Source of the DNA: a virus | Lineage: Duplodnaviria > Heunggongvirae > Uroviricota > Caudoviricetes | Virus record (IMG/VR): IMGVR_UViG_2534681935_000039 | Location: 1 to 30,262 of that record | Strand: one strand, 5' to 3' | Length of the DNA stretch: 30,262 nucleotides | Shown here: positions 1 through 30,262 of the stretch, one piece after another | Numbering within the stretch: the first letter of the stretch is position 1 | Layout of the letters: every line of letters begins with the position of its first letter | Program-made: the position numbers and the translations under genes | The notes under the pieces: model-generated | What the model saw: only the letters and a program-made list of their open reading frames with translations | What the model was told of the DNA's origin: nothing | Databases searched by the model: none

Positions 1-216
1 TTTCTTTAATGCCGCTTCTCGCTGTAATTCTTCAGATGCCAATTGTGCTGCACGATATAGCCGCTCTGATTCGGAAAGTTGTCTCCACGACATCGGGTCA
101 TCACGAGCAATGGAGCGCATATTTCGATAAATGCGGTCTTCAATGTTCTGTATTTCTCGCGCTGTTAACGTGCGCTGCGCCGCCTGCTGGACCGCTTGTA
201 TACATTCCTGTCTCAT
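1..216 (-). CDS. hypothetical virion-module protein, first 72 codons only (gene runs off the window start)
   Basis: ATG at 216-214 lies a few nt after the stop of the upstream 600-aa gene, GAGG about 9 nt upstream; frame open to position 1. Absent from ORF track because no stop in window. Confidence 0.35.
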   Translation of the reverse strand, partial: MRQECIQAVQQAAQRTLTAREIQNIEDRIYRNMRSIARDDPMSWRQLSESERLYRAAQLASEELQREAALKK

Positions 217-221
217 TTAAT

Positions 222-2024
222 TTAACCTCTCAAGAAACACGCCACAGCGACATCAAACAGGCTGGAATCCTGTATTGCCTGCTCACTTTCCCTGTTCGCT
301 TCATCCAGTACTTCACGCGCGCTGCGCGATTGTGGATTACCATCATCATCCAGCACGGTAATTATCATGTCAGGTGATTCAAGCAGCGAGTCTTCAGCTA
401 TGCGCAGATCAATATCTCCTGCCTGATCCGCCATCATTTTTTGTTCTGCCTGTTGCAATATTTTATCAGGCTCAAAAGGAGCTACTTCGTCTGGCGTCCT
501 GACATCTGCTGTTTTATAGAATGAAACAGCCTGAGCATTAAGTTCACTTTCTACCTGCAGTCGCCGTGCCAGTTCTGCTCGAGCTTCAAAAAACTGACCG
601 CCAGGCTCATGCGGTGCCAACGCGTTACGAGAAAATTCCAGGCGTTCTTGTGCCTGCCGGATTCGTTGGTCAATATCGCGAAGTCTGGCCTGTTTATCTG
701 ATCGAGCACGAGATAAAGCCTTACCGCTACCGGTTGGCTCTTCTGCAAGAATTTGTGCGCGCTGTTCAGTGAGATTTTCAATAATTCGTTGGCTATTAGC
801 GATTTCAGACTGGTAAACCTGTCTATCGCCACGCGGCAAAAGCTGCGCGGCCTGTTCTTCAAGCAACCGATTTTCTATAGCGCGCGCCGTTACTCCATCA
901 TCTACAGATGACAGAGCCTCATTAACTGCCTGAGACAGCAGACTCTTGCGCCCTAGAATTTCACTGAAAGATGCAGACTCAACAATGCTGGCAACGTCTA
1001 CAGGTCTCCCCTGGCTAACATCAGACATAGCTTTTCGCAGAGCCTGAATGTGAGAATTGCGCGAAAGCACGTTGATCGGCACGCCGGGAGCAATATCAAT
1101 TTCAGCATGATGAGCGGCATTCGCCGCCAGTGCAGCATCGACATCAACTGGTGAAAAATTTGGTGCGCTTGTAGACTCGCCGCGAGAGTTAATAAATCTG
1201 CCGACACCACCAAACGCCACCCCAAGAACAGCATCAATAGCAATTGCCTGTCGATCCAACACATCATACTGGTTAGCCATTTCGCTATAGCCACCATCAC
1301 GAAGCGTTTTTGCAGTAAGCCCACGCTGTGCCATACCGAACGCAATATTTGTACCTGCGGCATAGGCAATATCTGGCGTTGCACGTACTGCTGTTGCTGC
1401 GGCGCGTCGCACTGAACTTTCACCCGTCCGCGCAAGCTGAGCCGCCACACCTTCCGCCAGCGCACCACCAGCACGTAACCCGAGGCTCATAGGGATCAGT
1501 GTTCCAGCACCAGCAGTAATACCCTGCACTAATCCCGCTTCCTGCGCCGTCCTGAAATCAACACCCTGTGCTGTCAGCCGTTCAAACTCAGAAAAACCCT
1601 GTAGAGAAGTTACCGCCGCAGCACCTCCGACCGGACCACCGAGCATTGTACCGACAACAGCCTGCCCTCCCATATCGAACAACCCATAAAGGACCTGCCC
1701 GGCGGTTCCGGTTGTCGCGGCATCAGGCGTCAGCCGCTTAACCTGCTGCTCTGCTAGTTTTCTCTGCTCAGCAATGTATGAAACTGAAGTGTCATTGAGC
1801 GAGGTGTTTTCGTTAACAAACTGAGCAATCGGGGATACGATTTTATCCATCCCTGCCCATAGCAACTGATCTGGCTTTGCCACCAGCCCGGAGTACAAAC
1901 CAGACAATGCCGCTCCTACAGCATTGTCGAAAAAACCAACATCGCTGTTAAAGCCAGCTGGATTTGATGCTGCTTCGTCAAGCTGCTGATTCTGGTTTAC
2001 TGGATTAAGGCCAAAGTAACTCAT
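222..2024 (-). CDS. putative internal virion / ejection protein (600 aa)
   Basis: Gly/Ala-rich hydrophobic N-terminal third, then long Q/R/E-rich helical-looking region; ATGA start/stop overlap with upstream gene; position distal to tail tubular genes. Confidence 0.45.
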   Translation of the reverse strand: MSYFGLNPVNQNQQLDEAASNPAGFNSDVGFFDNAVGAALSGLYSGLVAKPDQLLWAGMDKIVSPIAQFVNENTSLNDTSVSYIAEQRKLAEQQVKRLTPDAATTGTAGQVLYGLFDMGGQAVVGTMLGGPVGGAAAVTSLQGFSEFERLTAQGVDFRTAQEAGLVQGITAGAGTLIPMSLGLRAGGALAEGVAAQLARTGESSVRRAAATAVRATPDIAYAAGTNIAFGMAQRGLTAKTLRDGGYSEMANQYDVLDRQAIAIDAVLGVAFGGVGRFINSRGESTSAPNFSPVDVDAALAANAAHHAEIDIAPGVPINVLSRNSHIQALRKAMSDVSQGRPVDVASIVESASFSEILGRKSLLSQAVNEALSSVDDGVTARAIENRLLEEQAAQLLPRGDRQVYQSEIANSQRIIENLTEQRAQILAEEPTGSGKALSRARSDKQARLRDIDQRIRQAQERLEFSRNALAPHEPGGQFFEARAELARRLQVESELNAQAVSFYKTADVRTPDEVAPFEPDKILQQAEQKMMADQAGDIDLRIAEDSLLESPDMIITVLDDDGNPQSRSAREVLDEANRESEQAIQDSSLFDVAVACFLRG

Positions 2025-2626
2025 TGCGGAATATCTCCGGAGAATCTCTGACGTTTCTGTGTCAGATTAAGAACAACGGGAGAACCATCATCTTTCAGCA
2101 GATAACCAGTACCAAGTTTCACCAGGTACTGACTATCGCCGTAACTTTGCAAACCATACTGACCAGGCGGTGTTTTTATCCCGGAGCCGACAACTTGTTC
2201 ATTCCAAGCCTGATTAGCCTGCTTATCGAATTGCTCTGCAGACATTCCCCACGGCAAAAGGACATTCCCCATTCCGTTATAGTCATGCACGCCACCTGTA
2301 GCTACGTTAACAGCCTGTTTCCAGACATCATTGTCAATTTCGCCTGATACCACGCCTTTTTTCGCCATCACACCAGCGTAATAATCCTTTGCGATCTCGT
2401 ATGCCATTGATGCCCCCTGAGCGTCACCAGCAAATGCATCCTTCACCATGTCAGAAAACTCAAGGCGAAGATCAGCATCTTTAGGCATCGGAATACCTTT
2501 CGCATCATCAGTACCTTTACGAGCCGCCGCGCCAGTAAGAATTGTCTGCGCAGCGGTTTCAGGAGACACGGAAACATCAGGATTAAACCAGTTTTTTTCT
2601 GCCAAAATACCACCAGGCTTATCCAT
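2021..2626 (-). CDS. hypothetical virion protein (201 aa from ATG 2626; ORF track extends to GTG 2692)
   Basis: ATG 2626-2624 overlaps stop of 2626..3477 as TGATG, suggesting translational coupling; same operon. Confidence 0.4.
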   Translation of the reverse strand: MDKPGGILAEKNWFNPDVSVSPETAAQTILTGAAARKGTDDAKGIPMPKDADLRLEFSDMVKDAFAGDAQGASMAYEIAKDYYAGVMAKKGVVSGEIDNDVWKQAVNVATGGVHDYNGMGNVLLPWGMSAEQFDKQANQAWNEQVVGSGIKTPPGQYGLQSYGDSQYLVKLGTGYLLKDDGSPVVLNLTQKRQRFSGDIPQ

Positions 2627-3477
2627 CAGTATCCCGGCAACGGCAGCAGATGGAGCGTTGGCACTGATCTGCTGTAGCGCTGACATATACACCTGCCCAC
2701 CACCAGTGCTCTGCCTGATGGTATCGAGATATGCTGCCTGTTGGGAAACTGGAGCATCACGAAGAAAACACCGATCTGATTGGCCTCGTCTTTGGAAAAG
2801 AACGTCAGTGGAGTGCCATATGACTTAGCAAGGTCACTGACCTGAGCGGCACGCAAGGCAACGCTCTGTCCAAAGTTATCCTTATTGCTCATGTCGATAG
2901 GCTTTGCCTGTCCGGAGGCAAGAGAGAACTGCACAGGATCCGACTGCCGCTGCTTTATCACCTGATTTGCAGCCGAAACAACGTTGTCATAAAGAGCTGC
3001 GCGTGCCGCATACCCCTCCCCTGTATCACCAGTATCCGGGCGTAATTGCTCAACATATGCTGTAATGCTGCTTGTCGGCATGTTGCGGAAAGAGCCTATA
3101 TACTGTCCGGCGATCTGCGTATTCTTAAACTCGGTATATCGCAGGTTTCCTTCTCTGACTCCATAAGCTGCAATAAAATCAGCCTCACCAGGTGGGTTAG
3201 GAAATTCAACTCCACGCATATACGCAACTGTCGCATCTCGAACCCGGCTGTCAATCATCGTTTTATATTCAGCCTGCTGCTGCCGACGCAGTTGATCCGC
3301 CTGCCGCATAAAACTTGCCTGCGCCTCAGAAGATGCCGCATCGAATGCTGCATTACCGGTATAGCGTTTGGTGTTGGTTGGAATTGTTGATAAACCAAGT
3401 GCAGCACTGACACCAGCAGTTAACTGCTGATCACTGTATGGCTGGCTACCGTTCTCATGATGGATAATGGCTAGCAC
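2626..3477 (-). CDS. hypothetical virion protein (283 aa); C-terminal ~40 residues look atypical
   Basis: ORF track; see finding on possible frameshift into the 2021..2692 frame near 2755-2830. Confidence 0.4.
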   Translation of the reverse strand: MLAIIHHENGSQPYSDQQLTAGVSAALGLSTIPTNTKRYTGNAAFDAASSEAQASFMRQADQLRRQQQAEYKTMIDSRVRDATVAYMRGVEFPNPPGEADFIAAYGVREGNLRYTEFKNTQIAGQYIGSFRNMPTSSITAYVEQLRPDTGDTGEGYAARAALYDNVVSAANQVIKQRQSDPVQFSLASGQAKPIDMSNKDNFGQSVALRAAQVSDLAKSYGTPLTFFSKDEANQIGVFFVMLQFPNRQHISIPSGRALVVGRCICQRYSRSVPTLHLLPLPGY

Positions 3478-3521
3478 AAAGCGCCTTCAGGGTAACAGGA
3501 TTAGATGCATCGAGAGGTTCA

Positions 3522-4049
3522 TCAGCAGAAACGCCAAGGTTGTTCGCACACTGCTTTGATATACGACATAGTGTCATTTTTATCAGTAGGCGGTGCCCAG
3601 CGATTAATTATCTCGCTGACGGTATCAATACCTTGCCGCTGATACGACATCAGGTTCCGCCCTAATGCACGAATCCCGTGTTCAGGTGTTTCGAATTTAG
3701 CAAATCGACCATCATCACCGGTCTGGCCTACCCACGGATTAGTTTTGCTGTATTCGAGATTTCCTGGGTTATTGTTGCGTATGCCACGGGCACGCTCGGA
3801 AGAGTCACTATCTGCTACAGCACGGCGAGCTCCAGCAGCAGTATCACTTAACTCGCCATTACTTTGGATGAATGCGGTCGCATTGTTTGCCGACCACTGG
3901 GACAATGCGGCATCAGCAACCTTCTCTTTAAACTCGATTTTCTTGGCCTGTATTTGCTCGTCGCTCCAGCCATGTGCAATGCCGTAATCCTCAATTTGCT
4001 GGAAAGTTTGCTTATTAGCCAATACGTATGCGGCGTTGTCGCCATACAA
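3522..4049 (-). CDS. hypothetical virion protein (175 aa)
   Basis: ORF track, co-directional and tightly packed in the virion operon; contains an RNNNPGN motif of unverified significance. Confidence 0.4.
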   Translation of the reverse strand: MYGDNAAYVLANKQTFQQIEDYGIAHGWSDEQIQAKKIEFKEKVADAALSQWSANNATAFIQSNGELSDTAAGARRAVADSDSSERARGIRNNNPGNLEYSKTNPWVGQTGDDGRFAKFETPEHGIRALGRNLMSYQRQGIDTVSEIINRWAPPTDKNDTMSYIKAVCEQPWRFC

Positions 4050-4072
4050 TGCTGCGGCATTTTTACCATTGT

Positions 4073-4534
4073 TCAGCAGCGTAGCCTGAAACTGGCCTTC
4101 TCGTAGGCATTTATTTGCCCTATCTCGTGCCGCCCGGCCTGCGTAGTGAACTGAATACGCTGCTGCTGCGCCTGCTGCATGAAAGCATTACGAGCCTGTT
4201 CATCCGGCAGCGACATAGCCAGTTGTTCGACCTGAGCATCAAACTGCTGTGTATACTCCTGACCTTTTCCAATAGCATTTTTCCCTTTCAGGTTAAGCAA
4301 ACCTGTTTCAGGGTTATTCAGCAGATCGCTGCTTATCTGGCTTAAGCTAAGAGAAGCATCCTGAGCCATAGCAACATTCGCGCGCTGTTTTGCCTGCGCA
4401 ATAATACCTGCATATTGCTCTGCAACATCGCCAAGTACATCACCGACATTTGGTGTCTGAAACGATGAGAATCCCTGCGTCGAAATCCCTCTGCTCTGAA
4501 CCTGACGGCCCGATGTTGTTGGTACAACTGGCAT
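4073..4534 (-). CDS. hypothetical virion protein (153 aa)
   Basis: ORF track; operon context. Confidence 0.4.
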   Translation of the reverse strand: MPVVPTTSGRQVQSRGISTQGFSSFQTPNVGDVLGDVAEQYAGIIAQAKQRANVAMAQDASLSLSQISSDLLNNPETGLLNLKGKNAIGKGQEYTQQFDAQVEQLAMSLPDEQARNAFMQQAQQQRIQFTTQAGRHEIGQINAYEKASFRLRC

Positions 4535-4546
4535 CTTATTATCCCC

Positions 4547-5086
4547 TTATCGACCGGTTGGAGTTCCAACAGCAGCAGAAATCGGCGCAGCCTTCTGAGA
4601 GAACGGGCTCCACGTTCCGCCGCCCATCTGGTATGCACCGTATGCTTTTAGTGGTGCCGTTAACAAAGTACTGGTCATCGATGATTTAGCAGCCGACTGA
4701 GCAGCAGCCCCCTGTGCCTGAGCATTCACTCCCTGAACCTGATACCCATATGCCTCACGCTGAGCATTATTCACTGTCGTTAACGCATCAAGAGTGCCGA
4801 ACTGAGCATTATCCGCAAAAACGTCAAGAGCTGTTCCGCTACTTAATTCCGCACCGGTAGCCCCCATAGTGGCCGCCGCAGTGCCTGAGCGTTGACGCAT
4901 TTCACGACGACGCTGATCCGCTTCAATATTCCCACGATTGATTGAATCCTGTGCCTGAGCTTCAGCAATTTCAGCATTCCGATCAGCTATGGCTGACTGG
5001 TATTTTGCCTGCTTGCTCTGGCTGTACATTGACGCGGCTGTGGATGCCACTGTGACGGCAACCAAAGCGATGGCTGGGTTACACAT
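4547..5086 (-). CDS. hypothetical virion protein with hydrophobic N-terminal segment (179 aa)
   Basis: N-terminal stretch AIALVAVTVASTAA looks membrane-like; Ala/Gln-rich; operon context. Confidence 0.4.
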   Translation of the reverse strand: MCNPAIALVAVTVASTAASMYSQSKQAKYQSAIADRNAEIAEAQAQDSINRGNIEADQRRREMRQRSGTAAATMGATGAELSSGTALDVFADNAQFGTLDALTTVNNAQREAYGYQVQGVNAQAQGAAAQSAAKSSMTSTLLTAPLKAYGAYQMGGGTWSPFSQKAAPISAAVGTPTGR

Positions 5087-5550
5087 TATTTTCTCTCCAT
5101 GTGAAATCTGTGGAAATTAAGACCAAGGGCACCATAAGGCGCGGCTTCTTCAAGCCTGAATCCAAGCCAGTGCAGCCATGCTTTGGCAACATGGTTTCGC
5201 TCGTCGACGTAGTTTTCCAGGCGCGGATAAACTGCCAGCATCTGCTGCAATACAGGGCGGCAGTGGCGAAGAAATGTCTTCTGATATTTTTCAATACGGC
5301 TGGTTCCTACCAGCCAGGGTGTACCATTGCCACCGATCATTGACGCCGGAGATACACCAAACATGGTTACCAGTTCTCCGTTCGCAAATCCTGACCAGGC
5401 CATAGTCGCAGTACGCAGACCAACACGCAGCGCATCTTCGGTAGTCATCAGTGATACCGCATACAGTTCGTCAATATCAGCCTGACGAACATCCGGCAAA
5501 ATCATCTGAAGATGCTCTTCGGTTGCGGGAATAATTTGAACATAGATCAT
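5086..5550 (-). CDS. hypothetical virion protein (154 aa)
   Basis: ORF track; 1-nt start/stop overlaps on both sides. Confidence 0.4.
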   Translation of the reverse strand: MIYVQIIPATEEHLQMILPDVRQADIDELYAVSLMTTEDALRVGLRTATMAWSGFANGELVTMFGVSPASMIGGNGTPWLVGTSRIEKYQKTFLRHCRPVLQQMLAVYPRLENYVDERNHVAKAWLHWLGFRLEEAAPYGALGLNFHRFHMERK

Positions 5551-8021
5551 CAGAATCCCCCAACAGTAAGGCGAGGAATAACGGCAAGAACAGACAGCGG
5601 CAACGGATCAAGCTGACGGATTTTTACACGTCCGTTTTTGCCCCAGTTACTGTCCAGTTTCACTTCTACTTTTCCGGTAGCATCATCAACAGGATCATCG
5701 TAGAACTCGAATTCACGCTGTGGATATTCGTACCATTTACCGCCGGGCGTAGTCGCCCAGATGCCGCGACTGGCATTCACAACCAGAGTAACGGAGGGGA
5801 TCACCTGTTTTTTGTCCAGCAGCGTTTCCTGTCCGTTAATGTTGATATCCAGTGTTTCGAATTCAGCAGTTATTGGCAGGCCGATGTGCACTACAGCCCC
5901 CGGAGATTCCAGCGTGACGGCACCTCCGGAAACCACTTTCTGTGGTTCCACGTTCGCATCAGAGAGAATGTTTACGGTCTGGCCTTCAAGATGAGACAGG
6001 CCTCCAAATGTCCGGCGCGCCATCTGCCAGTTCGTGGTGGCCACATTCCTGAGGGATGGCGGGACGTTCCTGTTAGCACGAACCACTACTGCGGTATTGC
6101 TGGTTACAGAAATAATGTCGCAACGTAATTCTTTTGACACTTCATCGCCAGTATCAGGATCAGTTCCGGTATAAGGGAACTGTAGTTGCGCGCCGACATC
6201 ACTACTGGTGAAGTACGCACCACCAGAAACACTGATTGTATATTCCGCGCGGTAATCCCATTCGCCAGAACCACCAGTGATGATCATCGTTCTGTCAGAC
6301 GTATTTCTTCCATCATAGCTAAGGCCAGAATCAACAAAGAAAGCATCTTCATCGCTGGTAAATAAACGGCTGGACAGTCGCTCGATGTATCTCACTGTTT
6401 GCCCGTTAACGGTTCGGTTAACGACGAAATACACCGCATCTTCATTGCCTTCGCTGATACTGCATGTGCTTTCATATTTTCCGGTACTGGATTGTGGTGC
6501 CCATGCAAAAACCTGCTGATCACGCAAATAGGTCATCACCAGTAATTTACCGTCATCACGAATGCAGAAGGCACTGGAGTAAGGGACTATCGAGAAGCAC
6601 CAGTCAACAATGCTGTGCTTCTGAAAAAGATGATTGGCAAGGATGGTCAGGTCGTTCCCCTGATAGCCGTCAACATCGAATGAGTAGGCCAGATCACGGA
6701 CAACGCTGCCTTTCTCCTGGACGAACAGAGCAATATTCGCCACAGCAATTGGCGGGACGTTGCTTGAGCCATTTGATCCCTGAGAGCTGAATGCAAATGA
6801 TGATGGGGTTAACACTTTGTTCTGGTCGCCGGTGATGACGTACTCACCTCCGGAAGTCAGCGCCACCAGAGAACCAACATCAATCAGGTGGCGGATCTCA
6901 TTAACCTGACGTCCGGCATAGGTGTAGATAATTCTGTCGTCATCCTGCGTAGGATTGCTTTTGCCAAAATCCTTATAATCCCCGGTACGGCTGGCCCAGA
7001 TAGTCTGAGGAAACGCAGTCGATGCGGCGAAGTAAAGACGTTGTTGATAATAAACAACAGTGCCAGGATAACCATTAACACTGTTCCAGGCATATTTAGC
7101 CCATTTATAGCTGGCATTATCCTCGCCCACGACCTGCGAAGGGATATAGGAAATCACCTCGGCAGTTGCAGTAGTTCCATTTGCAGCAGTGATACGGGCA
7201 ATGCCAAAACCACTGTGCAGATATTCCCACTCAATGCCAGTATCATCATCACCGGATCCGCCCCAGCCATCCCATGATGTGCCTTCTGTATGCGAAGGGC
7301 GCAAAGTACCTGTTTTGCCTGCTGTAACGGCGCGATAGTAGTTACTGTCTGCACGGCGAATATCGCCAATCGACGTACTCTTACTGGTTTCCCATACCGG
7401 CACAGAATCCACTGCAGGCTGTTCCAGATAGAACAATTTGCCTACCTGCTCCGCGCCAAAAATAGAGGCGCTTGCCGTTAGCGTAATTGTCCCGGTGCTG
7501 GCGCTGGCATAAACCGTCACTGACTCGTCAATATTGATATCTTCAAATGGCCCGTTCTTCGTTACCACATCAACCAGTTGCCAGTTGTCATGAGCATATC
7601 GGCGCAACTCTTTCGGCGGGTATGCCGGGTGAACCAGCGTAAGCACGTCGGCGCTTTGCGTGAATTTAATTCGGAACAGATCGGCTTCAGTATATGGCGT
7701 GGCAATTTCATAAATAACATTGCTGCTGTTCAGCACCAACGCACCATCTTTGATAACGCGCATGTACAGGTGTCCGAACTCCAGAGCATAGGTCTGAACC
7801 GTCGAGAACTGGAACGGGATCAGACGGCATTTACGATTTGGGTATTTGGCGGCACCGACAAAACGCGTACCAGGTCGATTCTCAACGCCGCCATACTGCC
7901 GCACGATAAAGTTATCGCACTTGCGCAATGCCACCTGGTACTTCGCCATGTCAATACGCCCGTACAACGACGGTCCAATCTCACCACCGGCAAAGCTGGG
8001 CTGGATCCAACTGATAGCCAT
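5550..8021 (-). CDS. tail tubular protein B-like (823 aa)
   Basis: Large beta-rich (S/T/G/V/Y/W) protein, not tape-measure-like; size and position after tail tubular A-like gene match podovirus gp12-type proteins. From memory, not searched. Confidence 0.55.
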   Translation of the reverse strand: MAISWIQPSFAGGEIGPSLYGRIDMAKYQVALRKCDNFIVRQYGGVENRPGTRFVGAAKYPNRKCRLIPFQFSTVQTYALEFGHLYMRVIKDGALVLNSSNVIYEIATPYTEADLFRIKFTQSADVLTLVHPAYPPKELRRYAHDNWQLVDVVTKNGPFEDINIDESVTVYASASTGTITLTASASIFGAEQVGKLFYLEQPAVDSVPVWETSKSTSIGDIRRADSNYYRAVTAGKTGTLRPSHTEGTSWDGWGGSGDDDTGIEWEYLHSGFGIARITAANGTTATAEVISYIPSQVVGEDNASYKWAKYAWNSVNGYPGTVVYYQQRLYFAASTAFPQTIWASRTGDYKDFGKSNPTQDDDRIIYTYAGRQVNEIRHLIDVGSLVALTSGGEYVITGDQNKVLTPSSFAFSSQGSNGSSNVPPIAVANIALFVQEKGSVVRDLAYSFDVDGYQGNDLTILANHLFQKHSIVDWCFSIVPYSSAFCIRDDGKLLVMTYLRDQQVFAWAPQSSTGKYESTCSISEGNEDAVYFVVNRTVNGQTVRYIERLSSRLFTSDEDAFFVDSGLSYDGRNTSDRTMIITGGSGEWDYRAEYTISVSGGAYFTSSDVGAQLQFPYTGTDPDTGDEVSKELRCDIISVTSNTAVVVRANRNVPPSLRNVATTNWQMARRTFGGLSHLEGQTVNILSDANVEPQKVVSGGAVTLESPGAVVHIGLPITAEFETLDININGQETLLDKKQVIPSVTLVVNASRGIWATTPGGKWYEYPQREFEFYDDPVDDATGKVEVKLDSNWGKNGRVKIRQLDPLPLSVLAVIPRLTVGGF

Positions 8022-8626
8022 CAGGACAACCTCGCAATGGTAAACTCGTCAACCGGTGGCTGTGGTTCCTGTGATTCATTCTGGCTATGCGAGCCAGCAC
8101 TAAGAATCACGCGATTGTACATATTGAGAGCAAATTTACCGAGATCCGCATTCCCAGTCAGCGCCATGTTAATAGCTGCCGCAAGACGCCAGGCCAGCGC
8201 CTCCATAAAAATGGCATCAAACATGTTCACATCTGTAACACGAGAGACATACTTGAGCCATGCCTGCGGCTGGTCTGTGTAGATCAACTTTCCTGTTCCG
8301 TTGGTGTCTGCACCAACTTCGTACTGAACGCGCATTGCTGCTGTTGGATTGCGTACACCAGGAAGCATAATTTCAGTAATGCGCAGACAATCGGACGGGT
8401 ACTGGTATGCGTATTCCCAGTCTGGCGGCGGATTGTTCGTATCTGCAAGCGCCACGCGTTTGGTAGCAAAGTTCCAGTCAAAATCAGAAAGCACAGCATC
8501 ACGGCAGGCCTCAAAGTGCAGCGAACATTCCCCCGCTTCCTTGCTGGCTTCTGTCAGGCTGTTAATGCTGCGGCTGTTGCCAATATTGGACAGCGCACGA
8601 TTACAGATCTCTACTGCAGAGGCCAT
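8021..8626 (-). CDS. tail tubular protein A-like (201 aa)
   Basis: Size and N-terminal pattern (ALSNIGNSRSINSL) resemble podovirus gp11-type proteins as recalled; immediately upstream of the 823-aa gene. Confidence 0.5.
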   Translation of the reverse strand: MASAVEICNRALSNIGNSRSINSLTEASKEAGECSLHFEACRDAVLSDFDWNFATKRVALADTNNPPPDWEYAYQYPSDCLRITEIMLPGVRNPTAAMRVQYEVGADTNGTGKLIYTDQPQAWLKYVSRVTDVNMFDAIFMEALAWRLAAAINMALTGNADLGKFALNMYNRVILSAGSHSQNESQEPQPPVDEFTIARLS

Positions 8627-8949
8627 TACTCACCCCCATTGCCGTACAGAGTTTCAGCCGCTGATTTTTCTACATCCCCGGAAACAGGAGCGATCGCCAT
8701 ATCAGTGATCTGCAGATCGGCGCTGCGATTAACACCATCGTCAGTTTCTCTGGCAGACATGCCTCGAATAACAGCCTTTGCAGTTATCATCACTTTTGTT
8801 CCGACGCCCAGAGGTTGCGCCTTCAGCTTATTCAATGTGTCGTTATTAAGAGTGATGCACAGCCCCCACGGGTATTCATCGCGAGTTCTGGTTTCTCCGC
8901 TCTCATCCTGGTAGCTGTCAGTGCCGGTTTTGAGGTTTACGAGTTCCAT
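8626..8949 (-). CDS. hypothetical structural protein (107 aa from ATG 8949; ORF track starts at GTG 8955)
   Basis: AGGAG 6 nt upstream of ATG 8949. Confidence 0.4.
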   Translation of the reverse strand: MELVNLKTGTDSYQDESGETRTRDEYPWGLCITLNNDTLNKLKAQPLGVGTKVMITAKAVIRGMSARETDDGVNRSADLQITDMAIAPVSGDVEKSAAETLYGNGGE

Positions 8950-8965
8950 ATACACTCCTGCAATA

Positions 8966-8983
8966 AAGGGGCCGAAGCCCCTT
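8966..8983 (-). terminator. intra-operon stem-loop, AAGGGGC-UUCG-GCCCCUU on the transcript, followed by UUAUU
   Basis: Perfect 7-bp stem with UUCG tetraloop 17 nt after stop of 9000..9344; U-tract is short, so attenuator or RNA-stability element is more likely than a strong terminator. Confidence 0.3.
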
Positions 8984-8999
8984 GTCGGATTTGCGAGGC

Positions 9000-9344
9000 T
9001 TACACGCCCAGTTCTTTACGCTTATCTGCGATCTTCTCGCGGAGCGTTTCGGCTTTAGCGTTATGGTGTGGCTTCTCGTTAAAGAGCAATTCGTACTCTT
9101 CACGGAGCTTATCCAGTTCACCATCATCTGACACATCGTTGATGATTTTGGTGCTGGTTGCTGCCATAGACACCTTTCCTGCTACCTTTGCTTTTGCCTG
9201 TCTGGCTGCATCGTTAACAGGTTCCAGTGCGCTACCAGGCTCACCTTCGTATTCGATTTCTGCCCCCTCCGGCCACAGTGTGTTATGGATATGAGAGAGG
9301 CGCAGAACGCGGTATCTTGGTTTCTCACCTGACATCGATATCAC
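9000..9344 (-). CDS. hypothetical protein (114 aa)
   Basis: ORF track; operon context between capsid and tail genes. Confidence 0.4.
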   Translation of the reverse strand: MISMSGEKPRYRVLRLSHIHNTLWPEGAEIEYEGEPGSALEPVNDAARQAKAKVAGKVSMAATSTKIINDVSDDGELDKLREEYELLFNEKPHHNAKAETLREKIADKRKELGV

Positions 9345-9345
9345 C

Positions 9346-9783
9346 TTAACCAGTTACTTTTGAGCGGATCGGGTACGGTGTATTGGCATCAACATCCAGA
9401 CTGATACCCGCAGTGAATTTGCCGGCCGTTAGTGGGCCAGTTGCGACGGAGTAGTTAACACGCAGATATCGCTGAACACCGGCAGGCACCTTTGCAGAAA
9501 CAACTCGTTTACCTGCTGTCAGGGTAGCCTTTGCCAGTGCGCCACTATCATAAATAGTGGACCATGAGCTGTTATTCTCACTCGTCTGCAACTGGATGTT
9601 TACAGTTGCCTCACCACTTGCCGTGGCGGCTTCGTTAACCAGCACCCAAAACTCAAGCGGATAACCCACGCCGATATCGCGACGGTTTCCATCAATTGGA
9701 CCGAGATCGATTACGTCAGTAGAAGCCGCGGTATTCGTAACCGCCTGAGCTTCGGAGAACATCAACAGTTTGTCGGTGATCAT
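9346..9783 (-). CDS. hypothetical virion protein, possibly capsid accessory (145 aa)
   Basis: ORF track; beta-rich composition; directly downstream of capsid gene. Confidence 0.35.
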   Translation of the reverse strand: MITDKLLMFSEAQAVTNTAASTDVIDLGPIDGNRRDIGVGYPLEFWVLVNEAATASGEATVNIQLQTSENNSSWSTIYDSGALAKATLTAGKRVVSAKVPAGVQRYLRVNYSVATGPLTAGKFTAGISLDVDANTPYPIRSKVTG

Positions 9784-9834
9784 CTTCTTTCTCCATTAGT
9801 GGGTCTGTTACGACCCACAGGTTAATAACAGGCG

Positions 9835-17886: not shown

Positions 17887-18775
17887 GGTTAACCTCCTGC
17901 GGCGGTTCCGGTAGCGGAATCCAGTGAGTTGCTTGCTCAATACCATTACCCGGCTTAATCGTTGCATCTCCGCGCCGAAAGGTGCTTCCGGTATAGCGTG
18001 CGGAGCATATTAGCGGTTCAACCAGAGAGCTATCGAAATTCACCGAAATAAGCACGTTCTGGCCCTTTTCAGGCATTCGCTCACTACAGCTTATCCAACT
18101 ATCCGGAGTTACCGGATAGTTGCCCGATAGTGCATTCTGCTCCAGTGATGCTTTTACAAACCACGCTGCCTGAACTATAACGCCATGAATCCAGCGCAAA
18201 TCAGCATCGCGATCTTTCTTTTTCATCTTTTCGCCACTTAAGGCCTTGCTTATGTGGCTGCGTACCAGGTCTTCATGTAATTCCTTCGCCTCCTCAATGG
18301 TGAAACCACCAGGCAGAAGAGCCGGAGTTACCGGAGAGCTGGTTGACGCTTCCGGGATTTTCCGAAAATTATTGGTTGACGAATCTTTATTTTCCCGAAA
18401 GTTTCCGGACTGAAGCATGGCTTCGCGGCAATCGTTCCAGCCTGTAGCGTATGCAGCCGCTTTGCTGCTGCCTTCAACTGGCGCATCCTGCCAATACATT
18501 TCTTCCGTCACTATCGGCGCTGGAGGGGCGGCAAATAGATATCCGCCAAAGTCAGGAAGCTCTCTAATGGCCTGTACGAATTTTTGTTTGCCTACGTCAA
18601 CCCCTAATGGGTAATGAGCTATAATCTTTGCCACCGGCTCTGCTTCCAGCGATGCCAGAGCAATCCGTGCCAGTTCTTCCGCTTCTTCTGCTGGCAGTAC
18701 AACGTTGCTACCCGGTCCGTATGTTTCGCGCCACTGCTTGATTGTCAGCAGTCGCTCTTTGGTTATAGTAGTCAT
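17879..18775 (-). CDS. hypothetical phage protein with DUF551-like C-terminus (298 aa)
   Basis: C-terminal ATHWIPLPEPP matches the recalled DUF551 signature of lambdoid nin-region proteins; GAGG RBS. Confidence 0.5.
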   Translation of the reverse strand: MTTITKERLLTIKQWRETYGPGSNVVLPAEEAEELARIALASLEAEPVAKIIAHYPLGVDVGKQKFVQAIRELPDFGGYLFAAPPAPIVTEEMYWQDAPVEGSSKAAAYATGWNDCREAMLQSGNFRENKDSSTNNFRKIPEASTSSPVTPALLPGGFTIEEAKELHEDLVRSHISKALSGEKMKKKDRDADLRWIHGVIVQAAWFVKASLEQNALSGNYPVTPDSWISCSERMPEKGQNVLISVNFDSSLVEPLICSARYTGSTFRRGDATIKPGNGIEQATHWIPLPEPPQEVNRG

Positions 18776-18981
18776 TTGTTAATCCTCAAAACTTTATGCC
18801 CGGGCGCAAAAGCACGCGTTTTGTCTTTGCTTATTCGCCAGCCATCCTTGCGCGCCTCTTTTGCACAGCCAGCCCATGACGTACCTATATACTCACCGAA
18901 GTCTGGCGACTTATATTTGCCATCTGTACATTGGAGGCAATCACAATAGAGATGCATGGTGTAACTTGCAGCGATAGCCAT
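18772..18981 (-). CDS. small Cys-rich hypothetical protein (69 aa from ATG 18981; ORF track extends to 19053)
   Basis: AAGGAGAG RBS directly upstream of ATG 18981; ATGA overlap with downstream gene. Confidence 0.4.
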   Translation of the reverse strand: MAIAASYTMHLYCDCLQCTDGKYKSPDFGEYIGTSWAGCAKEARKDGWRISKDKTRAFAPGHKVLRINK

Positions 18982-18982
18982 A

Positions 18983-19171
18983 TCACTCTCCTTTAGTGCG
19001 CAAGTGGTTTTTCCAGCGGTTTTGCGCCGCGCTGGGCTTTTTGCAAAAACCACAATCCATCATCCCGTAATATTTCATCAACCCCATCCGTCGGTTGCTG
19101 AGTCTCACCCACTGCCAGACGCCAGGAGCGTTTCTACGAACTAACAGAATCTTTGCTTTACGGTTTTTCAT
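18983..19171 (-). CDS. small basic protein (62 aa), paralog of 19168..19344
   Basis: ORF track; ATGA overlap with upstream small ORF; N-terminus MKNRKAK shared with neighbour. Confidence 0.35.
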   Translation of the reverse strand: MKNRKAKILLVRRNAPGVWQWVRLSNRRMGLMKYYGMMDCGFCKKPSAAQNRWKNHLRTKGE

Positions 19172-19344
19172 CTTACAGCGTACCCTTTCTTCCGCCTGTT
19201 CTGTGACGCAGTAGGCTTACGCTTTGCGGCAAAAGCCACCTGACCAAATGGATGGAGTACCGCTATCTTATGGTTGCTAATAACCAGCTCCACCACACGC
19301 ACAGGTCGCTGTAAAAAAAGTCGTTTTGCCTTACGGTTTTTCAT
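19168..19344 (-). CDS. small basic protein (58 aa), paralog of 18983..19171
   Basis: Hand-translated; ATGA overlaps at both ends; below ORF-track length cut-off. Confidence 0.3.
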   Translation of the reverse strand: MKNRKAKRLFLQRPVRVVELVISNHKIAVLHPFGQVAFAAKRKPTASQNRRKKGYAVR

Positions 19345-19517
19345 CGCTTTGCTCTCCTGCGTCTCTTTGCTGCTCGTCGTGCCGCTGCAATACCGGTATG
19401 GCGGCGCTTTGGTGCCGGGATGATGTTGTCAGCCATCAGGACATACGGCTTTGCAATTAGCGCAGAAGCCCAAAAACGAGTCGGGTACGGTAACAAGCCG
19501 ATACATGCCACACGCAT
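19341..19517 (-). CDS. small Arg-rich protein (58 aa)
   Basis: Hand-translated; TAATG overlap with stop of 19517..20275; C-terminus AAARRAAKRRRRAKR. Confidence 0.3.
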   Translation of the reverse strand: MRVACIGLLPYPTRFWASALIAKPYVLMADNIIPAPKRRHTGIAAARRAAKRRRRAKR

Positions 19518-20275
19518 TACTCACCTCCTTTGATGCGAATGCCTGCGGCGCGGATTGCATCGATGACTTCAGAAACTTTGTATGCCATTACCGTTTGGTA
19601 ATCATCGTGAAAATCTGTTCGATGAAGCATGCTGCTACGTTCCGGGAGCGATATTTCCCGAGCATCCAGTTCCTTAACGCGTTCCTCCAGTTCGTAGACC
19701 CTGCATTGTTCTCTATCATCAATCAGATATAACCCAAGACATTCGCTTTCTACCCAACCGCCAAAATCATGATCGTAACGCTCACATGAAAACTCACCGT
19801 CACCGTCCTTTGTTGGAATGGTGTAACTATCTAATGGGCCACCATATGTCGGCACATTTCCCAATGTTGGATGCTCAATCCACATGAAAAATGCACGTCC
19901 GGTTATTGGGCAAAGATCTGGCCGCCATTGGTTACGAACAGCCTTGGTTTCGGATAATTCTTCAGCGTGTTGTTTTACTTCCTCAAGCTCAACTCTCAGC
20001 TTCCCTACCGTTAGCGCAATATCCTCGTTCTCCTGGTCGCGGCGTTTTATGTATTGCTGGTTTCTTTCCCGTTCATCCAGTAGTGCCAGCACGGTTTCTG
20101 GTCCGGTCAGAAATTTGAAGGCGTTGAGCGCATCAATATCCACACCGTAATCCTTAAGTTCCTGTTCAGTTAACAAATCATCATCAACTGGCAACATTAA
20201 CAGGCGTTCCATTGCCGGAATTGCACGCTCTGCCGCCTCACGCAGTGCCTGATAGTCAATTGTCATTCTCGCCAT
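19517..20275 (-). CDS. hypothetical protein, possibly ead/Ea22-like (252 aa)
   Basis: Acidic coiled-coil-like N-terminus; vague recollection of ALREAAE / LALLDER motifs in Ea22-like prophage proteins. Confidence 0.4.
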   Translation of the reverse strand: MARMTIDYQALREAAERAIPAMERLLMLPVDDDLLTEQELKDYGVDIDALNAFKFLTGPETVLALLDERERNQQYIKRRDQENEDIALTVGKLRVELEEVKQHAEELSETKAVRNQWRPDLCPITGRAFFMWIEHPTLGNVPTYGGPLDSYTIPTKDGDGEFSCERYDHDFGGWVESECLGLYLIDDREQCRVYELEERVKELDAREISLPERSSMLHRTDFHDDYQTVMAYKVSEVIDAIRAAGIRIKGGE

Positions 20276-20907
20276 CCTTCACAGTTGTAATCACTACAGC
20301 CTTCAAAATCATATGGGCTGTACTGCCAGGTTATTTTTCCGCAATGCGGACAATTCCAACGCACCTTCCCGCTTCGCGACTTCTTTCTTCTGTTCTGCTC
20401 TTTCAACCAGTCAGGCATGACCAAACCTGCGCCCTGAACCATTGTTCTGCGGTTAAAGTTATTGATATTGAACGTCCGACGCTTTGCTGCATCAGCAATG
20501 GAAAATGGCAACCAAACTATTCCTGGTTCGTTTTTGTTGGCGACGCTAAAGATGGTCGCTTTACTGAAGTCATCTGTTGGCAATCCACCGTGTTGAAGCC
20601 AGTAAACATCGTTGCCGTTCCAGCTACCTTTTTTGTAGGCCACATACGCAGTGCAATCTGACTCAATCAGGCTTTCTGTGGGGATGTACTGGCAATCAAC
20701 GTGCCACACAGCCATTGCATCCACGCTATCAGCGCAAACAGGCTGATCGATATCTCGTCCACAATTCCAGGCTTTTTGGGCTTCTTCCAGCGTGTAAACA
20801 TGAGCGCGATCGATATCAGAACTGTAACCATTGCCGTTATGGCAATGGAATGAGGCGTTATTACCCACAGTTTCACGCAAGCACATCATGTAAAAGCGGT
20901 TATTCAC
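20263..20907 (-). CDS. Cys/His-rich hypothetical protein with C-terminal zinc-ribbon-like motif (214 aa)
   Basis: Multiple Cys/His clusters including NCPHCGK...C..C at the C-terminus. Confidence 0.4.
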   Translation of the reverse strand: MNNRFYMMCLRETVGNNASFHCHNGNGYSSDIDRAHVYTLEEAQKAWNCGRDIDQPVCADSVDAMAVWHVDCQYIPTESLIESDCTAYVAYKKGSWNGNDVYWLQHGGLPTDDFSKATIFSVANKNEPGIVWLPFSIADAAKRRTFNINNFNRRTMVQGAGLVMPDWLKEQNRRKKSRSGKVRWNCPHCGKITWQYSPYDFEGCSDYNCEGWRE

Positions 20908-21211
20908 TGGTTGCCTCCTTTGCTGGGCTTTCTAACTTCTGAGTGGTTGTATCAAACTCAAACAACTTAACCACGTCATCAAACAGGACATAATCGCCAT
21001 CAGAATCTTCAGTCATGTCAGCGCCACAATCCTGACCGAACGAGTCACAACCATCCATATCAAGCTCGTATCGCTTGAGTTTTGCGATATTTGATAAATT
21101 CAGCGCCAGTACAGCAAGGTCATAAACCTCATCAGCGGTATACCCGGCACCATGCCCATACATTTCAATACGGGATATGATTTCTTCTACACGTTGTTTT
21201 GTGATCGTCAT
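20900..21211 (-). CDS. acidic hypothetical protein (103 aa)
   Basis: ORF track; overlaps neighbours by a few nt. Confidence 0.4.
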   Translation of the reverse strand: MTITKQRVEEIISRIEMYGHGAGYTADEVYDLAVLALNLSNIAKLKRYELDMDGCDSFGQDCGADMTEDSDGDYVLFDDVVKLFEFDTTTQKLESPAKEATSE

Positions 21212-21708
21212 TTTTGCTCACCTTCCTGTTCTTCCAGAAAAATACGCATAGCCTCAAGCATCTCTTCGGTGCCATACGGTGGCAACTTGTCACGCAGGAT
21301 GTGTTCAATGCTGTTAATGAACTTGCGGATTGCTTTGCGTTCAATTTCAGCCAGGAAAGCGTCGGTGGCTGGGGTTTCCGTGAAGTTGTCCTCCCAACCG
21401 TAGTACTCCTGACGACAGAAGTTATTAAATTCCTTCTCCGACTGTTTAAGCTCCGCATTCTCTGCTGCCAGCACCGAAAACTTCTCGTGTGCCAACTTAA
21501 CAGCCGCATCAGCCTGCTTAATTGACTCAATCGCTTTCTGCTGGTCTTCGGCCAGCTCATTAGCACGCACCAGTTGCACTTCCAGTTGCGTTGCCAAATC
21601 GCTGATCAGCTTTGCCACACTACGCATATCAACGGCACCACATTCTGCTTTCAGTTCCGAAGCCATCTCATACCCGGCGGCAACTAACCCTTTGATATTA
21701 CTTTCCAT
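21208..21708 (-). CDS. coiled-coil hypothetical protein (166 aa)
   Basis: ORF track; helical A/E/K/Q-rich composition. Confidence 0.4.
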   Translation of the reverse strand: MESNIKGLVAAGYEMASELKAECGAVDMRSVAKLISDLATQLEVQLVRANELAEDQQKAIESIKQADAAVKLAHEKFSVLAAENAELKQSEKEFNNFCRQEYYGWEDNFTETPATDAFLAEIERKAIRKFINSIEHILRDKLPPYGTEEMLEAMRIFLEEQEGEQK

Positions 21709-21769
21709 CTTTACCCTCGCTTATCCACATAACTTATTGATTACATTGATAACTAAAAAGATCGTCGAT

Positions 21770-22114
21770 TCAGAACTCTTCGATGTTCCAGCCACCACCT
21801 GCTTTCTTTGGCTTAACCGTTACCCCGATGATTCGGAACGGATACTGATCTGCGGCGACTTTGGTTTTCACCCTGGCGTCGTCGGTCCAGAAACCTTTCA
21901 CTTCGTGCAGTTCCATCTCGCCGGTGGCGAGCATCACAGCGAAATCTGGCGTATAGAACGTGTTATCAGCTAACCGCAGCTTGATACCCTCGAATCGATA
22001 CCAGACGATTTCTCCTGCACGTTTACGCAGCTCAAGGTGCTGGCAATACGCATATTCTGTTTTGTTTATCTGGCCTGTTTTGAGTCGACCAAGAGCCTGT
22101 ATCTGTTTTCTCAT
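21770..22114 (-). CDS. DUF1064-like phage protein (114 aa)
   Basis: N-terminal MRKQIQALGRLKTGQ and YTPDF...HEVKG resemble the recalled DUF1064 family; first gene downstream of an operator-flanked promoter. Confidence 0.45.
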   Translation of the reverse strand: MRKQIQALGRLKTGQINKTEYAYCQHLELRKRAGEIVWYRFEGIKLRLADNTFYTPDFAVMLATGEMELHEVKGFWTDDARVKTKVAADQYPFRIIGVTVKPKKAGGGWNIEEF

Positions 22115-22117
22115 GAT

Positions 22118-22132
22118 TTACCCCTGAGGTAA
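22118..22132. promoter_or_regulatory. operator-like dyad S3: TTACCC-CTG-AGGTAA
   Basis: Abuts the -10 of the minus-strand promoter and overlaps the RBS region of 21770..22114. Confidence 0.5.
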
Positions 22133-22160
22133 TTAAAAACCACATAAGACACGAAATCAA
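22132..22160 (-). promoter_or_regulatory. early promoter (minus strand): -35 TTGATT, 17-bp spacer, -10 TTTAAT
   Basis: Read on the minus strand at 22160-22155 and 22137-22132; flanked by S4 20 bp upstream and S3 overlapping the -10 end. Confidence 0.45.
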
Positions 22161-22179
22161 TAGATTTTAGAATATTTTA

Positions 22180-22194
22180 TTACCTCATAGGTAA
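22180..22194. promoter_or_regulatory. operator-like dyad S4: TTACCT-CAT-AGGTAA
   Basis: Perfect dyad, extended to ATTACC...GGTAAT. Confidence 0.55.
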
Positions 22195-22231
22195 TTATCG
22201 AGACGTAAAAAAATGCGCTATCGCGCTGGTA

Positions 22232-23032
22232 TTACTTGATAAATCCTGACGCCTTTCCCCGCCTGTATTCCTCCATCAGCCACTGCGCCGGTGTTATTCC
22301 CCCCAGGGTGGCGGCGTTAGGCATACACCCGAAACTTCGCCCTGGTGGATGGTAAACGTCTCTCCCTGTGTCCGGAGGCGTACTCATGGGTTCTGGCTTT
22401 GCCTGTATGCTGATCACCGGATCGGGTATCTGCTGTCCGGAAGCCACCTTTTTCGCCCAATCATCGAGCAGCCTGCGCGCGTGTTTCTCAACCTCAATCT
22501 CGCTAAGCTGGCGCTGATACATTGCACGGCGGGTATCACATACGACCCAGTACATAACCGGATGCCGCCACGGGAATCTTTCGGGACCACCAGGATATAA
22601 ACTTTTTTCCTTGCTGTACCGGTGAAACTCCGCCATCACATCGTCAATGGTGACGCCAAGAACCATCTTGCTGTCTTTGCACCACTTGATAAATTGCCCT
22701 GGAGACGGCCAGAACGGAGATTCACTGGCGCGGGCGTGGCGCATACCAGCAGAAACCTGTTCACGGGTTCGGATCCCCCCTTCGGCAAACGCAGCAATCC
22801 ACTGCTGTTTTGCAGCAACTTCCTGCTCTGGCGTCTTCAGGTTGGTTACCACTGCCGCCGGAAACAGTTGTTTCAGCTGTTTAAAAAGGGCATCAACAAG
22901 CCTCTCTGCTGACATGTTCACCACATTGTCATTGTTGACGTACTGATGCTCATAACCTGACATGCGAGAAAGGGCTTCTCCGTCACGGTTTTGTATCGCG
23001 GTAAAAACGTTGTTCACAAGAAATCCTCCCAT
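22232..23032 (-). CDS. replication protein P-like helicase loader (266 aa; start may be GTG 23017 after a GGGAGG RBS)
   Basis: Block SPFWPSPGQFIKWC and surrounding WIAAFAEGGIRTREQVSAGMR closely parallel lambda P as recalled; follows the O-like gene with overlap. Confidence 0.7.
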   Translation of the reverse strand: MGGFLVNNVFTAIQNRDGEALSRMSGYEHQYVNNDNVVNMSAERLVDALFKQLKQLFPAAVVTNLKTPEQEVAAKQQWIAAFAEGGIRTREQVSAGMRHARASESPFWPSPGQFIKWCKDSKMVLGVTIDDVMAEFHRYSKEKSLYPGGPERFPWRHPVMYWVVCDTRRAMYQRQLSEIEVEKHARRLLDDWAKKVASGQQIPDPVISIQAKPEPMSTPPDTGRDVYHPPGRSFGCMPNAATLGGITPAQWLMEEYRRGKASGFIK

Positions 23033-23829
23033 GCTTCAGGGCTGTTCCAGTGCGGAACGTTGTTATCAGGTAATGTTGATTGCTTCTGTCTGCTAATCTG
23101 CAGCCGCCTTGCCAGCTTCTGCTCCCACTGTGCCTGATGGTATGCCTTACCCTCAGCCATCCAGTAAATTCTGAACTCTGCAAGTTCCTGTGCCGTTGGC
23201 AGACTGTCCAGGTATATCCCCTGCAATGAGCTTTTCCGGAGAAAGTCATCTGATGGCTGCCATTGTTCATGCATGACAAATTTGCCTAATTGCCCTGGCC
23301 CACCAGGAGGAACAAAGTTATTCATCACGGCGTTGTTTGCGCCGGGGTCATGAGGCACAGAATCCCCGCTTTTTGTCCTGCTCTCCCTCTCTTGGTTAAA
23401 TGGCTGGTTATATGACTGGTTCTGGATCCCGTTTTTGGGATCATTCAACATCCCGTTTTTGGGATCATTCAACATCCCGTTTTTGGGTATATTCCCGTTT
23501 TCGGTAACATTACCGTTTTCGGGTTCATTACCCCCTTCCCGGTTGCCTTTAATGTTCCCGTTTTTGGTTATATTAAGAGAGAAAACCCGTACTCTTTTCG
23601 TCGCCCCCTTTCTCTCTCCGGTATCTGAAATAAGCCCCATTTTCATGAGCGATATAAGTCCGGCCTGCACGGTTTTTTTATTCAGGCAAGTGTCTTTAAC
23701 GAGGCGTTCTATGCTGGGGTAGCAGAGGTTATATTCATCGGCTCTGTCAGCCATCGAGAGCAGTATGAGCTTTAATGACGAGCTACCTGGATCTGTCTCC
23801 CAGGCCCAATCTGTTGCATGTCTGCTCAT
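23014..23829 (-). CDS. replication initiator, lambda O-like N-terminal DNA-binding domain with DnaT-like C-terminal region (271 aa)
   Basis: N-terminal LKLILLSMADRADEYNLCYPSIERL pattern like lambda O; internal tandem DNA repeats encode the NGN...KNGMLNDP linker; GGAG RBS. Confidence 0.65.
   Translation of the reverse strand: MSRHATDWAWETDPGSSSLKLILLSMADRADEYNLCYPSIERLVKDTCLNKKTVQAGLISLMKMGLISDTGERKGATKRVRVFSLNITKNGNIKGNREGGNEPENGNVTENGNIPKNGMLNDPKNGMLNDPKNGIQNQSYNQPFNQERESRTKSGDSVPHDPGANNAVMNNFVPPGGPGQLGKFVMHEQWQPSDDFLRKSSLQGIYLDSLPTAQELAEFRIYWMAEGKAYHQAQWEQKLARRLQISRQKQSTLPDNNVPHWNSPEAWEDFL
23426..23570. repeat. iteron array (candidate replication origin) inside the O-like gene
   Basis: Six copies of ATCCCGTTTT(T)GGGAT-like units starting near 23426, 23450, 23474, 23492, 23509 and 23555 (periods 24, 24, 18, 18, 45 bp). 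Confidence 0.6.
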
Positions 23830-23844
23830 GATTAATCTCCGCTA

Positions 23845-24045
23845 TCAGCTTGAATGTTGTGGGGAGGAATTAATCATGATCTGCTTAATCTCTGCCCTGA
23901 TGCGACGGTTTGATTCCATGGTGCACTCAACACAGTGTCCGTTGTAAACCCAGCGTTCACTGTCATGTCCGTGCTTACATGGTTTTCCGGTGTAGTAGCG
24001 TTTAAGTCCGCGCTTTGCGGCATCAATACGTGTAATGATTTCCAT
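23845..24045 (-). CDS. small Cys/His-containing hypothetical protein (66 aa from ATG 24045; ORF track extends to TTG 24096)
   Basis: GKPCKHGH...NGHCVEC motif; occupies the cII-like position between cro-like and O-like genes; function not inferred. Confidence 0.35.
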   Translation of the reverse strand: MEIITRIDAAKRGLKRYYTGKPCKHGHDSERWVYNGHCVECTMESNRRIRAEIKQIMINSSPQHSS

Positions 24046-24123
24046 GGTAAGCCCTGTTATTAGTATTGGGATTACGATTATTTTGTGCTGACACAAAAAA
24101 AGATCAACCAGATTTGGTTTTTA

Positions 24124-24138
24124 TTACCTTTGAGGTAC
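24124..24138. promoter_or_regulatory. operator-like dyad S5: TTACCT-TTG-AGGTAC (one mismatch)
   Basis: Located just beyond the cro-like terminator and upstream of the 66-aa gene. Confidence 0.4.
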
Positions 24139-24149
24139 GAATAGATATG

Positions 24150-24171
24150 AAAAGACCGCCGGATGGCGGTC
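24150..24171 (-). terminator. rho-independent terminator after the cro-like gene
   Basis: GACCGCC-AUCC-GGCGGUC 7-bp stem followed by UUUU on the minus transcript, 23 nt after the stop at 24194. Confidence 0.6.
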
Positions 24172-24193
24172 TACAGAGGGTTGTTGCCAGATA

Positions 24194-24424
24194 TCATGAG
24201 TAGAAGAAGTATGCCAGTTCCGCTTTTGAGCGCAGCCATTGTCTTGTTTTACAGGCTTTAAAAAGCCCATTCATCAATACCTTACCTGGCATTTTGCGCT
24301 TACCTGTTAAGTGAGTCTGGATATAGTGACTCGTCGTTCCGGCTTCCTGTGCGAAGGCTTCACGCTCATCCGGAGTAAGTGCAAGCCAGTGCTTTTTGAA
24401 ATCGAAATGTCCGTTATCGCTCAT
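24194..24424 (-). CDS. Cro-like small HTH regulator (76 aa)
   Basis: First gene of the leftward early operon, divergent from the repressor gene across a three-operator region; helix-turn-helix-like stretch EAFAQEAGTTSHYIQTHL. Confidence 0.45.
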   Translation of the reverse strand: MSDNGHFDFKKHWLALTPDEREAFAQEAGTTSHYIQTHLTGKRKMPGKVLMNGLFKACKTRQWLRSKAELAYFFYS

Positions 24425-24449
24425 AGCTATTGCCTGATATTTATTTCAG

Positions 24450-24478
24450 ATAATAAATATTCACCCATAAGGTAACAA
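24450..24478 (-). promoter_or_regulatory. pR-like promoter (minus strand): -35 TTGTTA, 17-bp spacer, -10 TATTAT
   Basis: Read on minus strand at 24478-24473 and 24455-24450; operator S6 occupies the spacer. Confidence 0.45.
24461..24475. promoter_or_regulatory. operator-like dyad S6: TCACCC-ATA-AGGTAA (one mismatch)
   Basis: Within the spacer of the pR-like promoter. Confidence 0.45.
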
Positions 24479-24491
24479 AAATCAAGGATAG

Positions 24492-24506
24492 TTACCTATG
24501 AGGTGC
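24492..24506. promoter_or_regulatory. operator-like dyad S7: TTACCT-ATG-AGGTGC (two mismatches in right half)
   Basis: Centre 31 bp from S6 and 17 bp from S8. Confidence 0.4.
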
Positions 24507-24508
24507 AT

Positions 24509-24523
24509 TTACCTGTTGGGTAA
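24509..24523. promoter_or_regulatory. operator-like dyad S8: TTACCT-GTT-GGGTAA
   Basis: Third site of the divergent immunity region, nearest the repressor gene. Confidence 0.5.
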
Positions 24524-24578
24524 TATTGCTTTAAATTGAATCATCTACTGATTCATATATGAGGCGATTTTCCAGAAA

Positions 24579-25163
24579 ATGAAAAGTATCCAGGACGTCC
24601 GCAGGCAAAATCTCAACGACTTGATCGACCGTGAATTCAATGGTGTTCAGACGCGGATGGCTGAAAAACTTGGAACTCAGGCAAATCTGGTAAACCGCTG
24701 GGCTCTTGGCAAGAAGGTTATCGGCGACCAGGTTGCGCGAAAAATTGAAGCTGCCGCCAATAAACCCCGTAACTGGCTTGATATCGATCGCTCGCTTTCT
24801 CAGGAAGGTTTTCAGCCTGTCGGACCAAGCGACATTGGTCAGCTGGCGGCTCACAACCTGGAACGCTGGATGAGCGAAAGCCGCGACCTTTCAACACAGG
24901 GAAAACTTCACCGCGCATCCGGCGTAGCCCAGGTGACAATCAGCCGCCTGTTAAACAATGAGGTCAGCGTTTCCATTTCCACCCTGGAGAATGTTGCATC
25001 CGCATTCGGGCGTCACGGCTATGAATTACTGATTCACCCGCACGACCCTGCGACCATCAACTATGATCGCTCGCGCTACGCATTGTTACCCGAAACCGAG
25101 AAAGCAAAGATCGAAAGTTACATTGAATTTGTCATCAACCAGAACGAAAAAAACAAACAATAA
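24579..25163 (+). CDS. prophage repressor candidate with two tandem HTH (XRE-like) domains and no recognisable LexA/S24 peptidase domain (194 aa)
   Basis: N-terminal QTRMAEKLGTQANLVNRWALGKK and second LSTQGKLHRASGVAQVTISRLLN HTH-like segments; divergent from the cro-like gene; own terminator downstream. Confidence 0.55.
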   Translation: MKSIQDVRRQNLNDLIDREFNGVQTRMAEKLGTQANLVNRWALGKKVIGDQVARKIEAAANKPRNWLDIDRSLSQEGFQPVGPSDIGQLAAHNLERWMSESRDLSTQGKLHRASGVAQVTISRLLNNEVSVSISTLENVASAFGRHGYELLIHPHDPATINYDRSRYALLPETEKAKIESYIEFVINQNEKNKQ

Positions 25164-25183
25164 AATCATATTTTTCAGTAAGT

Positions 25184-25207
25184 AAGCCGCCTTCTGGCGG
25201 CTTTTTT
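25184..25207 (+). terminator. rho-independent terminator after the repressor gene
   Basis: AAGCCGCC-TTCT-GGCGGCTT stem-loop followed by a T-run. Confidence 0.65.
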
Positions 25208-25220
25208 ATTGCCTATTTGA

Positions 25221-25235
25221 TTACCTAATGGGTAA
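25221..25235. promoter_or_regulatory. operator-like dyad S9: TTACCT-AAT-GGGTAA
   Basis: 20 bp upstream of the TTGACA -35 of the pL-like promoter. Confidence 0.5.
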
Positions 25236-25254
25236 TTTTTTTAACTCATATCTA

Positions 25255-25283
25255 TTGACATCAAACCAGATACGCATAATTAT
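25255..25283 (+). promoter_or_regulatory. pL-like promoter: -35 TTGACA (25255-25260), 17-bp spacer, -10 AATTAT (25278-25283)
   Basis: Consensus -35; -10 only moderate; flanked by S9 and S10 with the same spacing as the promoter at 22132-22160. Confidence 0.5.
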
Positions 25284-25297
25284 TACCTCAACGGTAA
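25283..25297. promoter_or_regulatory. operator-like dyad S10: TTACCT-CAA-CGGTAA
   Basis: Overlaps the last base of the -10 and the predicted transcription start. Confidence 0.5.
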
Positions 25298-25316
25298 CAG
25301 ACCGAGGTAACAAGTT

Positions 25317-25469
25317 ATGCAGTGGAAAATCATCAACGGTTGGTACTGCGTTACTGCATGCGGATTCATGAGCTGGAAGTTCCGCACCTTACAGGAAGGC
25401 ATCAAGTGGGCTTTCGTCAGCAAAGAAGCTCGCGATGTGGCCAACGATAACGAGATATGGGAGGGCTGA
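25317..25469 (+). CDS. small hypothetical protein (50 aa), first ORF of the rightward operon
   Basis: Hand-translated; GAGG 8 nt before ATG 25317; its last codons carry the GGGAGGG RBS of the next gene. Confidence 0.25.
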   Translation: MQWKIINGWYCVTACGFMSWKFRTLQEGIKWAFVSKEARDVANDNEIWEG

Positions 25470-25471
25470 TA

Positions 25472-25771
25472 ATGAACGTTAATCAGCAGAAAAATCTTCA
25501 AAAAATCATGCTGGCATTCGACAAGGACTACCGCCTATCAGAACAGCTATATGACCGACAAGTTGAACTGATTGAGAGCATCCGACTTCATCAACTGTCC
25601 TCAACTTTCGACGTTGTAACAGGCAAAGGCGTTCGTCAGGAAGTACTGGAGGCTGCTAAAGACAGCCCTGAGTTCGAAGAACTGATGGATGCCTATCGGC
25701 GAGAGGCAATGGCAATTATCGCCCGCTGGGATCTGGCGGATCAGCTTGATGGACAGAGGGACGCGGCATGA
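25472..25771 (+). CDS. hypothetical protein (99 aa from ATG 25472; ORF track starts at 25457)
   Basis: GGGAGGG 6 nt upstream of ATG 25472; ATGA overlap with the next gene. Confidence 0.45.
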   Translation: MNVNQQKNLQKIMLAFDKDYRLSEQLYDRQVELIESIRLHQLSSTFDVVTGKGVRQEVLEAAKDSPEFEELMDAYRREAMAIIARWDLADQLDGQRDAA

Positions 25772-26589
25772 AACCGGGAATTTATTTCGACATCAGCAAC
25801 GAAGACTACCACGCCGGTGACGGCGTGAGTAAGTCGCAACTGGACATGGTTGCCAAGAATCCGGCGCTTCTTAAATGGGTTCAGGCAGCACCAGAAGACG
25901 AAGAGAAAAAGTCTGCACTGGATATGGGAACCGCATTGCACTGTCTGCTTCTGGAGCCTGGAGAGTTCGACAAACGCTTCATTGTTTCACCGAAATTCGA
26001 ACGTCGGACAAAACAAGGTAAAGCTGACGAAGAAGCATTTCTTCGTGATGTGGCGGATATGGGTATTACGGTACTTGATGTCGAGCAGTGGCGAAAACTG
26101 GAGCTGATGCGTGATAGCGCAATGGCTCACCCGGCTGCACGCTGGATGCTGGAAGCACCTGGTTACTGCGAAGCATCAATGTACTGGAACGATGAAGAGA
26201 CTGGTGAGTTGTGCCGCATTCGTCCAGACAAATGGCTGAACGAGCACAACGTGATCGTCGACGTGAAAAAGGTTGCAGATATGGACCGTTTTGCACGCCA
26301 CATCGAGGAATTCCGCTACCACGTGCAGGACGCAATGTACCGCGAAGGAGCAATGAGGGTTACTGGTCAGTCGCATGGTTTTTTCTTTCTTGCCGTGAGC
26401 GAAAGCATTGATTGTGGTCGGTATCCGGTACGCGTGTTCGAGCTGGATGCACCGGATGTCGATGCCGGGCACGCTCTGTTCCGCCGGGATCTGAATACCT
26501 ATCACGAATGCCGCATCAATGATGAATGGGGCGGTGTGGAAATTATTAAACGCCCTGACTGGGCACGTAAACAGGATATGTACGTATGA
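25768..26589 (+). CDS. putative PD-(D/E)XK-type exonuclease, RecE C-terminal-domain-like (273 aa)
   Basis: N-terminal GIYFDISNEDYHAGDGVSKSQLD and IVDVKK D-x-K motif recalled from short exonuclease VIII-like prophage proteins; ATGA-coupled to the annealing protein gene. Confidence 0.5.
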   Translation: MKPGIYFDISNEDYHAGDGVSKSQLDMVAKNPALLKWVQAAPEDEEKKSALDMGTALHCLLLEPGEFDKRFIVSPKFERRTKQGKADEEAFLRDVADMGITVLDVEQWRKLELMRDSAMAHPAARWMLEAPGYCEASMYWNDEETGELCRIRPDKWLNEHNVIVDVKKVADMDRFARHIEEFRYHVQDAMYREGAMRVTGQSHGFFFLAVSESIDCGRYPVRVFELDAPDVDAGHALFRRDLNTYHECRINDEWGGVEIIKRPDWARKQDMYV

Positions 26590-27467
26590 GCAATGATATC
26601 GCAATCACATCACAACCAGGCGCAACTGTAGGCACTGCTGCGGCAATCTTCAGCCCGGAGGGCATGAATCAACTGGTGCGTTTCGCGGAGTTGATGTCAC
26701 AAAGCAAAGCTACTGTACCGAAACATCTTGAAGGCAAACCTGCCGATTGTCTGGCGGTGACCATGCAGGCGGCACAGTGGGGAATGAACCCTTTCGCCGT
26801 GGCGCAAAAAACGCATGTGGTAAACGGAACGTTAGGCTACGAAGCACAGTTGGTAAACGCGGTCGTATCCTCTTCCAGCCTGCTAGCGACACGCCTGAAT
26901 TATCGCTGGAGCGGTGACTGGTCGAATGTTAACGGCAAAACAGATAAATCACCGAATCTGACGGTAACTGTGTCAGCGGTTCTTAAAGGAGAAGCAGAAC
27001 CCCGTGAGCTTACCATCAGTATGGCGCAAGCCGGAGTGCGTAACTCTCCATTGTGGGAACAGGATCCGCGCCAGCAGCTTGCCTATCTTTGCACGAAACG
27101 ATGGGCTCGCCTGCACGCTCCTGATGTACTTCTTGGTGTTTACACCCCTGACGAATTACAGGAAACGGCACCGCGCGTTGAGCGAGACATTACTCCGCAA
27201 ACGACCACTGCTGCGGGAATGAACAGTCTGATCAACGCTAAACAAGTGAAAAAGCCTGATGAGCAAACGCGTAAAGCGGATAGCCGTGATCCAGAAGAAA
27301 TGCTAATGGCCTTTACCAGCGCAGCGATGAATTACAGCACTGTCTCCGAACTGGATAAAGCTTACAAATACATTGCACAAAAACTTTCAGATGATGACGA
27401 ACTGCTGGCAAAAGCCACCGACGTTTACAGCGTTCGTCGGGAAGAATTAAACGAAACATCTATGTAA
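26586..27467 (+). CDS. single-strand annealing protein, Bet/RecT family (293 aa)
   Basis: AAQWGMNPF and ERDITP blocks parallel lambda Bet (ANQYGLNPW, ERDITP) as recalled; gene pair with upstream exonuclease. Confidence 0.65.
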   Translation: MSNDIAITSQPGATVGTAAAIFSPEGMNQLVRFAELMSQSKATVPKHLEGKPADCLAVTMQAAQWGMNPFAVAQKTHVVNGTLGYEAQLVNAVVSSSSLLATRLNYRWSGDWSNVNGKTDKSPNLTVTVSAVLKGEAEPRELTISMAQAGVRNSPLWEQDPRQQLAYLCTKRWARLHAPDVLLGVYTPDELQETAPRVERDITPQTTTAAGMNSLINAKQVKKPDEQTRKADSRDPEEMLMAFTSAAMNYSTVSELDKAYKYIAQKLSDDDELLAKATDVYSVRREELNETSM

Positions 27468-27516
27468 CCACCACCGCGGCGCCACGCGCGCCGCACTGCA
27501 ACCAAGAGAGGTATTT

Positions 27517-27765
27517 ATGAAAGGTGCATTAGGTAAGAAGGAACTCCTGGCGGTGGTGCCACTGTCATGGAGCACTATCGACCGTATGGAGCGCGCAGGG
27601 GAATTTCCTAAACGCTGGTATATCACCGATAAACGCTGCGCATGGAACCGTGATGAAGTTGAGCGTTGGCTTGATGAACGTCAGGCAGCAAGCCCAGCAG
27701 AGTTCCAGGGTAAAAAACCTCCTGTTCAGCAACGTGTATATCGTCCCGTGAGCAACGCGGCATGA
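27517..27765 (+). CDS. AlpA-like small DNA-binding protein, candidate excisionase/regulator (82 aa)
   Basis: SWSTIDRMERAGEFPKRWYITDKRCAWNRDEVERWL resembles the AlpA/Xis-type HTH pattern; GAGAGG RBS. Confidence 0.5.
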   Translation: MKGALGKKELLAVVPLSWSTIDRMERAGEFPKRWYITDKRCAWNRDEVERWLDERQAASPAEFQGKKPPVQQRVYRPVSNAA

Positions 27766-27874
27766 GTGTGCTGCTAAGGCACTGGAGCAAATGGTCAGGA
27801 TGGTACTTATTCCTGGCCTCTGTTTCAGCATGGCTTTATCTGCTGGCATTAATTTTCAGAGAGGGTTGGATTAA

Positions 27875-28174
27875 GTGAGAAAGTTAAGCCGACTTGAAAA
27901 ATATCACATGAACAAGGTTTCAATGCGCAGTCCGTCAAAGATTGTCGCCGTTACTCCTGCGGCGATAGAGATCGAAAAACGCGCGATTGAAAGAGAGAAA
28001 AAAGGGCAGTTCCGCATTTCCGCTCACCTTTGGCTTCAGTGTATGGATGTCGCTTCTGGTGATGTTGAGCGTGCAAGGATCGCGGTTCGCAGGGACCAAT
28101 GTATCACAAAAGGTAACGGCCTTCGCCGTGGCGACTATAGCGGTATAGGATGTTGTGGAGTGGTTTATGACTAA
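27875..28174 (+). CDS. hypothetical protein (99 aa, GTG start)
   Basis: ORF track; its last codons overlap the methyltransferase start region. Confidence 0.35.
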   Translation: MRKLSRLEKYHMNKVSMRSPSKIVAVTPAAIEIEKRAIEREKKGQFRISAHLWLQCMDVASGDVERARIAVRRDQCITKGNGLRRGDYSGIGCCGVVYD

Positions 28175-28817
28175 GAAATACACACTAATCTATGCAGATC
28201 CACCCTGGGTATACCGGGACAAAGCCGCAGATGGTAATCGCGGTGCCGGTTTTAAATATCCGGTTATGAGTGTGCTGGATATCTGCCGCCTTCCTGTGTG
28301 GGATTTGACCGCTGAAAACTGTCTGTTGGCCATGTGGTGGGTGCCAACACAACCACTCGAAGCACTAAAAGTTGTTGAAGCCTGGGGATTTCGTCTGATG
28401 ACGATGAAGGGCTTCACGTGGATAAAATGTGGTAGTCGACAACCAGATAAACTGGTTATGGGTATGGGTCACATGACTCGTGCCAATAGTGAAGATTGCC
28501 TGTTTGCAGTAAAGGGAAAACTACCTCCGCGCATTAATGCAGGGATCGTTCAGTCATTTACCGCACCGCGGCTTGAGCATTCAAGAAAACCAGATGTCGT
28601 TCGTGAAAAACTTGTGCAATTGTTAGGCGATGTTTCTCGCATTGAACTGTTCGCCCGCCAGTCGTCTCATGGCTTCGATGTTTGGGGTAATCAGTGCGAA
28701 GACCCGGCAGTGCAACTACACCCTGGATACGCGTTGGATATCGGCGGATTAACAAATGCATTCAGCAATGCTCCGCTGTCACCAACAGACAACCAGGGGC
28801 GGGAGCGTGCAGCATGA
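28155..28817 (+). CDS. N6-adenine DNA methyltransferase, MT-A70 / phage Dam-like (220 aa; alternative start ATG 28167)
   Basis: Catalytic DPPW motif in LIYADPPWVY near the N-terminus; no adjacent restriction endonuclease recognised, so apparently orphan. Confidence 0.7.
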   Translation: MEWFMTKKYTLIYADPPWVYRDKAADGNRGAGFKYPVMSVLDICRLPVWDLTAENCLLAMWWVPTQPLEALKVVEAWGFRLMTMKGFTWIKCGSRQPDKLVMGMGHMTRANSEDCLFAVKGKLPPRINAGIVQSFTAPRLEHSRKPDVVREKLVQLLGDVSRIELFARQSSHGFDVWGNQCEDPAVQLHPGYALDIGGLTNAFSNAPLSPTDNQGRERAA

Positions 28818-29008
28818 ACAGGGCATCACCAGCAGATTTAAGGAAATGCCTTGAAACTGCAAACATGCTTGCACACAGCGGGATCAGGTTTGTTCCAATT
28901 CCCGCTGTCACTGATGCTGAATTTGCAACACTGTCAGCAATATTCACAGATAAAATTGAATCACTGGCAGCAGAAGCCGAGATGGAAGAAAATCAGCAGA
29001 ATAATTAA
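28814..29008 (+). CDS. small hypothetical protein (64 aa from ATG 28814)
   Basis: ATGA overlap with methyltransferase stop; the ORF-track frame 28694..29008 is the same frame with an unlikely upstream extension. Confidence 0.35.
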   Translation: MNRASPADLRKCLETANMLAHSGIRFVPIPAVTDAEFATLSAIFTDKIESLAAEAEMEENQQNN

Positions 29009-29011
29009 ACG

Positions 29012-30262
29012 TTATTCCCCCGCCATCCACTTCTCAAACTTCGACGGGGAGAACGGAATCAGATCCGTATGCTCCCCGTTAATCCAGGAATCAATCATAT
29101 CGGCCCACTGCTGCAACATGTAGGCGCGCTGTCTAGCGTATTCCGCTTTGTTATATACGGCGCGCACACCTTTCTGCTCATGTGCCAGAGCCTTTTCAAT
29201 CCAGTCTGAAGGATAACCAGCCTCATGCAACAACGTACTGGCTGTACGGCGCATATCATGTACAGTGAAGTCCTGAATATGCTCACCATCTTCATTTATT
29301 ATTTTCACCGTTCTGTCGATCAGAGAGTTCAGCGCGGCATTAGATAATGGCTTCCGGAAGTTGTAACGACCAGGAACCAGATATTCACTTCCACCAGCGC
29401 ACATCTGCAACCCGACCAATATATCCTGAGCCTGTTTAGGCAGGTAAATAACATGCGCCCGGCTTCCCTTCATGCGGTCTGAAGGAATTGTCCATGTCCA
29501 TTTTTTAAAATCTATTTCATCCCACGTTGCATTGGTGAATTCGCCCTTACGAACCATAGTGATAATCACCAGTTTTAAAGCCATTTTCATAGTTCCCATA
29601 GCACCAATGGCATCCAACGTGCGGAAGAACAGGCCAATTTCTTCTGGTGTCAGTGTTCGCTCTCGTGGTTTAAATATGGCGATAGACGAAGGTTTAATGT
29701 CAGCCGCAGGATTAAACAAACCATGACCACGGTCATTGGCGTGACGGTATACGCTGCTGATGATCTCCCTGGCCTGTACTGCTGTTGCCCGACCACCGCG
29801 TTCGACAATCCGGTCACACAAATCACGAACCATCAATGTGGTAATTTCAGCCATCATTTTGTTGCCAAGAACCGGAAGTATGTCACGGTCGATCACCGCC
29901 TGCTTCATTGCGCGGGTACTGTCAGCCAGGATGACGTGTTTCATATAACTGTCGGTATGTACCGCAAACGTCTCGGCACCACGAATCTTTTTGATACCGT
30001 CACGTTTAGCCGCAGCCGGCGACTGGCCTGCTTTAAGCAGCTTCTTTGCAGCAATCAGTTCTTCCCGCGCTTCTGCCAGGCTGATACCGTCACGCCCATA
30101 CTGCCCGATTACCAGTGTTTCGCGGCGACCGTTGATACGGTAGTCATAGCGAAACGAGACCGTACCTGACGTAAGCACAGCTACATACAGCCCGTCACGA
30201 TCGGAGACTTTGTATAGTTTGTCCTGCGGCTTGAGGTTTTTTAATTTTGTATCGGTAAGCAC
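29012..30262 (-). CDS. int: tyrosine integrase, N-terminus truncated by window end (416 aa in window)
   Basis: N-terminal LTDTKLKNLKPQDKLYKVSDRDGLY arm-binding pattern typical of P4/lambda-type integrases; C-terminal H-x-x-R (HDMRRTAST) and tyrosine region (VRAVYNKAEY); reading frame still open at 30262. Confidence 0.8.
   Translation of the reverse strand: MLTDTKLKNLKPQDKLYKVSDRDGLYVAVLTSGTVSFRYDYRINGRRETLVIGQYGRDGISLAEAREELIAAKKLLKAGQSPAAAKRDGIKKIRGAETFAVHTDSYMKHVILADSTRAMKQAVIDRDILPVLGNKMMAEITTLMVRDLCDRIVERGGRATAVQAREIISSVYRHANDRGHGLFNPAADIKPSSIAIFKPRERTLTPEEIGLFFRTLDAIGAMGTMKMALKLVIITMVRKGEFTNATWDEIDFKKWTWTIPSDRMKGSRAHVIYLPKQAQDILVGLQMCAGGSEYLVPGRYNFRKPLSNAALNSLIDRTVKIINEDGEHIQDFTVHDMRRTASTLLHEAGYPSDWIEKALAHEQKGVRAVYNKAEYARQRAYMLQQWADMIDSWINGEHTDLIPFSPSKFEKWMAGE

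Follow-up and report, generated by a model that had tools for sequence, protein, structure and literature searches.

The stretch of DNA analysed here, called the window, is 30,262 nucleotides long. [quoted passage not shown] We put the probability of this reading as a whole at roughly 0.93. This type of prophage is ordinary and has already been described. An initial annotation had proposed a mosaic: a temperate phage with a lambdoid early region and a T7-like portal, tail and internal protein module. The temperate, short-tailed picture and the two modules stand; they are not new, given 97-98% identity to sequenced Uetakevirus phages.

The window comprises bases 1-30262 of E. coli draft contig AIFN01000063.1. 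Its left edge is the contig end, inside a homologue of epsilon15 gp17, and its right edge falls on the integrase start codon. The contig continues with the host genes guaA-guaB-xseA-der, and guaA, which comes first, is the published integration site. The att core ATTGAGTGGGAATGATT is not found within the 30,262 nucleotides. In PH444 it lies 191 bp past the window's right end, which agrees with PMC9782041, and attL is about 190 bp beyond that edge. It was rightly noted before that genes for a tape measure, sheath, tube, RNA polymerase and lysis are missing from the window, as is an att site. For the lysis cassette, the tailspike and the att site the reason is simply that they fall beyond its edges.

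The nucleotide search was run with the window's first 25 kb as query. Identity is 97-98% over 78-81% of this query for PAS61, phiv142-3, O157 typing phages 9 and 10 and HEMP4, and phiV10 covers 65% of it. Among complete E. coli genomes, 185 or more have at least 80% of the query. Gene by gene, the order in the window also follows the annotations of phiV10 and PAS61.

The virion module consists of the following features.

1..216, minus strand: epsilon15 gp17 / phiV10p20 homologue, N-terminal 72 codons (truncated where the contig ends), of the internal virion protein D class after PMC4819975; phrog_684 'virion structural protein', E 9.6e-29; aligns with phiV10 16861-17076
222..2024, minus strand: epsilon15 gp16 / phiV10p19 homologue, 600 aa, putative ejection protein (part of the internal virion protein C equivalent); phrog_1145, E 0
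2021..4534, minus strand: epsilon15 gp15 / phiV10p18 homologue, 837-aa internal/ejection protein; phrog_992, 1044, 7182
4547..5086, minus strand: internal virion protein B (T7 gp14 family); PF24072 T7_gp14, E 6.7e-8, above gathering score; phrog_418
5086..5550, minus strand: internal virion protein A equivalent (epsilon15 gp13); phrog_308 'internal virion protein', E 1.3e-62; synteny (PMC4819975)
5550..8021, minus strand: tail nozzle (tubular protein B equivalent), 823 aa; PDB 8CK1_A 'Tail Nozzle', E 1.5e-216; phrog_376 tail protein
8021..8626, minus strand: tail adaptor (tubular protein A / T7 gp11 fold), 201 aa; AF2 model, pLDDT 87
8626..8955, minus strand: epsilon15 gp10-like capsid decoration ('staple') protein; PF21628 Gp10-like, E 1.9e-50
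9000..9344, minus strand: epsilon15 gp9 homologue, probable accessory protein of the head or neck; phrog_590; in phiV10 annotated as similar to epsilon15p09
9346..9783, minus strand: Bbp16-like protein; PF21190 Bbp16, E 3.6e-49
9835..10827, minus strand: major capsid protein, epsilon15 gp7 / BPP-1 type; PF20911 GP7, E 2e-149; PDB 3J4U (9e-129), 8CJZ, 3J40
10836..11537, minus strand: probable scaffolding protein
11534..11830, minus strand: Bbp19-like small protein; PF25181, E 2.8e-17
11827..13506, minus strand: portal, T7 gp8 family; PF12236, E 1.6e-187; PDB 8CK0, E 5.6e-179
13521..13727, minus strand: epsilon15 gp3 homologue; phrog_831
14901..16376, minus strand: terminase large subunit (TerL), not T7-type; phrog_2, E 1e-52
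16373..17047, minus strand: terminase small subunit (TerS); PF03592, E 1.4e-29

Family and structure matches bear out the places given earlier for the portal, capsid, adaptor, nozzle, terminase, integrase, exonuclease/annealase, repressor/cro and replication pair. The label 'T7-like' fits part of this module. T7 gp8 falls in the same PF12236 family as the portal, and T7 gp14 itself matches PF24072. The Foldseek search with the adaptor model finds 8CK1_E (TM 0.83), T7 gp11 (7BOX, E 5.8e-6, TM 0.57) and KP32 TTPA, so the proposed likeness to gp11 holds at the level of fold. The 'tubular B-like' protein is indeed a nozzle, matching a solved podovirus structure and also the LME-1 nozzle chain 9EFK_M (E 1.2e-15). 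The capsid, which had been set beside T7 gp10, belongs to another lineage, and the terminase is not of T7 type either: TerL has no Pfam or PDB match, and the T7 TerL families are unmatched. The position of the terminase upstream of the portal is as had been stated.

Some assignments are softer. Synteny (PMC4819975) suggests the putative ejection role of the gp16 homologue, a protein without a Pfam match. The probable scaffolding protein lies between portal and capsid, like T7 gp9. It carries a 'protease' or 'peptidase' label in databases, and no protease match was found in Pfam, NCBIfam or PDB. Pro, Ala, Asp, Glu and Lys abound in the N-terminal half of this protein, and its AF2 model, of low confidence (pLDDT 49), is all-helical, without beta strands. 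In the gp15 homologue, residues 249-398 match PDB 9VVP Gp29 and the 7Q47 endolysin, marking a muralytic (transglycosylase-like) domain.

The series of internal virion or ejection proteins reported by the initial annotation is present, but four of its open reading frames (4073-4534, 3522-4049, 2626-3477 and 2021-2692) are fragments of the single 837-aa gp15-like gene. Four single-base indels split it, at 2762 (-1), 3473 (+1), 3538 (+1) and 4101 (-1). From their pattern, these are probably consensus or assembly errors in a draft contig, close to where it ends. All four lie within 4.1 kb of that end, and three of them change the length of a 1-3-base run. None occurs in the 100-117 relatives compared, and no other assembly or viral contig has any of the lesions, which are private to one assembly. 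Two further private single-base deletions in the window are both in intergenic homopolymers.

It is possible, though rather unlikely, that the prophage is truly defective. The gp15-like ejection/muralytic gene would then be inactivated by real frameshifts, the particles would be non-infectious, and the element would be a decaying or domesticated remnant. Neutral decay, however, is expected to yield far more substitutions than indels, and the private changes in this gene are two substitutions against four indels (P ~1e-3 at a 10% indel share). Decay would also not leave all other phage genes untouched. Conversely, the host genes in the flank have their full length, so errors are not general in the assembly, and the 20.5 kb compared with a 99.7-99.8% identical relative show only two indels, both intergenic. 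Four errors in one 1.34-kb stretch have P ~1e-4 if assembly errors are evenly spread, and the rest of the window and its flank look clean; a real, recent inactivation keeps some probability for these reasons.

The early region, with replication, lysogeny and recombination genes, holds the following.

22232..23032, minus strand: lambda P family helicase loader; PF06992, E 1.5e-56
23014..23829, minus strand: replication initiator with HTH_36 and DnaT domains (Pfam)
24194..24424, minus strand: cro-like repressor, divergent from the repressor gene; phrog_35, E 5.6e-13
24579..25163, plus strand: prophage repressor, two HTH domains; PF01381 and others; annotated as putative repressor in phiV10 and PAS61
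25768-26589, plus strand: RecE-like PDDEXK exonuclease; PF12684
26586-27467, plus strand: RecT annealase; PF03837
27517..27765, plus strand: AlpA-family protein, probable excisionase or regulator; PF05930
28155..28817, plus strand: orphan MT-A70 adenine methyltransferase; PF05063, PADLOC MTase_II
29012..30262, minus strand: P4-type tyrosine integrase; PF13356, PF22022, PF00589

The repressor/cro-like switch is where it was expected, the two genes facing each other. The repressor has no S24 peptidase (LexA-like cleavage) domain. That of ZX5, reported to be identical to phiV10's, has been tested experimentally (PMC9782041). In the proposed RecE-like/Bet pair the exonuclease is confirmed, and the annealase is RecT instead of Bet. 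Similarly, the P of the proposed O/P-like genes stands, and in place of O there is the HTH_36/DnaT initiator. At least six ATCCCGTTTTTGGG-type repeats within the initiator gene form an iteron array (23426-23575), which is the probable origin.

A tRNA, a moron, a regulator and accessory genes complete the window.

14155..14231, plus strand: tRNA-Arg (anticodon UCU); ARAGORN; Rfam RF00005, 73 bits
14430..14810, plus strand: N4 gp49 / Sf6 gp66 family moron gene, opposite to the strand of the late genes; PF13876, E 3.4e-35
17274..17615, minus strand: epsilon15 gp49 / phiV10p55-type putative transcriptional regulator, directly upstream of the late genes; phrog_536, E 6e-54
17605..21708, minus strand: accessory block (DUF551, Ead/Ea22, unknowns); Pfam

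A terminator-like hairpin with a 14-bp stem (14275-14310) follows the tRNA, which is kept in phiV10 and PAS61. The accessory block is 90-98% identical in nucleotides to Stx-converting, other lambdoid and P22-like phages; such sharing is confined to about 17.6-21.6 kb, and on this similarity the block is taken to be exchanged with those phages.

This DNA is one of the points in favour of a novel mosaic, formed when a lambdoid prophage recently recombined with a T7-like lytic podovirus. The lambdoid organisation of the early region with its lambda-P family protein is another, as is the relation of portal, adaptor, nozzle and gp14 to T7. Such an event is nevertheless very improbable. Many isolated phages and hundreds of prophages have the whole arrangement at 97-98% identity, and epsilon15, Tyrion, PAT1 and others have it at lower identity. 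The kinship with T7 is ancient, pairwise sequence similarity between window and T7 not being significant, and no RNA polymerase or T7-type replication, capsid or terminase genes are present. Because the arrangement is so widely conserved and the T7 relationship ancient, the join is old and defines a known genus; identity to sequenced phages and prophages and collinearity with phiV10 and PAS61 refute a recent or novel event. More improbable still is a P22-like (Lederbergvirus) podovirus in place of an epsilon15-like one, even though P22-like phages are likewise temperate and short-tailed, with enterobacterial hosts, a lambdoid-style early region and these accessory genes in common. The portal is PF12236 and not PF16510 P22_portal, no window protein matches the P22 gp4 or gp10 families, the adaptor's Foldseek matches are T7-type adaptors, with P22 gp4 not among them, and pairwise phmmer against P22 virion proteins gives nothing significant. 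These family tests refute a P22-like identity, and the suggested P22-like equivalents of the virion proteins were not matched.

As an epsilon15/phiV10-type prophage, the element would be inserted and excised by the P4-type integrase and its AlpA-like partner at a 17-bp att core, as shown in relatives. The two-HTH repressor opposite the cro-like gene would hold lysogeny, countered by an antirepressor encoded outside the window (shown for ZX5). The initiator may bind the iterons within its own gene, with the lambda-P-type loader recruiting the host helicase. TerS and TerL would package DNA into an epsilon15/BPP-1-type capsid, with a T7-type portal and a helical scaffold. The short tail would be a dodecameric gp11-fold adaptor and a hexameric nozzle; by analogy with T7 and epsilon15, the gp13- to gp17-like internal proteins, one of them muralytic, would be ejected and bridge the cell envelope.

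Among known systems, lambda and the lambdoid phages share the early layout (integrase, recombination genes, repressor/cro, an initiator gene containing iterons, P), the P family and the Ea22, DUF551 and DUF1064 accessory genes. 'Lambdoid' is still a loose term, with P the only lambda-family member: the integrase is P4-type, RecE-like/RecT replace Exo/Bet, the initiator is outside the lambda O family and the repressor lacks S24. Unlike in lambda, the lysis cassette follows the tailspike, beside att, and the virion module is unrelated.

T7 (Autographiviridae) has the same order of portal, scaffold, capsid, adaptor, nozzle and internal virion proteins, and shares the portal and gp14 Pfam families and the gp11 adaptor fold; the T7 homologies of epsilon15 gp11-gp17 were published by Hardies et al. 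(PMC4819975). Unlike T7, this phage is temperate, has capsid and terminase of different families, the latter upstream of the portal, and three small head-accessory genes between capsid and adaptor.

Cobetia marina phage Carin-1 (8CJZ, 8CK0, 8CK1) and Legionella LME-1 (9EFK) provide solved homologues of portal, adaptor, nozzle and capsid (E down to 1e-216), with dodecameric portal and adaptor and hexameric nozzle. For Carin-1, the window proteins have PDB matches to portal, connector, nozzle and capsid. Their hosts are distant, and no DNA-level similarity to the window was found.

Epsilon15 of Salmonella (NC_004775), type of the group and with a cryo-EM capsid and virion, is ~75% identical in nucleotides across the structural block. 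It shares capsid (gp7), decoration (gp10), portal, gp11/gp12 tail hub, gp13-gp17 internal proteins, temperate life and, reportedly, the att core (PMC9782041). Its early region has diverged (42% repressor identity in the ZX5 paper, PMC9782041), host and receptor-binding genes (outside the window) differ, and the window capsid is closer to BPP-1 (3J4U, 9e-129) than to epsilon15 gp7 (4e-85).

Closest are phiV10 (NC_007804), PAS61, phiv142-3, ZX5 and O157 typing phages 9/10, at 97-98% nucleotide identity and collinear from integrase to gp17. They share tRNA-Arg, repressor, initiator/P pair, terminase, the entire virion module and the guaA att site. The window differs in the cassettes of its accessory block at 17.6-21.5 kb, in a 70-aa ORF (17044-17256) missing from phiV10 and PAS61, and in 4397-5082 (its gp14 allele with about 140 nt from the start of the gp15-like gene), which does not align with phiV10 or PAS61 DNA and matches prophages of E. 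coli, TUM13773 and CE10 among them. The four gp15-like frameshifts are in the window copy only, and RecE-like and RecT are separate genes where phiV10 has an annotated fusion.

The element is a near-identical member of the named genus Uetakevirus, and as such is of an already known kind. A megablast search with window positions 1-25000 against 50,697 phage records finds 97-98% identity to vB_EcoP_PAS61 (81% of the query covered), phiv142-3 (80%), the O157 typing phages 9 and 10 (78%) and phiV10 (65%), and also to HEMP4 and ZX5. The segments left uncovered by these relatives are accessory cassettes. Salmonella phage epsilon15 is at about 75% identity over the structural block. At least 185 complete E. 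coli genomes have a copy that spans 80% or more of the query.

ICTV genera usually correspond to some 70% or more nucleotide identity genome-wide. The identity found here is above that level over the first 25 kb, with about 9 kb of the prophage off the contig and outside the figure. The phiV10 RefSeq record is assigned to Uetakevirus, and in BLAST comparisons the window is collinear with the maps of phiV10 and PAS61, in reverse complement. This collinearity includes the gp7-type capsid, gp10 decoration protein, portal, gp11/gp12 and gp13 to gp17 (epsilon15 numbering).

The initial annotation described a mosaic phage of implied novelty, which does not hold at 97-98% identity to classified phages. 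For phages of the epsilon15/phiV10 type, genome sequences, a classification and cryo-EM images already exist; such phages serve in O157 typing and as reporters, and their combination of T7-type tail and ejection proteins with lambdoid-style early genes is in the literature. The discovery value is therefore small; the useful outcome is a set of practical annotation corrections.

The source contig is AIFN01000063.1 (135,686 bp, draft assembly GCA_000249435.2), of which the window is positions 1-30262. Directly past the integrase the contig continues with guaA, guaB, xseA and der, which makes this a prophage integrated at the guaA 3' end. ZX5 was shown by experiment to integrate at that site, as phiV10 and epsilon15 are reported to do (PMC9782041). 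The att core of 17 bp, ATTGAGTGGGAATGATT, does not occur within the window; in PH444, a near-identical record, it is found 191 bp past the window's right end. The site thus agrees with Uetakevirus integration at the guaA 3' end via ATTGAGTGGGAATGATT, the core itself lying outside the window. Position 1 is the contig end and falls inside the gp17 homologue, which is why tailspike, lysis cassette and attR are not visible, as had been remarked of the lysis cassette and att site. The remainder of the prophage sits on another contig; in Uetakevirus the stretch from gp17 to att holds the tailspike, an O-antigen-modifying gene and the lysis cassette.

Family and PHROG searches recover every gene that had been named, each in its place. 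The late genes are as follows.

Late and virion genes, in late-gene order (coordinates, strand, description)
16373-17047, minus: TerS (PF03592)
14901-16376, minus: TerL (phrog_2)
14430-14810, opposite to the late genes: gp49/66-family gene, in the same insert as the tRNA
14155-14231, plus: tRNA-Arg(UCU), part of a short opposite-strand insert in the late module
11827-13506, minus: portal (PF12236, E 1.6e-187)
11534-11830, minus: Bbp19-like protein
10836-11537, minus: 233-aa protein, between portal and capsid
9835-10827, minus: capsid (PF20911 GP7, E 2e-149)
9346-9783, minus: Bbp16-like protein
9000-9344, minus: gp9-like protein
8626-8955, minus: gp10-like decoration protein
8021-8626, minus: 201-aa adaptor
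5550-8021, minus: 823-aa nozzle
after the nozzle gene, minus: gp13-, gp14-, gp15-, gp16- and gp17-like genes

As first described, the window has no tape measure, sheath, tube or RNA polymerase gene. The sole PHROG 'tape measure' match (phrog_2276) covers residues 185-421 of the gp15-like protein and overlaps its muralytic domain (residues 249-398). The tRNA is the only Rfam match in the window, and an NCBIfam search of ten structural proteins gave no useful family.

The relation of this module to T7 was proposed from gene order, and part of it stands. The T7-type tail and ejection module is the 'transient tail homology group' of Hardies et al. (PMC4819975). Their profile comparisons connect epsilon15 gp11 and gp12 to tubular proteins A and B, gp13 and gp14 to IVP-A and IVP-B, gp15 plus gp16 to IVP-C, and gp17 to IVP-D; the epsilon15 terminase and capsid fall into other groups than those of T7 (PMC4819975). 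Comparing every virion protein of the window with those of T7 and P22 by pairwise phmmer gives nothing significant, so shared Pfam families and fold comparisons were used instead. In the phmmer comparison the top T7 match of portal, scaffold, gp13 and gp14 is the protein at the corresponding place in the gene order, but the E values (0.002-0.05) are those of a 25-sequence database.

The portal belongs to the T7 gp8 family, since PF12236 is common to both, and PF24072 is likewise shared by T7 gp14 and the 179-aa protein of the window. For the adaptor, a model was built from an alignment of 41 sequences (201 aa, pLDDT 87). A Foldseek search of the PDB ranks the Carin-1 connector first (TM 0.83), next the LME-1 adaptor and afterwards T7 gp11; Carin-1 and LME-1 are phages with solved tail structures. 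The match to T7 gp11 in 7BOX has E 5.8e-6 and TM 0.57. T7 gp11 (7BOX, 7EY7, 6R21) and KP32 TTPA are matched at probability 1.00 and TM 0.55-0.6, and cyanopodovirus adaptors are also among the matches. This search returned no P22 gp4, and the sequence has no match reaching Pfam PF17212. Judged by its model, the 201-aa adaptor has the fold of gp11 / tubular protein A.

Among solved structures, the 823-aa protein finds the 'Tail Nozzle' of Carin-1 (E 1.5e-216) and chain 9EFK_M, the nozzle of LME-1 (E 1.2e-15). It matches neither Pfam PF25675 nor, significantly by phmmer, T7 gp12. A profile-level link between epsilon15 gp12 and T7 gp12 has been published (PMC4819975), and the LME-1 tail is described as very similar to that of T7 (PMC12407071). 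Downstream of the nozzle, internal virion proteins are indicated by the PF24072 (gp14 family) match by PHROG 'internal virion protein' matches of the gp13- and gp14-like proteins, and by the muralytic domain of the gp15-like protein. Assignment of the gp16- and gp17-like proteins to this class rests on synteny and literature.

The capsid and terminase are where the T7 likeness ends, in agreement with the published grouping of epsilon15 (PMC4819975). The capsid is of the epsilon15/BPP-1 GP7 family (PF20911; 3J4U at E 9e-129, 3J40 at E 4e-85) and not of T7's PF21703, so that the suggested comparison with T7 gp10 shows a difference, where those with gp8 and gp11 gave a family and a fold match. 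TerL matches none of the T7 terminase families, PF22530 included, and has no meaningful match in a PDB sequence search. Membership of Autographiviridae is rejected on these two proteins and on the lack of a single-subunit RNA polymerase ORF in the window. Membership of the P22-like phages (Lederbergvirus) is rejected too: family, phmmer and fold tests find no P22-type portal, gp4 or gp10, and the proposed comparison with P22 equivalents turned up none.

A scaffold had been placed between portal and capsid. The family of the 233-aa protein encoded there is labelled 'peptidase', 'protease' or 'endoprotease' across NCBI and PHROGs with no supporting domain; there is no protease match in Pfam, NCBIfam or the PDB, and no meaningful match of any kind in a PDB sequence search. 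That label is unsupported. Pro, Ala, Asp, Glu and Lys are abundant in the protein's N-terminal half. A low-confidence AF2 model (pLDDT 49) is all-helical and lacks beta strands; some 85 residues are disordered, and one helix is 43 residues long. Composition, helical model and position together favour a putative scaffold, with moderate confidence.

The tRNA-Arg is followed by a strong terminator-like hairpin (14275-14310) and has a counterpart in phiV10 (2853-2929). Although conserved, it is unannotated in the phiV10 RefSeq and PAS61 records, which carry in its place an overlapping antisense 83-aa 'hypothetical protein' (phiV10p04, window 14161-14412). This antisense ORF is probably spurious. 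One tRNA is stated for ZX5 (PMC9782041).

Between the p55-like regulator and TerS is a segment of about 200 bp with a 70-aa ORF (17044-17256, minus, phrog_1541). It is absent from phiV10 and PAS61 and present in PH444, and the ends of the phiV10 linear record map to this site. Window 4397-5082, made up of the gp14-like gene and some 140 nt from the start of the gp15-like gene, is divergent and does not align to phiV10 or PAS61 DNA. The same allele is found in the E. coli prophages TUM13773 and CE10, which points to the exchange of a small cassette within the internal-protein operon.

PH444 (PP350014.1, 114.9 kb, unannotated 'UNVERIFIED_ORG') is 99.7-99.8% identical to the window from position 6416 to 30262. 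To the left of 6416, within the nozzle gene, it changes abruptly to DNA (its positions 1-15649) for which E. coli genomes give no match. The record is therefore probably a chimeric assembly, and its use was limited to that of a near-identical comparator over 20.5 kb.

The gp15-like gene (2021-4534, minus), which codes for an 837-aa muralytic ejection protein, is a single 2514-nt ORF in phiV10, the TUM13773 and CE10 prophages and every IMG/VR relative. In the window copy, single-base indels at 2762 (-1), 3473 (+1), 3538 (+1) and 4101 (-1) leave four ORFs in its place. The -1/+1 and +1/-1 pairs do not restore the frame: the shifted stretches are full of stop codons, so no readable frame is left.

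Local consensus error is the most likely cause, at a probability of about 0.6-0.7. Each site is covered by 100-117 relatives, and none of them has any of the four indels. An exact-match scan finds the frameshifted allele nowhere in IMG/VR or the GTDB species representatives and the intact allele in 113 IMG/VR viral contigs; the truncated 153-aa product occurs only in assembly GCA_000249435.2. Three of the four indels change the length of a run of 1-3 bases, and all lie within 4.1 kb of the contig end. A real, recent inactivation of the gene is a possible but doubtful alternative. The gene has four private indels and two private substitutions, against a neutral decay expectation that makes this ratio improbable (P about 1e-3 at a 10% indel share), and a uniform process would rarely cluster the indels so tightly (P about 1e-4). 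Over 20.5 kb, window and PH444 differ by only two indels, both intergenic homopolymer contractions.

That the frameshifts are real, and that an otherwise intact prophage selectively lost one internal virion protein, or split it into pieces translated separately, under constraint on its other genes, is improbable. If true, the lineage might, for instance, be retained for some non-infective role or be rescued by a co-resident related prophage. The window copy should not count as an intact prophage while the frameshifts await a read check.

Early region (coordinates where noted, description)
P4-type integrase (PF13356, PF22022, PF00589)
DUF1382, MT-A70 methyltransferase, PerC-like and AlpA-like proteins
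25768-27467: RecT (PF03837) and PDDEXK exonuclease (PF12684)
24579-25163: two-HTH repressor, facing the cro-like gene
cro-like gene, 76 aa (phrog_35)
23014-23829: HTH_36+DnaT initiator
22232-23032: lambda-P family protein (PF06992)
accessory block: DUF1064, Ea22, DUF551

Private homopolymer contractions at 24094 (A8 to A7) and 24117 (T6 to T5), between the orf66-like gene and cro, belong to the same class of error as three of the four indels that break the gp15-like gene.

The recombination cassette of the window (25768-27467) consists of a DUF3799 exonuclease and a 293-aa RecT; otherwise near-identical guaA prophages (L124, L125, L127, L129) have a YqaJ exonuclease and a 340-aa RecT instead. 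The single RecE-RecT fusion annotated in phiV10 stems from a 1-nt difference near 26568. Only the accessory block, at about 17.6-21.6 kb, shares DNA with Stx-converting, lambdoid or P22-like phages. PADLOC on ten accessory proteins reports an orphan methyltransferase and no defence system.

The gene content given in the initial annotation is confirmed, and its interpretation is partly supported: right in outline, and wrong on several family names. Its lambdoid early module is borne out in layout, which is like that of lambda, and in P (PF06992), the only lambda family matched. At least six ATCCCGTTTTTGGG-type iterons, spaced 18-24 bp apart at 23426-23575, lie inside the HTH_36/DnaT initiator gene and are the probable replication origin; lambda's O gene likewise contains iterons. 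At 23400, phiV10 and the window differ by a 12-bp repeat-unit indel in the iteron region.

The proteins themselves are of other families. The annealase read as Bet is RecT, and the initiator read as O-like is HTH_36+DnaT. Where lambdoid phages have Exo/Bet, lambda O, a lambda-type integrase and an S24-domain CI, the window has RecT, HTH_36+DnaT, a P4-type integrase and an HTH-only repressor. A repressor lacking the S24 domain is consistent with antirepressor control as demonstrated for ZX5 (PMC9782041). The early region is thus lambdoid in its working, and the element is not a lambdoid phage. The late layout differs as well: in phiV10 the lysis genes are beside att, whereas in lambdoid phages they stand upstream of the head genes, with Q-dependent late genes.

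Follow-up and report, generated by a model that had tools for sequence, protein, structure and literature searches.

Three very small open reading frames (ORFs) lie one behind the other on the minus strand of a Caudoviricetes virus, and the locus raises the question of whether they are genes or a repeated non-coding element that is read through by chance. The window analyzed here is the whole stretch of 30,262 nucleotides of IMG/VR record IMGVR_UViG_2534681935_000039; all coordinates refer to it and all genes described are on its minus strand. The data show that an accessory block of an E. coli prophage carries tandem genes for three tiny, highly positively charged proteins. The best explanation, to which we assign a probability of about 0.62, is that these are three bona fide genes of a coupled operon, organized as a cassette array, with basic products that probably bind nucleic acid or an acidic factor. 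The finding is genuine but fairly ordinary. The two families involved, PHROG 1380 and PHROG 13831, are already catalogued and identical proteins are labeled "hypothetical" in public records; the value of the analysis lies in annotation clean-up and in context.

Three small ORFs from two protein families

The three ORFs of 58, 58 and 62 amino acids are present where the initial annotation had placed them. ORF1 (19341..19517) matches the profile of PHROG 13831 over its full length (positions 1-58 of 58, E 1.1e-41); its start codon in relatives is ATG or GTG. The N-terminal half of the protein is moderately hydrophobic, and the Arg-rich end described earlier is indeed there, as the tail APKRRHTGIAAARRAAKRRRRAKR with the C-terminus AKRRRRAKR. 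ORF2 (19168..19344; E 6.5e-23, profile positions 1-60 of 62) and ORF3 (18983..19171; E 1e-40, positions 1-62 of 62) are the upstream and downstream paralogues of PHROG 1380. Their proposed paralogy is confirmed by full-length membership of both in this family and by a BLASTP identity of 37% (E 5e-10). As had been noticed, both proteins open with MKNRKAK, and near the C-terminus they carry QNRRK (ORF2) or QNRWK (ORF3).

PHROG 1380 proteins are about 55-70 aa long and have a hypervariable middle; members are recognizable down to approximately 35-45% identity with the length kept. The family has three motifs, all of which occur in ORF2 and in ORF3. The first, M[KN]NRKAK, is N-terminal; the second, [RK][ILV]SN[RH][RK], falls on the predicted tip of a beta-hairpin; the third, SAAQNR[WR]K, belongs to the C-terminal helix. 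An alignment of 30 sequences shows no variation at N3, R4 and R52 and a conservation of at least 90% at S25, N26, Q50 and N51. We assigned ORF2 to middle type B with a "beta" tail (QNRRKKGYAVR and stop) and ORF3 to middle type A with an "alpha" tail (QNRWKNHLRTKGE and stop). The three proteins are as basic as had been claimed, with a calculated pI of 12.0 for ORF1 and ORF2 and 11.3 for ORF3; the net charge is between +13.6 (ORF1) and +14.7, with about +14 for PHROG 1380. The ORFs are members of the same families as those in PHROG 1380 and PHROG 13831 and differ from them in nothing; both families are uncharacterized.

The ORF3 protein is identical to RefSeq WP_000797279.1 and its counterpart in Sakai prophage Sp5 is ECs_1168. 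ORF2 is annotated in phage RCS47 (YP_009624945.1). In many records, e.g. 933W, Sakai Sp5 and plasmid VL7S7, ORF1 and ORF2 stand without annotation. Both are real genes that annotation pipelines frequently overlook, also in a RefSeq plasmid whose DNA is 99.9% identical.

The ORFs are linked by conserved stop/start junctions

The gene order is Ea22-like, ORF1, ORF2, ORF3, PHROG 926, DUF551, as part of a longer coupled accessory operon in which the chain of stop/start overlaps is unbroken from about 21708 to 17274. The ead/Ea22-like gene upstream of ORF1 (19517..20275; Pfam PF13935, E 3e-28) likely starts at 20266 with an ATG that forms an ATGA overlap with the stop before it; PGAP gives this gene 750 nt in a plasmid with identical DNA. 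Downstream of ORF3 follows a 69-aa Cys-containing gene (18772..18981; PHROG 926, E 1.5e-36; WP_000951706.1), which overlaps as ATGA with the next gene in the chain, coding for a DUF551-domain protein (17879..18775; Pfam PF04448, E 5e-20). No promoter- or terminator-like sites were found inside the three-ORF region.

The initial annotation had reported overlaps among the ORFs and with both flanking genes. We find them between the Ea22 stop and the ORF1 start (TAATG), between ORF1 and ORF2 (ATGA) and between ORF2 and ORF3 (ATGA), but not between ORF3 and the PHROG 926 gene, where a 1-nt spacer remains (TGAtATG). The stop/start distances along the block are fixed at -1, -4, -4 and +1 nt, and they are conserved over about 150 unique loci. 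A beta tail is followed by a further PHROG 1380 copy with an ATGA overlap in 52/52 cases. A fusion of ORF1 and ORF2 by a -1 frameshift at GAAAAAC was dismissed on inspection: the A-run lies behind the stop of ORF1, and the heptamer is out of the frame that such a shift needs.

At the Ea22/ORF1 junction (AAAGGAGGTGAGTAATG, 19515..19531, minus strand) the Shine-Dalgarno (SD) sequence of ORF1, AAAGGAGG, is located 5-12 nt upstream of the start and inside the last Ea22 codons (…IKGGE and stop). The sequence AGTA[A/G]TG is conserved at this junction in 61 unique contexts. A junction of this type explains the conserved "+GE" C-terminus of Ea22 proteins, which is a published puzzle, because the coupled gene that follows has AAAGGAG as its ribosome-binding site, which reads Lys-Gly-Glu. 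In the same way the K/R/G/E-rich tails of the small proteins (RRRRAKR, KKGYAVR and TKGE, each before the stop) arise in part because their last codons contain the purine-rich site at which ribosomes bind for the next gene. Since the basic character is partly a by-product of embedded ribosome-binding sites, charge says less about function than one might expect.

The overlaps and the SD motifs, together with the conserved junction distances, support the proposal that the small genes are translationally coupled. Ribosomes would be handed from gene to gene via termination-reinitiation, so that the small proteins would be produced alongside Ea22, early after induction or infection.

Selection acts on the proposed reading frames

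Conservation and dN/dS had been suggested as a check on coding; run on relatives, this check favors coding. In the proposed frames pN/pS is 0.11-0.43. Most other frames give about 1-5, apart from the antisense frame with common third positions and from the type D and E sets, which are noisier. A low value in an antisense frame with common third positions is a known artefact. For ORF1 (37 unique 177-nt alleles) pN/pS is 0.35 in frame versus about 1-1.8 in 3/5 other frames, and the antisense frame with the same third positions gives 0.31. The values for ORF2 and ORF3 are 0.11 (12 unique alleles) and 0.22 (24 alleles). The antisense frame in question contains stops in most alleles and is open in 7/10 alleles of type C and 3/24 of type D. 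Of all frames, the proposed one alone stays open throughout the 84 typed unique alleles.

The same signal is evident at the level of single motifs. Among 96 unique DNAs the codons of MKNRKAK show synonymous changes only, apart from two K-to-R replacements, and the QNR motif is written with CAA/CAG (Q), AAC/AAT (N) and CGC/AGG/CGA/AGA (R). The N-terminal region of PHROG 1380 has a pS of 0.137 and a pN of 0.001; by segment pN/pS amounts to 0.01 (N-terminal), 0.49 (middle) and 0.22 (C-terminal). Intact copies make up 345/365, and several of the remainder differ merely in their start. Alleles of ORF1 with a frameshift in the Arg-rich tail occur in the database (e.g. P0131, 95 contigs), and the tail may for this reason be dispensable in some lineages. 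Together, these substitution patterns indicate that the three ORFs are protein-coding and under purifying selection at the protein level. Ribo-seq data from uninduced Sakai cultures (PMC5597208 supplements) contain no entry at the ORF coordinates or for the ORF sequences.

A different explanation for the conserved chain of ORFs is that the passage of ribosomes itself matters, because it covers the mRNA, avoids Rho termination or delivers ribosomes downstream, while the peptides are functionless. Such a relay is consistent with the unbroken chain of overlaps, with a junction geometry that is kept more strictly than gene content, with the hypervariable middle of PHROG 1380 and with the fact that ORF1 is sometimes absent or has a frame-shifted tail. 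However, it predicts a pN/pS of about 1 and not the low values above. It also does not agree with the conserved protein length or with three motifs that are kept as amino acids, in spite of synonymous codon changes, down to approximately 35% identity, and it leaves two or three diverged tandem copies without a reason. We consider it distinctly unlikely that the ORFs serve as a relay only.

The direct repeat is coding sequence

A DNA repeat was reported to occur twice in the block. The exact 16-mer CTTACGGTTTTTCATC is found only once, but the exact 15-mer TTACGGTTTTTCATC occurs twice, at 19158-19172 and 19331-19345, with 0 occurrences expected in shuffles. It is part of a 21-nt direct repeat with one mismatch (95% identity) and a spacing of 173 nt. 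On the minus strand copy 1 (GATGAAAAACCGTAAAGCAAA, 19152..19172) covers the 5' coding end of ORF3 and copy 2 (19325..19345) that of ORF2. The repeat is the conserved 5' coding end common to the two genes, ATGAAAAACCGTAA.

This bears on the reservation of the initial annotation that the repeat might equally be a non-coding element read through by chance. Such an element would be a structured RNA or a protein-binding repeat that is fortuitously open in one frame. The 21-nt direct repeat with its 173-nt spacing would fit it, and the 57-nt island at the 3' end of ORF3 (see below) is conserved even at third codon positions. On the other hand, the repeated DNA encodes the N-terminus common to the paralogues, and the selection is frame-specific with synonymous-only variation. 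Furthermore, Rfam, searched up to E 10, gives no same-strand match within the three ORFs, and RNA of the region folds no better than shuffled sequences (z = +0.55). A hairpin in ORF3 (19004-19053; inverted repeat 19004-19015 / 19042-19053) is absent from the other PHROG 1380 middle types. The repeat is N-terminal coding sequence, and the idea of a non-coding element is highly improbable; a structured or cis-regulatory RNA was rejected on the same Rfam and folding results.

At a permissive threshold the Rfam search of 18000-20500 returned three matches, all far below gathering scores. The one that touches the region is a speF leader on the plus strand, opposite ORF3 (E 3.3, 12.7 bits versus a gathering score of 37).

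A block organized as an array of recombining cassettes

The conserved junction island …CCCAGCGCGGCGCAAAACCGCTGGAAAAACCACTTGCGCACTAAAGGAGAGTGAtATG (18979..19039, minus strand) comprises the last ~57 nt of ORF3, the stop, the spacer base and the next ATG. In ORF3-type genes this 3' island ends with …AAAGGAGAGTGAtATG and holds the SD of the downstream gene. Over 95 unique contexts most of its positions are at least 93% identical and nearly all are at 0.84 or above, compared with 0.4-0.7 in the flanks. The island is nucleotide-identical among middle types A, C and F, the middles of which are separated by a dS of 0.8 to more than 2, and it is attached to at least 8 different downstream genes. A second island is located at the 5' end (ATGAAAAACCGTAAAGCAAAG).

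PHROG 1380 comprises at least 8 deeply diverged middle types between conserved ends. Array compositions and a reassortment matrix show 1-3 PHROG 1380 copies, presence or absence of ORF1, swapped middles and many downstream genes. These comparisons indicate an array of cassettes that recombine. Exchange probably takes place at the short, nucleotide-conserved islands of the gene ends, which serve at once as coding sequence and as the ribosome-binding site for the gene that follows. The near-perfect identity of the 57-nt island could reflect a function at the nucleotide level rather than recombination alone.

According to the modular theory of Susskind and Botstein, lambdoid phages are said to exchange modules at junctions, and HK620-type genomes reportedly have conserved boundary ("linker") sequences there. 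The islands resemble these linkers in that they are short, lie at gene ends between deeply diverged flanks and have reassorted modules on either side. Unlike the linkers they are inside coding sequence, encode conserved protein motifs and contain the SD of the next gene; the repeated 5' island furthermore permits changes of copy number within the tandem array. Such coding-embedded islands provide a concrete and testable case of how accessory genes are re-linked among lambdoid phages, phiV10-like phages and P1-like phage-plasmids.

The fixed order within the array could also mean that ORF1 and the PHROG 1380 protein form a two-component module, either toxin and antitoxin or a heterodimer, with order and coupling setting the stoichiometry. 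In 59/60 judgeable unique contexts a PHROG 1380 gene follows directly after ORF1 with an ATGA overlap, and in the loci compared ORF1 was not seen without PHROG 1380, which does occur without ORF1. This linkage, however, comes from an ORF1-first sample of only the best 80 loci and may merely reflect the common junction island. Both partners are strongly basic, which is unfavorable for a tight complex and atypical of toxin/antitoxin pairs, and neither Pfam nor NCBIfam gives a match to a toxin or antitoxin family. We regard a module of this kind as improbable.

Many anti-defence genes reside in accessory regions of phages, and the array could hold diversifying inhibitors of host defence or superinfection-exclusion effectors, with one middle type per target and with islands that shuffle and stack the alleles. 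The deeply diverged middles between conserved ends, the many combinations of 1-3 copies and the location of the genes in accessory regions of temperate phages, phage-plasmids and one virulent Vequintavirinae phage would all agree with this function. However, no match to a known anti-defence protein was found in the Pfam, NCBIfam and PDB searches. Between and within types dN/dS is below 1 and positive selection was not detected. In addition, the best-known DNA-mimic inhibitors are acidic, whereas PHROG 1380 is basic. On balance an anti-defence role appears unlikely.

Predicted structure and putative function

The three ORFs have no match in Pfam, in NCBIfam, in the PDB (sequence and profile) or at the level of fold, and this includes DNA- and RNA-binding families. 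The AlphaFold2 model of ORF3 has a pLDDT of 79.4 (75-79 for all five models) and predicts a helix, three strands and a helix (H4-12, E19-25, E28-33, E38-43, H48-59). For a first model, built from 19 sequences with a pLDDT of 65, Foldseek found no PDB match at E ≤ 0.001; the best E was 0.41. A type I toxin or small membrane peptide was rejected, as there is no transmembrane segment in any ORF; the maximal Kyte-Doolittle averages over 19 residues are 1.24 (ORF1), 0.96 (ORF2) and 0.21 (ORF3), with a usual threshold of about 1.6.

The homeodomain is a three-helix bundle with an N-terminal basic arm and the recognition helix WFQNRRxK. PHROG 1380 proteins resemble it superficially in their size of about 60 aa, in their basic N-terminal arm and in having Q50-N51-R52 within the C-terminal helix, but their predicted core is a three-stranded sheet. 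Membership was rejected; the hhalign probability is 1%, with 5 aligned columns, and Pfam gives no match. Antiterminators of the lambda N type bind the boxB hairpin of the nut site with an N-terminal arginine-rich motif. The Arg-rich stretch of ORF1 is C-terminal, and Pfam does not match it to N proteins.

The initial annotation had suggested nucleic-acid-binding regulators; our best guess for the function is that of early accessory proteins that bind nucleic acid or a host factor. The products would be compact, with an alpha-beta3-alpha fold and a net charge near +14, and would most likely bind nucleic acid or an acidic factor of host or phage. By analogy with other proteins of the exo-xis/ea region, this binding would modulate host physiology or phage development. 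A more specific version, which we consider doubtful, combines an unrecognized alpha-beta3-alpha fold, in which the three Asn-Arg motifs of arm, hairpin tip and helix form the binding surface, with a shuffling array of alleles as in an arms race. The two islands would then let unrelated phage backbones swap, stack and re-link alleles of differing specificity. If the proteins do bind nucleic acid or block a defence, they would define a new small fold family.

Comparison with the lambda ea region and genomic setting

According to published reports (PMC4195576, PMC7093339), small genes adjoining ea22 in lambda affect host physiology and the choice between lysis and lysogeny. The three ORFs resemble these ea-region genes as small early accessory genes next to ea22. 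In Stx phages ORF1 and the PHROG 1380 genes are directly downstream of ea22, in the position that ea8.5 occupies in lambda. Lambda Ea8.5 is a hybrid homeodomain/zinc-finger protein. A kinship with it was rejected, because BLASTP of ORF1 yields no alignment at E up to 100. A permissive BLAST match to Ea8.5 (E 0.003 in a 4-sequence database) is noise and was gone at default settings. Unlike the lambda ea genes, the ORFs have no Pfam match to the DUF1317, DUF1382 or TraR-like families.

The description of the locus as an early accessory operon was right in spirit, but its location is not that of a lambda-type exo-xis region. In the phiV10-like backbone of this phage, replication genes flank the block on one side and terminase genes on the other. 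The same block is found in Stx phages, phiV10-like phages and P1-like phage-plasmids. The exo-xis/ea block of Stx phages affects lysogeny and induction decisions relevant to toxin release; two of its conserved proteins have not been taken into account in the literature on it. A scan of species-representative genomes returned as its sole entry a 228-bp contig labeled Acinetobacter idrijaensis, which is probably a contamination.

Three coupled minus-strand genes

The minus strand of the window carries three consecutive small open reading frames of the lengths given in the initial annotation: ORF1 (19341-19517, 58 aa, MRVACIGLLPYPTRFWASALIAKPYVLMADNIIPAPKRRHTGIAAARRAAKRRRRAKR), ORF2 (19168-19344, 58 aa, MKNRKAKRLFLQRPVRVVELVISNHKIAVLHPFGQVAFAAKRKPTASQNRRKKGYAVR) and ORF3 (18983-19171, 62 aa, MKNRKAKILLVRRNAPGVWQWVRLSNRRMGLMKYYGMMDCGFCKKPSAAQNRWKNHLRTKGE). 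The Ea22-like gene upstream ends, and ORF1 begins, within a common TAATG, and ATGA overlaps join ORF1 to ORF2 and ORF2 to ORF3. These overlaps are as previously described; the overlap proposed between ORF3 and the downstream gene is instead a 1-base gap (TGAtATG). A Shine-Dalgarno (SD)-like purine run lies 5' of every one of the three starts. Since these runs sit inside the last codons of the preceding genes (AGG AGA, read as RR; AAA GGA GAG, read as KGE), the tails owe their basic or "KGE" character in part to coupling. The calculated pI of the three products is 11.3-12.0 with a net charge of about +14, and none of them contains a stretch hydrophobic enough for a membrane helix.

The DNA repeat reported for this region does not recur as an exact 16-mer, which is present only once; it does recur as the 15-mer TTACGGTTTTTCATC, at 19158-19172 and 19331-19345, where shuffled sequences are expected to contain none. 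The repeat grows to 21 nt if one mismatch is allowed, and it is the 5' coding end common to ORF2 and ORF3.

Evidence for coding and purifying selection

The suspected paralogy of ORF2 and ORF3 holds: the two proteins are 37% identical (BLASTP, E 5e-10) and both give full-length matches to the PHROG 1380 profile (E 6.5e-23 and 1e-40, respectively). ORF1 belongs to another family, PHROG 13831 (E 1e-41). Viral contigs and public records together supplied 245 loci, which contained 365 copies of PHROG 1380 genes (120 unique DNAs). The proposed frame is the only one that stays open in all alleles, and the comparison of conservation and dN/dS suggested in the initial annotation favors coding: under a strict definition 345 of the 365 copies count as intact, several of the others just beginning with MATNNRKAK, and pN/pS is 0.11-0.43 in this frame, against values of about 1-5 in most of the others. 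Departures from this pattern occur in the antisense frame with common third positions and in the noisier sets of types D and E, two of the family's diverged central segments. Most alleles carry stops in that antisense frame, though it is free of them in 7 of the 10 alleles of type C and in 3 of the 24 of type D.

The conserved motifs point in the same direction. Two K-to-R changes are the only non-synonymous differences in the MKNRKAK codons of 96 unique full-length DNAs, and QNR is encoded with CAA or CAG, AAC or AAT, and CGC, AGG, CGA or AGA. When pooled by region, pN/pS is 0.01 in the ten N-terminal codons, rises to 0.49 in the middle and is 0.22 in the C-terminal part. For ORF1 it is 0.35 (37 unique 177-nt alleles); the start of this gene is ATG or GTG (TAATG or TAGTG). 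As judged from these allele comparisons, ORF1-3 are real coding sequences under purifying selection. Values of pN/pS so far under 1 also disfavor the idea that the three genes are purely a translational relay.

The alternative that the region is a non-coding repeat read through by chance was rejected: besides the evidence for coding, Rfam gave no match on the strand of ORF1-3, and folding of the RNA showed no excess of structure over its shuffles (z = +0.55). The sole overlapping Rfam match, a speF leader on the opposite strand, has an E value of 3.3 and is far under the gathering score. A Ribo-seq supplement for uninduced Sakai lists no entry for the ORF1-3 region.

The PHROG 1380 family

A complete HMMER search of 1.84 billion representatives returned no more than 48 clusters (at 50% identity), almost all of them 55-70 aa long, and the members come from phages of Escherichia, Salmonella, Shigella and Yersinia only. 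In tblastn searches, 146 of 50,697 phage records contained a member. One of these is the virulent Vequintavirinae phage Av-05 (NC_025830.1, 70807-71016), in which a diverged protein of 69 aa with about 50% identity is encoded within a row of small hypothetical genes; the family is therefore not strictly limited to temperate phages. Species-representative genomes contained no carrier except a 228-bp contig from an 'Acinetobacter idrijaensis' assembly (JQCU01000388.1), which codes for an ORF2-type protein and is most likely enterobacterial or phage contamination.

Members share M[KN]NRKAK at the N-terminus, [RK][ILV]SN[RH][RK] in the center and SAAQNR[WR]K near the C-terminus, and the approximately 35 residues between motifs define at least eight types that have diverged deeply. 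In two ORF3-type database variants, P0054 and P0060, the middle is shifted to another frame (…GETQQPTDGVNETLRDDGLWF…) and the normal frame is regained before QNRWKNH, so that both conserved ends are kept around an entirely different middle; these may be either functional alleles or sequencing or assembly errors. A homeodomain, considered for its Q50-N51-R52 and basic N-terminal arm, was dismissed at a profile-profile probability of 1%, nor could the ORF1-3 proteins be placed in the Ea8.5, lambda-N or type I toxin families.

Cassette arrays and junction islands

Gene content varies among approximately 150 non-redundant loci; junction spacing does not. The geometry is fixed as Ea22 <-1> ORF1 <-4> family <-4> family <+1> next gene, with one to three PHROG 1380 copies and ORF1 present or absent. 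The combinations include B-A (the window), A, D, C-D, G-E, B-A-D and others. In 59 of 60 unique contexts the gene after ORF1 is a PHROG 1380 member that overlaps it by ATGA. This strong linkage would suit a two-component module of ORF1 and a PHROG 1380 protein, but both proteins are basic.

The tail of a copy goes with its position. Behind the ORF2-type tail (QNRRKKGYAVR and stop) another PHROG 1380 copy follows in 52 of 52 cases, while the ORF3-type tail (QNRWKNHLRTKGE and stop) ends in AAAGGAGAGTGAtATG and is linked to at least eight unrelated downstream genes. A 3' island runs from 57 nt upstream of the end of the stop to the following ATG (95 unique contexts); identity within it is at least 93% at most positions and at least 0.84 at nearly all, third codon positions included, and drops to 40-70% on both sides. 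Types A, C and F have identical nucleotides in this island, with dS of 0.8 to >2 between their middles. A shorter 5' island covers the first 22 nt or so of the PHROG 1380 gene. In loci without ORF1, the 3' end of Ea22 is joined to the 3' end of ORF1 via the common CAAAGGAG. These fusions and the conserved islands indicate that the gene ends are recombination joints. The islands also code for conserved peptide motifs and carry the SD of the next gene, and in more divergent members SAAQNRWKNH is kept by synonymous changes, so the constraint on the protein is real too. In the alignments, the islands are conserved at the nucleotide level, as is the stop/start geometry, and the flanks of the islands are reassorted.

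Conserved boundary sequences between modules are a classical idea for lambdoid phages, and the junction islands fit it.

Other genes adjoining ea22 have a reported effect on lysogenization and induction (PMC4195576, PMC7093339). We propose that ribosomes reinitiate from gene to gene along the coupled chain, so that the ORF1-3 proteins would be made with Ea22 from the early transcript; these compact, very basic products may bind nucleic acid or an acidic partner and thereby modulate host or phage physiology. For this reading as a whole we estimate a probability of roughly 0.6. Its first part, that the three genes are real and coupled and sit in a recombining array of cassettes, is very probable; a binding or regulatory function of the products is a tentative suggestion. 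Anti-defense or exclusion effectors would be an attractive alternative in view of the allelic diversity and the stacked copies, but no positive selection was detected.

Genomic setting and annotation

The E. coli prophage that makes up the window is phiV10/epsilon15-like; PAS61, phiv142-3 and the O157 typing phages are 97-98% identical to it over about 80% of 25 kb. Its minus-strand operon comprises, in order, a DnaT/HTH replication gene, a lambda-P-like gene, a DUF1064 gene, three Pfam-less genes, Ead/Ea22, ORF1, ORF2, ORF3, a PHROG 926 gene, a DUF551 gene, two more small genes and the terminase small subunit. Between about 21708 and 17274 each gene overlaps or abuts its successor, and no promoter- or terminator-like sites were found within the region of interest. 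Here, in a phiV10-like backbone, the Ead/Ea22 accessory block is placed after the replication genes and before the small terminase gene (16373-24200). The Ea22-to-DUF551 block also occurs in the exo-xis region of Stx phages (933W, Sakai Sp5) and, in yet another accessory region, in P1-like phage-plasmids, with matches of 98.9% to phage RCS47 and 99.9% to a 94.7-kb plasmid of strain VL7S7; it therefore moves between unrelated phage backbones.

The ORF1-3 proteins are identical to deposited "hypothetical proteins", and our literature search found no published function for PHROG 1380 or PHROG 13831 proteins. The genes are real but ordinary, being new copies of catalogued small accessory genes, and the added value is modest: a corrected annotation, the anatomy of the junctions and an account of the Ea22 "+GE" motif. 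Existing records do not annotate the block consistently. In the near-identical (99.9%) plasmid, PGAP calls ORF3 (WP_000797279.1) and neither ORF1 nor ORF2; the RCS47 record annotates ORF2 alone. In Sakai Sp5 the ORF3 homolog is ECs_1168, and ORF1 falls in a 151-nt unannotated gap before ECs_1169 (NC_002695.2, 1250105-1250255). Phage 933W (AF125520.1, 3546-4103) has an unannotated ORF1 homolog (51 aa) and an equally unannotated PHROG 1380 gene between L0068 and L0069; L0068 seems over-extended at its 5' end, overlapping the PHROG 1380 gene in another frame.

Neighboring genes gave further observations. The probable start of the Ea22-like gene is the second in-frame ATG at 20266, not that at 20275 (20263-20275); it overlaps the upstream stop as ATGA, and PGAP gives this gene 750 nt in the 99.9% plasmid. 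The PHROG 926 protein (18772-18981, 69 aa) has no match in Pfam, NCBIfam or PDB; its cysteines, arranged as C-x-C-x2-C … C (CDCLQC…C), might serve to bind a metal ion. Within the DnaT/HTH-type replication gene (23014-23829, minus), three adjoining tandem arrays at 23393-23532, with units of 24 nt x 2.6 (perfect, ATCCCGTTTTTGGGATCATTCAAC), 18 nt x 3.1 and 12 nt x 2.4, look like origin iterons inside an initiator gene. Lambda O likewise has origin iterons embedded in the initiator gene.

The Ea22 "+GE" ending

All Ea22 proteins are reported to end in K/R-G-E, a feature described as of 'significance unknown' (PMC7093339). In the window, the Ea22 and ORF3 tails (19515-19531 and 18979-18994) read AAAGGAG(GT/A)GAGTAATG or AAAGGAGAGTGAtATG, that is, the Shine-Dalgarno sequence, stop and start of the next coupled gene, and ORF3-type genes share the ending as TKGE before the stop. 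Most simply, the motif would be a by-product of the conserved junction. Lambda ea22 (540-575 of the phage lambda locus, minus) ends in GCATCAAAGGAGAGTGAgatcgg, the same junction as in the window; the bases that follow lack an ATG, and the next annotated gene, ea8.5, lies 191 nt downstream.

Follow-up and report, generated by a model that had tools for sequence, protein, structure and literature searches.

A probable early accessory operon of exchangeable 'ea'-type modules in a phiV10/epsilon15-like E. coli prophage

The Ea22 protein of phage lambda is encoded by an early gene, is pro-lysogenic and tetrameric, and consists of an N-terminal segment, a coiled coil, and a variable C-terminal domain (CTD) (PMC10834534). 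For phiV10, the repressor has the same sequence as that of ZX5, whose overexpression blocks lytic transcription (PMC9782041). Here we analyzed four minus-strand open reading frames (ORFs) of 166, 103, 214, and 252 aa in a 30,262-nt stretch of viral DNA (IMG/VR record IMGVR_UViG_2534681935_000039), referred to below as the window. The initial annotation likened the locus to one in lambdoid phages, but the window is a phiV10/epsilon15-like (Uetakevirus) E. coli prophage, and thus a podovirus. The literature found covers Ea22 of lambda and Stx phages; searches on the other three families returned nothing, and three of the four genes have no experimentally known function. Our preferred reading, to which we assign a probability of roughly 60%, is that the four ORFs form an early, non-essential accessory operon of the Uetakevirus prophage, made of exchangeable modules and probably silenced by the repressor in the lysogen.

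Genes, protein families, mosaicism and variability, conserved intergenic architecture, and palindrome enrichment and geometry were computed directly. The sizes of the four ORFs and their 4- to 13-nt overlaps, as originally described, agree with the coordinates in the program-made ORF list (Table 1). The overlap is 4 nt (ATGA) between the 166- and 103-aa ORFs, 8 nt (GTGAATAA) between the 103- and 214-aa ORFs, and 13 nt between the 214- and 252-aa ORFs, and each start is preceded by what reads as a Shine-Dalgarno-like motif. For the 252-aa ORF, this motif overlaps the first ATG and is separated by 8 nt from a second ATG downstream at 20266 (MTIDY...), which is the N-terminus found in most homologs. 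Because both the motif spacing and the N-terminus of most homologs fit the second ATG, translation probably yields a 249-aa product, and the overlap is then 4 nt (ATGA). Each of the four proteins matches a PHROG family (E 1e-41 to 1e-119), and their homologs show protein-level conservation across genera; the four ORFs are genes and not chance ORFs. The four proteins and their neighbors gave nothing above threshold when scanned against NCBIfam and PADLOC, PADLOC-DB v2 at E<=0.1 gave 0 matches for the four proteins and three neighboring proteins, and single-sequence PDB searches with all four proteins gave nothing significant.

Table 1. Features of the accessory locus and its flanks, by position in the window
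Feature	Positions	Strand	Details
Three tandem small basic ORFs (58, 58, and 62 aa)	18983-19517	minus	pI 11.3-12; continue the same gene string
Ead/Ea22-like protein, 252 aa (probably 249 aa, start 20266)	19517-20275	minus	Pfam PF13935; ATG start; motif GAAGGA
214-aa protein	20263-20907	minus	phrog_2457; GTG start; Shine-Dalgarno motif AAGGAGG
103-aa strongly acidic protein	20900-21211	minus	phrog_3126; pI 4.2, 23 D+E; ATG start; motif GGTGAG
166-aa acidic EaE-like protein	21208-21708	minus	pI 4.7; ATG start; motif GAGGG; PHROG and tblastn
DUF1064 gene (endonuclease / Holliday-junction-resolvase-like)	21770-22114	minus	Pfam PF06356, 29.7 bits (cut-off 24.7)
Second operator-like palindrome	22118-22132		abuts the -10 hexamer and transcription start region
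Promoter-like site TTGATT-17-TTTAAT	22132-22160	minus	upstream of DUF1064; invariant in five Uetakevirus genomes
Operator-like palindrome TTACC-N5-GGTAA	22180-22194		ends 20 nt upstream of the -35 hexamer
Terminator-like hairpin GCGC-GATA-GCGC, then T7	22207-22226	minus	directly 3' of the P-like gene
Promoter TTGACA-17-AATTAT	25255-25283	plus	beside the repressor gene; same layout as the 22132-22160 site

The gene order in the window is cro-like, O-like, P-like, DUF1064, accessory cassette, and TerS, so that the four accessory genes sit 3' of the O-like, P-like, and DUF1064 genes. The DUF1064 protein matches phrog_190 (E 7e-42), and its gene, the first after the promoter-like site, is kept in all relatives compared. 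Beyond the cassette, the 58-aa ORF at 19168-19344 and the 62-aa ORF are paralogs (37% identity, E 9e-8), and homologs of the small basic ORFs are annotated as genes in the RM12581 prophage. The cassette leads into the terminase genes, and no gene in between carries a Q antiterminator annotation. A truncated portal gene was considered and rejected; PAS61 has an internal duplication instead.

From DUF1064 to the small basic ORFs, close Uetakevirus relatives differ in gene content, which bears out the original description of the four as variable accessory genes rather than housekeeping genes. At this position PAS61 has Eae, a 198-aa protein, a 63-aa protein, and Ea22; phiV10 has an eae-like gene, a 74-aa ORF, and an Ea22-like gene; FDAARGOS_1285 has 187-aa, 104-aa, and Ea22-like genes and lacks the 214-aa gene; and AF14 has 146-aa, 98-aa, 214-aa, and Ea22-like genes. 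In the phage and complete E. coli collections, no record covered at least 80% of a 2.9-kb query in one place. A lambdoid prophage carries the same block at ~97% nucleotide identity over 72% of this query, between erf/anti-RecBCD and xis/int; this location falls in the leftward early operon, in what is called the 'ea' region in P22 and exo-xis in lambda. In P7, the segment holding the 214-aa and Ea22-like genes matches at 99% nucleotide identity over 43% of the query. Across complete E. coli genomes, the 214-aa gene has 289 matching places, 181 of them on plasmids, chiefly ~80-100 kb records that resemble P1/P7-type phage-plasmids. Every E. coli copy among the matches listed abuts an Ea22-like gene, and the two genes may be functionally paired in the E. 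coli lineage. In six more distant contexts (Acinetobacter, Methyloprofundus, Yersinia, F116, and two Vibrio phages), no neighbor is annotated or Pfam-typed as Ea22-like or EaE-like; a phmmer comparison with the other three proteins, covering the Acinetobacter, Methyloprofundus, and Yersinia contexts, found none of them, and outside the Enterobacteriaceae the 214-aa protein showed no conserved gene partners.

For the 252-aa protein, residues 5-110 score 99.4 bits with the Pfam Ead_Ea22 model, well over its cut-off of 27 (E 3.3e-28). Together with the EaE-like assignment of the 166-aa protein, this overturns the earlier view that none of the four proteins could be assigned. The protein has a helical/coiled-coil N-terminus, a highly conserved core of ~90 aa, and a variable tail, with C119, H132, C161, and H166 (249-aa numbering) as invariant core residues. 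In the AF2 model, helices at 5-23, 34-53, and 56-111 (pLDDT ~80-97) are followed by a separate beta-rich region, which is the layout described for Ea22, where a short N-terminal segment leads into a long coiled coil and then a separate CTD. The core at 112-200 is poorly modeled (pLDDT 35-57), probably due to the near-invariant alignment in that region. Foldseek returned coiled-coil/BAR-type matches (best E 0.044), and this search is uninformative for the core because the core is modeled poorly. As for homology to the lambda Ea22 CTD, neither the whole 252-aa protein nor the core matched any PDB sequence, and Foldseek gave no significant match with a CTD model that is of low confidence. The core is also found as a standalone protein, duplicated, or fused to DUF4406.

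The 166-aa protein has matches in phrog_492 and phrog_614, and the first 71 aa align to positions 1-71 of phrog_250. By tblastn, the phiV10 'eae-like protein' is 50.7% identical to it over 80% of its length, and P22 eae is 54.5% identical over only 31%; in a Pfam scan, no match reached the cut-off. Judged by these alignments, the protein is a mosaic of segments common to many phage proteins. Homologs of the 103-aa protein are at least 77% identical among the matches listed, are found in (pro)phages of E. coli and Salmonella, and all carry the name hypothetical; the family profile gave no matches against PDB sequences. Over its first ~55 aa, the 103-aa protein is similar to the N-terminus of the DUF551 protein encoded downstream (33% over 58 aa).

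The 214-aa protein is the Cys/His-rich protein singled out in the initial annotation. It does contain 10 Cys and 6 His, but among its Cys only the four C-terminal ones are invariant, with C186, C189, C204, and C209 among the residues that are invariant in 46 family sequences. The two Cys pairs (CxxC...CxxxxC) are conserved across the family; the first is present in 91% of distant representatives, and the second is present with variable spacing. The C-terminus is therefore predicted to be a four-Cys zinc ribbon, preceded by two N-terminal alpha/beta repeats of ~70 aa (internal repeat, hhalign P 0.0011) and a basic linker. The conserved motifs VDxQ and GND occur in the duplicated alpha/beta domain. 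The AF2 model has a pLDDT of 93.4; Foldseek found no fold match for it in the PDB (best E 0.64, TM <0.2), and a BFVD search gave partial matches only, to short uncharacterized phage proteins.

This protein is identical to a protein of the P1-like phage SJ46 and near-identical to P7 Upf87.6, and the HK620-like phage IME10 encodes a hypothetical protein with 95% identity to it; the PHROG family of the 214-aa protein, like that of the 103-aa protein, is annotated only as hypothetical. The family comprises 856 clusters at 50% identity (E<=1e-3), spans phages of Enterobacterales, Yersinia, Acinetobacter, Vibrio, Pseudomonas (F116), and Burkholderia, and has no Pfam model; a scan of longer or fused homologs for partner domains found no Pfam domain in any. 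In a profile search of PDB sequences, residues 154-210 weakly match the eL43/L37a zinc ribbon (E 0.038, 16.9 bits). This stretch aligns to several eukaryote and archaeal eL43s, which count as one observation because they are mutually homologous, and the alignment spans the basic helix before the first CxxC as well as the second Cys pair. The other 150 residues have no counterpart in eL43, and E values are only 0.04-0.5; the likeness is a marginal resemblance of one small domain and does not suggest family membership. P7 Upf87.6 carries the annotation note 'putative tyrosine protein phosphatase', and FHCHNGNGYSSDI in the 214-aa translation fits the PROSITE-style pattern for these enzymes. We rejected this reading: position +6 is Tyr rather than the Arg required by C-x5-R, and the motif Cys22 is not invariant, with Ala in 47% of 87 family representatives.

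Tentatively, and with considerable doubt, we propose that the 214-aa proteins are a large family, so far without annotation, of temperate-phage early proteins with a new fold (a tandem-duplicated alpha/beta domain, a basic linker, and an eL43-like zinc ribbon), a nucleic-acid-directed activity, and direct repressor control from a third early promoter. Such an activity could, for example, be binding of host or phage RNA or DNA that reprograms early infection or blocks host defense. Widespread, with a confident model, no solved structural relative, no Pfam entry, and no published function found, the family would be a cheap target for structure/function work on phage 'dark matter'.

The initial annotation called an early promoter at the site upstream of DUF1064. 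Its hexamers are weak (9/12), the site fails a generic promoter scan, and promoter-like matches in the region are no commoner than in shuffles (8 found vs 12.2 expected), but the site is flanked by palindromes in the same way as the repressor-side promoter and is invariant across the five genomes compared; it is probably the start of the accessory operon. The motif TTACC-N5-GGTAA occurs 10 times in the window, where 0.38 matches are expected. The repressor gene, at 24579-25163, encodes 194 aa. Paired palindromes occupy the divergent region between the cro-like gene and the repressor gene, and they also sit at the promoter that follows the repressor gene and at the one preceding DUF1064. Across the five phages, the half-sites stay constant and the 5 nt at the center differ. 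The pair before DUF1064 is spaced 62 nt apart, as is the pair at 25221-25235 and 25283-25297, and the two promoters align with identical palindrome geometry. The terminator-like hairpin is also invariant in relatives, and the phiV10 record annotates a putative rho-independent terminator at the equivalent hairpin; the 4-bp stem is too short for the terminator scan used.

From this arrangement we infer that a separate, repressor-controlled early operon starts before DUF1064. The operon is most likely held off by the repressor, since this motif also flanks the promoters around the repressor gene, although the palindromes could instead bind a Cro-like or other regulator. A parallel is found in the P7 hea operon (upf87.6, upf88.3), where the 214-aa and Ea22-like genes lie downstream of the annotated C1 operator Op(hea), and C1 control of that operon resembles the operator-flanked promoter proposed here. 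P7 differs in being a phage-plasmid and in its repressor and operator sequence, and P7 Upf87.4 is not homologous to the 103-aa protein. More broadly, the TTACC-N5-GGTAA sites suggest that phiV10-like phages hold several transcription units under direct repressor control, which, if it includes the accessory operon, would account for the timing of the accessory genes.

In the scheme that follows, we infer promoter activity, repressor binding, translational coupling, and every biochemical role from the features described above. Transcription of the replication genes would meet the terminator-like hairpin just 3' of the P-like gene, and the promoter before DUF1064 would then drive DUF1064 and the four genes, followed by the small basic ORFs, the DUF551 gene, and genes beyond. 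The prophage repressor would most likely keep this operon off in the lysogen, and the operon would come on at once upon infection or induction. The stop/start overlaps ATGA, GTGAATAA, and ATGA suggest translational coupling. The four proteins themselves would be independent swappable modules of the 'ea' (P22) / exo-xis (lambda) type, rather than a four-part machine. By analogy with lambda and Stx-phage Ea22, the Ead/Ea22-like protein may be a coiled-coil scaffold that displays a swappable C-terminal domain and probably tunes the lysis-lysogeny choice via some partner; the EaE-like protein may be a second coiled-coil protein of the same construction. The 214-aa protein probably binds nucleic acid by its basic linker and four-Cys zinc ribbon, with the duplicated N-terminal domain giving specificity, and the 103-aa acidic protein probably works through binding another protein.

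An alternative, anti-restriction or anti-immunity role for small, acidic, rapidly exchanged early proteins is to inhibit host defense at the start of infection. In this case the 103-aa protein would be a mimic or an inhibitor, and a nuclease or sensor would be the target of the zinc-ribbon protein. The early placement under probable repressor control, the hypervariable gene content among near-identical phages, the strongly acidic character of three of the four proteins (pI 4.2-4.7), and the position after the anti-RecBCD genes in the lambdoid prophage are all consistent with such a role. Homologs of the 214-aa protein elsewhere also adjoin DNA methyltransferases, a Mu Gam-like end-protection gene, and exonucleases, although the links are loose and only a few loci show them. 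We nevertheless consider counter-defense rather unlikely: the four proteins have no sequence or fold similarity to characterized proteins, known anti-defense proteins included, and lambda Ea22, the sole experimentally studied relative, affects the lysis-lysogeny choice and not evasion (PMC10834534).

The genes could also encode auxiliary replication or recombination factors that aid the O-like, P-like, and DUF1064 proteins in DNA binding, primosome loading, or junction processing, as their place directly after those genes might suggest. A zinc ribbon with a basic linker would fit nucleic-acid binding, the P7 214-aa gene follows a gene annotated as DNA primase, and the Acinetobacter homolog has cro/cII-like genes on one side and, on the other, a DUF1376 gene, of a type usually regarded as replication-associated. 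The 214-aa gene is, however, missing from close relatives with the same replication module, adjoins xis/int far from replication genes elsewhere, and encodes a protein without similarity to known replication or recombination families, which makes this role quite improbable. The phage-challenge experiment suggested in the initial annotation implied that the genes defend the host. Variable accessory loci of prophages often carry defense genes, so protection of the lysogen or superinfection exclusion would suit this locus, as would the many plasmid-borne E. coli copies of the 214-aa gene on P1/P7-type-looking records. However, none of the four proteins has a PADLOC match or an ATPase, nuclease, or other effector-type domain typical of defense systems. 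Since the genes lie within a lytic early unit behind operator-flanked promoters, and in P7 behind the C1 operator, they are expected to be silent in the lysogen, and a defense role is very unlikely.

The label 'nin-equivalent' given to the locus holds for position alone: like the lambda nin region, the cassette follows a P-like gene and consists of short, overlapping, dispensable genes. In contrast to nin, none of the four proteins matches a Nin Pfam family, and the homologous block in the lambdoid prophage sits in the leftward early operon. The genes of the P22 'ea' region (eae, ead) and the hka genes of HK620/IME10 are likewise non-essential, mosaic early genes. The 166-aa protein has segments in common with P22 eae, whereas the remainder, beyond the aligned 31%, stems from other modules. 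Like lambda and Stx-phage Ea22, the 252-aa protein is the product of an early gene, with a coiled coil and an exchangeable C-terminal domain (PMC10834534). The lambdoid prophage has a near-identical copy of this gene in its exo-xis-equivalent region. Its C-terminal part differs in having no detectable similarity to the solved lambda CTD and in consisting of the ~90-aa core with invariant C, H, C, and H, a second short coiled coil, and a tail. The gene is also placed differently, 3' of the replication genes instead of between recombination and excision genes as in lambda. The Ea22 analogy is thus confined to the N-terminal/coiled-coil part. As a discovery the locus is of little importance, being an ordinary swap set common to many temperate phages of gut bacteria. 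It is best filed as the Uetakevirus counterpart of the lambdoid 'ea'/exo-xis cassette, rather than as a nin region or a defense island.

The four overlapping minus-strand ORFs lie exactly at the positions and on the strand reported in the initial annotation. All four proteins match PHROG families (E-values 1e-41 to 1e-119) and have homologs at the protein level; the ORFs are genuine genes rather than chance reading frames. Successive ORFs overlap by 4 nt (ATGA), 8 nt (GTGAATAA), and 13 nt, and a Shine-Dalgarno-like motif can be read ahead of each of the four starts, with AAGGAGG upstream of the GTG start of the 214-aa gene. In the 252-aa ORF, GAAGGA overlaps into the first ATG; a second ATG (20266, MTIDY...) lies 8 nt beyond and corresponds to the N-terminus in most homologs. 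Based on this spacing and the homolog N-termini, the overlap of the 214-aa and 252-aa genes is probably another ATGA rather than 13 nt.

Features of the window discussed in the text, with positions, strand, and start codon.
Feature	Position	Strand	Start
166-aa ORF	21208-21708	minus	ATG
103-aa ORF	20900-21211	minus	ATG
214-aa ORF	20263-20907	minus	GTG
252-aa ORF	19517-20275	minus	ATG
~90-aa core of 252-aa protein	19670-19945		
Three small basic ORFs	18983-19517		
58-aa basic ORF, paralog of 62-aa ORF	19168-19344		
DUF551 gene	17879-18775		
61-aa ORF	17226 to about 17044 (TGA)		ATG
TerS ORF, extended form	from 17047		TTG
Terminator-like hairpin	17038-17021		
Portal ORF	11827-13506		
Four ORFs matching one PAS61 ORF	2021-4534		
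Palindrome sites	13818-13832, 16969-17001, 22118-22194, 24124-24138, 24461-24523, 25221-25297		

Contrary to the initial reading, the phage is not lambdoid. The window matches Uetakevirus phages (PAS61, phiv142-3, phiV10, ZX5) at ~97% identity over about 80% of its first 25 kb, and many E. coli prophages also match. On the minus strand, a cro-like gene is followed by a small ORF, an O-like/DnaT-like gene, a lambda P-like gene (PF06992), DUF1064, the four genes, three small basic ORFs, a 93-aa ORF, a DUF551 gene, two further ORFs, and then the terminase genes. The three basic ORFs (58, 58, and 62 aa) are in tandem with 1- to 4-nt overlaps and have pI values of 11.3-12; one 58-aa ORF and the 62-aa ORF are paralogs (37% identity). 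Elsewhere in the window, a single 935-aa ORF of PAS61 corresponds to four ORFs whose pieces occupy three frames, and ~290 nt are missing, reflecting either a prophage defective in this virion protein or frameshift errors in the sequence. The portal ORF is 559 aa, compared to 735 aa annotated in PAS61 (12114-14321). PAS61 portal residues 1-293 and 250-735 each align to the window ORF; the difference therefore reflects an internal ~176-aa duplication or an assembly artefact in PAS61 and not a deletion in the window.

Gene content between DUF1064 and the small basic ORFs differs among close relatives, consistent with the initial description of accessory, variable genes of mostly unknown function. 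PAS61 carries Eae (215 aa), 198-aa, 63-aa, and Ea22 (232 aa) genes, and phiV10 carries eae-like, 74-aa, and Ea22-like genes. The FDAARGOS_1285 prophage has 187-aa, 104-aa, and Ea22-like genes and no 214-aa gene, while the AF14 prophage has 146-aa, 98-aa, 214-aa, and Ea22-like genes. No record in the phage collection or among 5,426 complete E. coli genomes holds at least 80% of a 2.9-kb query (19300-22200, spanning the four genes and their flanks) at a single location; some part of it occurs in 2,818 of these genomes. The 214-aa gene was found in 248 complete E. coli genomes; most of the places that match it are plasmid-borne, chiefly in records of ~80-100 kb resembling P1/P7-type phage-plasmids. 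In every case its distant homologs fall in the early region of a temperate phage or prophage, for example following cro in Acinetobacter, close to xis/int in Yersinia and Vibrio phage H20, and adjoining methyltransferase, Mu Gam-like, and exonuclease genes in F116 and Vibrio D96a (the phmmer check of these loci covered Acinetobacter, Methyloprofundus, and Yersinia only). Their neighbors are unrelated, which argues that the four genes are independent modules and not a single conserved machine.

None of the four had been considered assignable, but homology places two of them. The 252-aa protein is a member of the Ead/Ea22-like family by its match to PF13935 (99.4 bits against a Pfam cut-off of 27). 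AlphaFold predicts confident helices at residues 5-111 and a separate, poorly modelled, beta-rich C-terminal part. The latter contains a ~90-aa core (residues ~111-200) that is near-invariant across E. coli and Salmonella proteins, with >50 invariant columns including C119, H132, C161, and H166 (numbered in the probable 249-aa form), while the N- and C-terminal flanks are swapped freely among homologs. Elsewhere the core stands alone (134-154 aa), is duplicated in tandem (P0408), or is joined to DUF4406; neither Pfam nor PDB sequences gave a match to it, and no fold match was significant. Lambda Ea22 is a tetrameric early protein that favors lysogeny, and its C-terminal domain, thought to touch an unknown partner, differs between phages (PMC10834534). 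The 166-aa protein is a mosaic, EaE-like protein: across 80% of its length it shares 50.7% identity with the phiV10 "eae-like protein", and it has shorter segments in common with P22 eae, ES18 gp43, and Stx-phage proteins. The 103-aa protein, with a pI of 4.2, is strongly acidic and belongs to a narrow family, phrog_3126, whose members are all annotated as hypothetical; it has no relative among PDB sequences. Its first ~55 residues resemble the N-terminus of the DUF551 protein encoded five genes downstream (33% over 58 aa, E-value 0.002 against a small database), suggesting that the two have in common an N-terminal module of the sort that marks recombination joints in such cassettes.

The label "Cys/His-rich" fits the composition of the 214-aa protein (10 Cys, 6 His), but its only invariant cysteines are the C-terminal C186, C189, C204, and C209, which form a CxxC...CxxxxC zinc-ribbon pattern after a basic linker. 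An exhaustive profile search of this family (phrog_2457) returned 856 clusters (50% identity, E≤1e-3), almost all of them ~200-220 aa long, and no Pfam domains were found in the members scanned. The AlphaFold model is confident (pLDDT 93.4, pTM 0.81); Foldseek found no similar fold among solved structures (best E-value 0.64) and, among viral predicted structures, partial matches alone, to short uncharacterised viral proteins. Within the N-terminal 150 residues of the model the secondary-structure pattern recurs, and the two halves align with an hhalign P of 0.0011; this region looks like two tandem ~70-aa units. The family profile gives a weak hit to ribosomal protein eL43 (E-value 0.038), over its zinc ribbon and the basic helix ahead of it; we treat this as a lead only. 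The P7 ortholog, Upf87.6 (NC_050152.1, 3675-4319), is noted as a "putative tyrosine protein phosphatase". We rejected this reading for the family, as the motif has no Arg and 47% of representatives carry Ala in place of its Cys; the note apparently derives from a short pattern match with a Cys unconserved in the family.

The P-like gene and DUF1064 are separated by 117 nt that are 96% conserved across five phages. This gap begins with a GCGC-GATA-GCGC hairpin and a T7 run (a terminator in the phiV10 annotation); next come a TTACC-N5-GGTAA palindrome, the initially proposed promoter (TTGATT-17-TTTAAT), and a second palindrome abutting the -10 hexamer. Allowing at most 1 mismatch, the window has 10 copies of the palindrome, compared with a chance expectation of 0.38. 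Clusters lie in the region between the divergent cro-like and repressor genes, around the promoter that directly follows the repressor gene, ahead of DUF1064, and where the terminase operon begins; in the first two of these the sites are paired. By alignment, the promoter following the repressor gene and that before DUF1064 have identical operator-promoter geometry. Among the five phages the half-sites never vary but the five bases between them do, as expected for a dimeric DNA-binding protein, and the palindromes look like a candidate operator set of the prophage repressor. According to the ZX5 paper, ZX5 and phiV10 have repressors of identical sequence, and overexpression of the ZX5 repressor shuts off lytic transcription (PMC9782041). 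We infer that the accessory operon has its own putative repressor-controlled early promoter; if the palindromes are repressor operators, this phage would have several directly repressed transcription units. The TTG-extended TerS ORF, likewise annotated in PAS61, spans a terminator-like hairpin as well as two of the operator-like palindromes; the genuine start is probably the pair of ATGs near 16966/16963 ("ggttATGATGcctgctgaa"). A 61-aa ORF lies between a 113-aa regulator-like gene and the terminator before TerS.

Most likely, the four genes encode dispensable modulators that are silenced by the repressor and expressed immediately early. Two of these, coiled-coil scaffold proteins whose heads can be swapped, would act on the lysis-lysogeny balance or host physiology, the zinc-ribbon protein probably binds nucleic acid, and the small acidic protein probably binds another protein. 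Early timing, acidity, hypervariability, and neighboring DNA-protection genes would also suit a counter-defence cassette, an unlikely reading given the absence of homology to known inhibitors. Helpers of replication or recombination are more doubtful still: the genes adjoin the replication genes and include a zinc ribbon, but they are missing from relatives with the same replication module. A defence protecting the lysogen is very improbable; although the locus is variable and accessory, PADLOC returned 0 matches and the genes are probably silent in the lysogen.

The cassette is of an already well-known mosaic early accessory kind, and only two parts deserve further attention: the uncharacterised 214-aa family and the operator-flanked putative third early promoter. 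A lambdoid prophage of E. coli O145:H28 RM12581 carries a block of 153-aa, 102-aa, 214-aa, and two Ea22-like genes, accompanied by homologs of the small basic ORFs and by DUF551, between erf/anti-RecBCD and xis/int (gene matches confirmed by phmmer). This is the P22 "ea" or lambda exo-xis position, so the cassette is exo-xis-type by descent; "nin-equivalent", as first proposed, is true only of where it sits in this phage. The P7 versions of the 214-aa and Ea22-like genes lie in an operon that the depositors placed under the C1 operator Op(hea).

Follow-up and report, generated by a model that had tools for sequence, protein, structure and literature searches.

The closest described system is the Rep/Ant lysis-lysogeny switch of phage SPC32H, reportedly the work of Kim & Ryu (2013) and Kim et al. 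(2016) and represented by PDB entries 5D50 and 5D4Z. In this type of system a LexA-controlled small protein, Ant, disassembles the repressor Rep. Loop-forming repressors provide a second point of reference: lac O1 and O3 lie 92 bp apart, the gal operators OE and OI are centred at -60.5 and +53.5, and the operators joined by lambda CI are separated by 5-6 helical turns. GalR bound at the -60.5 operator hinders the alpha subunit of RNA polymerase. Phage P1 C1 is a third: it controls several distinct operons through many operators dispersed over the genome, and an antirepressor brings about induction. The operator recognised by P1 C1 lacks symmetry, and the sites in P1 occur for the most part singly or as overlapping pairs. 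At the protein level, the DNA-binding form of SPC32H Rep is a tetramer, with each pair of DNA-binding domains drawn from different dimers, and the antirepressor Ant breaks this tetramer (PMC9638917). The Rep tetramerisation domain has the 'TetDloop' fold of Rco/p53 and has been proposed as a DNA-looping domain; Rco of plasmid pLS20 loops about 75 bp (PMC9986798).

We compared these systems with a window of 30,262 nt of viral DNA (the whole stretch analysed; positions count from its first base). Its region 21700-25800 was 97-99.8% identical to the Escherichia phages phiV10, PAS61, phiv142-3 and PH444, and about 78% identical to the Enterobacter phages Tyrion and BUCT554; judged by sequence, the window is a Uetakevirus genome (an epsilon15/phiV10-like podophage). 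SPC32H Rep is a full-length homologue of the window Rep with an identical NLVNRW segment, neither protein has a self-cleavage domain, and in SPC32H, too, both promoters carry TTACC-N5-GGTAA dyads spaced by 62 bp. In SPC32H and epsilon15 the motif occurs at OR, OL, O3 and terS and before gp3, as in the window. By repressor homology and operator identity, the system is thus a member of the SPC32H/epsilon15 Rep family. There are differences: the window Rep is a phiV10-type allele whose C-terminal half diverges from that of SPC32H, the pL region of SPC32H has a third operator 76 bp further downstream that is absent from the window, and ant of SPC32H is flanked by the structural genes and the tailspike gene, in a region outside the window. 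A perfect Rep operator stands between ant and the tailspike gene of SPC32H (20013-20027 of that locus, L021), also outside the window, and Rep may act at the SPC32H ant promoter region too.

Like lac, gal, lambda CI and Rco, the locus combines a multivalent repressor with two operators per promoter, one near the start and the second tens of bp off at a roughly integral number of turns, and Rep shares the fold of its tetramerisation domain with Rco/p53. It differs from these systems in an unusually short separation (62 bp centre to centre, with 47 bp between) and in operators of equal strength, and its loop is a predicted one. The likeness to the P1 C1 regulon lies in one repressor serving many operators, which in the window number 11 at six places including the front of a terminase gene; the sequences of P1 C1 and Rep are however unrelated, and the P1 operators do not form 62-bp brackets.

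The gene map was taken from the phiV10 annotation. Along the minus strand, a cro-like gene (24424-24194; 76 aa) is followed by a terminator and a small gene, and then by the DnaT-like initiator gene (23829-23014) and the lambda-P-like protein gene (23032-22232), both as annotated in phiV10, the latter followed by a short terminator. The DUF1064 gene (21770-22114, -; Pfam PF06356, E=9e-7; phiV10 p45) is the first of the O3 operon, and beyond it a series of small early genes extends to a regulator that directly precedes the terminase genes. Along the plus strand, the repressor gene rep (24579-25163; 194 aa) is followed by a terminator, two small genes and then RecE/RecT, an AlpA-family regulatory gene (the excisionase of the epsilon15 annotation), a PerC-like regulator and a methylase. 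Inside the DnaT-like gene, positions 23393-23532 hold tandem repeats, 24 bp x 2.6 (100% identity) and then 18 bp x 3.1, with a small hairpin in each unit; these repeats are probably replication-origin iterons, as in lambda O.

Two promoters of this region, O3 and OL, are each bracketed by a pair of operators. At O3, the distal operator TTACCTATGAGGTAA (22194-22180, -), an exact motif match found in the same place in 13 genomes, is separated by a 19-nt gap from the -35 hexamer TTGATT (22160-22155, -), which lies within (C)TATTGA. A 17-nt spacer leads to the putative -10 hexamer TTTAAT (22137-22132, -), whose last base is the first of the proximal operator TTACCTCAGGGGTAA (22132-22118, -). The proximal operator would span about -7 to +8 and the distal operator would be centred at about -62 relative to the predicted start; the ATG of the DUF1064 gene (22114, -) lies downstream of the proximal operator. 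The distal operator is itself 12 nt downstream of the T-run of the P-gene intrinsic terminator (GCGC-GATA-GCGC followed by T7; 22207-22226, -), which is annotated in phiV10 and closes the replication-gene operon. The 4-bp stem of this terminator is below the size for the terminator scan; stem and T-run are kept in relatives, with variable loops.

At OL, the rep intrinsic terminator (25184-25209, +) ends about 12 nt before the distal operator TTACCTAATGGGTAA (25221-25235, +; a motif match), and the same 19-nt gap leads to the -35 hexamer TTGACA (25255-25260, +). After a 17-nt spacer, the -10 hexamer AATTAT (25278-25283, +) shares its last base with the first of the proximal operator TTACCTCAACGGTAA (25283-25297, +), and an ATG follows at 25317 (+). 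The epsilon15 homologues of both OL operators are annotated as repressor-binding. At O3 and OL alike the dyads start 62 bp apart, both operators of each pair are perfect consensus, and the 47 bp between them are 66-79% A+T and carry the -35; the distal operator is followed by a T- or A-tract similar to an UP element. A sequence-only reading of the window had reported the same dyad and promoter layout at both promoters, and we recovered it in gap, spacer, 62-bp distance and one-base -10 overlap, with all of its coordinates and sequences for the two promoters present in the window. Two other candidate promoters at the O3 site were dropped: a minus-strand TCGATA-16-TAAAAT, with the distal operator in its spacer, had a -35 that is not kept in relatives, and a plus-strand AAGACA-16-TAGAAT (22146-22173) was not conserved. 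Within one genome the inter-operator DNA of O3 and OL was identical at 22-29 of 47 positions, counting the fixed TATTGA. On this figure we reject a recent duplication; the resemblance would reflect either an old duplication or convergence.

The motif TTACC-N5-GGTAA, with at most one mismatch, was present at 10 sites in the 30 kb, where 0.38 would be expected by chance; no shuffle out of 100 had as many. A further site with two mismatches, between rep and cro, brings the total to 11: one ahead of gp3 (13818), two ahead of the small terminase gene (16969 and 16987), and the others at O3 (22118 and 22180), after the cro terminator (24124-24138), at OR (24461, 24492 and 24509) and at OL (25221 and 25283). 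OR (24461-24523), between the divergent cro-like and rep genes, comprises two imperfect operators, 24461-24475 with a TCACC half and 24492-24506 with a GGTGC half, and a perfect one at 24509-24523, at spacings of 31 and 17 bp; the imperfect half-sites stay imperfect in relatives. The stretch 24450-24543 holds a likely PR on the minus strand (TTGTTA-17-TATTAT) with OR operator 1 in its spacer, and a possible rep promoter (TTTACC-17-TTAAAT) that overlaps OR operator 3.

Each of four intrinsic terminators in the window, those of rep, the P gene, cro and p55, is followed within 10-17 bp by an operator (25221-25235, 22180-22194, 24124-24138 and 16987-17001, respectively). Operators so close behind terminators suggest that bound Rep probably also blocks read-through in the lysogen. 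From the distribution of sites, Rep would directly control at least three transcription units, not one. The tandem operators 17001-16987 and 16983-16969 (-), 18 bp apart, stand between the p55 terminator and the small terminase gene terS; the second holds the terS ribosome-binding site, and an ATG at 16966 lies 2 nt further on. In the phiV10 record terS begins further upstream, at a TTG (17047), a start that would carry the gene across the terminator; the epsilon15 start agrees with 16966. We found no good -35 upstream of these tandem operators, which could be either a roadblock or part of an activator-dependent late promoter.

The protein that recognises the dyads is almost certainly the adjacent 194-aa Rep, as judged from homology and from the company that the motif keeps. 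A phmmer search of the PDB matched Rep to 5D50 over residues 1-190 (E=4e-42, about 42% identity) and its C-terminal half to 5D4Z (E=4e-20). Pfam and PDB homology place a Cro/YdaS-type HTH at the N terminus and an HTH_3-like plus tetramerisation region at the C terminus, and Pfam gave no S24 peptidase domain. The segment NLVNRW in the N-terminal HTH was invariant in an alignment of six Reps of 42-78% identity and is taken here to be the recognition helix; its invariance fits that of the half-site across the genus. Among loci with only distant N-terminal relatives of Rep, the motif was nearly absent, with one single-mismatch hit. By homology of its C-terminal domain to that of SPC32H Rep, the window Rep would be tetrameric and bind DNA through trans-paired N-terminal domains. 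The PDB search returned only 5D50 and 5D4Z, neither of them a repressor-DNA complex. The window Rep is identical to the ORF21 repressor of ZX5, overexpression of which blocked free-phage production and lowered endolysin and holin transcripts by >99.9% (PMC9782041). The cro-like regulator (24194-24424, -) matched phrog_35 'transcriptional repressor' (E=6e-13) and showed weak HTH similarity to the N-terminal domain of Rep; it may use the same operators.

The sequence-only reading had made its case depend on the spacing being conserved in related prophages. We compared 13 genomes with repressors 42-100% identical to the window Rep: the window and the phages phiV10, BUCT554, Tyrion, SPC32H, epsilon15 and BUCT711, and prophages of Superficieibacter, Erwinia dacicola, Klebsiella, Citrobacter werkmanii, C. 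braakii and Scandinavium. The set spans the genera Escherichia, Salmonella, Enterobacter, Klebsiella, Citrobacter, Erwinia, Superficieibacter and Scandinavium. The bracket was present at both promoters in 13/13 genomes, and its spacing held at 61-63 bp (62 bp in 22 of the 26 promoter copies, with two copies each at 63 and 61 bp). TATTGA stood 19 nt after the distal operator in every one of the 26 copies, and the overlap of -10 and operator was kept throughout. The 47 nt between the operators were about 57-77% identical (median pairwise 77% at O3 and 62% at OL) and free of indels, which were present in the DNA just outside the brackets. Half-sites were invariant and the central 5 bp variable, the pattern that a palindrome bound by a protein should show.

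We also scanned IMG/VR with an exact pattern of two dyads separated by 45-75 bp. Of the 125 unique sequences obtained, 93 had a spacing of 62 bp, 11 of 63, one of 61 and one of 64; at loci with a Rep homologue, 92/101 unique dyad pairs lay 61-64 bp apart. Divergence was followed with this DNA-pattern scan, a protein-based scan of IMG/VR having returned only Reps identical to the query. Judged by these comparisons, the shared geometry is real and under selection. The Scandinavium prophage (L011; 1061-1136 and 5140-5215) was the only genome with both brackets at 61 bp, a consequence of 16-nt spacers in both of its promoters, and offers one isolated example of the two promoters changing in parallel.

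A divergent clade with Reps 46-52% identical (L109, L111, L126, L174 and L203) departs from this geometry. Its OL operators are 74-75 bp apart: the proximal operator lies 12-13 bp further downstream, a decayed half-site is left at 62, and the distal operator is still 19 nt from TTGACA. At O3 the clade has TTGCAA-17-AATGAT with one operator in the spacer and, at a distance of 18 bp, another that begins on the final -10 base (L174 3331-3363; L203 6758-6790; L111 938-970). O3-type pairs at 52-53 bp were found in two other loci. The spacings of the divergent clade show that 62 bp is not obligatory and that the interval from distal operator to -35 is the most invariant distance, which also fits a polymerase-directed role of the distal site. 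The 62-bp design is a trait of the core genus and not of the whole Rep family. The rare spacings of 52-53 and 74-75 bp are near 5 and 7 turns at 10.5 bp/turn, and 62 bp is near 6, from few independent events; 62 bp approaches an integral number of turns only at about 10.4-10.5 bp/turn (5.9 turns at 10.5). A histogram of all pairs, non-adjacent sites included, was dominated by 62, 48 and 17-18 bp, with 47-48 and 76 bp also represented. Since this histogram is lineage-redundant and the variants are few, phasing is suggestive only.

A third module, at about 13753-13832 (+), has TTGACA at 13796-13801 and a full operator at 13818-13832 over the -10 position; its TTGACA points at a putative RNA element, tRNA-Arg and p03. 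A conserved half-site, TTATTACC, stands exactly 62 bp upstream of the full operator, and this distance is kept although TTGACA is 6 bp nearer the operator. The module is shared, with an unchanged layout, by epsilon15, SPC32H, Tyrion and a Klebsiella phage. Retention of 62 bp despite the displaced -35 points to an operator-to-operator, not an operator-to-polymerase, constraint; the half-site lies within a 45-nt invariant block, and other constraints could account for its conservation.

The two bracketed promoters are of unequal quality. In a sigma-70 consensus scan the OL promoter TTGACA-17-AATTAT had 10 of 12 consensus matches, in keeping with the sigma-70 criteria of 16-18 bp spacing and a -10 with A at position 2 and T at position 6, and TTGAC(A/T) and nATnAT are kept in the 13 genomes. 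O3, TTGATT-17-TTTAAT, scored 9/12 with T instead of A at position 2 of the -10, and was absent from the consensus-scan output for the window because of that missing A. The sigma-70 status of O3 is therefore weaker than the sequence-only reading implied: its -35 is invariant in 13 genomes, but its -10 is weak and unlisted by the scan. Relatives have TTAAAT (most) or ATAAAT in the O3 -10 register. If transcription starts as predicted, the O3 leader would be about 11-14 nt. The right half of the proximal O3 operator is the Shine-Dalgarno sequence of the DUF1064 gene, and the start codon comes 2-5 nt after this operator in 13/13 genomes irrespective of the downstream gene. Judged by gene content, calling both promoters early is reasonable, and the label 'pL-like' fits the plus-strand one, which lies past rep and its terminator and ahead of RecE/RecT and the AlpA-family excisionase-like gene.

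The account that we favour, and consider rather probable, is that these are Rep-operator brackets in which the proximal site blocks the -10 and start while the distal site cooperates through a tetramer loop and perhaps blocks read-through. Rep at the proximal operator (about -7 to +8) would prevent open-complex formation. One Rep tetramer, or two interacting Rep units, would bridge the proximal operator and the distal one near -62, bending the AT-rich 47 bp with the -35 into a small loop of about six helical turns, and the loop would give tight cooperative repression in the lysogen. Rep on the distal operator, 10-17 bp past the terminator of the preceding operon, would also stop read-through. 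By these means Rep would control both the pL-like promoter of the recombination and excision genes and O3, the promoter of the operon that runs from DUF1064 to the regulator, past the replication genes. Inactivated, on this account, by an antirepressor and not by self-cleavage, Rep would release both promoters together when the antirepressor splits the tetramer. The earlier suggestion of a repressor at paired sites, possibly cooperative or looping, thus gains support from the conserved spacing and from homology to SPC32H Rep, in so far as sequence can give it. Rep binding at the exact sites, co-occupancy, looping and start points are what we infer here. In a more specific form, which we advance tentatively and hold to be clearly less certain than the general account, one trans-paired Rep tetramer closes a 62-bp micro-loop round the -35 at two, perhaps three, promoters. 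If true, few natural repression loops would be as tight, the odd trans-paired arrangement of the crystal structures would acquire a functional rationale, and the antirepressor would open all loops at once by splitting the tetramer.

The strongest competitor, which we think unlikely but place not far behind the micro-loop, does without a loop: the operators of a pair would act independently, the proximal one repressing and the distal one blocking read-through and/or hindering the RNA polymerase alpha subunit. The operators behind these four terminators would suit such a distal role, as would the UP-element-like T- or A-tract after the distal site. The 19 nt from distal operator to -35, the most invariant distance even where the proximal site has moved by 12-13 bp, agrees with it as well, and since both operators are full, perfect consensus, neither obviously needs help from its partner, which counts against cooperativity. 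A roadblock, however, needs no fixed distance to a promoter, and 47 bp kept without indels at two separately evolving promoters exceeds what it needs. The third module moreover holds 62 bp with its -35 shifted by 6 bp, and for a multivalent tetramer such as Rep bridging would be natural.

Bracketing by Rep would take a different meaning at O3 if the minus-strand element were no promoter at all and its dyads stopped or modulated transcription arriving from the upstream cro/replication operon, with TATTGA serving otherwise. The -10 without its key A, uncalled by the scan, a leader of so few nt with its Shine-Dalgarno sequence at the very 5' end, and an upstream terminator whose 4-bp stem makes read-through plausible all lean this way. 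We nevertheless regard it as improbable, given that TATTGA in 13/13 genomes occupies the same operator offsets as the perfect TTGACA of OL, and that the divergent clade has a clearer promoter at this place (TTGCAA-17-AATGAT, with an operator on the last -10 base). It is barely credible that the dyads instead work as RNA hairpins, in the control of translation or as terminators, or bind a host factor. Two of them, 22118 and 16969, do overlap ribosome-binding sites, but as hairpins the dyads would be worth only -1 to -5 kcal/mol and have no U-tract, their stems never covary (invariant stems being joined to variable loops), and the distal sites, being upstream of the -35, would not be part of the transcript as predicted; on energy and absent covariation we rejected the hairpin or terminator reading. 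The co-occurrence of the motif with Rep homologues, and its near absence (one single-mismatch hit) from loci with only distant N-terminal relatives, also speak against hairpins or a host factor.

Some of these sites had been annotated before. The epsilon15 RefSeq record NC_004775.2 has features entered as 'protein_bind: repressor, lysogeny'. At OL they cover the homologues of both operators and a third site, at O3 that of the distal operator, at terS one site of two, and there is one before gp3; these are predictions and not experiments, and the record is without the proximal O3 operator, the three OR sites, the promoters and any remark on spacing. In the open literature (beyond whose scope lie Kropinski 2007, Kim & Ryu 2013 and Kim 2016) we found no mapping of the operators, no remark on a common 62-bp geometry and no report of binding, footprinting or transcription starts for these sites, and text searches of the literature for the operator motif returned nothing. 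Given this earlier prediction of the sites in a sister genome and the familiar type of mechanism, the novelty is modest, and the finding is an incremental addition to known regulation, with no new principle. The 62-bp bracket does offer a concrete DNA substrate for the Rep tetramer, with two perfect operators at a fixed distance and an AT-rich insert. Direct control of several units would bear on how immunity and induction work in these prophages, a group often met in E. coli O157 and Salmonella.

Several observations were made in the neighbourhood of the third module. A non-coding stretch at 13914-14158 (+), with a core at about 13972-14110, lies upstream of the phage tRNA-Arg and shares 77-83% identity with DNA that carries no annotation in many unrelated phages, among them P1/P7/D6 (between trnI and ban), Stx2c phages, Klebsiella SopranoGao, and cdtI and 1720a-02 (just downstream of cI). 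Its 18-nt invariant core, GTAGCCGGAATGTGCAAG, occurred at at least 120 IMG/VR loci. In 38 non-redundant copies of the element, two hairpins showed compensatory changes at 8/14 predicted pairs, and a third hairpin was of variable length. The element had no Rfam match at E<=1, and its core sequence gave no literature hit; it looks like an undescribed structured RNA.

The tRNA-Arg itself (anticodon TCT; 14155-14231, +) is on the strand opposite the late genes, and SPC32H has one likewise placed. It overlaps the 3' end of an 83-aa ORF (14412-14161, -), p04 in phiV10, which may be spurious because of this overlap. We considered this ORF as an antirepressor and rejected it: it had no PDB match, it overlaps the opposite-strand tRNA, and ant of SPC32H lies elsewhere. 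Downstream of the predicted Rep-controlled promoter and the tRNA, p03 (14430-14810, +; 126 aa) is Sf6 gene 66-like (phrog_322), and its residues 69-111 weakly matched the anti-CBASS protein Acb4 (PDB 9e4w; E=0.007).

What the first reader, a model, noticed from the sequence alone, without database searches (positions are those of the whole stretch)
23426..23570. Iteron array inside the O-like gene marks a likely replication origin
Six tandem copies of an ATCCC-GTTTTT-GGGAT-like unit with 24/24/18/18/45-bp periods lie within the linker of the O-like initiator gene; they encode the repetitive NGN...KNGMLNDPKNGMLNDP peptide. This is the classic lambda arrangement of origin within the initiator gene, but the iteron sequence is specific to this phage and each unit is itself a short inverted repeat.
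Basis: partly seen in the sequence, partly recalled or inferred. Interest (0 to 1): 0.5.

Follow-up and report, generated by a model that had tools for sequence, protein, structure and literature searches.

The report
Replication-origin iterons inside phage initiator gene
A phiV10-like E. coli phage carries, inside its own replication-initiator gene, six repeated binding-site-like DNA motifs followed by a second short repeat; relatives show these are conserved as DNA rather than as protein, so this is very probably the phage's lambda-style replication origin, which is an expected feature but not yet annotated.

Summary
Six copies of CCGTTTTYGG lie at 23426-23570 with spacings of 24/24/18/18/45 bp. 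None occurs elsewhere in the window, where 0.11 are expected by chance.

They sit in the linker of a 271-aa initiator (23014-23829, minus strand). The initiator has an N-terminal HTH_36 winged-helix domain and a C-terminal DnaT-like domain, and it overlaps a lambda-P-type helicase-loader gene. The window is a phiV10-like (Uetakevirus) phage.

The main evidence comes from relatives. Prophages from E. coli to Vibrio, Acinetobacter and Desulfovibrio that share only the N-terminal domain (36-85% identity) carry the same CCnAAAAnnGG motif at the same place and in the same orientation. In about half of them the copies lie in different reading frames of one intact ORF. The repeat is therefore a DNA element, not a peptide repeat.

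A second conserved element follows. Two to four 12/13-mers (GAAyCnnnCA) start exactly 16 nt after the last iteron core (window 23387-23422). Some relatives then have an A-rich tract, as in lambda.

The origin interpretation is supported but not tested by experiment. Two corrections apply: the iteron is not specific to this phage, and the window has no AT-rich block. This is a new member of a known kind, of moderate interest.

The parts
23014..23829 (-). Replication initiator gene, 271 aa. It has an N-terminal HTH_36 winged-helix domain, a repeat-bearing linker and a C-terminal DnaT-like domain.
   Evidence: ORF. Pfam HTH_36 at residues 18-67 (E 1.8e-10) and DnaT at residues 184-252 (E 1.2e-15). 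phrog_1032 'replication initiation protein', E 1e-107. 96.7-100% DNA identity to phiV10-type phages.
23572..23829 (-). Coding region of the conserved N-terminal DNA-binding domain (about residues 1-86), the presumed iteron reader.
   Evidence: This is the only part conserved with the Edwardsiella, Vibrio and Acinetobacter phage initiators (alignment A1). 3,832 clusters at 50% identity carry it, always at the N-terminus in the 150 best matches listed.
23426..23570 (.). Iteron array of six 16-bp units with the A-run on the coding (minus) strand. Plus-strand sequences: 23426 ATCCCGTTTTTGGGAT, 23450 ATCCCGTTTTTGGGAT, 23474 ATCCCGTTTTTGGGTA, 23492 TTCCCGTTTTCGGTAA, 23510 TTACCGTTTTCGGGTT, 23555 TTCCCGTTTTTGGTTA.
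   Evidence: The copy number varies from 5 to 9 in close relatives, by whole 18- or 24-bp units. The same motif sits at the same gene position in distant relatives, often in other reading frames.
23426..23489 (.). The three proximal iterons, 24 bp apart, with the conserved spacer GTTGAAT on the coding strand. They have the best dyad symmetry and are almost invariant among close relatives.
   Evidence: Two units have 5/5 symmetric arms. Gene nt 344-443 has 2 variable sites in 100, against about 12% elsewhere, in 58 alleles. The TTGAAT spacer is conserved in 19 distinct loci.
23387..23422 (-). Three tandem 12-mers on the coding strand: GAACCAGTCATA, TAACCAGCCATT, TAACCAAGAGAG. This is a second conserved origin element and a candidate unwinding or single-strand-binding site.
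   Evidence: TRF finds period 12 at 23393-23421. phiV10 has one more copy. In 18 of 19 distinct loci the first copy starts exactly 16 nt after the start of the last iteron core. The motif is 60-fold enriched here compared with the rest of the loci, and spacings of 12 or 13 nt put copies in different frames.
23355..23394 (-). Purine-rich tract on the coding strand (75% A+G, GC 0.55). It occupies the position where some relatives have an A-rich tract.
   Evidence: composition. (A-rich tracts in L090, L096, L097 and L099 at the equivalent place).
23035..23292 (-). Coding region of the DnaT-like C-terminal domain (residues 180-265).
   Evidence: phmmer against PDB sequences matches E. coli DnaT residues 85-170, E 6.7e-21 (9zbt, 6aep, 4ou6). 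This is the only part shared with Uetakevirus relatives SPN1S and Tyrion.
22232..23032 (-). Lambda-P-type helicase-loader gene. Its start overlaps the end of the initiator gene by 19 nt.
   Evidence: Pfam Phage_lambda_P, E 1.5e-56. phrog_109 'P-like helicase loader'.
24153..24172 (-). Terminator-like hairpin between the cro-like gene and the replication genes (context only).
   Evidence: Consensus scan. A terminator is annotated at the equivalent place in phiV10.

Best explanation
The array is the initiator-binding part of the phage's origin of replication, embedded in the initiator gene as in lambda.

Proposed steps:
1. Early transcription from the cro side produces the 271-aa initiator and the P-like loader.
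2. Dimers of the initiator's N-terminal winged-helix domain bind the 16-bp units (CCnAAAAnnGG core, partly symmetric arms, one A5 tract each). They bind best at the three 24-bp-spaced units next to the 12-mers, and build a lambda 'O-some'-like complex.
3. The strain opens the DNA just downstream in the direction of transcription, at the 12-mer repeats and purine tract (23355-23422).
4. The DnaT-like C-terminal domain holds single-stranded DNA and/or the loader, and the P-like protein delivers host DnaB.

Shown here: the repeats exist; they are DNA-level elements; they are conserved family-wide; their position, orientation and register with the 12-mers are fixed; and they are co-inherited with the DNA-binding domain. 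Inferred by analogy with lambda and with iteron plasmids: binding, unwinding site, helicase loading, and origin activity itself.
For: 1. The array is not a chance occurrence: 6 core matches against 0.11 expected, all within 145 bp.
2. Gene context: an HTH_36 plus DnaT-like initiator directly upstream of, and overlapping, a lambda-P-family gene.
3. Phage and prophage initiators sharing only the N-terminal domain all carry arrays of the same core at gene nt ~260-540. These come from Edwardsiella GF-2, Vibrio Her, Acinetobacter Ab105-2phi and AP22, PPompW, and most of 25 genome loci from Gamma-, Beta-, Alpha- and Deltaproteobacteria. The arrays are always in coding-strand orientation, with almost no matches on the same strand outside the gene in the 3.4-4.8-kb loci (two, both in L102).
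4. Spacings of 17, 23 or 25 bp put copies in different frames of intact ORFs in about 11 of 22 loci. In L090 one motif is read as PKNG, PKTE and QKRT.
5. More divergent N-terminal domains carry different repeats at the same place (L107, L109, L111, L104/105).
6. Arm symmetry co-varies: ATCCC/GGGAT, CCCCC/GGGGG, GTACC/GGTAC, GACCC/GGGTC.
7. Uetakevirus relatives with another N-terminal half (SPN1S, Tyrion) lack the array. GF-2 joins this N-terminus, iterons and 12-mers to a lambda-O-type C-terminus.
8. Among 58 close alleles, third-codon-position diversity is 0.007 in iteron cores and 0 in the 12-mers, against 0.031 in the N-terminal domain and 0.078 in inter-iteron spacers.
9. Relatives L090, L096 and L097 have their least stable 30-mer (z 2.5-3.5), an A-rich tract, right after the 12-mers. 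This is the lambda order of iterons then AT-rich region.
10. The lambda O N-terminus and this N-terminus hit the same PHROG profiles (phrog_678, phrog_345) over the same profile region.
11. An 8,461-bp circular E. coli plasmid record has a PPompW-type member of this family, with iterons, plus P as its only recognisable replication genes.
Against: - No experiment exists, and I found no literature on this origin.
- The window has no AT-rich block next to the array. 30-bp duplex stability there is -37 to -39 kcal/mol against a window mean of -41.2 (sd 3.0). The least stable stretch of the gene (-34) is on the other side, at 23550-23599.
- Only 2 of the 6 units are fully symmetric.
- The direct profile comparison with lambda O is not significant (probability 1%), and the Pfam Phage_rep_O model is not matched.
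- GC skew does not localise an origin, because it is confounded by gene orientation.
- The small plasmid record could be an assembly artefact or an excision product.
Confidence: 0.8

Rival explanations
1. The repeats are real binding sites for the initiator, but their main role is not initiation at this spot. They could serve copy-number control, titration or handcuffing, exclusion of related phages, or autoregulation by roadblock. Strand opening would then occur elsewhere, for example in the AT-rich intergenic regions at 24040-24140 or 22120-22210.
For: The window has no AT-rich tract beside the array, while the intergenic regions at 24060-24150 and 22120-22210 have GC 0.27-0.35. Iterons in plasmids also act in copy control (general knowledge of iteron plasmids; reviewed in PMC4980987).
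Against: Those AT-rich regions are the terminator and promoter gaps annotated in phiV10, and they hold no copies of the motif. No iteron copy lies near the promoter. The fixed 16-nt register with the 12-mers, and the A-rich tract after them in relatives, point to opening next to the array.
Confidence: 0.1
2. The repeat is only a protein-level feature: a low-complexity N/G/P/K-rich flexible linker that grew by slippage and has no function as DNA.
For: In this window all six copies are in one frame, all spacings are multiples of 3, and the peptide is repetitive. Copy number drifts between 5 and 9 in close relatives.
Against: In relatives the same DNA motif is kept in two or three reading frames of one intact ORF, giving unrelated peptides. 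Orientation and core sequence are kept from E. coli to Desulfovibrio while the rest of the linker is not. Synonymous sites in the cores are less variable than those in the folded N-terminal domain.
Confidence: 0.03
3. The units act as hairpins in RNA or single-stranded DNA. They could affect mRNA structure, or act as antisense intrinsic terminators formed by neighbouring arms plus the T-run on the plus strand.
For: The terminator scan picks up TGGGATCATTCAACATCCCG followed by TTTTT at 23436-23455 and 23460-23479 on the plus strand. Two units are perfect 5-bp palindromes.
Against: The single-strand fold of the array is not exceptional (z -1.55; 15 of 200 shuffles fold as well). Most units keep only 2-3 arm pairs, and no G-T compensation is seen. 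What is conserved is the sequence CCnAAAAnnGG, not pairing. No Rfam family matches.
Confidence: 0.03

Closest known systems
Bacteriophage lambda origin (ori-lambda) inside gene O, and the Stx-phage variants with six iterons
   Same: - The iterons lie in the middle of the initiator gene, between the DNA-binding N-terminus and the C-terminus.
- All copies share one orientation, with the A-run on the coding strand.
- The units have dyad arms of the same type: lambda ATCCCTCAAAACGAGGGA against ATCCCAAAAACGGGAT here (PMC7466680).
- A P-type loader gene follows.
- Iteron number varies between relatives: 4 in lambda and 6 in Stx phages (PMC7466680), 5-9 here.
- Some relatives have an A-rich tract after the repeats.
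   Different: - The unit is 16 bp rather than 18-19 bp, so the TCCC and GGGA arms are 10 nt apart instead of 13.
- The N-terminal domain is Pfam HTH_36, not Phage_rep_O.
- The C-terminal domain is DnaT-like, not lambda-O-type.
- This window has no AT-rich block.
- A conserved 12/13-mer repeat lies between the iterons and the A-rich or purine tract. I did not see one in the lambda sequence read.
DopC/DopE of Cellvibrionales and Oceanospirillales (Brezellec et al. 2017, PMC5509034)
   Same: The two-gene architecture is the same: HTH_36 plus a DnaT C-terminal motif, followed by a lambda-P-like protein. The authors derive this pair from lambdoid phage O and P.
   Different: The authors found no iteron-like sequences in dopC and concluded it no longer serves as an origin. 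The phage gene here carries a full array. It therefore looks like the undomesticated, origin-bearing form of that architecture.
Iteron origins of plasmids (RK2, pPS10, R6K), whose unwinding element carries sequence-specific repeats bound by Rep as single-stranded DNA (PMC4081077)
   Same: There are direct repeats bound by a winged-helix initiator, with a neighbouring set of short repeats (13-mers in RK2, 12/13-mers here) where opening would occur.
   Different: Plasmid origins lie outside the rep gene and their unwinding element is AT-rich. Here everything is inside the coding sequence, the 12-mers have GC 0.42, and binding to them has not been tested.
E. coli DnaT (primosomal protein, replication restart)
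   Same: The C-terminal 85 residues match DnaT residues 85-170 (E 6.7e-21).
   Different: DnaT has no winged-helix N-terminus and no cognate iterons. GenBank names such as 'primosomal protein I' for this gene reflect that one domain only.

Membership tests
Lambda-type origin (ori within the initiator gene, O/P module) | Four or more direct repeats with internal dyad symmetry in the middle of the initiator gene | tested here: met
   Six units at 23426-23570 in the linker (residues 87-136). Two are perfectly symmetric and the rest partly so.
Lambda-type origin (ori within the initiator gene, O/P module) | The initiator gene is followed by a lambda-P-family helicase-loader gene | tested here: met
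   Pfam Phage_lambda_P, E 1.5e-56, for 22232-23032, which overlaps the initiator stop.
Lambda-type origin (ori within the initiator gene, O/P module) | The N-terminal domain belongs to Pfam Phage_rep_O (PF04492) | tested here: not met
   Only HTH_36 passes the threshold. Relatives give Phage_rep_O E-values of 0.13-0.26. hhalign against lambda O gives probability 1%. Remote relatedness is suggested only by shared hits to phrog_678 and phrog_345 and by the HHpred statement in PMC5509034.
Lambda-type origin (ori within the initiator gene, O/P module) | A lambda-O-type C-terminal (P-interacting) domain | tested here: not met
   The C-terminus is DnaT-like. The relative GF-2 does have the lambda-O-type C-terminus (phrog_277).
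Lambda-type origin (ori within the initiator gene, O/P module) | An AT-rich region of about 40 bp directly after the iterons in the direction of transcription | tested here: not met
   In the window, GC is 0.42-0.55 there and duplex stability is only about 1 sd below the mean. The feature is present in relatives L090, L096, L097 and L099, after the 12-mers.
Lambda-type origin (ori within the initiator gene, O/P module) | Initiator-dependent replication of a fragment carrying the repeats | not testable with these tools
   This needs cloning and replication assays. The only natural hint is an 8.4-kb circular plasmid record with a related module.
HTH_36 plus DnaT_C initiator with P-like partner (phage ancestor of DopC/DopE) | HTH_36 at the N-terminus, a DnaT C-terminal motif, and an adjacent P-like gene | tested here: met
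   The architecture is as described in PMC5509034.
Protein-level tandem repeat (linker only) | The repeat is conserved as a peptide, in one frame, with free synonymous sites | tested here: not met
   The motif is kept in 2-3 frames in about 11 of 22 related loci. Synonymous diversity in the cores is lower than in the folded domain.
Known RNA families (Rfam 15) | A match to a covariance model over the array | tested here: not met
   There is no hit in 23300-23600 at E <= 1.

The most novel reading that the evidence does not exclude
The conserved 12/13-mer repeats (GAAyCnnnCA, two to four copies) may be a distinct, sequence-specific origin element. They are locked 16 nt after the last iteron core in prophages from Enterobacterales to Desulfovibrio. 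They could be an unwinding or single-strand-binding site read by the initiator, comparable to the Rep-bound 13-mers of RK2 or to DnaA-trios. In phages such as this one they would replace the classical AT-rich element. If so, this large initiator family (thousands of clusters) would have a two-part origin code that has not been described, and DopC would be its origin-less, domesticated descendant.
Probability: 0.3. Interest if true: 0.55.

Novelty: new member of a known kind. Interest (0 to 1): 0.4.

Why it matters
- It places the probable origin of phiV10-type phages, which are used as E. coli O157 reporter phages. The same initiator gene occurs at 90% or more DNA identity in 424 of 5,426 complete E. 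coli genomes.
- It places the probable origin for a very large initiator family that databases label 'primosomal protein' or 'helix-turn-helix protein' (3,832 clusters at 50% identity).
- It gives a simple rule for finding such origins: a CCnAAAAnnGG array followed 16 nt later by GAAyC 12-mers.
- It warns annotators that the repetitive peptide is a by-product of DNA sites.
- It provides the origin-bearing counterpart to the domesticated DopC/DopE pair.
- For engineering, recoding or truncating this linker would probably destroy replication.

Tried and rejected
- **AlphaFold2 on the single sequence.** Mean pLDDT was 37, which is unusable, so no fold search was run. The homologue search returned only near-identical E. 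coli variants among its best 120, so no useful alignment could be built for a second model.
- **hhalign of a 3-sequence N-terminal profile against lambda O.** Not significant.
- **Cumulative GC skew.** The minimum is broad (23.6-25.4 kb) and follows the switch of gene orientation, so it is uninformative.
- **Search for an AT-rich unwinding element in the window.** None lies next to the array.
- **DnaA-box and IHF consensus scans.** No sites in 23000-24200.
- **Rfam scan.** Nothing in the array.
- **Single-strand folding.** Not exceptional.
- **Literature searches.** I searched for phiV10 or epsilon15 origins, for the motif strings, and for Rac oriJ. Nothing describes this origin. Weigel & Seitz 2006 is not held.
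- **Rac YdaU.** Checked as a possible known example and rejected. Its N-terminus is DUF1376, a different family.
- **Marinobacterium locus L089.** Checked as a possible DopC with iterons and rejected. It sits in a prophage context with Rha and a phage Dam.

Full report
**What is there**

The sequence at 23426-23570 holds six copies of a 16-bp unit. On the plus strand they read ATCCCGTTTTTGGGAT (twice), ATCCCGTTTTTGGGTA, TTCCCGTTTTCGGTAA, TTACCGTTTTCGGGTT and TTCCCGTTTTTGGTTA. They start at 23426, 23450, 23474, 23492, 23510 and 23555, which gives spacings of 24, 24, 18, 18 and 45 bp. The 10-nt core CCGTTTTYGG occurs six times in the 30-kb window, all of them here. Shuffles expect 0.11.

**Context**

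The window is a phiV10-type (Uetakevirus) E. coli phage or prophage. The gene is 96.7-100% identical to phiV10, phiv142-3, PAS61 and others. It is present at 90% or more DNA identity in 424 of 5,426 complete E. coli genomes.

The repeats lie in a minus-strand ORF, 23014-23829, of 271 aa. Its N-terminus matches Pfam HTH_36 (residues 18-67). Its C-terminus matches the DnaT DNA-binding domain (residues 184-252) and solved E. coli DnaT structures (E 6.7e-21). The whole protein matches phrog_1032, 'replication initiation protein'.

The array encodes residues 87-136, which is the linker. The next gene (22232-23032) overlaps the initiator stop and is a lambda-P-family helicase loader (E 1.5e-56). Upstream lie a small ORF, a terminator-like hairpin (24153-24172), a cro-like gene and a divergent repressor. 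This is the layout of a lambdoid early-right operon.

**Is it a DNA element or only a repetitive peptide?**

The window alone cannot tell, because all six copies share one frame. Relatives can.

- Phage initiators that share only the N-terminal ~90 residues all have arrays of the same core at the same place in the gene. These are Edwardsiella GF-2 (about 50% identity), Vibrio phage Her (40%), Acinetobacter Ab105-2phi and AP22 (about 40%) and PPompW (36%).
- A scan of one genome per species gave 25 further loci. They come from Superficieibacter, Marinobacterium, Vibrio, Phaseolibacter, Wohlfahrtiimonas, Providencia, Proteus, Pseudoalteromonas, Desulfovibrio, Acinetobacter, Sphingobium and others.
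- In nearly all loci with an intact gene, the motif CC[ACG]AAA[AT][ACT][GT]G occurs 3-9 times between gene nt ~260 and 540. It is always on the coding strand, with almost no same-strand matches outside the gene in the 3.4-4.8-kb loci (two, both in L102).
- Spacings of 17, 23 or 25 bp place copies in different reading frames of one intact ORF in about 11 of 22 loci. In Vibrio salinus (L090) the same DNA motif is translated as P-K-N-G, P-K-T-E and Q-K-R-T.
- More divergent N-terminal domains (L104/105, L107, L109, L111) carry different repeats at the same place.
- Among 121 representative proteins of the family (clusters at 50% identity), 99 have at least two, and 81 at least three, xKNG-type motifs right after the domain. 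PKTE and QKRN variants betray the other frames.

The repeat is therefore selected as DNA. It tracks the N-terminal domain, as a binding site tracks its reader.

**Fine structure**

The inner arm pairs (CC/GG) are fixed by the search pattern. The three outer arm positions are symmetric in 43-49% of 84 distinct units, where 25% is expected by chance. Perfect palindromes with different arms occur in different taxa: ATCCC/GGGAT, CCCCC/GGGGG, GTACC/GGTAC and GACCC/GGGTC. This fits binding by a dimer.

What is conserved is the sequence itself, and most units would form only 2-3-bp stems. The single-strand fold is unremarkable (z -1.55) and no Rfam family matches. I therefore reject a hairpin role. 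The terminator-like hits on the plus strand are a by-product of neighbouring arms plus the T-run.

**Variation among close relatives**

Eighty IMG/VR contigs with 91-100% protein identity show that all length variation in the gene comes from gain or loss of whole 18- or 24-bp units (5 to 9 copies) or of one 12-mer. phiV10 has an extra 12-mer and BP9 lacks one 24-bp unit.

In 58 equal-length alleles, third-codon-position diversity is as follows:

| Region | Diversity at third codon positions |
|---|---|
| Iteron cores | 0.007 |
| 12-mers | 0.000 |
| N-terminal domain | 0.031 |
| Inter-iteron spacers | 0.078 |

The three proximal iterons plus the 12-mers (gene nt 344-443) have 2 variable sites in 100, against about 12% elsewhere. 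The numbers are small and repeats can homogenise each other, so this is supporting evidence only.

Tandem 12/13-mers of the form GAAyCnnnCA lie directly downstream of the last iteron, in the direction of transcription. In the window they are GAACCAGTCATA, TAACCAGCCATT and TAACCAAGAGAG, at 23387-23422 on the minus strand.

- In 18 of 19 distinct loci the first copy starts exactly 16 nt after the start of the last iteron core. The last two iterons are 24 bp apart, with a conserved TTGAAT spacer.
- The motif is about 60-fold enriched in this 60-nt stretch compared with the rest of the loci. Spacings of 12 or 13 nt, and different frames between lineages, show that it too is kept as DNA. For example, it is read N-Q-S-Y in the window, N-Q-S-L then E-P-V-I in Vibrio, and E-P-I-I in L106.
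- Its GAACC stays constant while iteron arms change between taxa, so it is not simply an iteron half-site.
- In L090, L096, L097 and L099 an A-rich tract follows. It is the least stable 30-mer of the locus (z 2.5-3.5) in the three loci where this was computed, L090, L096 and L097, and the order is the same as in lambda.
- In the window that place is a purine-rich tract with GC 0.55. No AT-rich block adjoins the array. The least stable part of the gene (23550-23599) lies on the other side, around the isolated first iteron.

**Modularity**

GF-2 joins this N-terminus, the iterons and the 12-mers to a lambda-O-type C-terminus and a P gene. The Acinetobacter phages join them to another C-terminus and a DnaB-like helicase. 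Within Uetakevirus, SPN1S and Tyrion share only the DnaT-like half (from about residue 170) and lack the array. The specificity module (DNA-binding domain plus its sites) is thus exchanged as one block, as is known for lambdoid O genes.

**Comparison with lambda**

The lambda iterons, annotated in NC_001416, are ATCCCTCAAAACGAGGGA, ATCCCCTAAAACGAGGGA, ATCCCTCAAATTGGGGGA and ATCCCTCAAAACAGGGGGA, at spacings of 20, 24 and 23 bp. An AT-rich tract follows them (PMC7466680).

The units here look like a shorter version (ATCCC-AAAAAC-GGGAT), with the arms three base pairs closer together. The lambda O N-terminus is Pfam Phage_rep_O, whereas this one is HTH_36. Neither Pfam nor a shallow hhalign links them significantly. 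Both hit phrog_678 and phrog_345 over the same profile region, and Brezellec et al. report by HHpred that the lambda O N-terminus is HTH_36-like (PMC5509034).

That paper describes DopC/DopE, a domesticated HTH_36 plus DnaT_C protein with a P-like partner, in which no iterons were found. The phage gene here has the same architecture with the iterons intact.

**Mechanism, and what is shown versus inferred**

Shown:
- the repeats and their statistics;
- DNA-level conservation;
- fixed position, orientation and register;
- co-inheritance with the DNA-binding domain;
- the adjacent P-type loader.

Inferred:
- dimers of the N-terminal domain bind the units and form an O-some-like complex;
- the DNA opens at the 12-mers and purine tract;
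- the DnaT-like domain and the P-like protein bring in DnaB.

I give the origin reading 0.8. The main rival (0.1) is that these are initiator sites with a mainly regulatory role and that opening occurs elsewhere. A purely peptide repeat and a hairpin or terminator role get about 0.03 each.

**Novelty and score**

I found no description of this origin. The phiV10 record annotates none, and literature and motif-string searches found nothing. The principle is classical, so I file it as a new member of a known kind. It has two variant traits, a DnaT-like C-terminus and 12/13-mer repeats where lambda has only an AT-rich tract. Interest is 0.4. The most novel reading still open is that the 12/13-mers are a sequence-specific unwinding or single-strand-binding element of a very large initiator family (probability about 0.3).

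Noticed in passing
window 23387-23422 (minus strand); L004, L005, L088-L110 at the equivalent place: Tandem 12/13-mers (GAAyCnnnCA, 2-4 copies) start exactly 16 nt after the start of the last iteron core in 18 of 19 distinct loci. They are kept in different reading frames between and within genes.
   Followed up: yes
L008-L087 (IMG/VR relatives), L001 (phiV10), L002 (BP9): Iteron copy number varies from 5 to 9 among alleles with 91-100% protein identity, always by whole 18- or 24-bp units. phiV10 has one extra 12-mer.
   Followed up: yes
L090 2218-2260; L096, L097, L099 at the equivalent place: An A-rich tract follows the 12-mers in some relatives (for example GAAACTATTAAAAAAAATAACACAAAAAAAACC). 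It is the least stable 30-mer of the locus in L090, L096 and L097, where this was computed. The window has a purine-rich tract with GC 0.55 there instead (23355-23394).
   Followed up: partly
L116 (Salmonella phage SPN1S), L117 (Enterobacter phage Tyrion): Phages of the same genus share only the DnaT-like C-terminal half of the initiator (from about residue 170). They have a different N-terminal half without this array. Where their origins lie is unknown.
   Followed up: partly
L114 = NZ_CP148379.1 (8,461-bp circular E. coli plasmid record); L115 = NZ_CP130688.1: These small plasmid records have, as their only recognisable replication genes, a PPompW/Qin-type HTH_36/DnaT initiator with the same kind of iterons plus a P-like gene. 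L115 also has one iteron in inverted orientation (2480-2495). They could be natural mini-replicons or assembly or excision products.
   Followed up: partly
NZ_CP079771.1 and NZ_CP079768.1 (41,027-bp 'plasmid' records of E. coli HL15 and SF10): The same initiator gene appears both on the chromosome and on a 41-kb plasmid record in these strains. This suggests a circular phage genome in the sequenced culture.
   Followed up: no
PP350014.1 (phage PH444, 114.9 kb, unannotated) and PP488543.1 (phage BP9, Vequintavirus, 138 kb): Records of much larger 'phages' contain a phiV10-type replication segment (100% and 95.6% identity). These may be chimeric assemblies.
   Followed up: no
KP869107.1 and KP869108.1 (O157 typing phages 9 and 10): These linear records begin or end inside this gene. 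Typing phage 10 ends at the position equivalent to about 23529 in the window, inside the array. This is probably an assembly break at the repeats.
   Followed up: no
window 23425, 23439, 23463: Three GATC (Dam) sites lie in or at the edge of the three proximal iterons. This is not conserved in more distant relatives.
   Followed up: no
window 23362-23378: An iteron-like half site, ATCCCCGCTTTTTGTCC, lies beyond the 12-mers. BP9 has ATCCCCGTTTT at the equivalent place. It is seen only in the closest lineage.
   Followed up: no
window 23436-23455 and 23460-23479 (plus strand): These are terminator-like hairpins formed by the right arm of one iteron and the left arm of the next, followed by TTTTT. 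They are probably a by-product of the repeat geometry.
   Followed up: partly
L118 (E. coli K-12 Rac, ydaU 2120-2977): Rac YdaU has a DUF1376 N-terminus, with a C-terminus that matches the DnaT-like domain here (tblastn hit H82; no Pfam DnaT hit), and its own weak repeats (AAGCAGATGTTCAA, four copies). It belongs to a different initiator family but may follow the same principle. Rac is reported to have an active origin, oriJ (PMC3945230).
   Followed up: partly
L004 (Edwardsiella phage GF-2) 1501-2343: This is a natural hybrid initiator. It combines the N-terminus, iterons and 12-mers of this family with a lambda-O-type C-terminus, including a near-copy of the lambda sequence GAGAATTCTG.CGAATCCTC.GAC after the repeats.
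   Followed up: partly

Follow-up and report, generated by a model that had tools for sequence, protein, structure and literature searches.

A probable Rep-Ant-type lysis-lysogeny switch in a phiV10-like Uetakevirus prophage of Escherichia coli

The immunity region described here very probably (we put the probability at roughly 90%) constitutes the lysis-lysogeny switch of an E. coli prophage of the phiV10 type, a Uetakevirus (epsilon15-like podovirus), and resembles the Rep-Ant switch of Salmonella phage SPC32H. It lies within a 30,262-nucleotide stretch of Caudoviricetes DNA (IMG/VR record IMGVR_UViG_2534681935_000039), the whole of which was analysed and is referred to below as the window. 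In this switch, a 194-aa repressor, Rep, would bind through its N-terminal helix-turn-helix (HTH) domain to predicted operators of the form TTACC-N5-GGTAA, and would be inactivated by an antirepressor, Ant, rather than by self-cleavage. The evidence computed here consists of sequence and fold homology, the enrichment and conservation of the operators, the absence of an S24 peptidase domain and, in the closest relatives, an ant gene preceded by a LexA box. The promoter assignments are consensus matches, and we infer both these and the autoregulation of Rep. That this is an immunity region had been proposed in an initial annotation of the DNA, and is supported by the identity of Rep with the repressor of phiV10 and ZX5 and by the operators.

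The repressor and its domains

Rep is 100% identical to gp40 of phiV10 and to ORF21 of vB_EcoP_ZX5, and at the DNA level the window and phiV10 share 98% identity, with no material difference between the systems (Perry et al. 2009; PMC9782041). Overexpression of ZX5 ORF21 left no free phage (0) and lowered the holin and endolysin mRNAs by 99.97-99.99% (PMC9782041); as an identical protein blocks lytic growth when overexpressed, the 194-aa product is well supported as the repressor, as had been suggested. A phmmer search against the PDB aligned residues 1-190 of Rep with positions 2-197 of 5D50_A, entitled 'Repressor' (E 4e-42), and residues 89-190 with 5D4Z_A (E 4e-20); in tblastn, Rep was 41.8% identical to the SPC32H rep product over its full length. 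This identity is unevenly distributed, amounting to 53% in the DNA-binding domain, 31% in the dimerisation domain and 44% in the C-terminal Ant-binding domain.

The AlphaFold2 (AF2) model of Rep contains helices at residues 4-59, a disordered linker at 65-83, helices at 83-151, an extended segment at 152-163 and a long helix at 172-193, and its best Foldseek matches were 5D50 and 5D4Z (TM 0.70-0.75 over the C-terminal half). The domain order read from the model and from Foldseek agrees with the SPC32H-type plan, in which an N-terminal DNA-binding domain is followed by a middle dimerisation domain and a C-terminal domain for tetramerisation and Ant binding (PMC9986798). Pfam recognized HTH_3 at residues 106-147 (E 1e-9), while residues 21-61 gave a weak Cro/YdaS-type HTH match under the Pfam cutoff. 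Both HTH-like segments noted in the initial annotation are therefore present, but the second is a dimerisation domain by homology to SPC32H Rep, and only the N-terminal HTH is described as DNA-binding. As no more than 42% of its residues match the SPC32H protein, tetramerisation and Ant binding are assigned to Rep by homology, as probable properties.

Nothing resembling an autocleavage domain had been seen in the repressor candidate, and the HMM searches bear this out: Peptidase_S24 gave no match in Rep (Pfam, E<=0.1; NCBIfam, E<=0.01), and no AG or CG dipeptide (the Ala-Gly/Cys-Gly cleavage site) occurs among the 194 residues. In addition, the predicted C-terminal half is helical, unlike the beta-rich S24 fold. 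With no S24 domain, Rep would not be cleaved by RecA.

Operators and promoters of the immunity region

The features of the switch and the further operators in the window are collected in Table 1.

Table 1. Coordinates of the repressor, its domains, operators, promoters and terminators
Feature	Position	Strand	Sequence	Description
Operator	13818..13832			perfect; upstream of head-gene cluster
Two adjoining operators	16969..17001			one perfect (16987-17001), one with 1 mismatch; after terminator, before probable terS start
Second pL-like unit	22118..22194	-		perfect operators 22118-32 and 22180-94, 62 bp apart, flanking TTGATT-17 nt-TTTAAT
Operator-like site	24124..24138		TTACCTTTGAGGTAC	1 mismatch; between cro terminator and next gene
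Intrinsic-terminator-like hairpin	24153..24172	-		8-bp stem with 6 GC pairs, T-run; directly after cro-like gene; annotated phiV10 terminator
cro-like gene, 76 aa	24194..24424	-		first of rightward operon; by position and fold class
pR-like promoter of cro-like gene, predicted	24450..24485	-		consensus scan and alignment
Operator O1 (S6)	24461..24475		TCACCCATAAGGTAA	1 mismatch; overlaps pR-like core promoter
Operator O2 (S7)	24492..24506		TTACCTATGAGGTGC	2 mismatches; upstream of pR -35
Candidate rep maintenance promoter, low confidence	24508..24537	+		-35 TTTACC inside O3, 18-nt spacer, -10 TAAATT 24532-24537
Operator O3 (S8)	24509..24523		TTACCTGTTGGGTAA	perfect; closest operator to rep
rep, non-cleavable repressor, 194 aa	24579..25163	+		homology, Pfam, AF2
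Terminator after rep, predicted	25184..25203	+		annotated in phiV10
Operator OL1	25221..25235		TTACCTAATGGGTAA	perfect; upstream of pL-like -35
pL-like promoter, predicted	25255..25283	+		TTGACA, 17-nt spacer, AATTAT; 10/12 consensus matches
Operator OL2	25283..25297		TTACCTCAACGGTAA	perfect; covers pL -10 and transcription start; 62 bp from OL1
Rep HTH DNA-binding domain	residues ~1-64			homology and AF2
Rep flexible linker	residues 65-83			homology and AF2
Rep HTH_3-like dimerisation domain	residues ~84-151			homology and AF2
Rep C-terminal tetramerisation/Ant-binding domain	residues ~152-194			homology and AF2

The operator core in the window is 15 bp long (TTACC-N5-GGTAA), commonly with A...T flanks, and is enriched approximately 350-fold over shuffled sequences. 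Seven perfect copies were found in the window against 0.02 expected from shuffles, and ten matches with at most one mismatch against 1.1 expected; within the 154-bp intergenic region, three sites with at most two mismatches were observed, where about 0.07 were expected. The motif is also enriched genome-wide in SPC32H and in Klebsiella phage BUCT711. Three dyads had been reported between the cro-like gene and rep, and both their positions (centres 24468, 24499 and 24516) and their spacings of 31 and 17 bp were reproduced. In an intergenic alignment of seven lineages (two from E. coli, two from Salmonella, and one each from Enterobacter, Serratia and Klebsiella), the invariant columns cluster in the operator half-sites, and operator spacings of 30-32 and 17 bp are retained in all seven. 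Even the weak right half of O2, GGTGC, is kept in four lineages, and the operator positions are syntenic in at least six phages.

Two placements of the predicted pR-like promoter were obtained. The consensus scan of the minus strand gave a -35 element TTGTTA at 24478..24473 and a -10 element TATTAT at 24455..24450, whereas the cross-family alignment prefers a -35 of TTGATT at 24485..24480; AATATT is an alternative -10. The plus-strand form of the latter -35, AATCAA, is invariant or nearly so in the seven lineages. O1 overlaps the core promoter under either -35 candidate, in agreement with the initial placement of this dyad on the pR-like promoter. For rep, the consensus scan returned no confident sigma-70 match; in the alignment of the seven lineages, the TTTACC and TT.AATT elements of its candidate promoter are invariant.

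The cro-like gene corresponds to PhiV10p41, epsilon15 gp39 and SPC32H_042. Its 'Cro' label is based solely on where it lies and on its fold class; of the sequence searches, only PHROGs gave a match (PHROG 35 'transcriptional repressor', E 5.6e-13), with none in Pfam, NCBIfam or the PDB. The AF2 model (pLDDT 86) has five helices, and its best Foldseek matches were all lambda-repressor-like HTH proteins, including the YdaS N-terminal domain (TM 0.66), P22 c2, 434 and lambda cI, at E values of 0.7-3, which are not significant.

Operators elsewhere in the window

Outside the divergent intergenic region, operators recur at the starts of other operons. The pL-like promoter precedes a leftward operon of small genes followed by a RecE-like exonuclease and RecT (Pfam), and an OL pair at 62-63 bp is also found in Tyrion, SPC32H, Klebsiella and Serratia. 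The second pL-like unit, situated between the replication-P gene and a DUF1064 (resolvase-like) gene, is kept in SPC32H, Tyrion, Klebsiella and epsilon15, where one of its operators is annotated as repressor-binding. Tyrion, SPC32H, E. coli L010 and Klebsiella BUCT711 each carry a site in the position that corresponds to 24124..24138. The paired operators before terS correspond to the epsilon15 site 12-27, annotated as protein_bind 'repressor', and the operator upstream of the head genes corresponds to the epsilon15 site 2931-2947, annotated 'repressor'. Relatives have additional operators in the spacer between ant and the tailspike gene and ahead of the lysis and int genes. The distribution of operators over many sites was considered as a possible novelty, and this was rejected, as the epsilon15 GenBank record already marks such sites as repressor-binding.

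The antirepressor and SOS induction

It had been stated that no antirepressor is recognizable in the window, and neither a tblastn search with Ant nor PHROGs scans of the early genes found one there. SOS induction had been proposed to go through an antirepressor or another route, and both the ant gene and a LexA box were located in PH444 and phiV10. PH444, which is 99.8-99.9% identical to the window, served as a proxy for the DNA beyond it: its ant gene lies at 4662-4916 of L004, while the window starts at position 8405 of L004, placing ant some 3.5 kb ahead of the first nucleotide of the window. As the window stops short of the gene by this distance, we infer the presence of ant in the source prophage itself, extrapolating from PH444 and phiV10. 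The phiV10 protein gp24 (PhiV10p24) matches 5D50_E, 'Anti-repressor protein' (E 3e-46), and the Ant of the phiV10/PH444 lineage is 87-88% identical to that of SPC32H. A near-consensus LexA box, tACTGTgtatttatACAGt, lies just upstream of ant in phiV10, PH444 and SPC32H, and in PH444 it is located about 40 nt upstream of the ant ATG.

Within the window, LexA-box matches are not in excess (13 against 11 expected). The immunity region contains no convincing LexA box, the one match with a single mismatch being inside the cro-like gene. A perfect CTGT-N8-ACAG at 9805-9820 was also considered; it has a GC-rich spacer, lies inside the structural cluster, is probably due to chance and was rejected.

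Prophages of the phiV10 species responded to a DNA-damaging microcin with a 21- to 47-fold induction, and a review describes Ant as being made after LexA cleavage and as inhibiting the repressor through protein-protein contact. According to secondary descriptions and the PDB entries, the SPC32H Rep tetramer binds DNA, and the DNA is freed when a tetramer of Ant engages two Rep dimers.

A model of the switch

Taken together, these observations suggest the following model. Rep would dimerise through its middle HTH_3-like domain and tetramerise through its C-terminal strand-helix domain, with the DNA-binding pairs formed, as in the SPC32H model, across the two dimers of the tetramer. Bound at O1, Rep would cover the pR core and silence the replication operon together with the cro-like gene; O3 is probably situated over the promoter of rep itself, which would allow negative autoregulation; and occupation of OL1 and OL2, which bracket and cover pL, would shut this promoter. 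Rep would also act at the further operator copies at other operon starts. Upon DNA damage, the inactivation of LexA would derepress the 85-aa ant gene beside the tail-fibre gene, and tetrameric Ant would bind the C-terminal domains of Rep and split the tetramer into weakly DNA-binding dimers, and the lytic promoters would open. The SOS inducibility of phiV10-type prophages would thus hang on ant and LexA, and not on cleavage of the repressor.

A broader interpretation is that Rep may be a genome-wide repressor of nearly all transcription units instead of a switch acting on two promoters, and that Ant may act as a universal heteroimmune inducer. Both readings are suggested by the positions of the sites and by conservation, and we regard them jointly as a tentative possibility, at somewhat less than even odds. 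The units that Rep may hold shut directly are the early left, early right and post-replication operons, terS, the head operon, the tailspike and ant genes, lysis and int. Similarly, as the Ants are 87% identical and the Reps 42%, Ant may cross-activate heteroimmune Uetakevirus prophages.

Alternative explanations

The main inducer might be not the small Ant but the larger Bro-N protein encoded beside it (the ZX5 ORF4/PhiV10p23 type, with an Ant-like C-terminus). When ZX5 ORF4 was overexpressed, lysogens became about 1000-fold fewer and repressor mRNA fell by 75%, and the authors credit ORF4 with antirepression (PMC9782041); PH444 encodes an intact Bro-N protein of 231 aa (L004 5235-5930) with a terminal segment 42% identical to Ant, and PHROG 1760 'anti-repressor' matches Ant via its C-terminal part. 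However, it is ant that the LexA box precedes, with a terminator-like hairpin separating it from the Bro-N gene; a frameshift divides the phiV10 Bro-N gene into p23 and p22, and that phage is still viable; SPC32H has no Bro-N gene at this place and yet switches through Ant; and ZX5 ORF4 is just 39% identical to phiV10 p23. We therefore consider this alternative unlikely, although the two proteins may act in parallel. RecA-stimulated self-cleavage of Rep by a cryptic or divergent protease, in the manner of lambda CI, would also account for the response of phiV10-type prophages to DNA damage, but it is scarcely credible for a protein with neither an S24 match nor an AG/CG site, whose predicted fold is all helical bar one short extended segment and whose nearest relative of known structure is a repressor that is no protease and was crystallised together with its antirepressor; the review mentioned above, moreover, classes the system as antirepressor-driven. 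Induction by Ant thus remains the preferred reading.

As for DNA recognition, Rep could be a bipartite reader, each chain placing its two HTH-like domains on DNA, one per operator half-site. That the strongest Pfam HTH match is the second domain, and that the phiV10 annotation mentions 'two helix-turn-helix motifs', would favour such an arrangement; it is nevertheless very unlikely, since the operators are symmetric and have identical half-sites, which is what a single domain present in two copies would be expected to read, and since conservation relative to SPC32H is concentrated in the N-terminal domain (53%, against 31% for the second), matching the invariant half-sites. The counterpart of the second domain in SPC32H Rep is, besides, described as a dimerisation domain, with DNA binding N-terminal (PMC9986798). 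A 107-residue Rep chain containing the second domain has been crystallised, and oligomerisation and Ant binding are the functions ascribed to it. We take the crystallised fragment to be residues 92-198 of SPC32H Rep. It is more improbable still that the dyads arose by chance or serve another protein alone, such as the Cro-like one: their enrichment, their synteny and their location on promoters beside rep all argue against this, and the epsilon15 annotators give the same motif to the repressor. Sharing of operators by Cro and Rep is in any case expected and does not conflict with the reading that Rep binds them.

Comparison with known systems

The closest characterized relative is the Rep-Ant system of SPC32H, reportedly described by Kim and Ryu (J Virol, 2013) and Kim et al. 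(PNAS, 2016), with PDB entries 5D50 and 5D4Z; the 2013 paper is said to have found Ant structurally distinct from the antirepressors of sipho- and myoviruses. Both systems have a full-length homologous Rep with the same domain order and no S24 domain, divergent rep and cro-like genes separated by three operators (spacings 30-31 and 17 bp; half-sites TTACC...GGTAA), two OL sites at a distance of 62 bp, and an ant gene with a LexA box beside the tailspike gene (seen in PH444 and phiV10). They differ in the operator centres (TGTTG or TATGA against ATTAT or TTTAT), in O2, which is weak here and perfect in SPC32H, in the host, which is E. coli here, and in the additional Bro-N, Ant-like gene that adjoins ant in the phiV10 lineage.

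The repressor of epsilon15, gp38 (AY150271.2; Kropinski et al. 2007), is homologous to Rep at 42% identity, and its record cites an HHpred match to 5d50_A. There, the label 'repressor / lysogeny' is attached to copies of the motif at the start of terS, at the head operon, between gp19 and the tailspike gene, at three OL sites and at the post-replication promoter, and these annotated sites match the extra sites of the window; the three OR sites of epsilon15 are left unannotated, though present, and the immunity type differs.

Coliphage 186 (CI-Tum), the Salmonella prophages Gifsy and Fels-2 and phage N15 (CB-AntC) likewise have LexA-controlled antirepressor switches. As in these systems, a non-cleavable repressor would be combined here with a distant LexA-repressed antirepressor gene. 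No relationship to them at the sequence level was detected, while the review terms such Ant proteins homologous to 186 Tum.

The resemblance to the OR1-3 layout of lambda, put forward in the initial annotation, holds in part. In both, the repressor gene and a cro or cro-like gene diverge from a spacer that holds three operators, an operator overlies pR, and pL has an operator set of its own. The CI operators of lambda are confined to two early-promoter regions; here, only O1 lies within the pR core, and operators recur at late, packaging and other operon starts. The switch further differs from that of lambda in the lack of S24/RecA cleavage, in its oligomeric unit, which by SPC32H homology would be a tetramer, and in that no N- or Q-type cascade is evident.

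Significance

The switch is already known, having been annotated in phiV10 and epsilon15, tested by overexpression in ZX5 and structurally solved in SPC32H, and the present locus adds little beyond re-deriving a known lysogeny switch from raw sequence. In the phiV10 record the repressor is given as putative, and in the phiV10 and ZX5 annotations the operators are unmarked and ant is still 'hypothetical', phiV10 gp24 not being named Ant. As phiV10 serves as an engineered reporter phage, the real parts of its switch would be useful for engineering. Prophages of the phiV10 type occur in 315 of 5426 complete E. coli genomes (approximately 6%), including O157:H7.

Identity and gene order of the phage

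In megablast searches, the matches for positions 24100-25320 were phiV10-like Uetakeviruses (epsilon15-like temperate podoviruses), with 99.8% identity to record PH444 (99.9% identical overall), 98% to phiV10, vB_EcoP_ZX5, the O157 typing phages 9 and 10 and others, and 77% to Enterobacter phage Tyrion. The gene order of the window is that of phiV10, with the immunity region placed between the early-right genes and the leftward operon. A phiV10-type phage was found in 315 of 5426 complete E. coli genomes.

Features of the window and of related phages (L004, PH444; L003, phiV10; L006, SPC32H; L008, a family relative)
Feature	Position	Strand	Remarks
Structural genes	1 to ~17000	minus	
Operator site	13818-13832		upstream of head genes
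Two adjacent operator sites	16969-17001		ahead of terS
PHROG 536 gene	17274-17615	minus	last early-right gene ahead of terS
Operator pair	22118-22132, 22180-22194		62 bp apart; around pL-like TTGATT-17-TTTAAT; between replication-P and DUF1064 genes
Early-right genes		minus	replication genes (DnaT-like, lambda-P-like) at 22232-23829
66-aa protein gene	23845-24045	minus	Cys/His-rich
Extra operator-like site	24124-24138		just past cro terminator
O1	24461-24475		TTACC-N5-GGTAA, 1 mismatch
O2	24492-24506		2 mismatches
O3	24509-24523		perfect
OL1, OL2	25221-25235, 25283-25297		62 bp apart; flanking TTGACA-17-AATTAT at pL
Leftward operon		plus	small genes, PDDEXK exonuclease, RecT, AlpA, PerC-like, methylase
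Integrase	window end		
ant	L004 4662-4916; L003 20543-20800; L006 2677-2937		
ant-tailspike operator	L004 4571-4585; L003 20877-20891; L006 3014-3028; L008 16965-16979		
Bro-N gene	L004 5235-5930; L003 19551-20230		
Hairpin	L003 20480-20525		just downstream of ant

Operators between rep and the cro-like gene

A 15-bp dyad, TTACC-N5-GGTAA, occurs three times (O1 to O3) in the intergenic region 24425-24578, between rep and the divergent cro-like gene; on re-measurement its centres are spaced by 31 and 17 bp, in agreement with the initial annotation. Perfect copies number seven in the whole window, against 0.02 expected from shuffles. A consensus scan placed a minus-strand promoter with its -35 at 24478..24473 and its -10 at 24455..24450; O1 fills the spacer and the -35 of this promoter, which bears out its earlier assignment to the spacer of a pR-like promoter. 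Seven lineages were aligned over this intergenic region: the window, Tyrion, a second E. coli type, Serratia, SPC32H, epsilon15 and Klebsiella BUCT711. Invariant columns clustered in the half-sites of the operators; AATCAA (minus-strand TTGATT, 24485..24480) and TT.AATT at 24531-24537 were also invariant. TTGATT is a better-conserved candidate -35 for pR, and O1 is within the predicted promoter core under either choice.

The TTACC and GGTAA half-sites are kept in the OR regions of family members L002, L005, L008, L009, L010 and L011, from E. coli to Serratia, despite DNA-binding domains that are only ~53% identical. Judged from this comparison of sequences, any immunity specificity must sit in the flanks or the central 5 bp, unless numerous phages of the family are homoimmune.

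A repressor of the SPC32H type

Neither Pfam nor NCBIfam gave a Peptidase_S24 match in the 194-aa repressor, Rep, encoded at 24579-25163, and no Ala-Gly or Cys-Gly dipeptide occurs anywhere in its residues, consistent with the proposed lack of an S24 autocleavage domain. Proteins 100% identical to Rep include phiV10 gp40, labelled in its record 'putative transcriptional repressor, two helix-turn-helix motifs', ZX5 ORF21 and those of a dozen further phage records. In ZX5, overexpression of the identical protein resulted in zero free phage, with endolysin transcripts down by 99.99% and holin transcripts by 99.97% (PMC9782041).

In a PDB search, Rep matched over its whole length 5D50 chain A, the 'Repressor' of Salmonella phage SPC32H (E 4e-42), as well as 5D4Z, a 107-residue C-terminal Rep fragment (E 4e-20). 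The structure predicted from an alignment of 38 family members (mean pLDDT 74) has two helical domains, one N-terminal (4-59) and one at 83-151, joined by a disordered linker (65-83); in the C-terminal part, an extended segment and a short helix precede a long helix (172-193). Only 5D50 and 5D4Z reached significant E-values for this model in Foldseek against the PDB, the C-terminal half superposing on 5D4Z with a TM of 0.70-0.75.

In SPC32H Rep, the N-terminal domain binds DNA, the middle domain (MDD) mediates dimerisation, and the C-terminal domain (CAD) mediates tetramerisation as well as binding of the antirepressor Ant (PMC9986798). Thus, of the two HTH-like segments described initially, the second is genuine at the sequence level (106-147, Pfam HTH_3, E 1e-9) but corresponds, by this plan, to the dimerisation domain; the first (21-61) matched a Cro/YdaS-type HTH below the threshold. 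Identity to SPC32H Rep is 53% in the N-terminal domain and 31% in the middle domain, which, together with half-sites invariant across the family, agrees with a putative dimerisation role for the latter.

The antirepressor and induction

In line with the initial annotation, no antirepressor was found in the window, either by tblastn with Ant or by PHROGs scans of the early genes; a LexA-controlled one, which that annotation proposed to look for in the rest of the prophage and in the host, is present beyond the window in related phages. Window position 1 corresponds to about phiV10 coordinate 17076, and ~3.5 kb beyond it, divergent from the tail-fibre gene, lies gp24, an 85-aa 'hypothetical protein' matching 5D50 chain E, 'Anti-repressor protein' (E 3e-46, ~88% identity), with a near-consensus LexA box, tACTGTgtatttatACAGt, directly upstream. 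The 99.9%-identical PH444, in which the window starts at 8405, has ant and the LexA box as in phiV10, and SPC32H has an annotated ant gene with TACTGTATGTTTATACAGTG at the equivalent upstream place.

According to a review of Salmonella prophages (citing Kim & Ryu 2013), LexA self-cleavage allows the antirepressor to be made, which inhibits the repressor by protein-protein contact. As summarized in a paper citing the 2016 structure, Rep binds DNA as a tetramer in which each DNA-binding pair combines two different dimers; Ant, itself tetrameric, breaks the Rep tetramer by binding two of its dimers. In a 2026 preprint, a DNA-damaging microcin induced phiV10-species prophages 21- to 47-fold.

Homology, the operators, the absence of S24 and the presence of ant with a LexA box in near-identical phages support, with refinements, the initial reading of an immunity region with a non-cleavable repressor and SOS induction through an antirepressor; the switch is an already known system. 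Rep, for which repression itself is taken from the literature, would occupy O1-O3, the OL pair and other sites as tetramers, blocking pR via O1 and pL via OL2 at the promoter positions that we infer. It would also repress its own gene, since O3 probably overlaps a rep promoter suggested by the conserved TTTACC, 18 nt, TAAATT. Upon DNA damage, LexA cleavage would lead to transcription of ant, presumably carried by the window's own prophage, and Ant, following the tetramer and Ant biochemistry published for SPC32H, would bind the Rep C-terminal domain, disrupt the tetramer and open the promoters.

The Ants of the phiV10 type and SPC32H are 87-88% identical, whereas the Reps are 42% identical (44% in the Ant-binding domain), suggesting that Ant may act across immunity types and cause cross-induction, although a recent exchange of the ant module may equally account for the similarity. 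The operator motif was also found in the ant-tailspike intergenic region of every lineage checked, ~40 bp upstream of the LexA box, so Rep may co-repress the ant or tailspike promoter.

In PH444, ant adjoins an intact gene for a 231-aa Bro-N protein, the C-terminus of which is 42% identical to Ant; the phiV10 gene is frameshift-split into p23 ('anti-immunity protein') and p22. The ZX5 protein that was tested as an 'anti-repressor', ORF4, also belongs to the Bro-N type. The long hairpin downstream of phiV10 ant, ggagtgcttatatttacc-gcaa-aggtaaatataagcactcc, is centred on a perfect TTACC-N5-GGTAA (1 mismatch in PH444) and might serve as a terminator, as an operator or in both roles. The sole perfect CTGT-N8-ACAG in the window (9805-9820), in a structural-gene spacer and with a GC-rich centre (CTGTTACGACCCACAG), is probably a chance occurrence rather than a LexA box.

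The cro-like gene

The 76-aa cro-like protein had no sequence match in Pfam, NCBIfam or the PDB and was assigned to PHROG 35, 'transcriptional repressor' (E 5.6e-13). Its AF2 model, from an alignment of 29 homologues, is confident (pLDDT 86) and has five helices; the best PDB matches, with non-significant E-values, were all lambda-repressor-like HTH proteins (YdaS N-terminal domain, TM 0.66; P22 c2; 434 repressor; lambda cI). The label 'Cro-like' is tentative but reasonable from position and fold class. The first gene past the cro terminator and the extra operator encodes a zinc-finger-like protein (CKHGH...CVEC) of PHROG 1081 (unknown function) and the epsilon15 gp40 family.

Operators at other operon starts

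The copies of the motif ahead of the DUF1064 gene, terS and the head genes and past the cro terminator are perfect or nearly so. The operator pair between the replication-P and DUF1064 genes repeats the OL1-OL2 geometry. Whole-genome scans found 10 perfect motifs in SPC32H (0.03 expected) and 9 in Klebsiella BUCT711 (0.05 expected); in these phages and epsilon15, sites occur at places syntenic with those of the window, including, in SPC32H and epsilon15, ahead of terS. Further sites in the scanned genomes precede the lysis and int genes or lie in the ant-tailspike spacer. This spread is not a new point but prior knowledge at the prediction level, because the epsilon15 GenBank record places seven protein_bind features, 'repressor / lysogeny', on exactly this motif; it also labels gp38 'repressor; HHpred 5d50_A'.

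The PHROG 536 gene ('transcriptional regulator', E 6e-54; epsilon15 gp49/N15 gp46-like) is a candidate late-gene regulator. Around the start of terS (16940-17060), the longest ORF (TTG at 17047) would enclose both operators together with a terminator hairpin (17021-17038); translation more likely begins just past the operators, at the ATG ATG of ~16966-16961.

Follow-up and report, generated by a model that had tools for sequence, protein, structure and literature searches.

Genes and predicted expression of the early-left operon

The window analysed here, a stretch of 30,262 nucleotides, belongs to a temperate podovirus of the phiV10/epsilon15 type, which resides as a prophage at guaA of E. 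coli. It is 97-98% identical to phiV10-type phages, and the same block is present in some 540 complete genomes of E. coli (564 E. coli records), in which guaA adjoins int and the gene studied here is annotated as "MT-A70 family methyltransferase". Integration at the 3' end of guaA has been described for this type of prophage (PMC9782041). The features of the locus are as follows.

25255..25283, + strand: candidate pL-like promoter of the early-left operon (consensus scan, 10/12 matches; putative function)
27517..27765, + strand: AlpA-family/excisionase-like gene (82 aa), first gene of an overlap-chained block
27762..27878, + strand: ORF for a small membrane protein of 38 aa (PHROG 17484, 4.7e-27)
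27875..28174, + strand: PerC-family small protein (99 aa, GTG start)
28167..28817, + strand: predicted orphan MT-A70-family N6-adenine methyltransferase (216 aa)
28175..29012, no strand: exchangeable "methylase slot", in which DNA homology with sister prophages is interrupted
28814..29008, + strand: DUF1382 small protein (64 aa; Pfam DUF1382, 1.4e-30; PHROG 292)
29012..30262, - strand: tyrosine integrase (416 aa; Pfam Arm-DNA-bind_3, Phage_int_M and Phage_integrase)

Operator-like palindromes of the type ATTACC-N4-GGTAA lie beside or over the candidate promoter, at 25220-25235 and 25282-25297 (repeat family D1/D2/I5), and the same type of palindrome is found at 24508-24523, beside the start of the repressor gene. 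This repressor gene (24579-25163) is followed by a terminator-like hairpin (25184-25203) and then by the pL-like candidate. Judged from these signals, the early-left operon appears to start at the operator-flanked pL-like promoter. It comprises recombination genes (a PD-(D/E)XK nuclease and RecT), the excisionase-like AlpA, PerC, and the methyltransferase as penultimate cistron, the DUF1382 gene being the last. A scan of 27400-29100 revealed no promoter-like site, promoter and operator assignments having been made by consensus matching only, which an unrecognised internal promoter might escape. The position of the methyltransferase gene in the early-left operon, together with the pL-like site upstream and the lack of a promoter-like site close to the gene, suggests that it would be expressed on induction or infection and not in the lysogen. 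A preliminary description had assigned it to a "lysogeny arm" and had considered a marking of host DNA in the lysogen, which does not fit an early-left gene with a predicted pL-like start. Scanned for Rfam families and tRNAs, the window yields a tRNA-Arg only, which is unrelated to the methyltransferase.

The genes for the AlpA-like protein, the 38-aa protein, PerC, the methyltransferase and the DUF1382 protein are linked by consecutive overlaps of 4-8 nt. The AlpA-like protein matches Pfam Phage_AlpA (3.1e-5) and PHROG 66 (excisionase and transcriptional regulator; 2e-16). The 38-aa ORF, which is joined to the AlpA-like gene by ATGA and to the PerC gene by GTGA, is kept in Tyrion (gp33) and in epsilon15 (gp32). 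For the PerC ORF, RefSeq assigns the start to ATG 27923 (27923-28174, 83 aa), but the 99-aa reading is preferred here because conservation with epsilon15 gp31 and Tyrion gp32 extends over its first 16 residues. This 99-aa protein matches Pfam PerC (PF06069) with residues 35-80 (27.5 bits versus a cut-off of 22.6) and PHROG 868 ("transcriptional activator") over its full length (1-99; 1.9e-61). Its ORF overlaps the methyltransferase gene by 8 nt (ATGACTAA, 28167-28174), or by 20 nt if the methyltransferase started at GTG 28155, and at the other end the methyltransferase stop codon TGA (28815-28817) and the ATG at 28814 of the 64-aa ORF form an ATGA. The integrase gene is convergent with the operon and ends 3 nt past the 64-aa ORF.

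These ORFs, their overlaps and their location beside the integrase had been recognised previously, and the coordinates agree. The overlaps around the methyltransferase are real but nothing special, and reflect generic operon packing: in 37 related loci, the methyltransferase start mostly overlaps the upstream gene, whatever its kind, by 1-11 nt. A modulation of the enzyme by the small ORFs, as had been proposed, has a published precedent in PNB-2 of Stx phage PA8 (PMC10810198). However, such overlaps are generic, neither small ORF of the window is related to PNB-2, and in close relatives PerC and the methyltransferase are separated by other, inserted genes. Nor is the DUF1382 gene conserved beside the methyltransferase in relatives.

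Although the methyltransferase ORF is listed as 28155-28817, its start is likely ATG 28167 (MTKKYTLIYADPPW...), which is preceded by GGAG 9 nt upstream and agrees with the N-terminus of all homologues. The codons at 28197-28208 specify D11-P12-P13-W14, the catalytic motif IV (DPPW), of which W14 is invariant and D, P and P are nearly invariant across 36 homologues. The conserved core comprises aa 1-187, while the C-terminal tail (aa 188-216; 28728-28814) is variable and is modelled with low confidence. Among IMG/VR copies of the gene, 77 of 80 are intact, and a pN/pS of 0.16 (within-lineage and Stx-phage values were used; the Tyrion/epsilon15 comparison was dropped due to indel misalignment) accompanies this; the gene is under purifying selection.

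Family, relatives and genomic slot of the methyltransferase

The sole Pfam match of the methyltransferase is MT-A70 (PF05063; 1.2e-21, 77.9 bits versus a cut-off of 23.9), and this profile is matched in its full length (positions 1-172 of 172). The Dam families of Pfam (PF05869 and PF02086) give no match, and no NCBIfam model does. A sequence search of the PDB yields MTA1 and METTL3, and MTA1, a DNA 6mA enzyme, matches equally well or better. Foldseek searches with the AF2 model (pLDDT 77, pTM 0.77; low confidence in the loops aa 20-29 and 100-105) place METTL3 chains as top structural neighbours (E 1.6e-14, TM 0.66-0.70), with MTA1c at E about 1e-14. METTL3-METTL14, which forms m6A in mRNA, and ciliate (Tetrahymena) MTA1c, which forms 6mA in DNA, have the fold and DPPW in common with the window enzyme at an identity of about 20-25%. 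Both are, however, obligate heteromers, each including a non-catalytic MT-A70 paralogue and further subunits that bind nucleic acids, whereas no MT-A70 paralogue is encoded in the window. The adenine methyltransferase with DPPW motif of the preliminary description is confirmed by the HMM assignment to MT-A70. An alignment to a non-DNA methyltransferase had been named there as an argument against DNA modification, and on this point the outcome is ambiguous, as the nearest structures include METTL3, which acts on RNA, as well as MTA1, which acts on DNA, and the nearest studied homologue has been credited with both GATC-DNA and 16S-rRNA activity.

Among the other ORFs of the window, no restriction endonuclease or defence family was detected, and the RefSeq annotation of the same prophage includes no restriction nuclease. 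The only PD-(D/E)XK protein of the window is the exonuclease partner of RecT. Since PerC and DUF1382 genes are the neighbours of the methyltransferase, instead of the cognate endonuclease of a Type II restriction-modification system, its earlier designation as an orphan holds within the window. These findings establish its family, fold, catalytic motif, orphan status and operon position, whereas methyl transfer itself is predicted for this MT-A70-type, beta-class N6-adenine methyltransferase. The gene is already known: RefSeq names it correctly, and the published genomes of phiV10, epsilon15 and O157 typing phages contain it. Within this E. coli prophage family, which is very common, it is a routine accessory gene.

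The Uetakevirus phages epsilon15 (Salmonella) and phiV10 (E. coli) carry the same gene at the same operon position, in the order exonuclease, RecT, AlpA-like protein, 38-aa ORF, PerC-like protein, methylase and convergent int. Their methylases are 78% (epsilon15) and about 98% (phiV10, locus L112) identical to that of the window. In epsilon15 and Tyrion, extra small genes (a 35-aa ORF, or DUF1317 and a wHTH protein) are located between PerC and methylase, and the ORFs downstream of the methylase are unlike that of the window. In the literature searched, we found no experimental characterisation of the epsilon15, phiV10 or Tyrion methylases.

The closest biochemically studied homologue is M.EcoGV/M.EcoPA8orf6770P from Stx2a-converting phages (Oslovirus PA2/PA8; E. 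coli O104:H4 C227-11), to which the core (aa 1-187) is 83% identical. Its locus (L002) was confirmed as being of the PA2/PA8 type by the terminator string of PMC10810198 at L002:2520. Both enzymes are orphan, prophage-borne MT-A70 proteins with DPPW, and both are encoded in the early-left region, close to its int end, by genes whose start codon is overlapped by a small upstream gene. They differ in phage type (Stx lambdoid phage versus epsilon15-like podovirus) and in size (208 versus 216 aa), and their alignment stops at residue 187, beyond which the tails are unrelated (window, YALDIGGLTNAFSNAPLSPTDNQGRERAA; Stx, IVKFLEKTNERKNDVDKGITS). In the Stx phage, the gene for PNB-2 (118 aa, wHTH-like) lies after a terminator and precedes the methyltransferase gene, whereas the window has a PerC-family gene instead. 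BLASTP of the PerC ORF against PNB-2 gives no alignment, tblastn of PNB-2, the Tyrion wHTH protein gp30 and DUF1317 against the window finds nothing, and about 150 related loci besides the Stx-phage locus contain no PNB-2 homologue.

M.EcoGV, the representative from O104:H4, is listed as GATC-specific according to PacBio sequencing after plasmid expression, an assignment given here second-hand, through two later papers (PMC6602927; PMC10810198). In contrast, the purified Stx-phage homologue displays almost no activity with DNA, dam- DNA included, but as a 1:1 complex with PNB-2, encoded immediately upstream, it is reported to prefer 16S rRNA/30S more than 13-fold over DNA, as judged by SAM consumption, the modified rRNA base never having been mapped (PMC10810198). 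The C-terminal ~27 residues of the STEC type are a proposed requirement for PNB-2 binding (PMC10810198). The role of the Stx-phage orthologue is in dispute: one view makes it a GATC DNA methylase, the other a methyltransferase of 16S rRNA through which prophage induction and virulence increase. The phiV10-type copy, a natural variant without the proposed partner for RNA targeting, would offer a clean control for this dispute.

Comparison with sister prophages by blastn reveals breakpoints at 28174 (the PerC stop codon) and at 29013-29023 (the 3' end of int). All 11 sister prophages identified by way of PerC encode an adenine methyltransferase in the slot between them, i.e., MT-A70 (5), a PF05869 Dam (3) or a C5+Dam fusion (3), and are otherwise syntenic. 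The Dam variant is 48% identical to the Stx-phage Dam and about 40% to dam genes of T1-like phages. The T1/VT2-type phage Dam (PF05869, e.g., M.EcoVT2Dam) is thus an orphan phage adenine methyltransferase that occupies exactly the same slot, and M.EcoVT2Dam is GATC-specific (PMC6602927). It belongs to an unrelated sequence family (PF05869 versus PF05063), and the presumed equivalence is positional. Occupation of the slot by T1/VT2-type Dam or the C5+Dam fusion favours a Dam-like DNA function for the window enzyme, and the presence of some adenine methyltransferase in every sampled phage of the lineage suggests that the activity is selected, whichever family supplies it.

Probable substrate of the methyltransferase

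We consider it somewhat more probable than not (roughly 0.55) that the gene encodes an orphan MT-A70 methyltransferase with a Dam-like GATC function, situated in an exchangeable slot at the distal end of a repressor-controlled early-left operon. Once the prophage is induced or a cell is infected, transcription would start at the pL-like promoter and proceed through the genes for the PD-(D/E)XK nuclease, RecT and the excisionase-like AlpA, and the 4-8 nt overlaps might hand ribosomes from one cistron to the next. Homology and slot equivalence point to adenine methylation of DNA as the most likely activity, probably at GATC. The enzyme might then top up Dam-type methylation on fast-replicating phage DNA, and incidentally on host DNA, so that phage DNA would be shielded in new hosts from methylation-sensitive restriction that cuts at GATC. 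Targets are plentiful, as the window contains 111 GATC sites (observed/expected 0.71 by a Markov estimate), which are evenly spread and form no clusters in its regulatory regions; these statistics give no clue to the specificity of the enzyme. A GATC enzyme would be partly redundant, since E. coli already has Dam. Also, enzymes that are 83% identical can differ in specificity, and the studied enzyme has another C-terminal tail, both of which speak against a GATC reading.

These same differences from M.EcoGV, in the tail and in 17% of the core, would be compatible with a DNA adenine methyltransferase of relaxed or non-GATC specificity, which, like M.EcoGI/GII, might confer broad protection against restriction. 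Non-specific, prophage-borne adenine methyltransferases are known in E. coli (PMC7544214), and the window protein has just 216 aa, without an obvious separate target-recognition domain and with two loops (aa 20-29 and 100-105) modelled at low confidence. However, GATC is the motif assigned to the nearest homologue that has one, the other occupants of the slot belong to the T1/VT2 Dam type, and we consider relaxed specificity unlikely.

An RNA methyltransferase, which like the PA8 enzyme would act on the 16S rRNA of the host's 30S subunits and so tune translation and prophage induction, seems more improbable still. A small partner, PerC or another product of the operon, would have to direct the enzyme to this substrate. 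The preference of the Stx-phage homologue with PNB-2 for 16S rRNA/30S (PMC10810198), the METTL3 chains as top structural neighbours, and a small gene that overlaps the methyltransferase start in the window as well are in line with such a role. In contrast, PNB-2 homologues are absent from the window and the related loci, the tail tied to PNB-2 binding differs, and SAM consumption was the readout for the Stx-phage enzyme, with no base mapped. In addition, bona fide DNA methyltransferase families fill the same slot in sister prophages, and MTA1 is at least as good a sequence match as METTL3.

PerC genes upstream of methyltransferases

The sole unexplained lead is the recurrent arrangement of PerC followed by a methyltransferase. 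Members of the PerC family are known for transcriptional activation, for example of LEE1/ler. PerC-like proteins of mobile elements can act as activators or repressors or have no effect (PMC11773190). The cassette occurs in two unrelated operon contexts, early-left beside int and in the nin region after replication genes, and its recurrence spans three unrelated methyltransferase families. As some PerC genes directly upstream of MT-A70 encode wHTH-PerC fusions, these three observations together raise the improbable, though wider, idea that PerC-family small proteins are dedicated companions of phage orphan DNA-modification genes, either as controllers or as PNB-2-like targeting subunits. If this were true, PerC and MT-A70 of the window would form a heteromeric or co-regulated unit in which the small protein sets the substrate (DNA or rRNA).

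It is very doubtful that PerC and the methyltransferase of the window constitute a two-gene module, with PerC controlling expression, comparable to the C proteins of restriction-modification systems, or setting the substrate as a partner. PerC is located directly upstream of MT-A70 in the nin/early-right region of Lonsdalea, Acerihabitans, Buttiauxella, and Dryocola prophages, where some PerC genes are the wHTH-PerC fusions mentioned, and in Sodalis it is followed by genes for a PAPS-reductase-like protein, Dam, and a C5 methylase. An adenine methyltransferase lies downstream in 11/11 PerC-anchored epsilon15-like loci. However, in close relatives 1 to 3 unrelated genes separate PerC from the methyltransferase, and PerC is retained with any methyltransferase family of the slot, so that backbone synteny beside a recombination hot spot explains the arrangement better. 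Many MT-A70 loci lack PerC, some PerC loci lack a methyltransferase, and PICIs with alpA and int likewise contain PerC genes, no methyltransferase being mentioned there (PMC11773190).

In-frame PerC-methyltransferase fusions, which would favour such a module, occur rarely. The two fused proteins, P0001 (297 aa; 3 sequences) and P0003 (263 aa; 2 sequences), are 97-99% identical to the window genes. They were rejected as Rosetta-stone evidence for an interaction between the two proteins because both are rare and can be traced to deletions, of 1 nt within the TTT run of the overlap for P0001 and of an internal stretch for P0003.

Gene layout, protein family and host prophage

The arrangement of this methyltransferase gene is real, and ORF map and raw sequence agree that a DPPW-containing ORF overlaps a 99-aa ORF, shares ATGA with a 64-aa ORF and lies beside the integrase gene, as the preliminary description had it:

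27875-28174, plus strand: PerC-family ORF, 99 aa
28167-28817, plus strand: DPPW-containing methyltransferase ORF, beginning MTKKYTLIYADPPW; likeliest start ATG 28167, stop TGA 28815-28817
28814-29008, plus strand: DUF1382 ORF, 64 aa; ATGA overlap with the methyltransferase stop
29012-30262, minus strand: integrase gene, ending 3 nt past the 64-aa ORF

The ATG at 28167 has a GGAG 9 nt upstream, yields the N-terminus common to all homologues and overlaps the stop of the 99-aa ORF by 8 nt (ATGACTAA). For the PerC-family gene, RefSeq (PGAP) starts at ATG 27923, giving 83 aa. The 99-aa reading is preferable because epsilon15 gp31 and Tyrion gp32 conserve its first 16 residues, the PHROG 868 match spans residues 1-99, GTG 27875 is preceded by GAGG and the 38-aa ORF before it ends in a GTGA overlap. 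All junctions from the AlpA-like gene through DUF1382 are overlaps of 4-8 nt. In a set of 37 related loci drawn from different species, whatever gene precedes the methyltransferase overlaps its start, in most cases by 1-11 nt, and these preceding genes come from many unrelated families (NinB, DUF1317, replication and HNH proteins among them); the overlaps at the methyltransferase are therefore generic and without special meaning.

The protein belongs to the MT-A70 family (Pfam PF05063, 1.2e-21, whole profile covered). Its nearest solved structures by sequence are the Tetrahymena DNA 6mA enzyme MTA1 (~5e-13 to 2.5e-12) and human METTL3 (~2e-5), and Foldseek matches the AlphaFold2 model (pLDDT 77) to METTL3 and MTA1c (E ~1e-14). 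The upstream ORF is a PerC-family member (27.5 bits; Pfam cut-off 22.6) and the downstream one a DUF1382 protein (1.4e-30); farther upstream on the same strand follow a 38-aa membrane-protein ORF, an AlpA/excisionase-like gene, RecT and a PD-(D/E)XK exonuclease. Neither Pfam nor PADLOC places a restriction endonuclease or other defence-system family among the remaining ORFs of the window, RefSeq likewise annotates none in the same prophage, and the sole nuclease is the RecT-partner exonuclease, so that the label of an orphan adenine methyltransferase is correct. Residues 195-214 of the methyltransferase (28749-28808; LTNAFSNAPLSPTDNQGRER) resemble the C-terminal end of a small ORF that, in a Kluyvera prophage, stands by itself downstream of the methyltransferase gene (11/20 identical), which suggests that the tail, looking like a recombination scar, may have arisen by recombination or fusion. 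Residues 202-216 have a pLDDT <50 and are predicted to be disordered.

The window represents a phiV10/epsilon15-like (Uetakevirus) temperate podovirus, with 97-98% identity over 65-81% of its length to PAS61, phiv142-3, O157 typing phages 9 and 10, ZX5 and phiV10. In E. coli genomes guaA adjoins the prophage, in agreement with the published integration of phages of the same group at the 3' end of guaA (PMC9782041). Of 5426 complete E. coli genomes, 561 contain the 1.7-kb block surrounding the methyltransferase (564 records), annotated there as AlpA/HTH, PerC family, MT-A70 family methyltransferase, DUF1382 and integrase. At least 598 copies are present in IMG/VR, and of the best 80 of these 77 encode the intact 216-aa protein; pN/pS is ~0.16. 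Thus, the gene is real, under selection and previously annotated, and the element is an ordinary one. A tRNA-Arg gene (anticodon TCT) lies at 14155-14231 on the plus strand, flanked by portal and terminase genes on the minus strand. The RecT gene (26586-27467) has 882 nt in the window and 942 nt in Tyrion and in the prophage of E. coli 25-07338, which is otherwise 99.5% identical, the difference being a 60-nt length polymorphism.

An exchangeable slot for adenine methyltransferases

When the PerC gene, not the methyltransferase, was used to trace other genomes, 11 loci with the same backbone were obtained, consisting of exonuclease, RecT, AlpA-like gene, PerC, a variable slot and a convergent integrase gene, with guaA beyond the latter in all four loci reaching that far. 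An adenine methyltransferase is encoded between PerC and integrase in 11/11 loci, namely an MT-A70 protein (five), a PF05869 Dam (three) or a fusion of C5-methylase and Dam of 637-664 aa (three). DNA homology to the window ends at the PerC stop codon (28174) and restarts at 29013-29023 in the 3' end of the integrase gene. The segment 28175-29012, from PerC stop to integrase stop, is an exchangeable cassette slot. The PF05869 enzyme of the slot is 48% identical to Stx-phage Dam and ~40% to products of T1-like phage dam genes. With one family standing in for another at this position, the selected activity would seem to be Dam-type adenine methylation of DNA.

In other E. coli and Cronobacter phages (L137-L147), close MT-A70 homologues sharing 69-77% identity are found in quite different places: some are flanked by NinB and NinD/E in P22-like nin regions, and others lie downstream of the lysis cassette, with ParB-like methyltransferase genes nearby. 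The MT-A70 gene behaves as a mobile accessory module.

Expected expression and likeliest function

The region upstream of the operon contains the following features:

24459-24523 and 25220-25297: palindromes resembling operators (ATTACC-N4-GGTAA and variants), located at either end of the repressor gene
24508-24523: palindrome of the same type, next to the repressor gene start
24579-25163: repressor gene
25184-25203: terminator-like hairpin after the repressor gene
25220-25235 and 25282-25297: operator-like palindromes ATTACC-N4-GGTAA, bracketing the promoter-like site
25255-25283, plus strand: promoter-like site TTGACA-17-AATTAT, 10/12 consensus matches

The last is the only strong promoter-like site on the methyltransferase's strand, and the layout of these putative promoter and operators resembles a classical pL, as in a lambda-like pRM/pL region. 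A scan of 27400-29100 found no promoter-like site. Together with the overlap-chained junctions, this points to the methyltransferase as a delayed-early product of induction or infection, probably made by read-through from the pL-like site, and not as a lysogenic-conversion gene; the operon structure gives no support to the earlier suggestion that it marks host DNA in the lysogenic state. DUF1382 and the convergent integrase gene end 3 nt apart (29008-29012) with no terminator-like hairpin between the gene ends, so that, judging from the sequence, transcripts from both directions must overlap; the epsilon15 record has RNase III sites annotated in the equivalent region.

The likeliest function, with a probability of about 0.55, is that the enzyme would methylate phage DNA in a Dam-like manner during lytic growth. 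DNA methylation with relaxed specificity is considerably less probable.

The Stx-phage relative and the PerC neighbour

Over its core (aa 1-187), the methyltransferase shares 83% identity with the enzyme of Stx2a phages of the PA2/PA8 type, whose published locus corresponds to our comparison locus L002, where the paper's terminator string is found at position 2520 between the anti-repressor (PNB-1) and PNB-2 genes. The Stx-phage enzyme is reported to raise spontaneous induction and virulence (Gong, Chakraborty, Koudelka; PMC10810198). By itself it reportedly acts hardly at all on DNA or RNA, and with the upstream gene product PNB-2 it forms a 1:1 complex that prefers 16S rRNA and 30S subunits, the modified base not being mapped (PMC10810198). 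Two sources state that the O104:H4 orthologue M.EcoGV methylates GATC in vivo when expressed from a plasmid and that REBASE lists its group as GATC enzymes (PMC10810198, PMC6602927). The window does not share the Stx-phage features linked to the rRNA claim: its PerC ORF lacks similarity to PNB-2, no PNB-2 homologue is matched in the window or any other compared locus, and its C-terminal tail is unrelated to the Stx-enzyme tail, which the authors suspect to be needed for PNB-2 binding (PMC10810198). An rRNA methylation as claimed for the Stx orthologue is therefore unlikely here, and it is mainly the family replacement at the slot that makes us prefer DNA, with GATC as target. The window enzyme might serve as a natural PNB-2-free control for the disputed Stx-phage enzyme.

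Less probable still is a PerC-dependent mode of action, which would be compatible with the other readings, and a functional module of PerC and methyltransferase is possible but improbable to the same degree. PerC genes do occur directly upstream of MT-A70 genes elsewhere, in the order replication gene, PerC, methyltransferase, RusA, Q-like gene, in nin/early-right regions of Lonsdalea, Acerihabitans, Buttiauxella and Dryocola, three with a wHTH-PerC fusion; loci of this kind come from unrelated lambdoid prophages (L023, L025, L027, L031, L034 and L045, ~2500-3000 each). In Sodalis (L148/L149, 2501-4610), PAPS-reductase-like, Dam and C5 methylase genes come after PerC. PerC with a DNA-modification cassette behind it is a recurrent order, found in two operon contexts, and remains a lead of interest, alongside the PNB-2-free control. 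However, PerC and the methyltransferase are not adjacent in epsilon15, Tyrion and several sister prophages, where one to three unrelated genes intervene; PerC is retained whichever methyltransferase family occupies the slot; many MT-A70 genes lack a nearby PerC (those following lysis genes, or NinB in P22-like nin regions); some PerC genes lack a methyltransferase; and PICIs commonly carry PerC genes beside alpA and int (PMC11773190). Databases contain two proteins in which PerC is fused to the methyltransferase, and these are sporadic deletions. Both come from Logan assemblies and are in-frame fusions with 97-99% identity to the window genes; they could be genuine mutants or artefacts of assembly. 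One (P0001, 297 aa) has lost one T in the GTTTATG overlap, and in the other (P0003, 263 aa) an internal deletion joins PerC residue 42 to a GTG-extended methyltransferase N-terminus.
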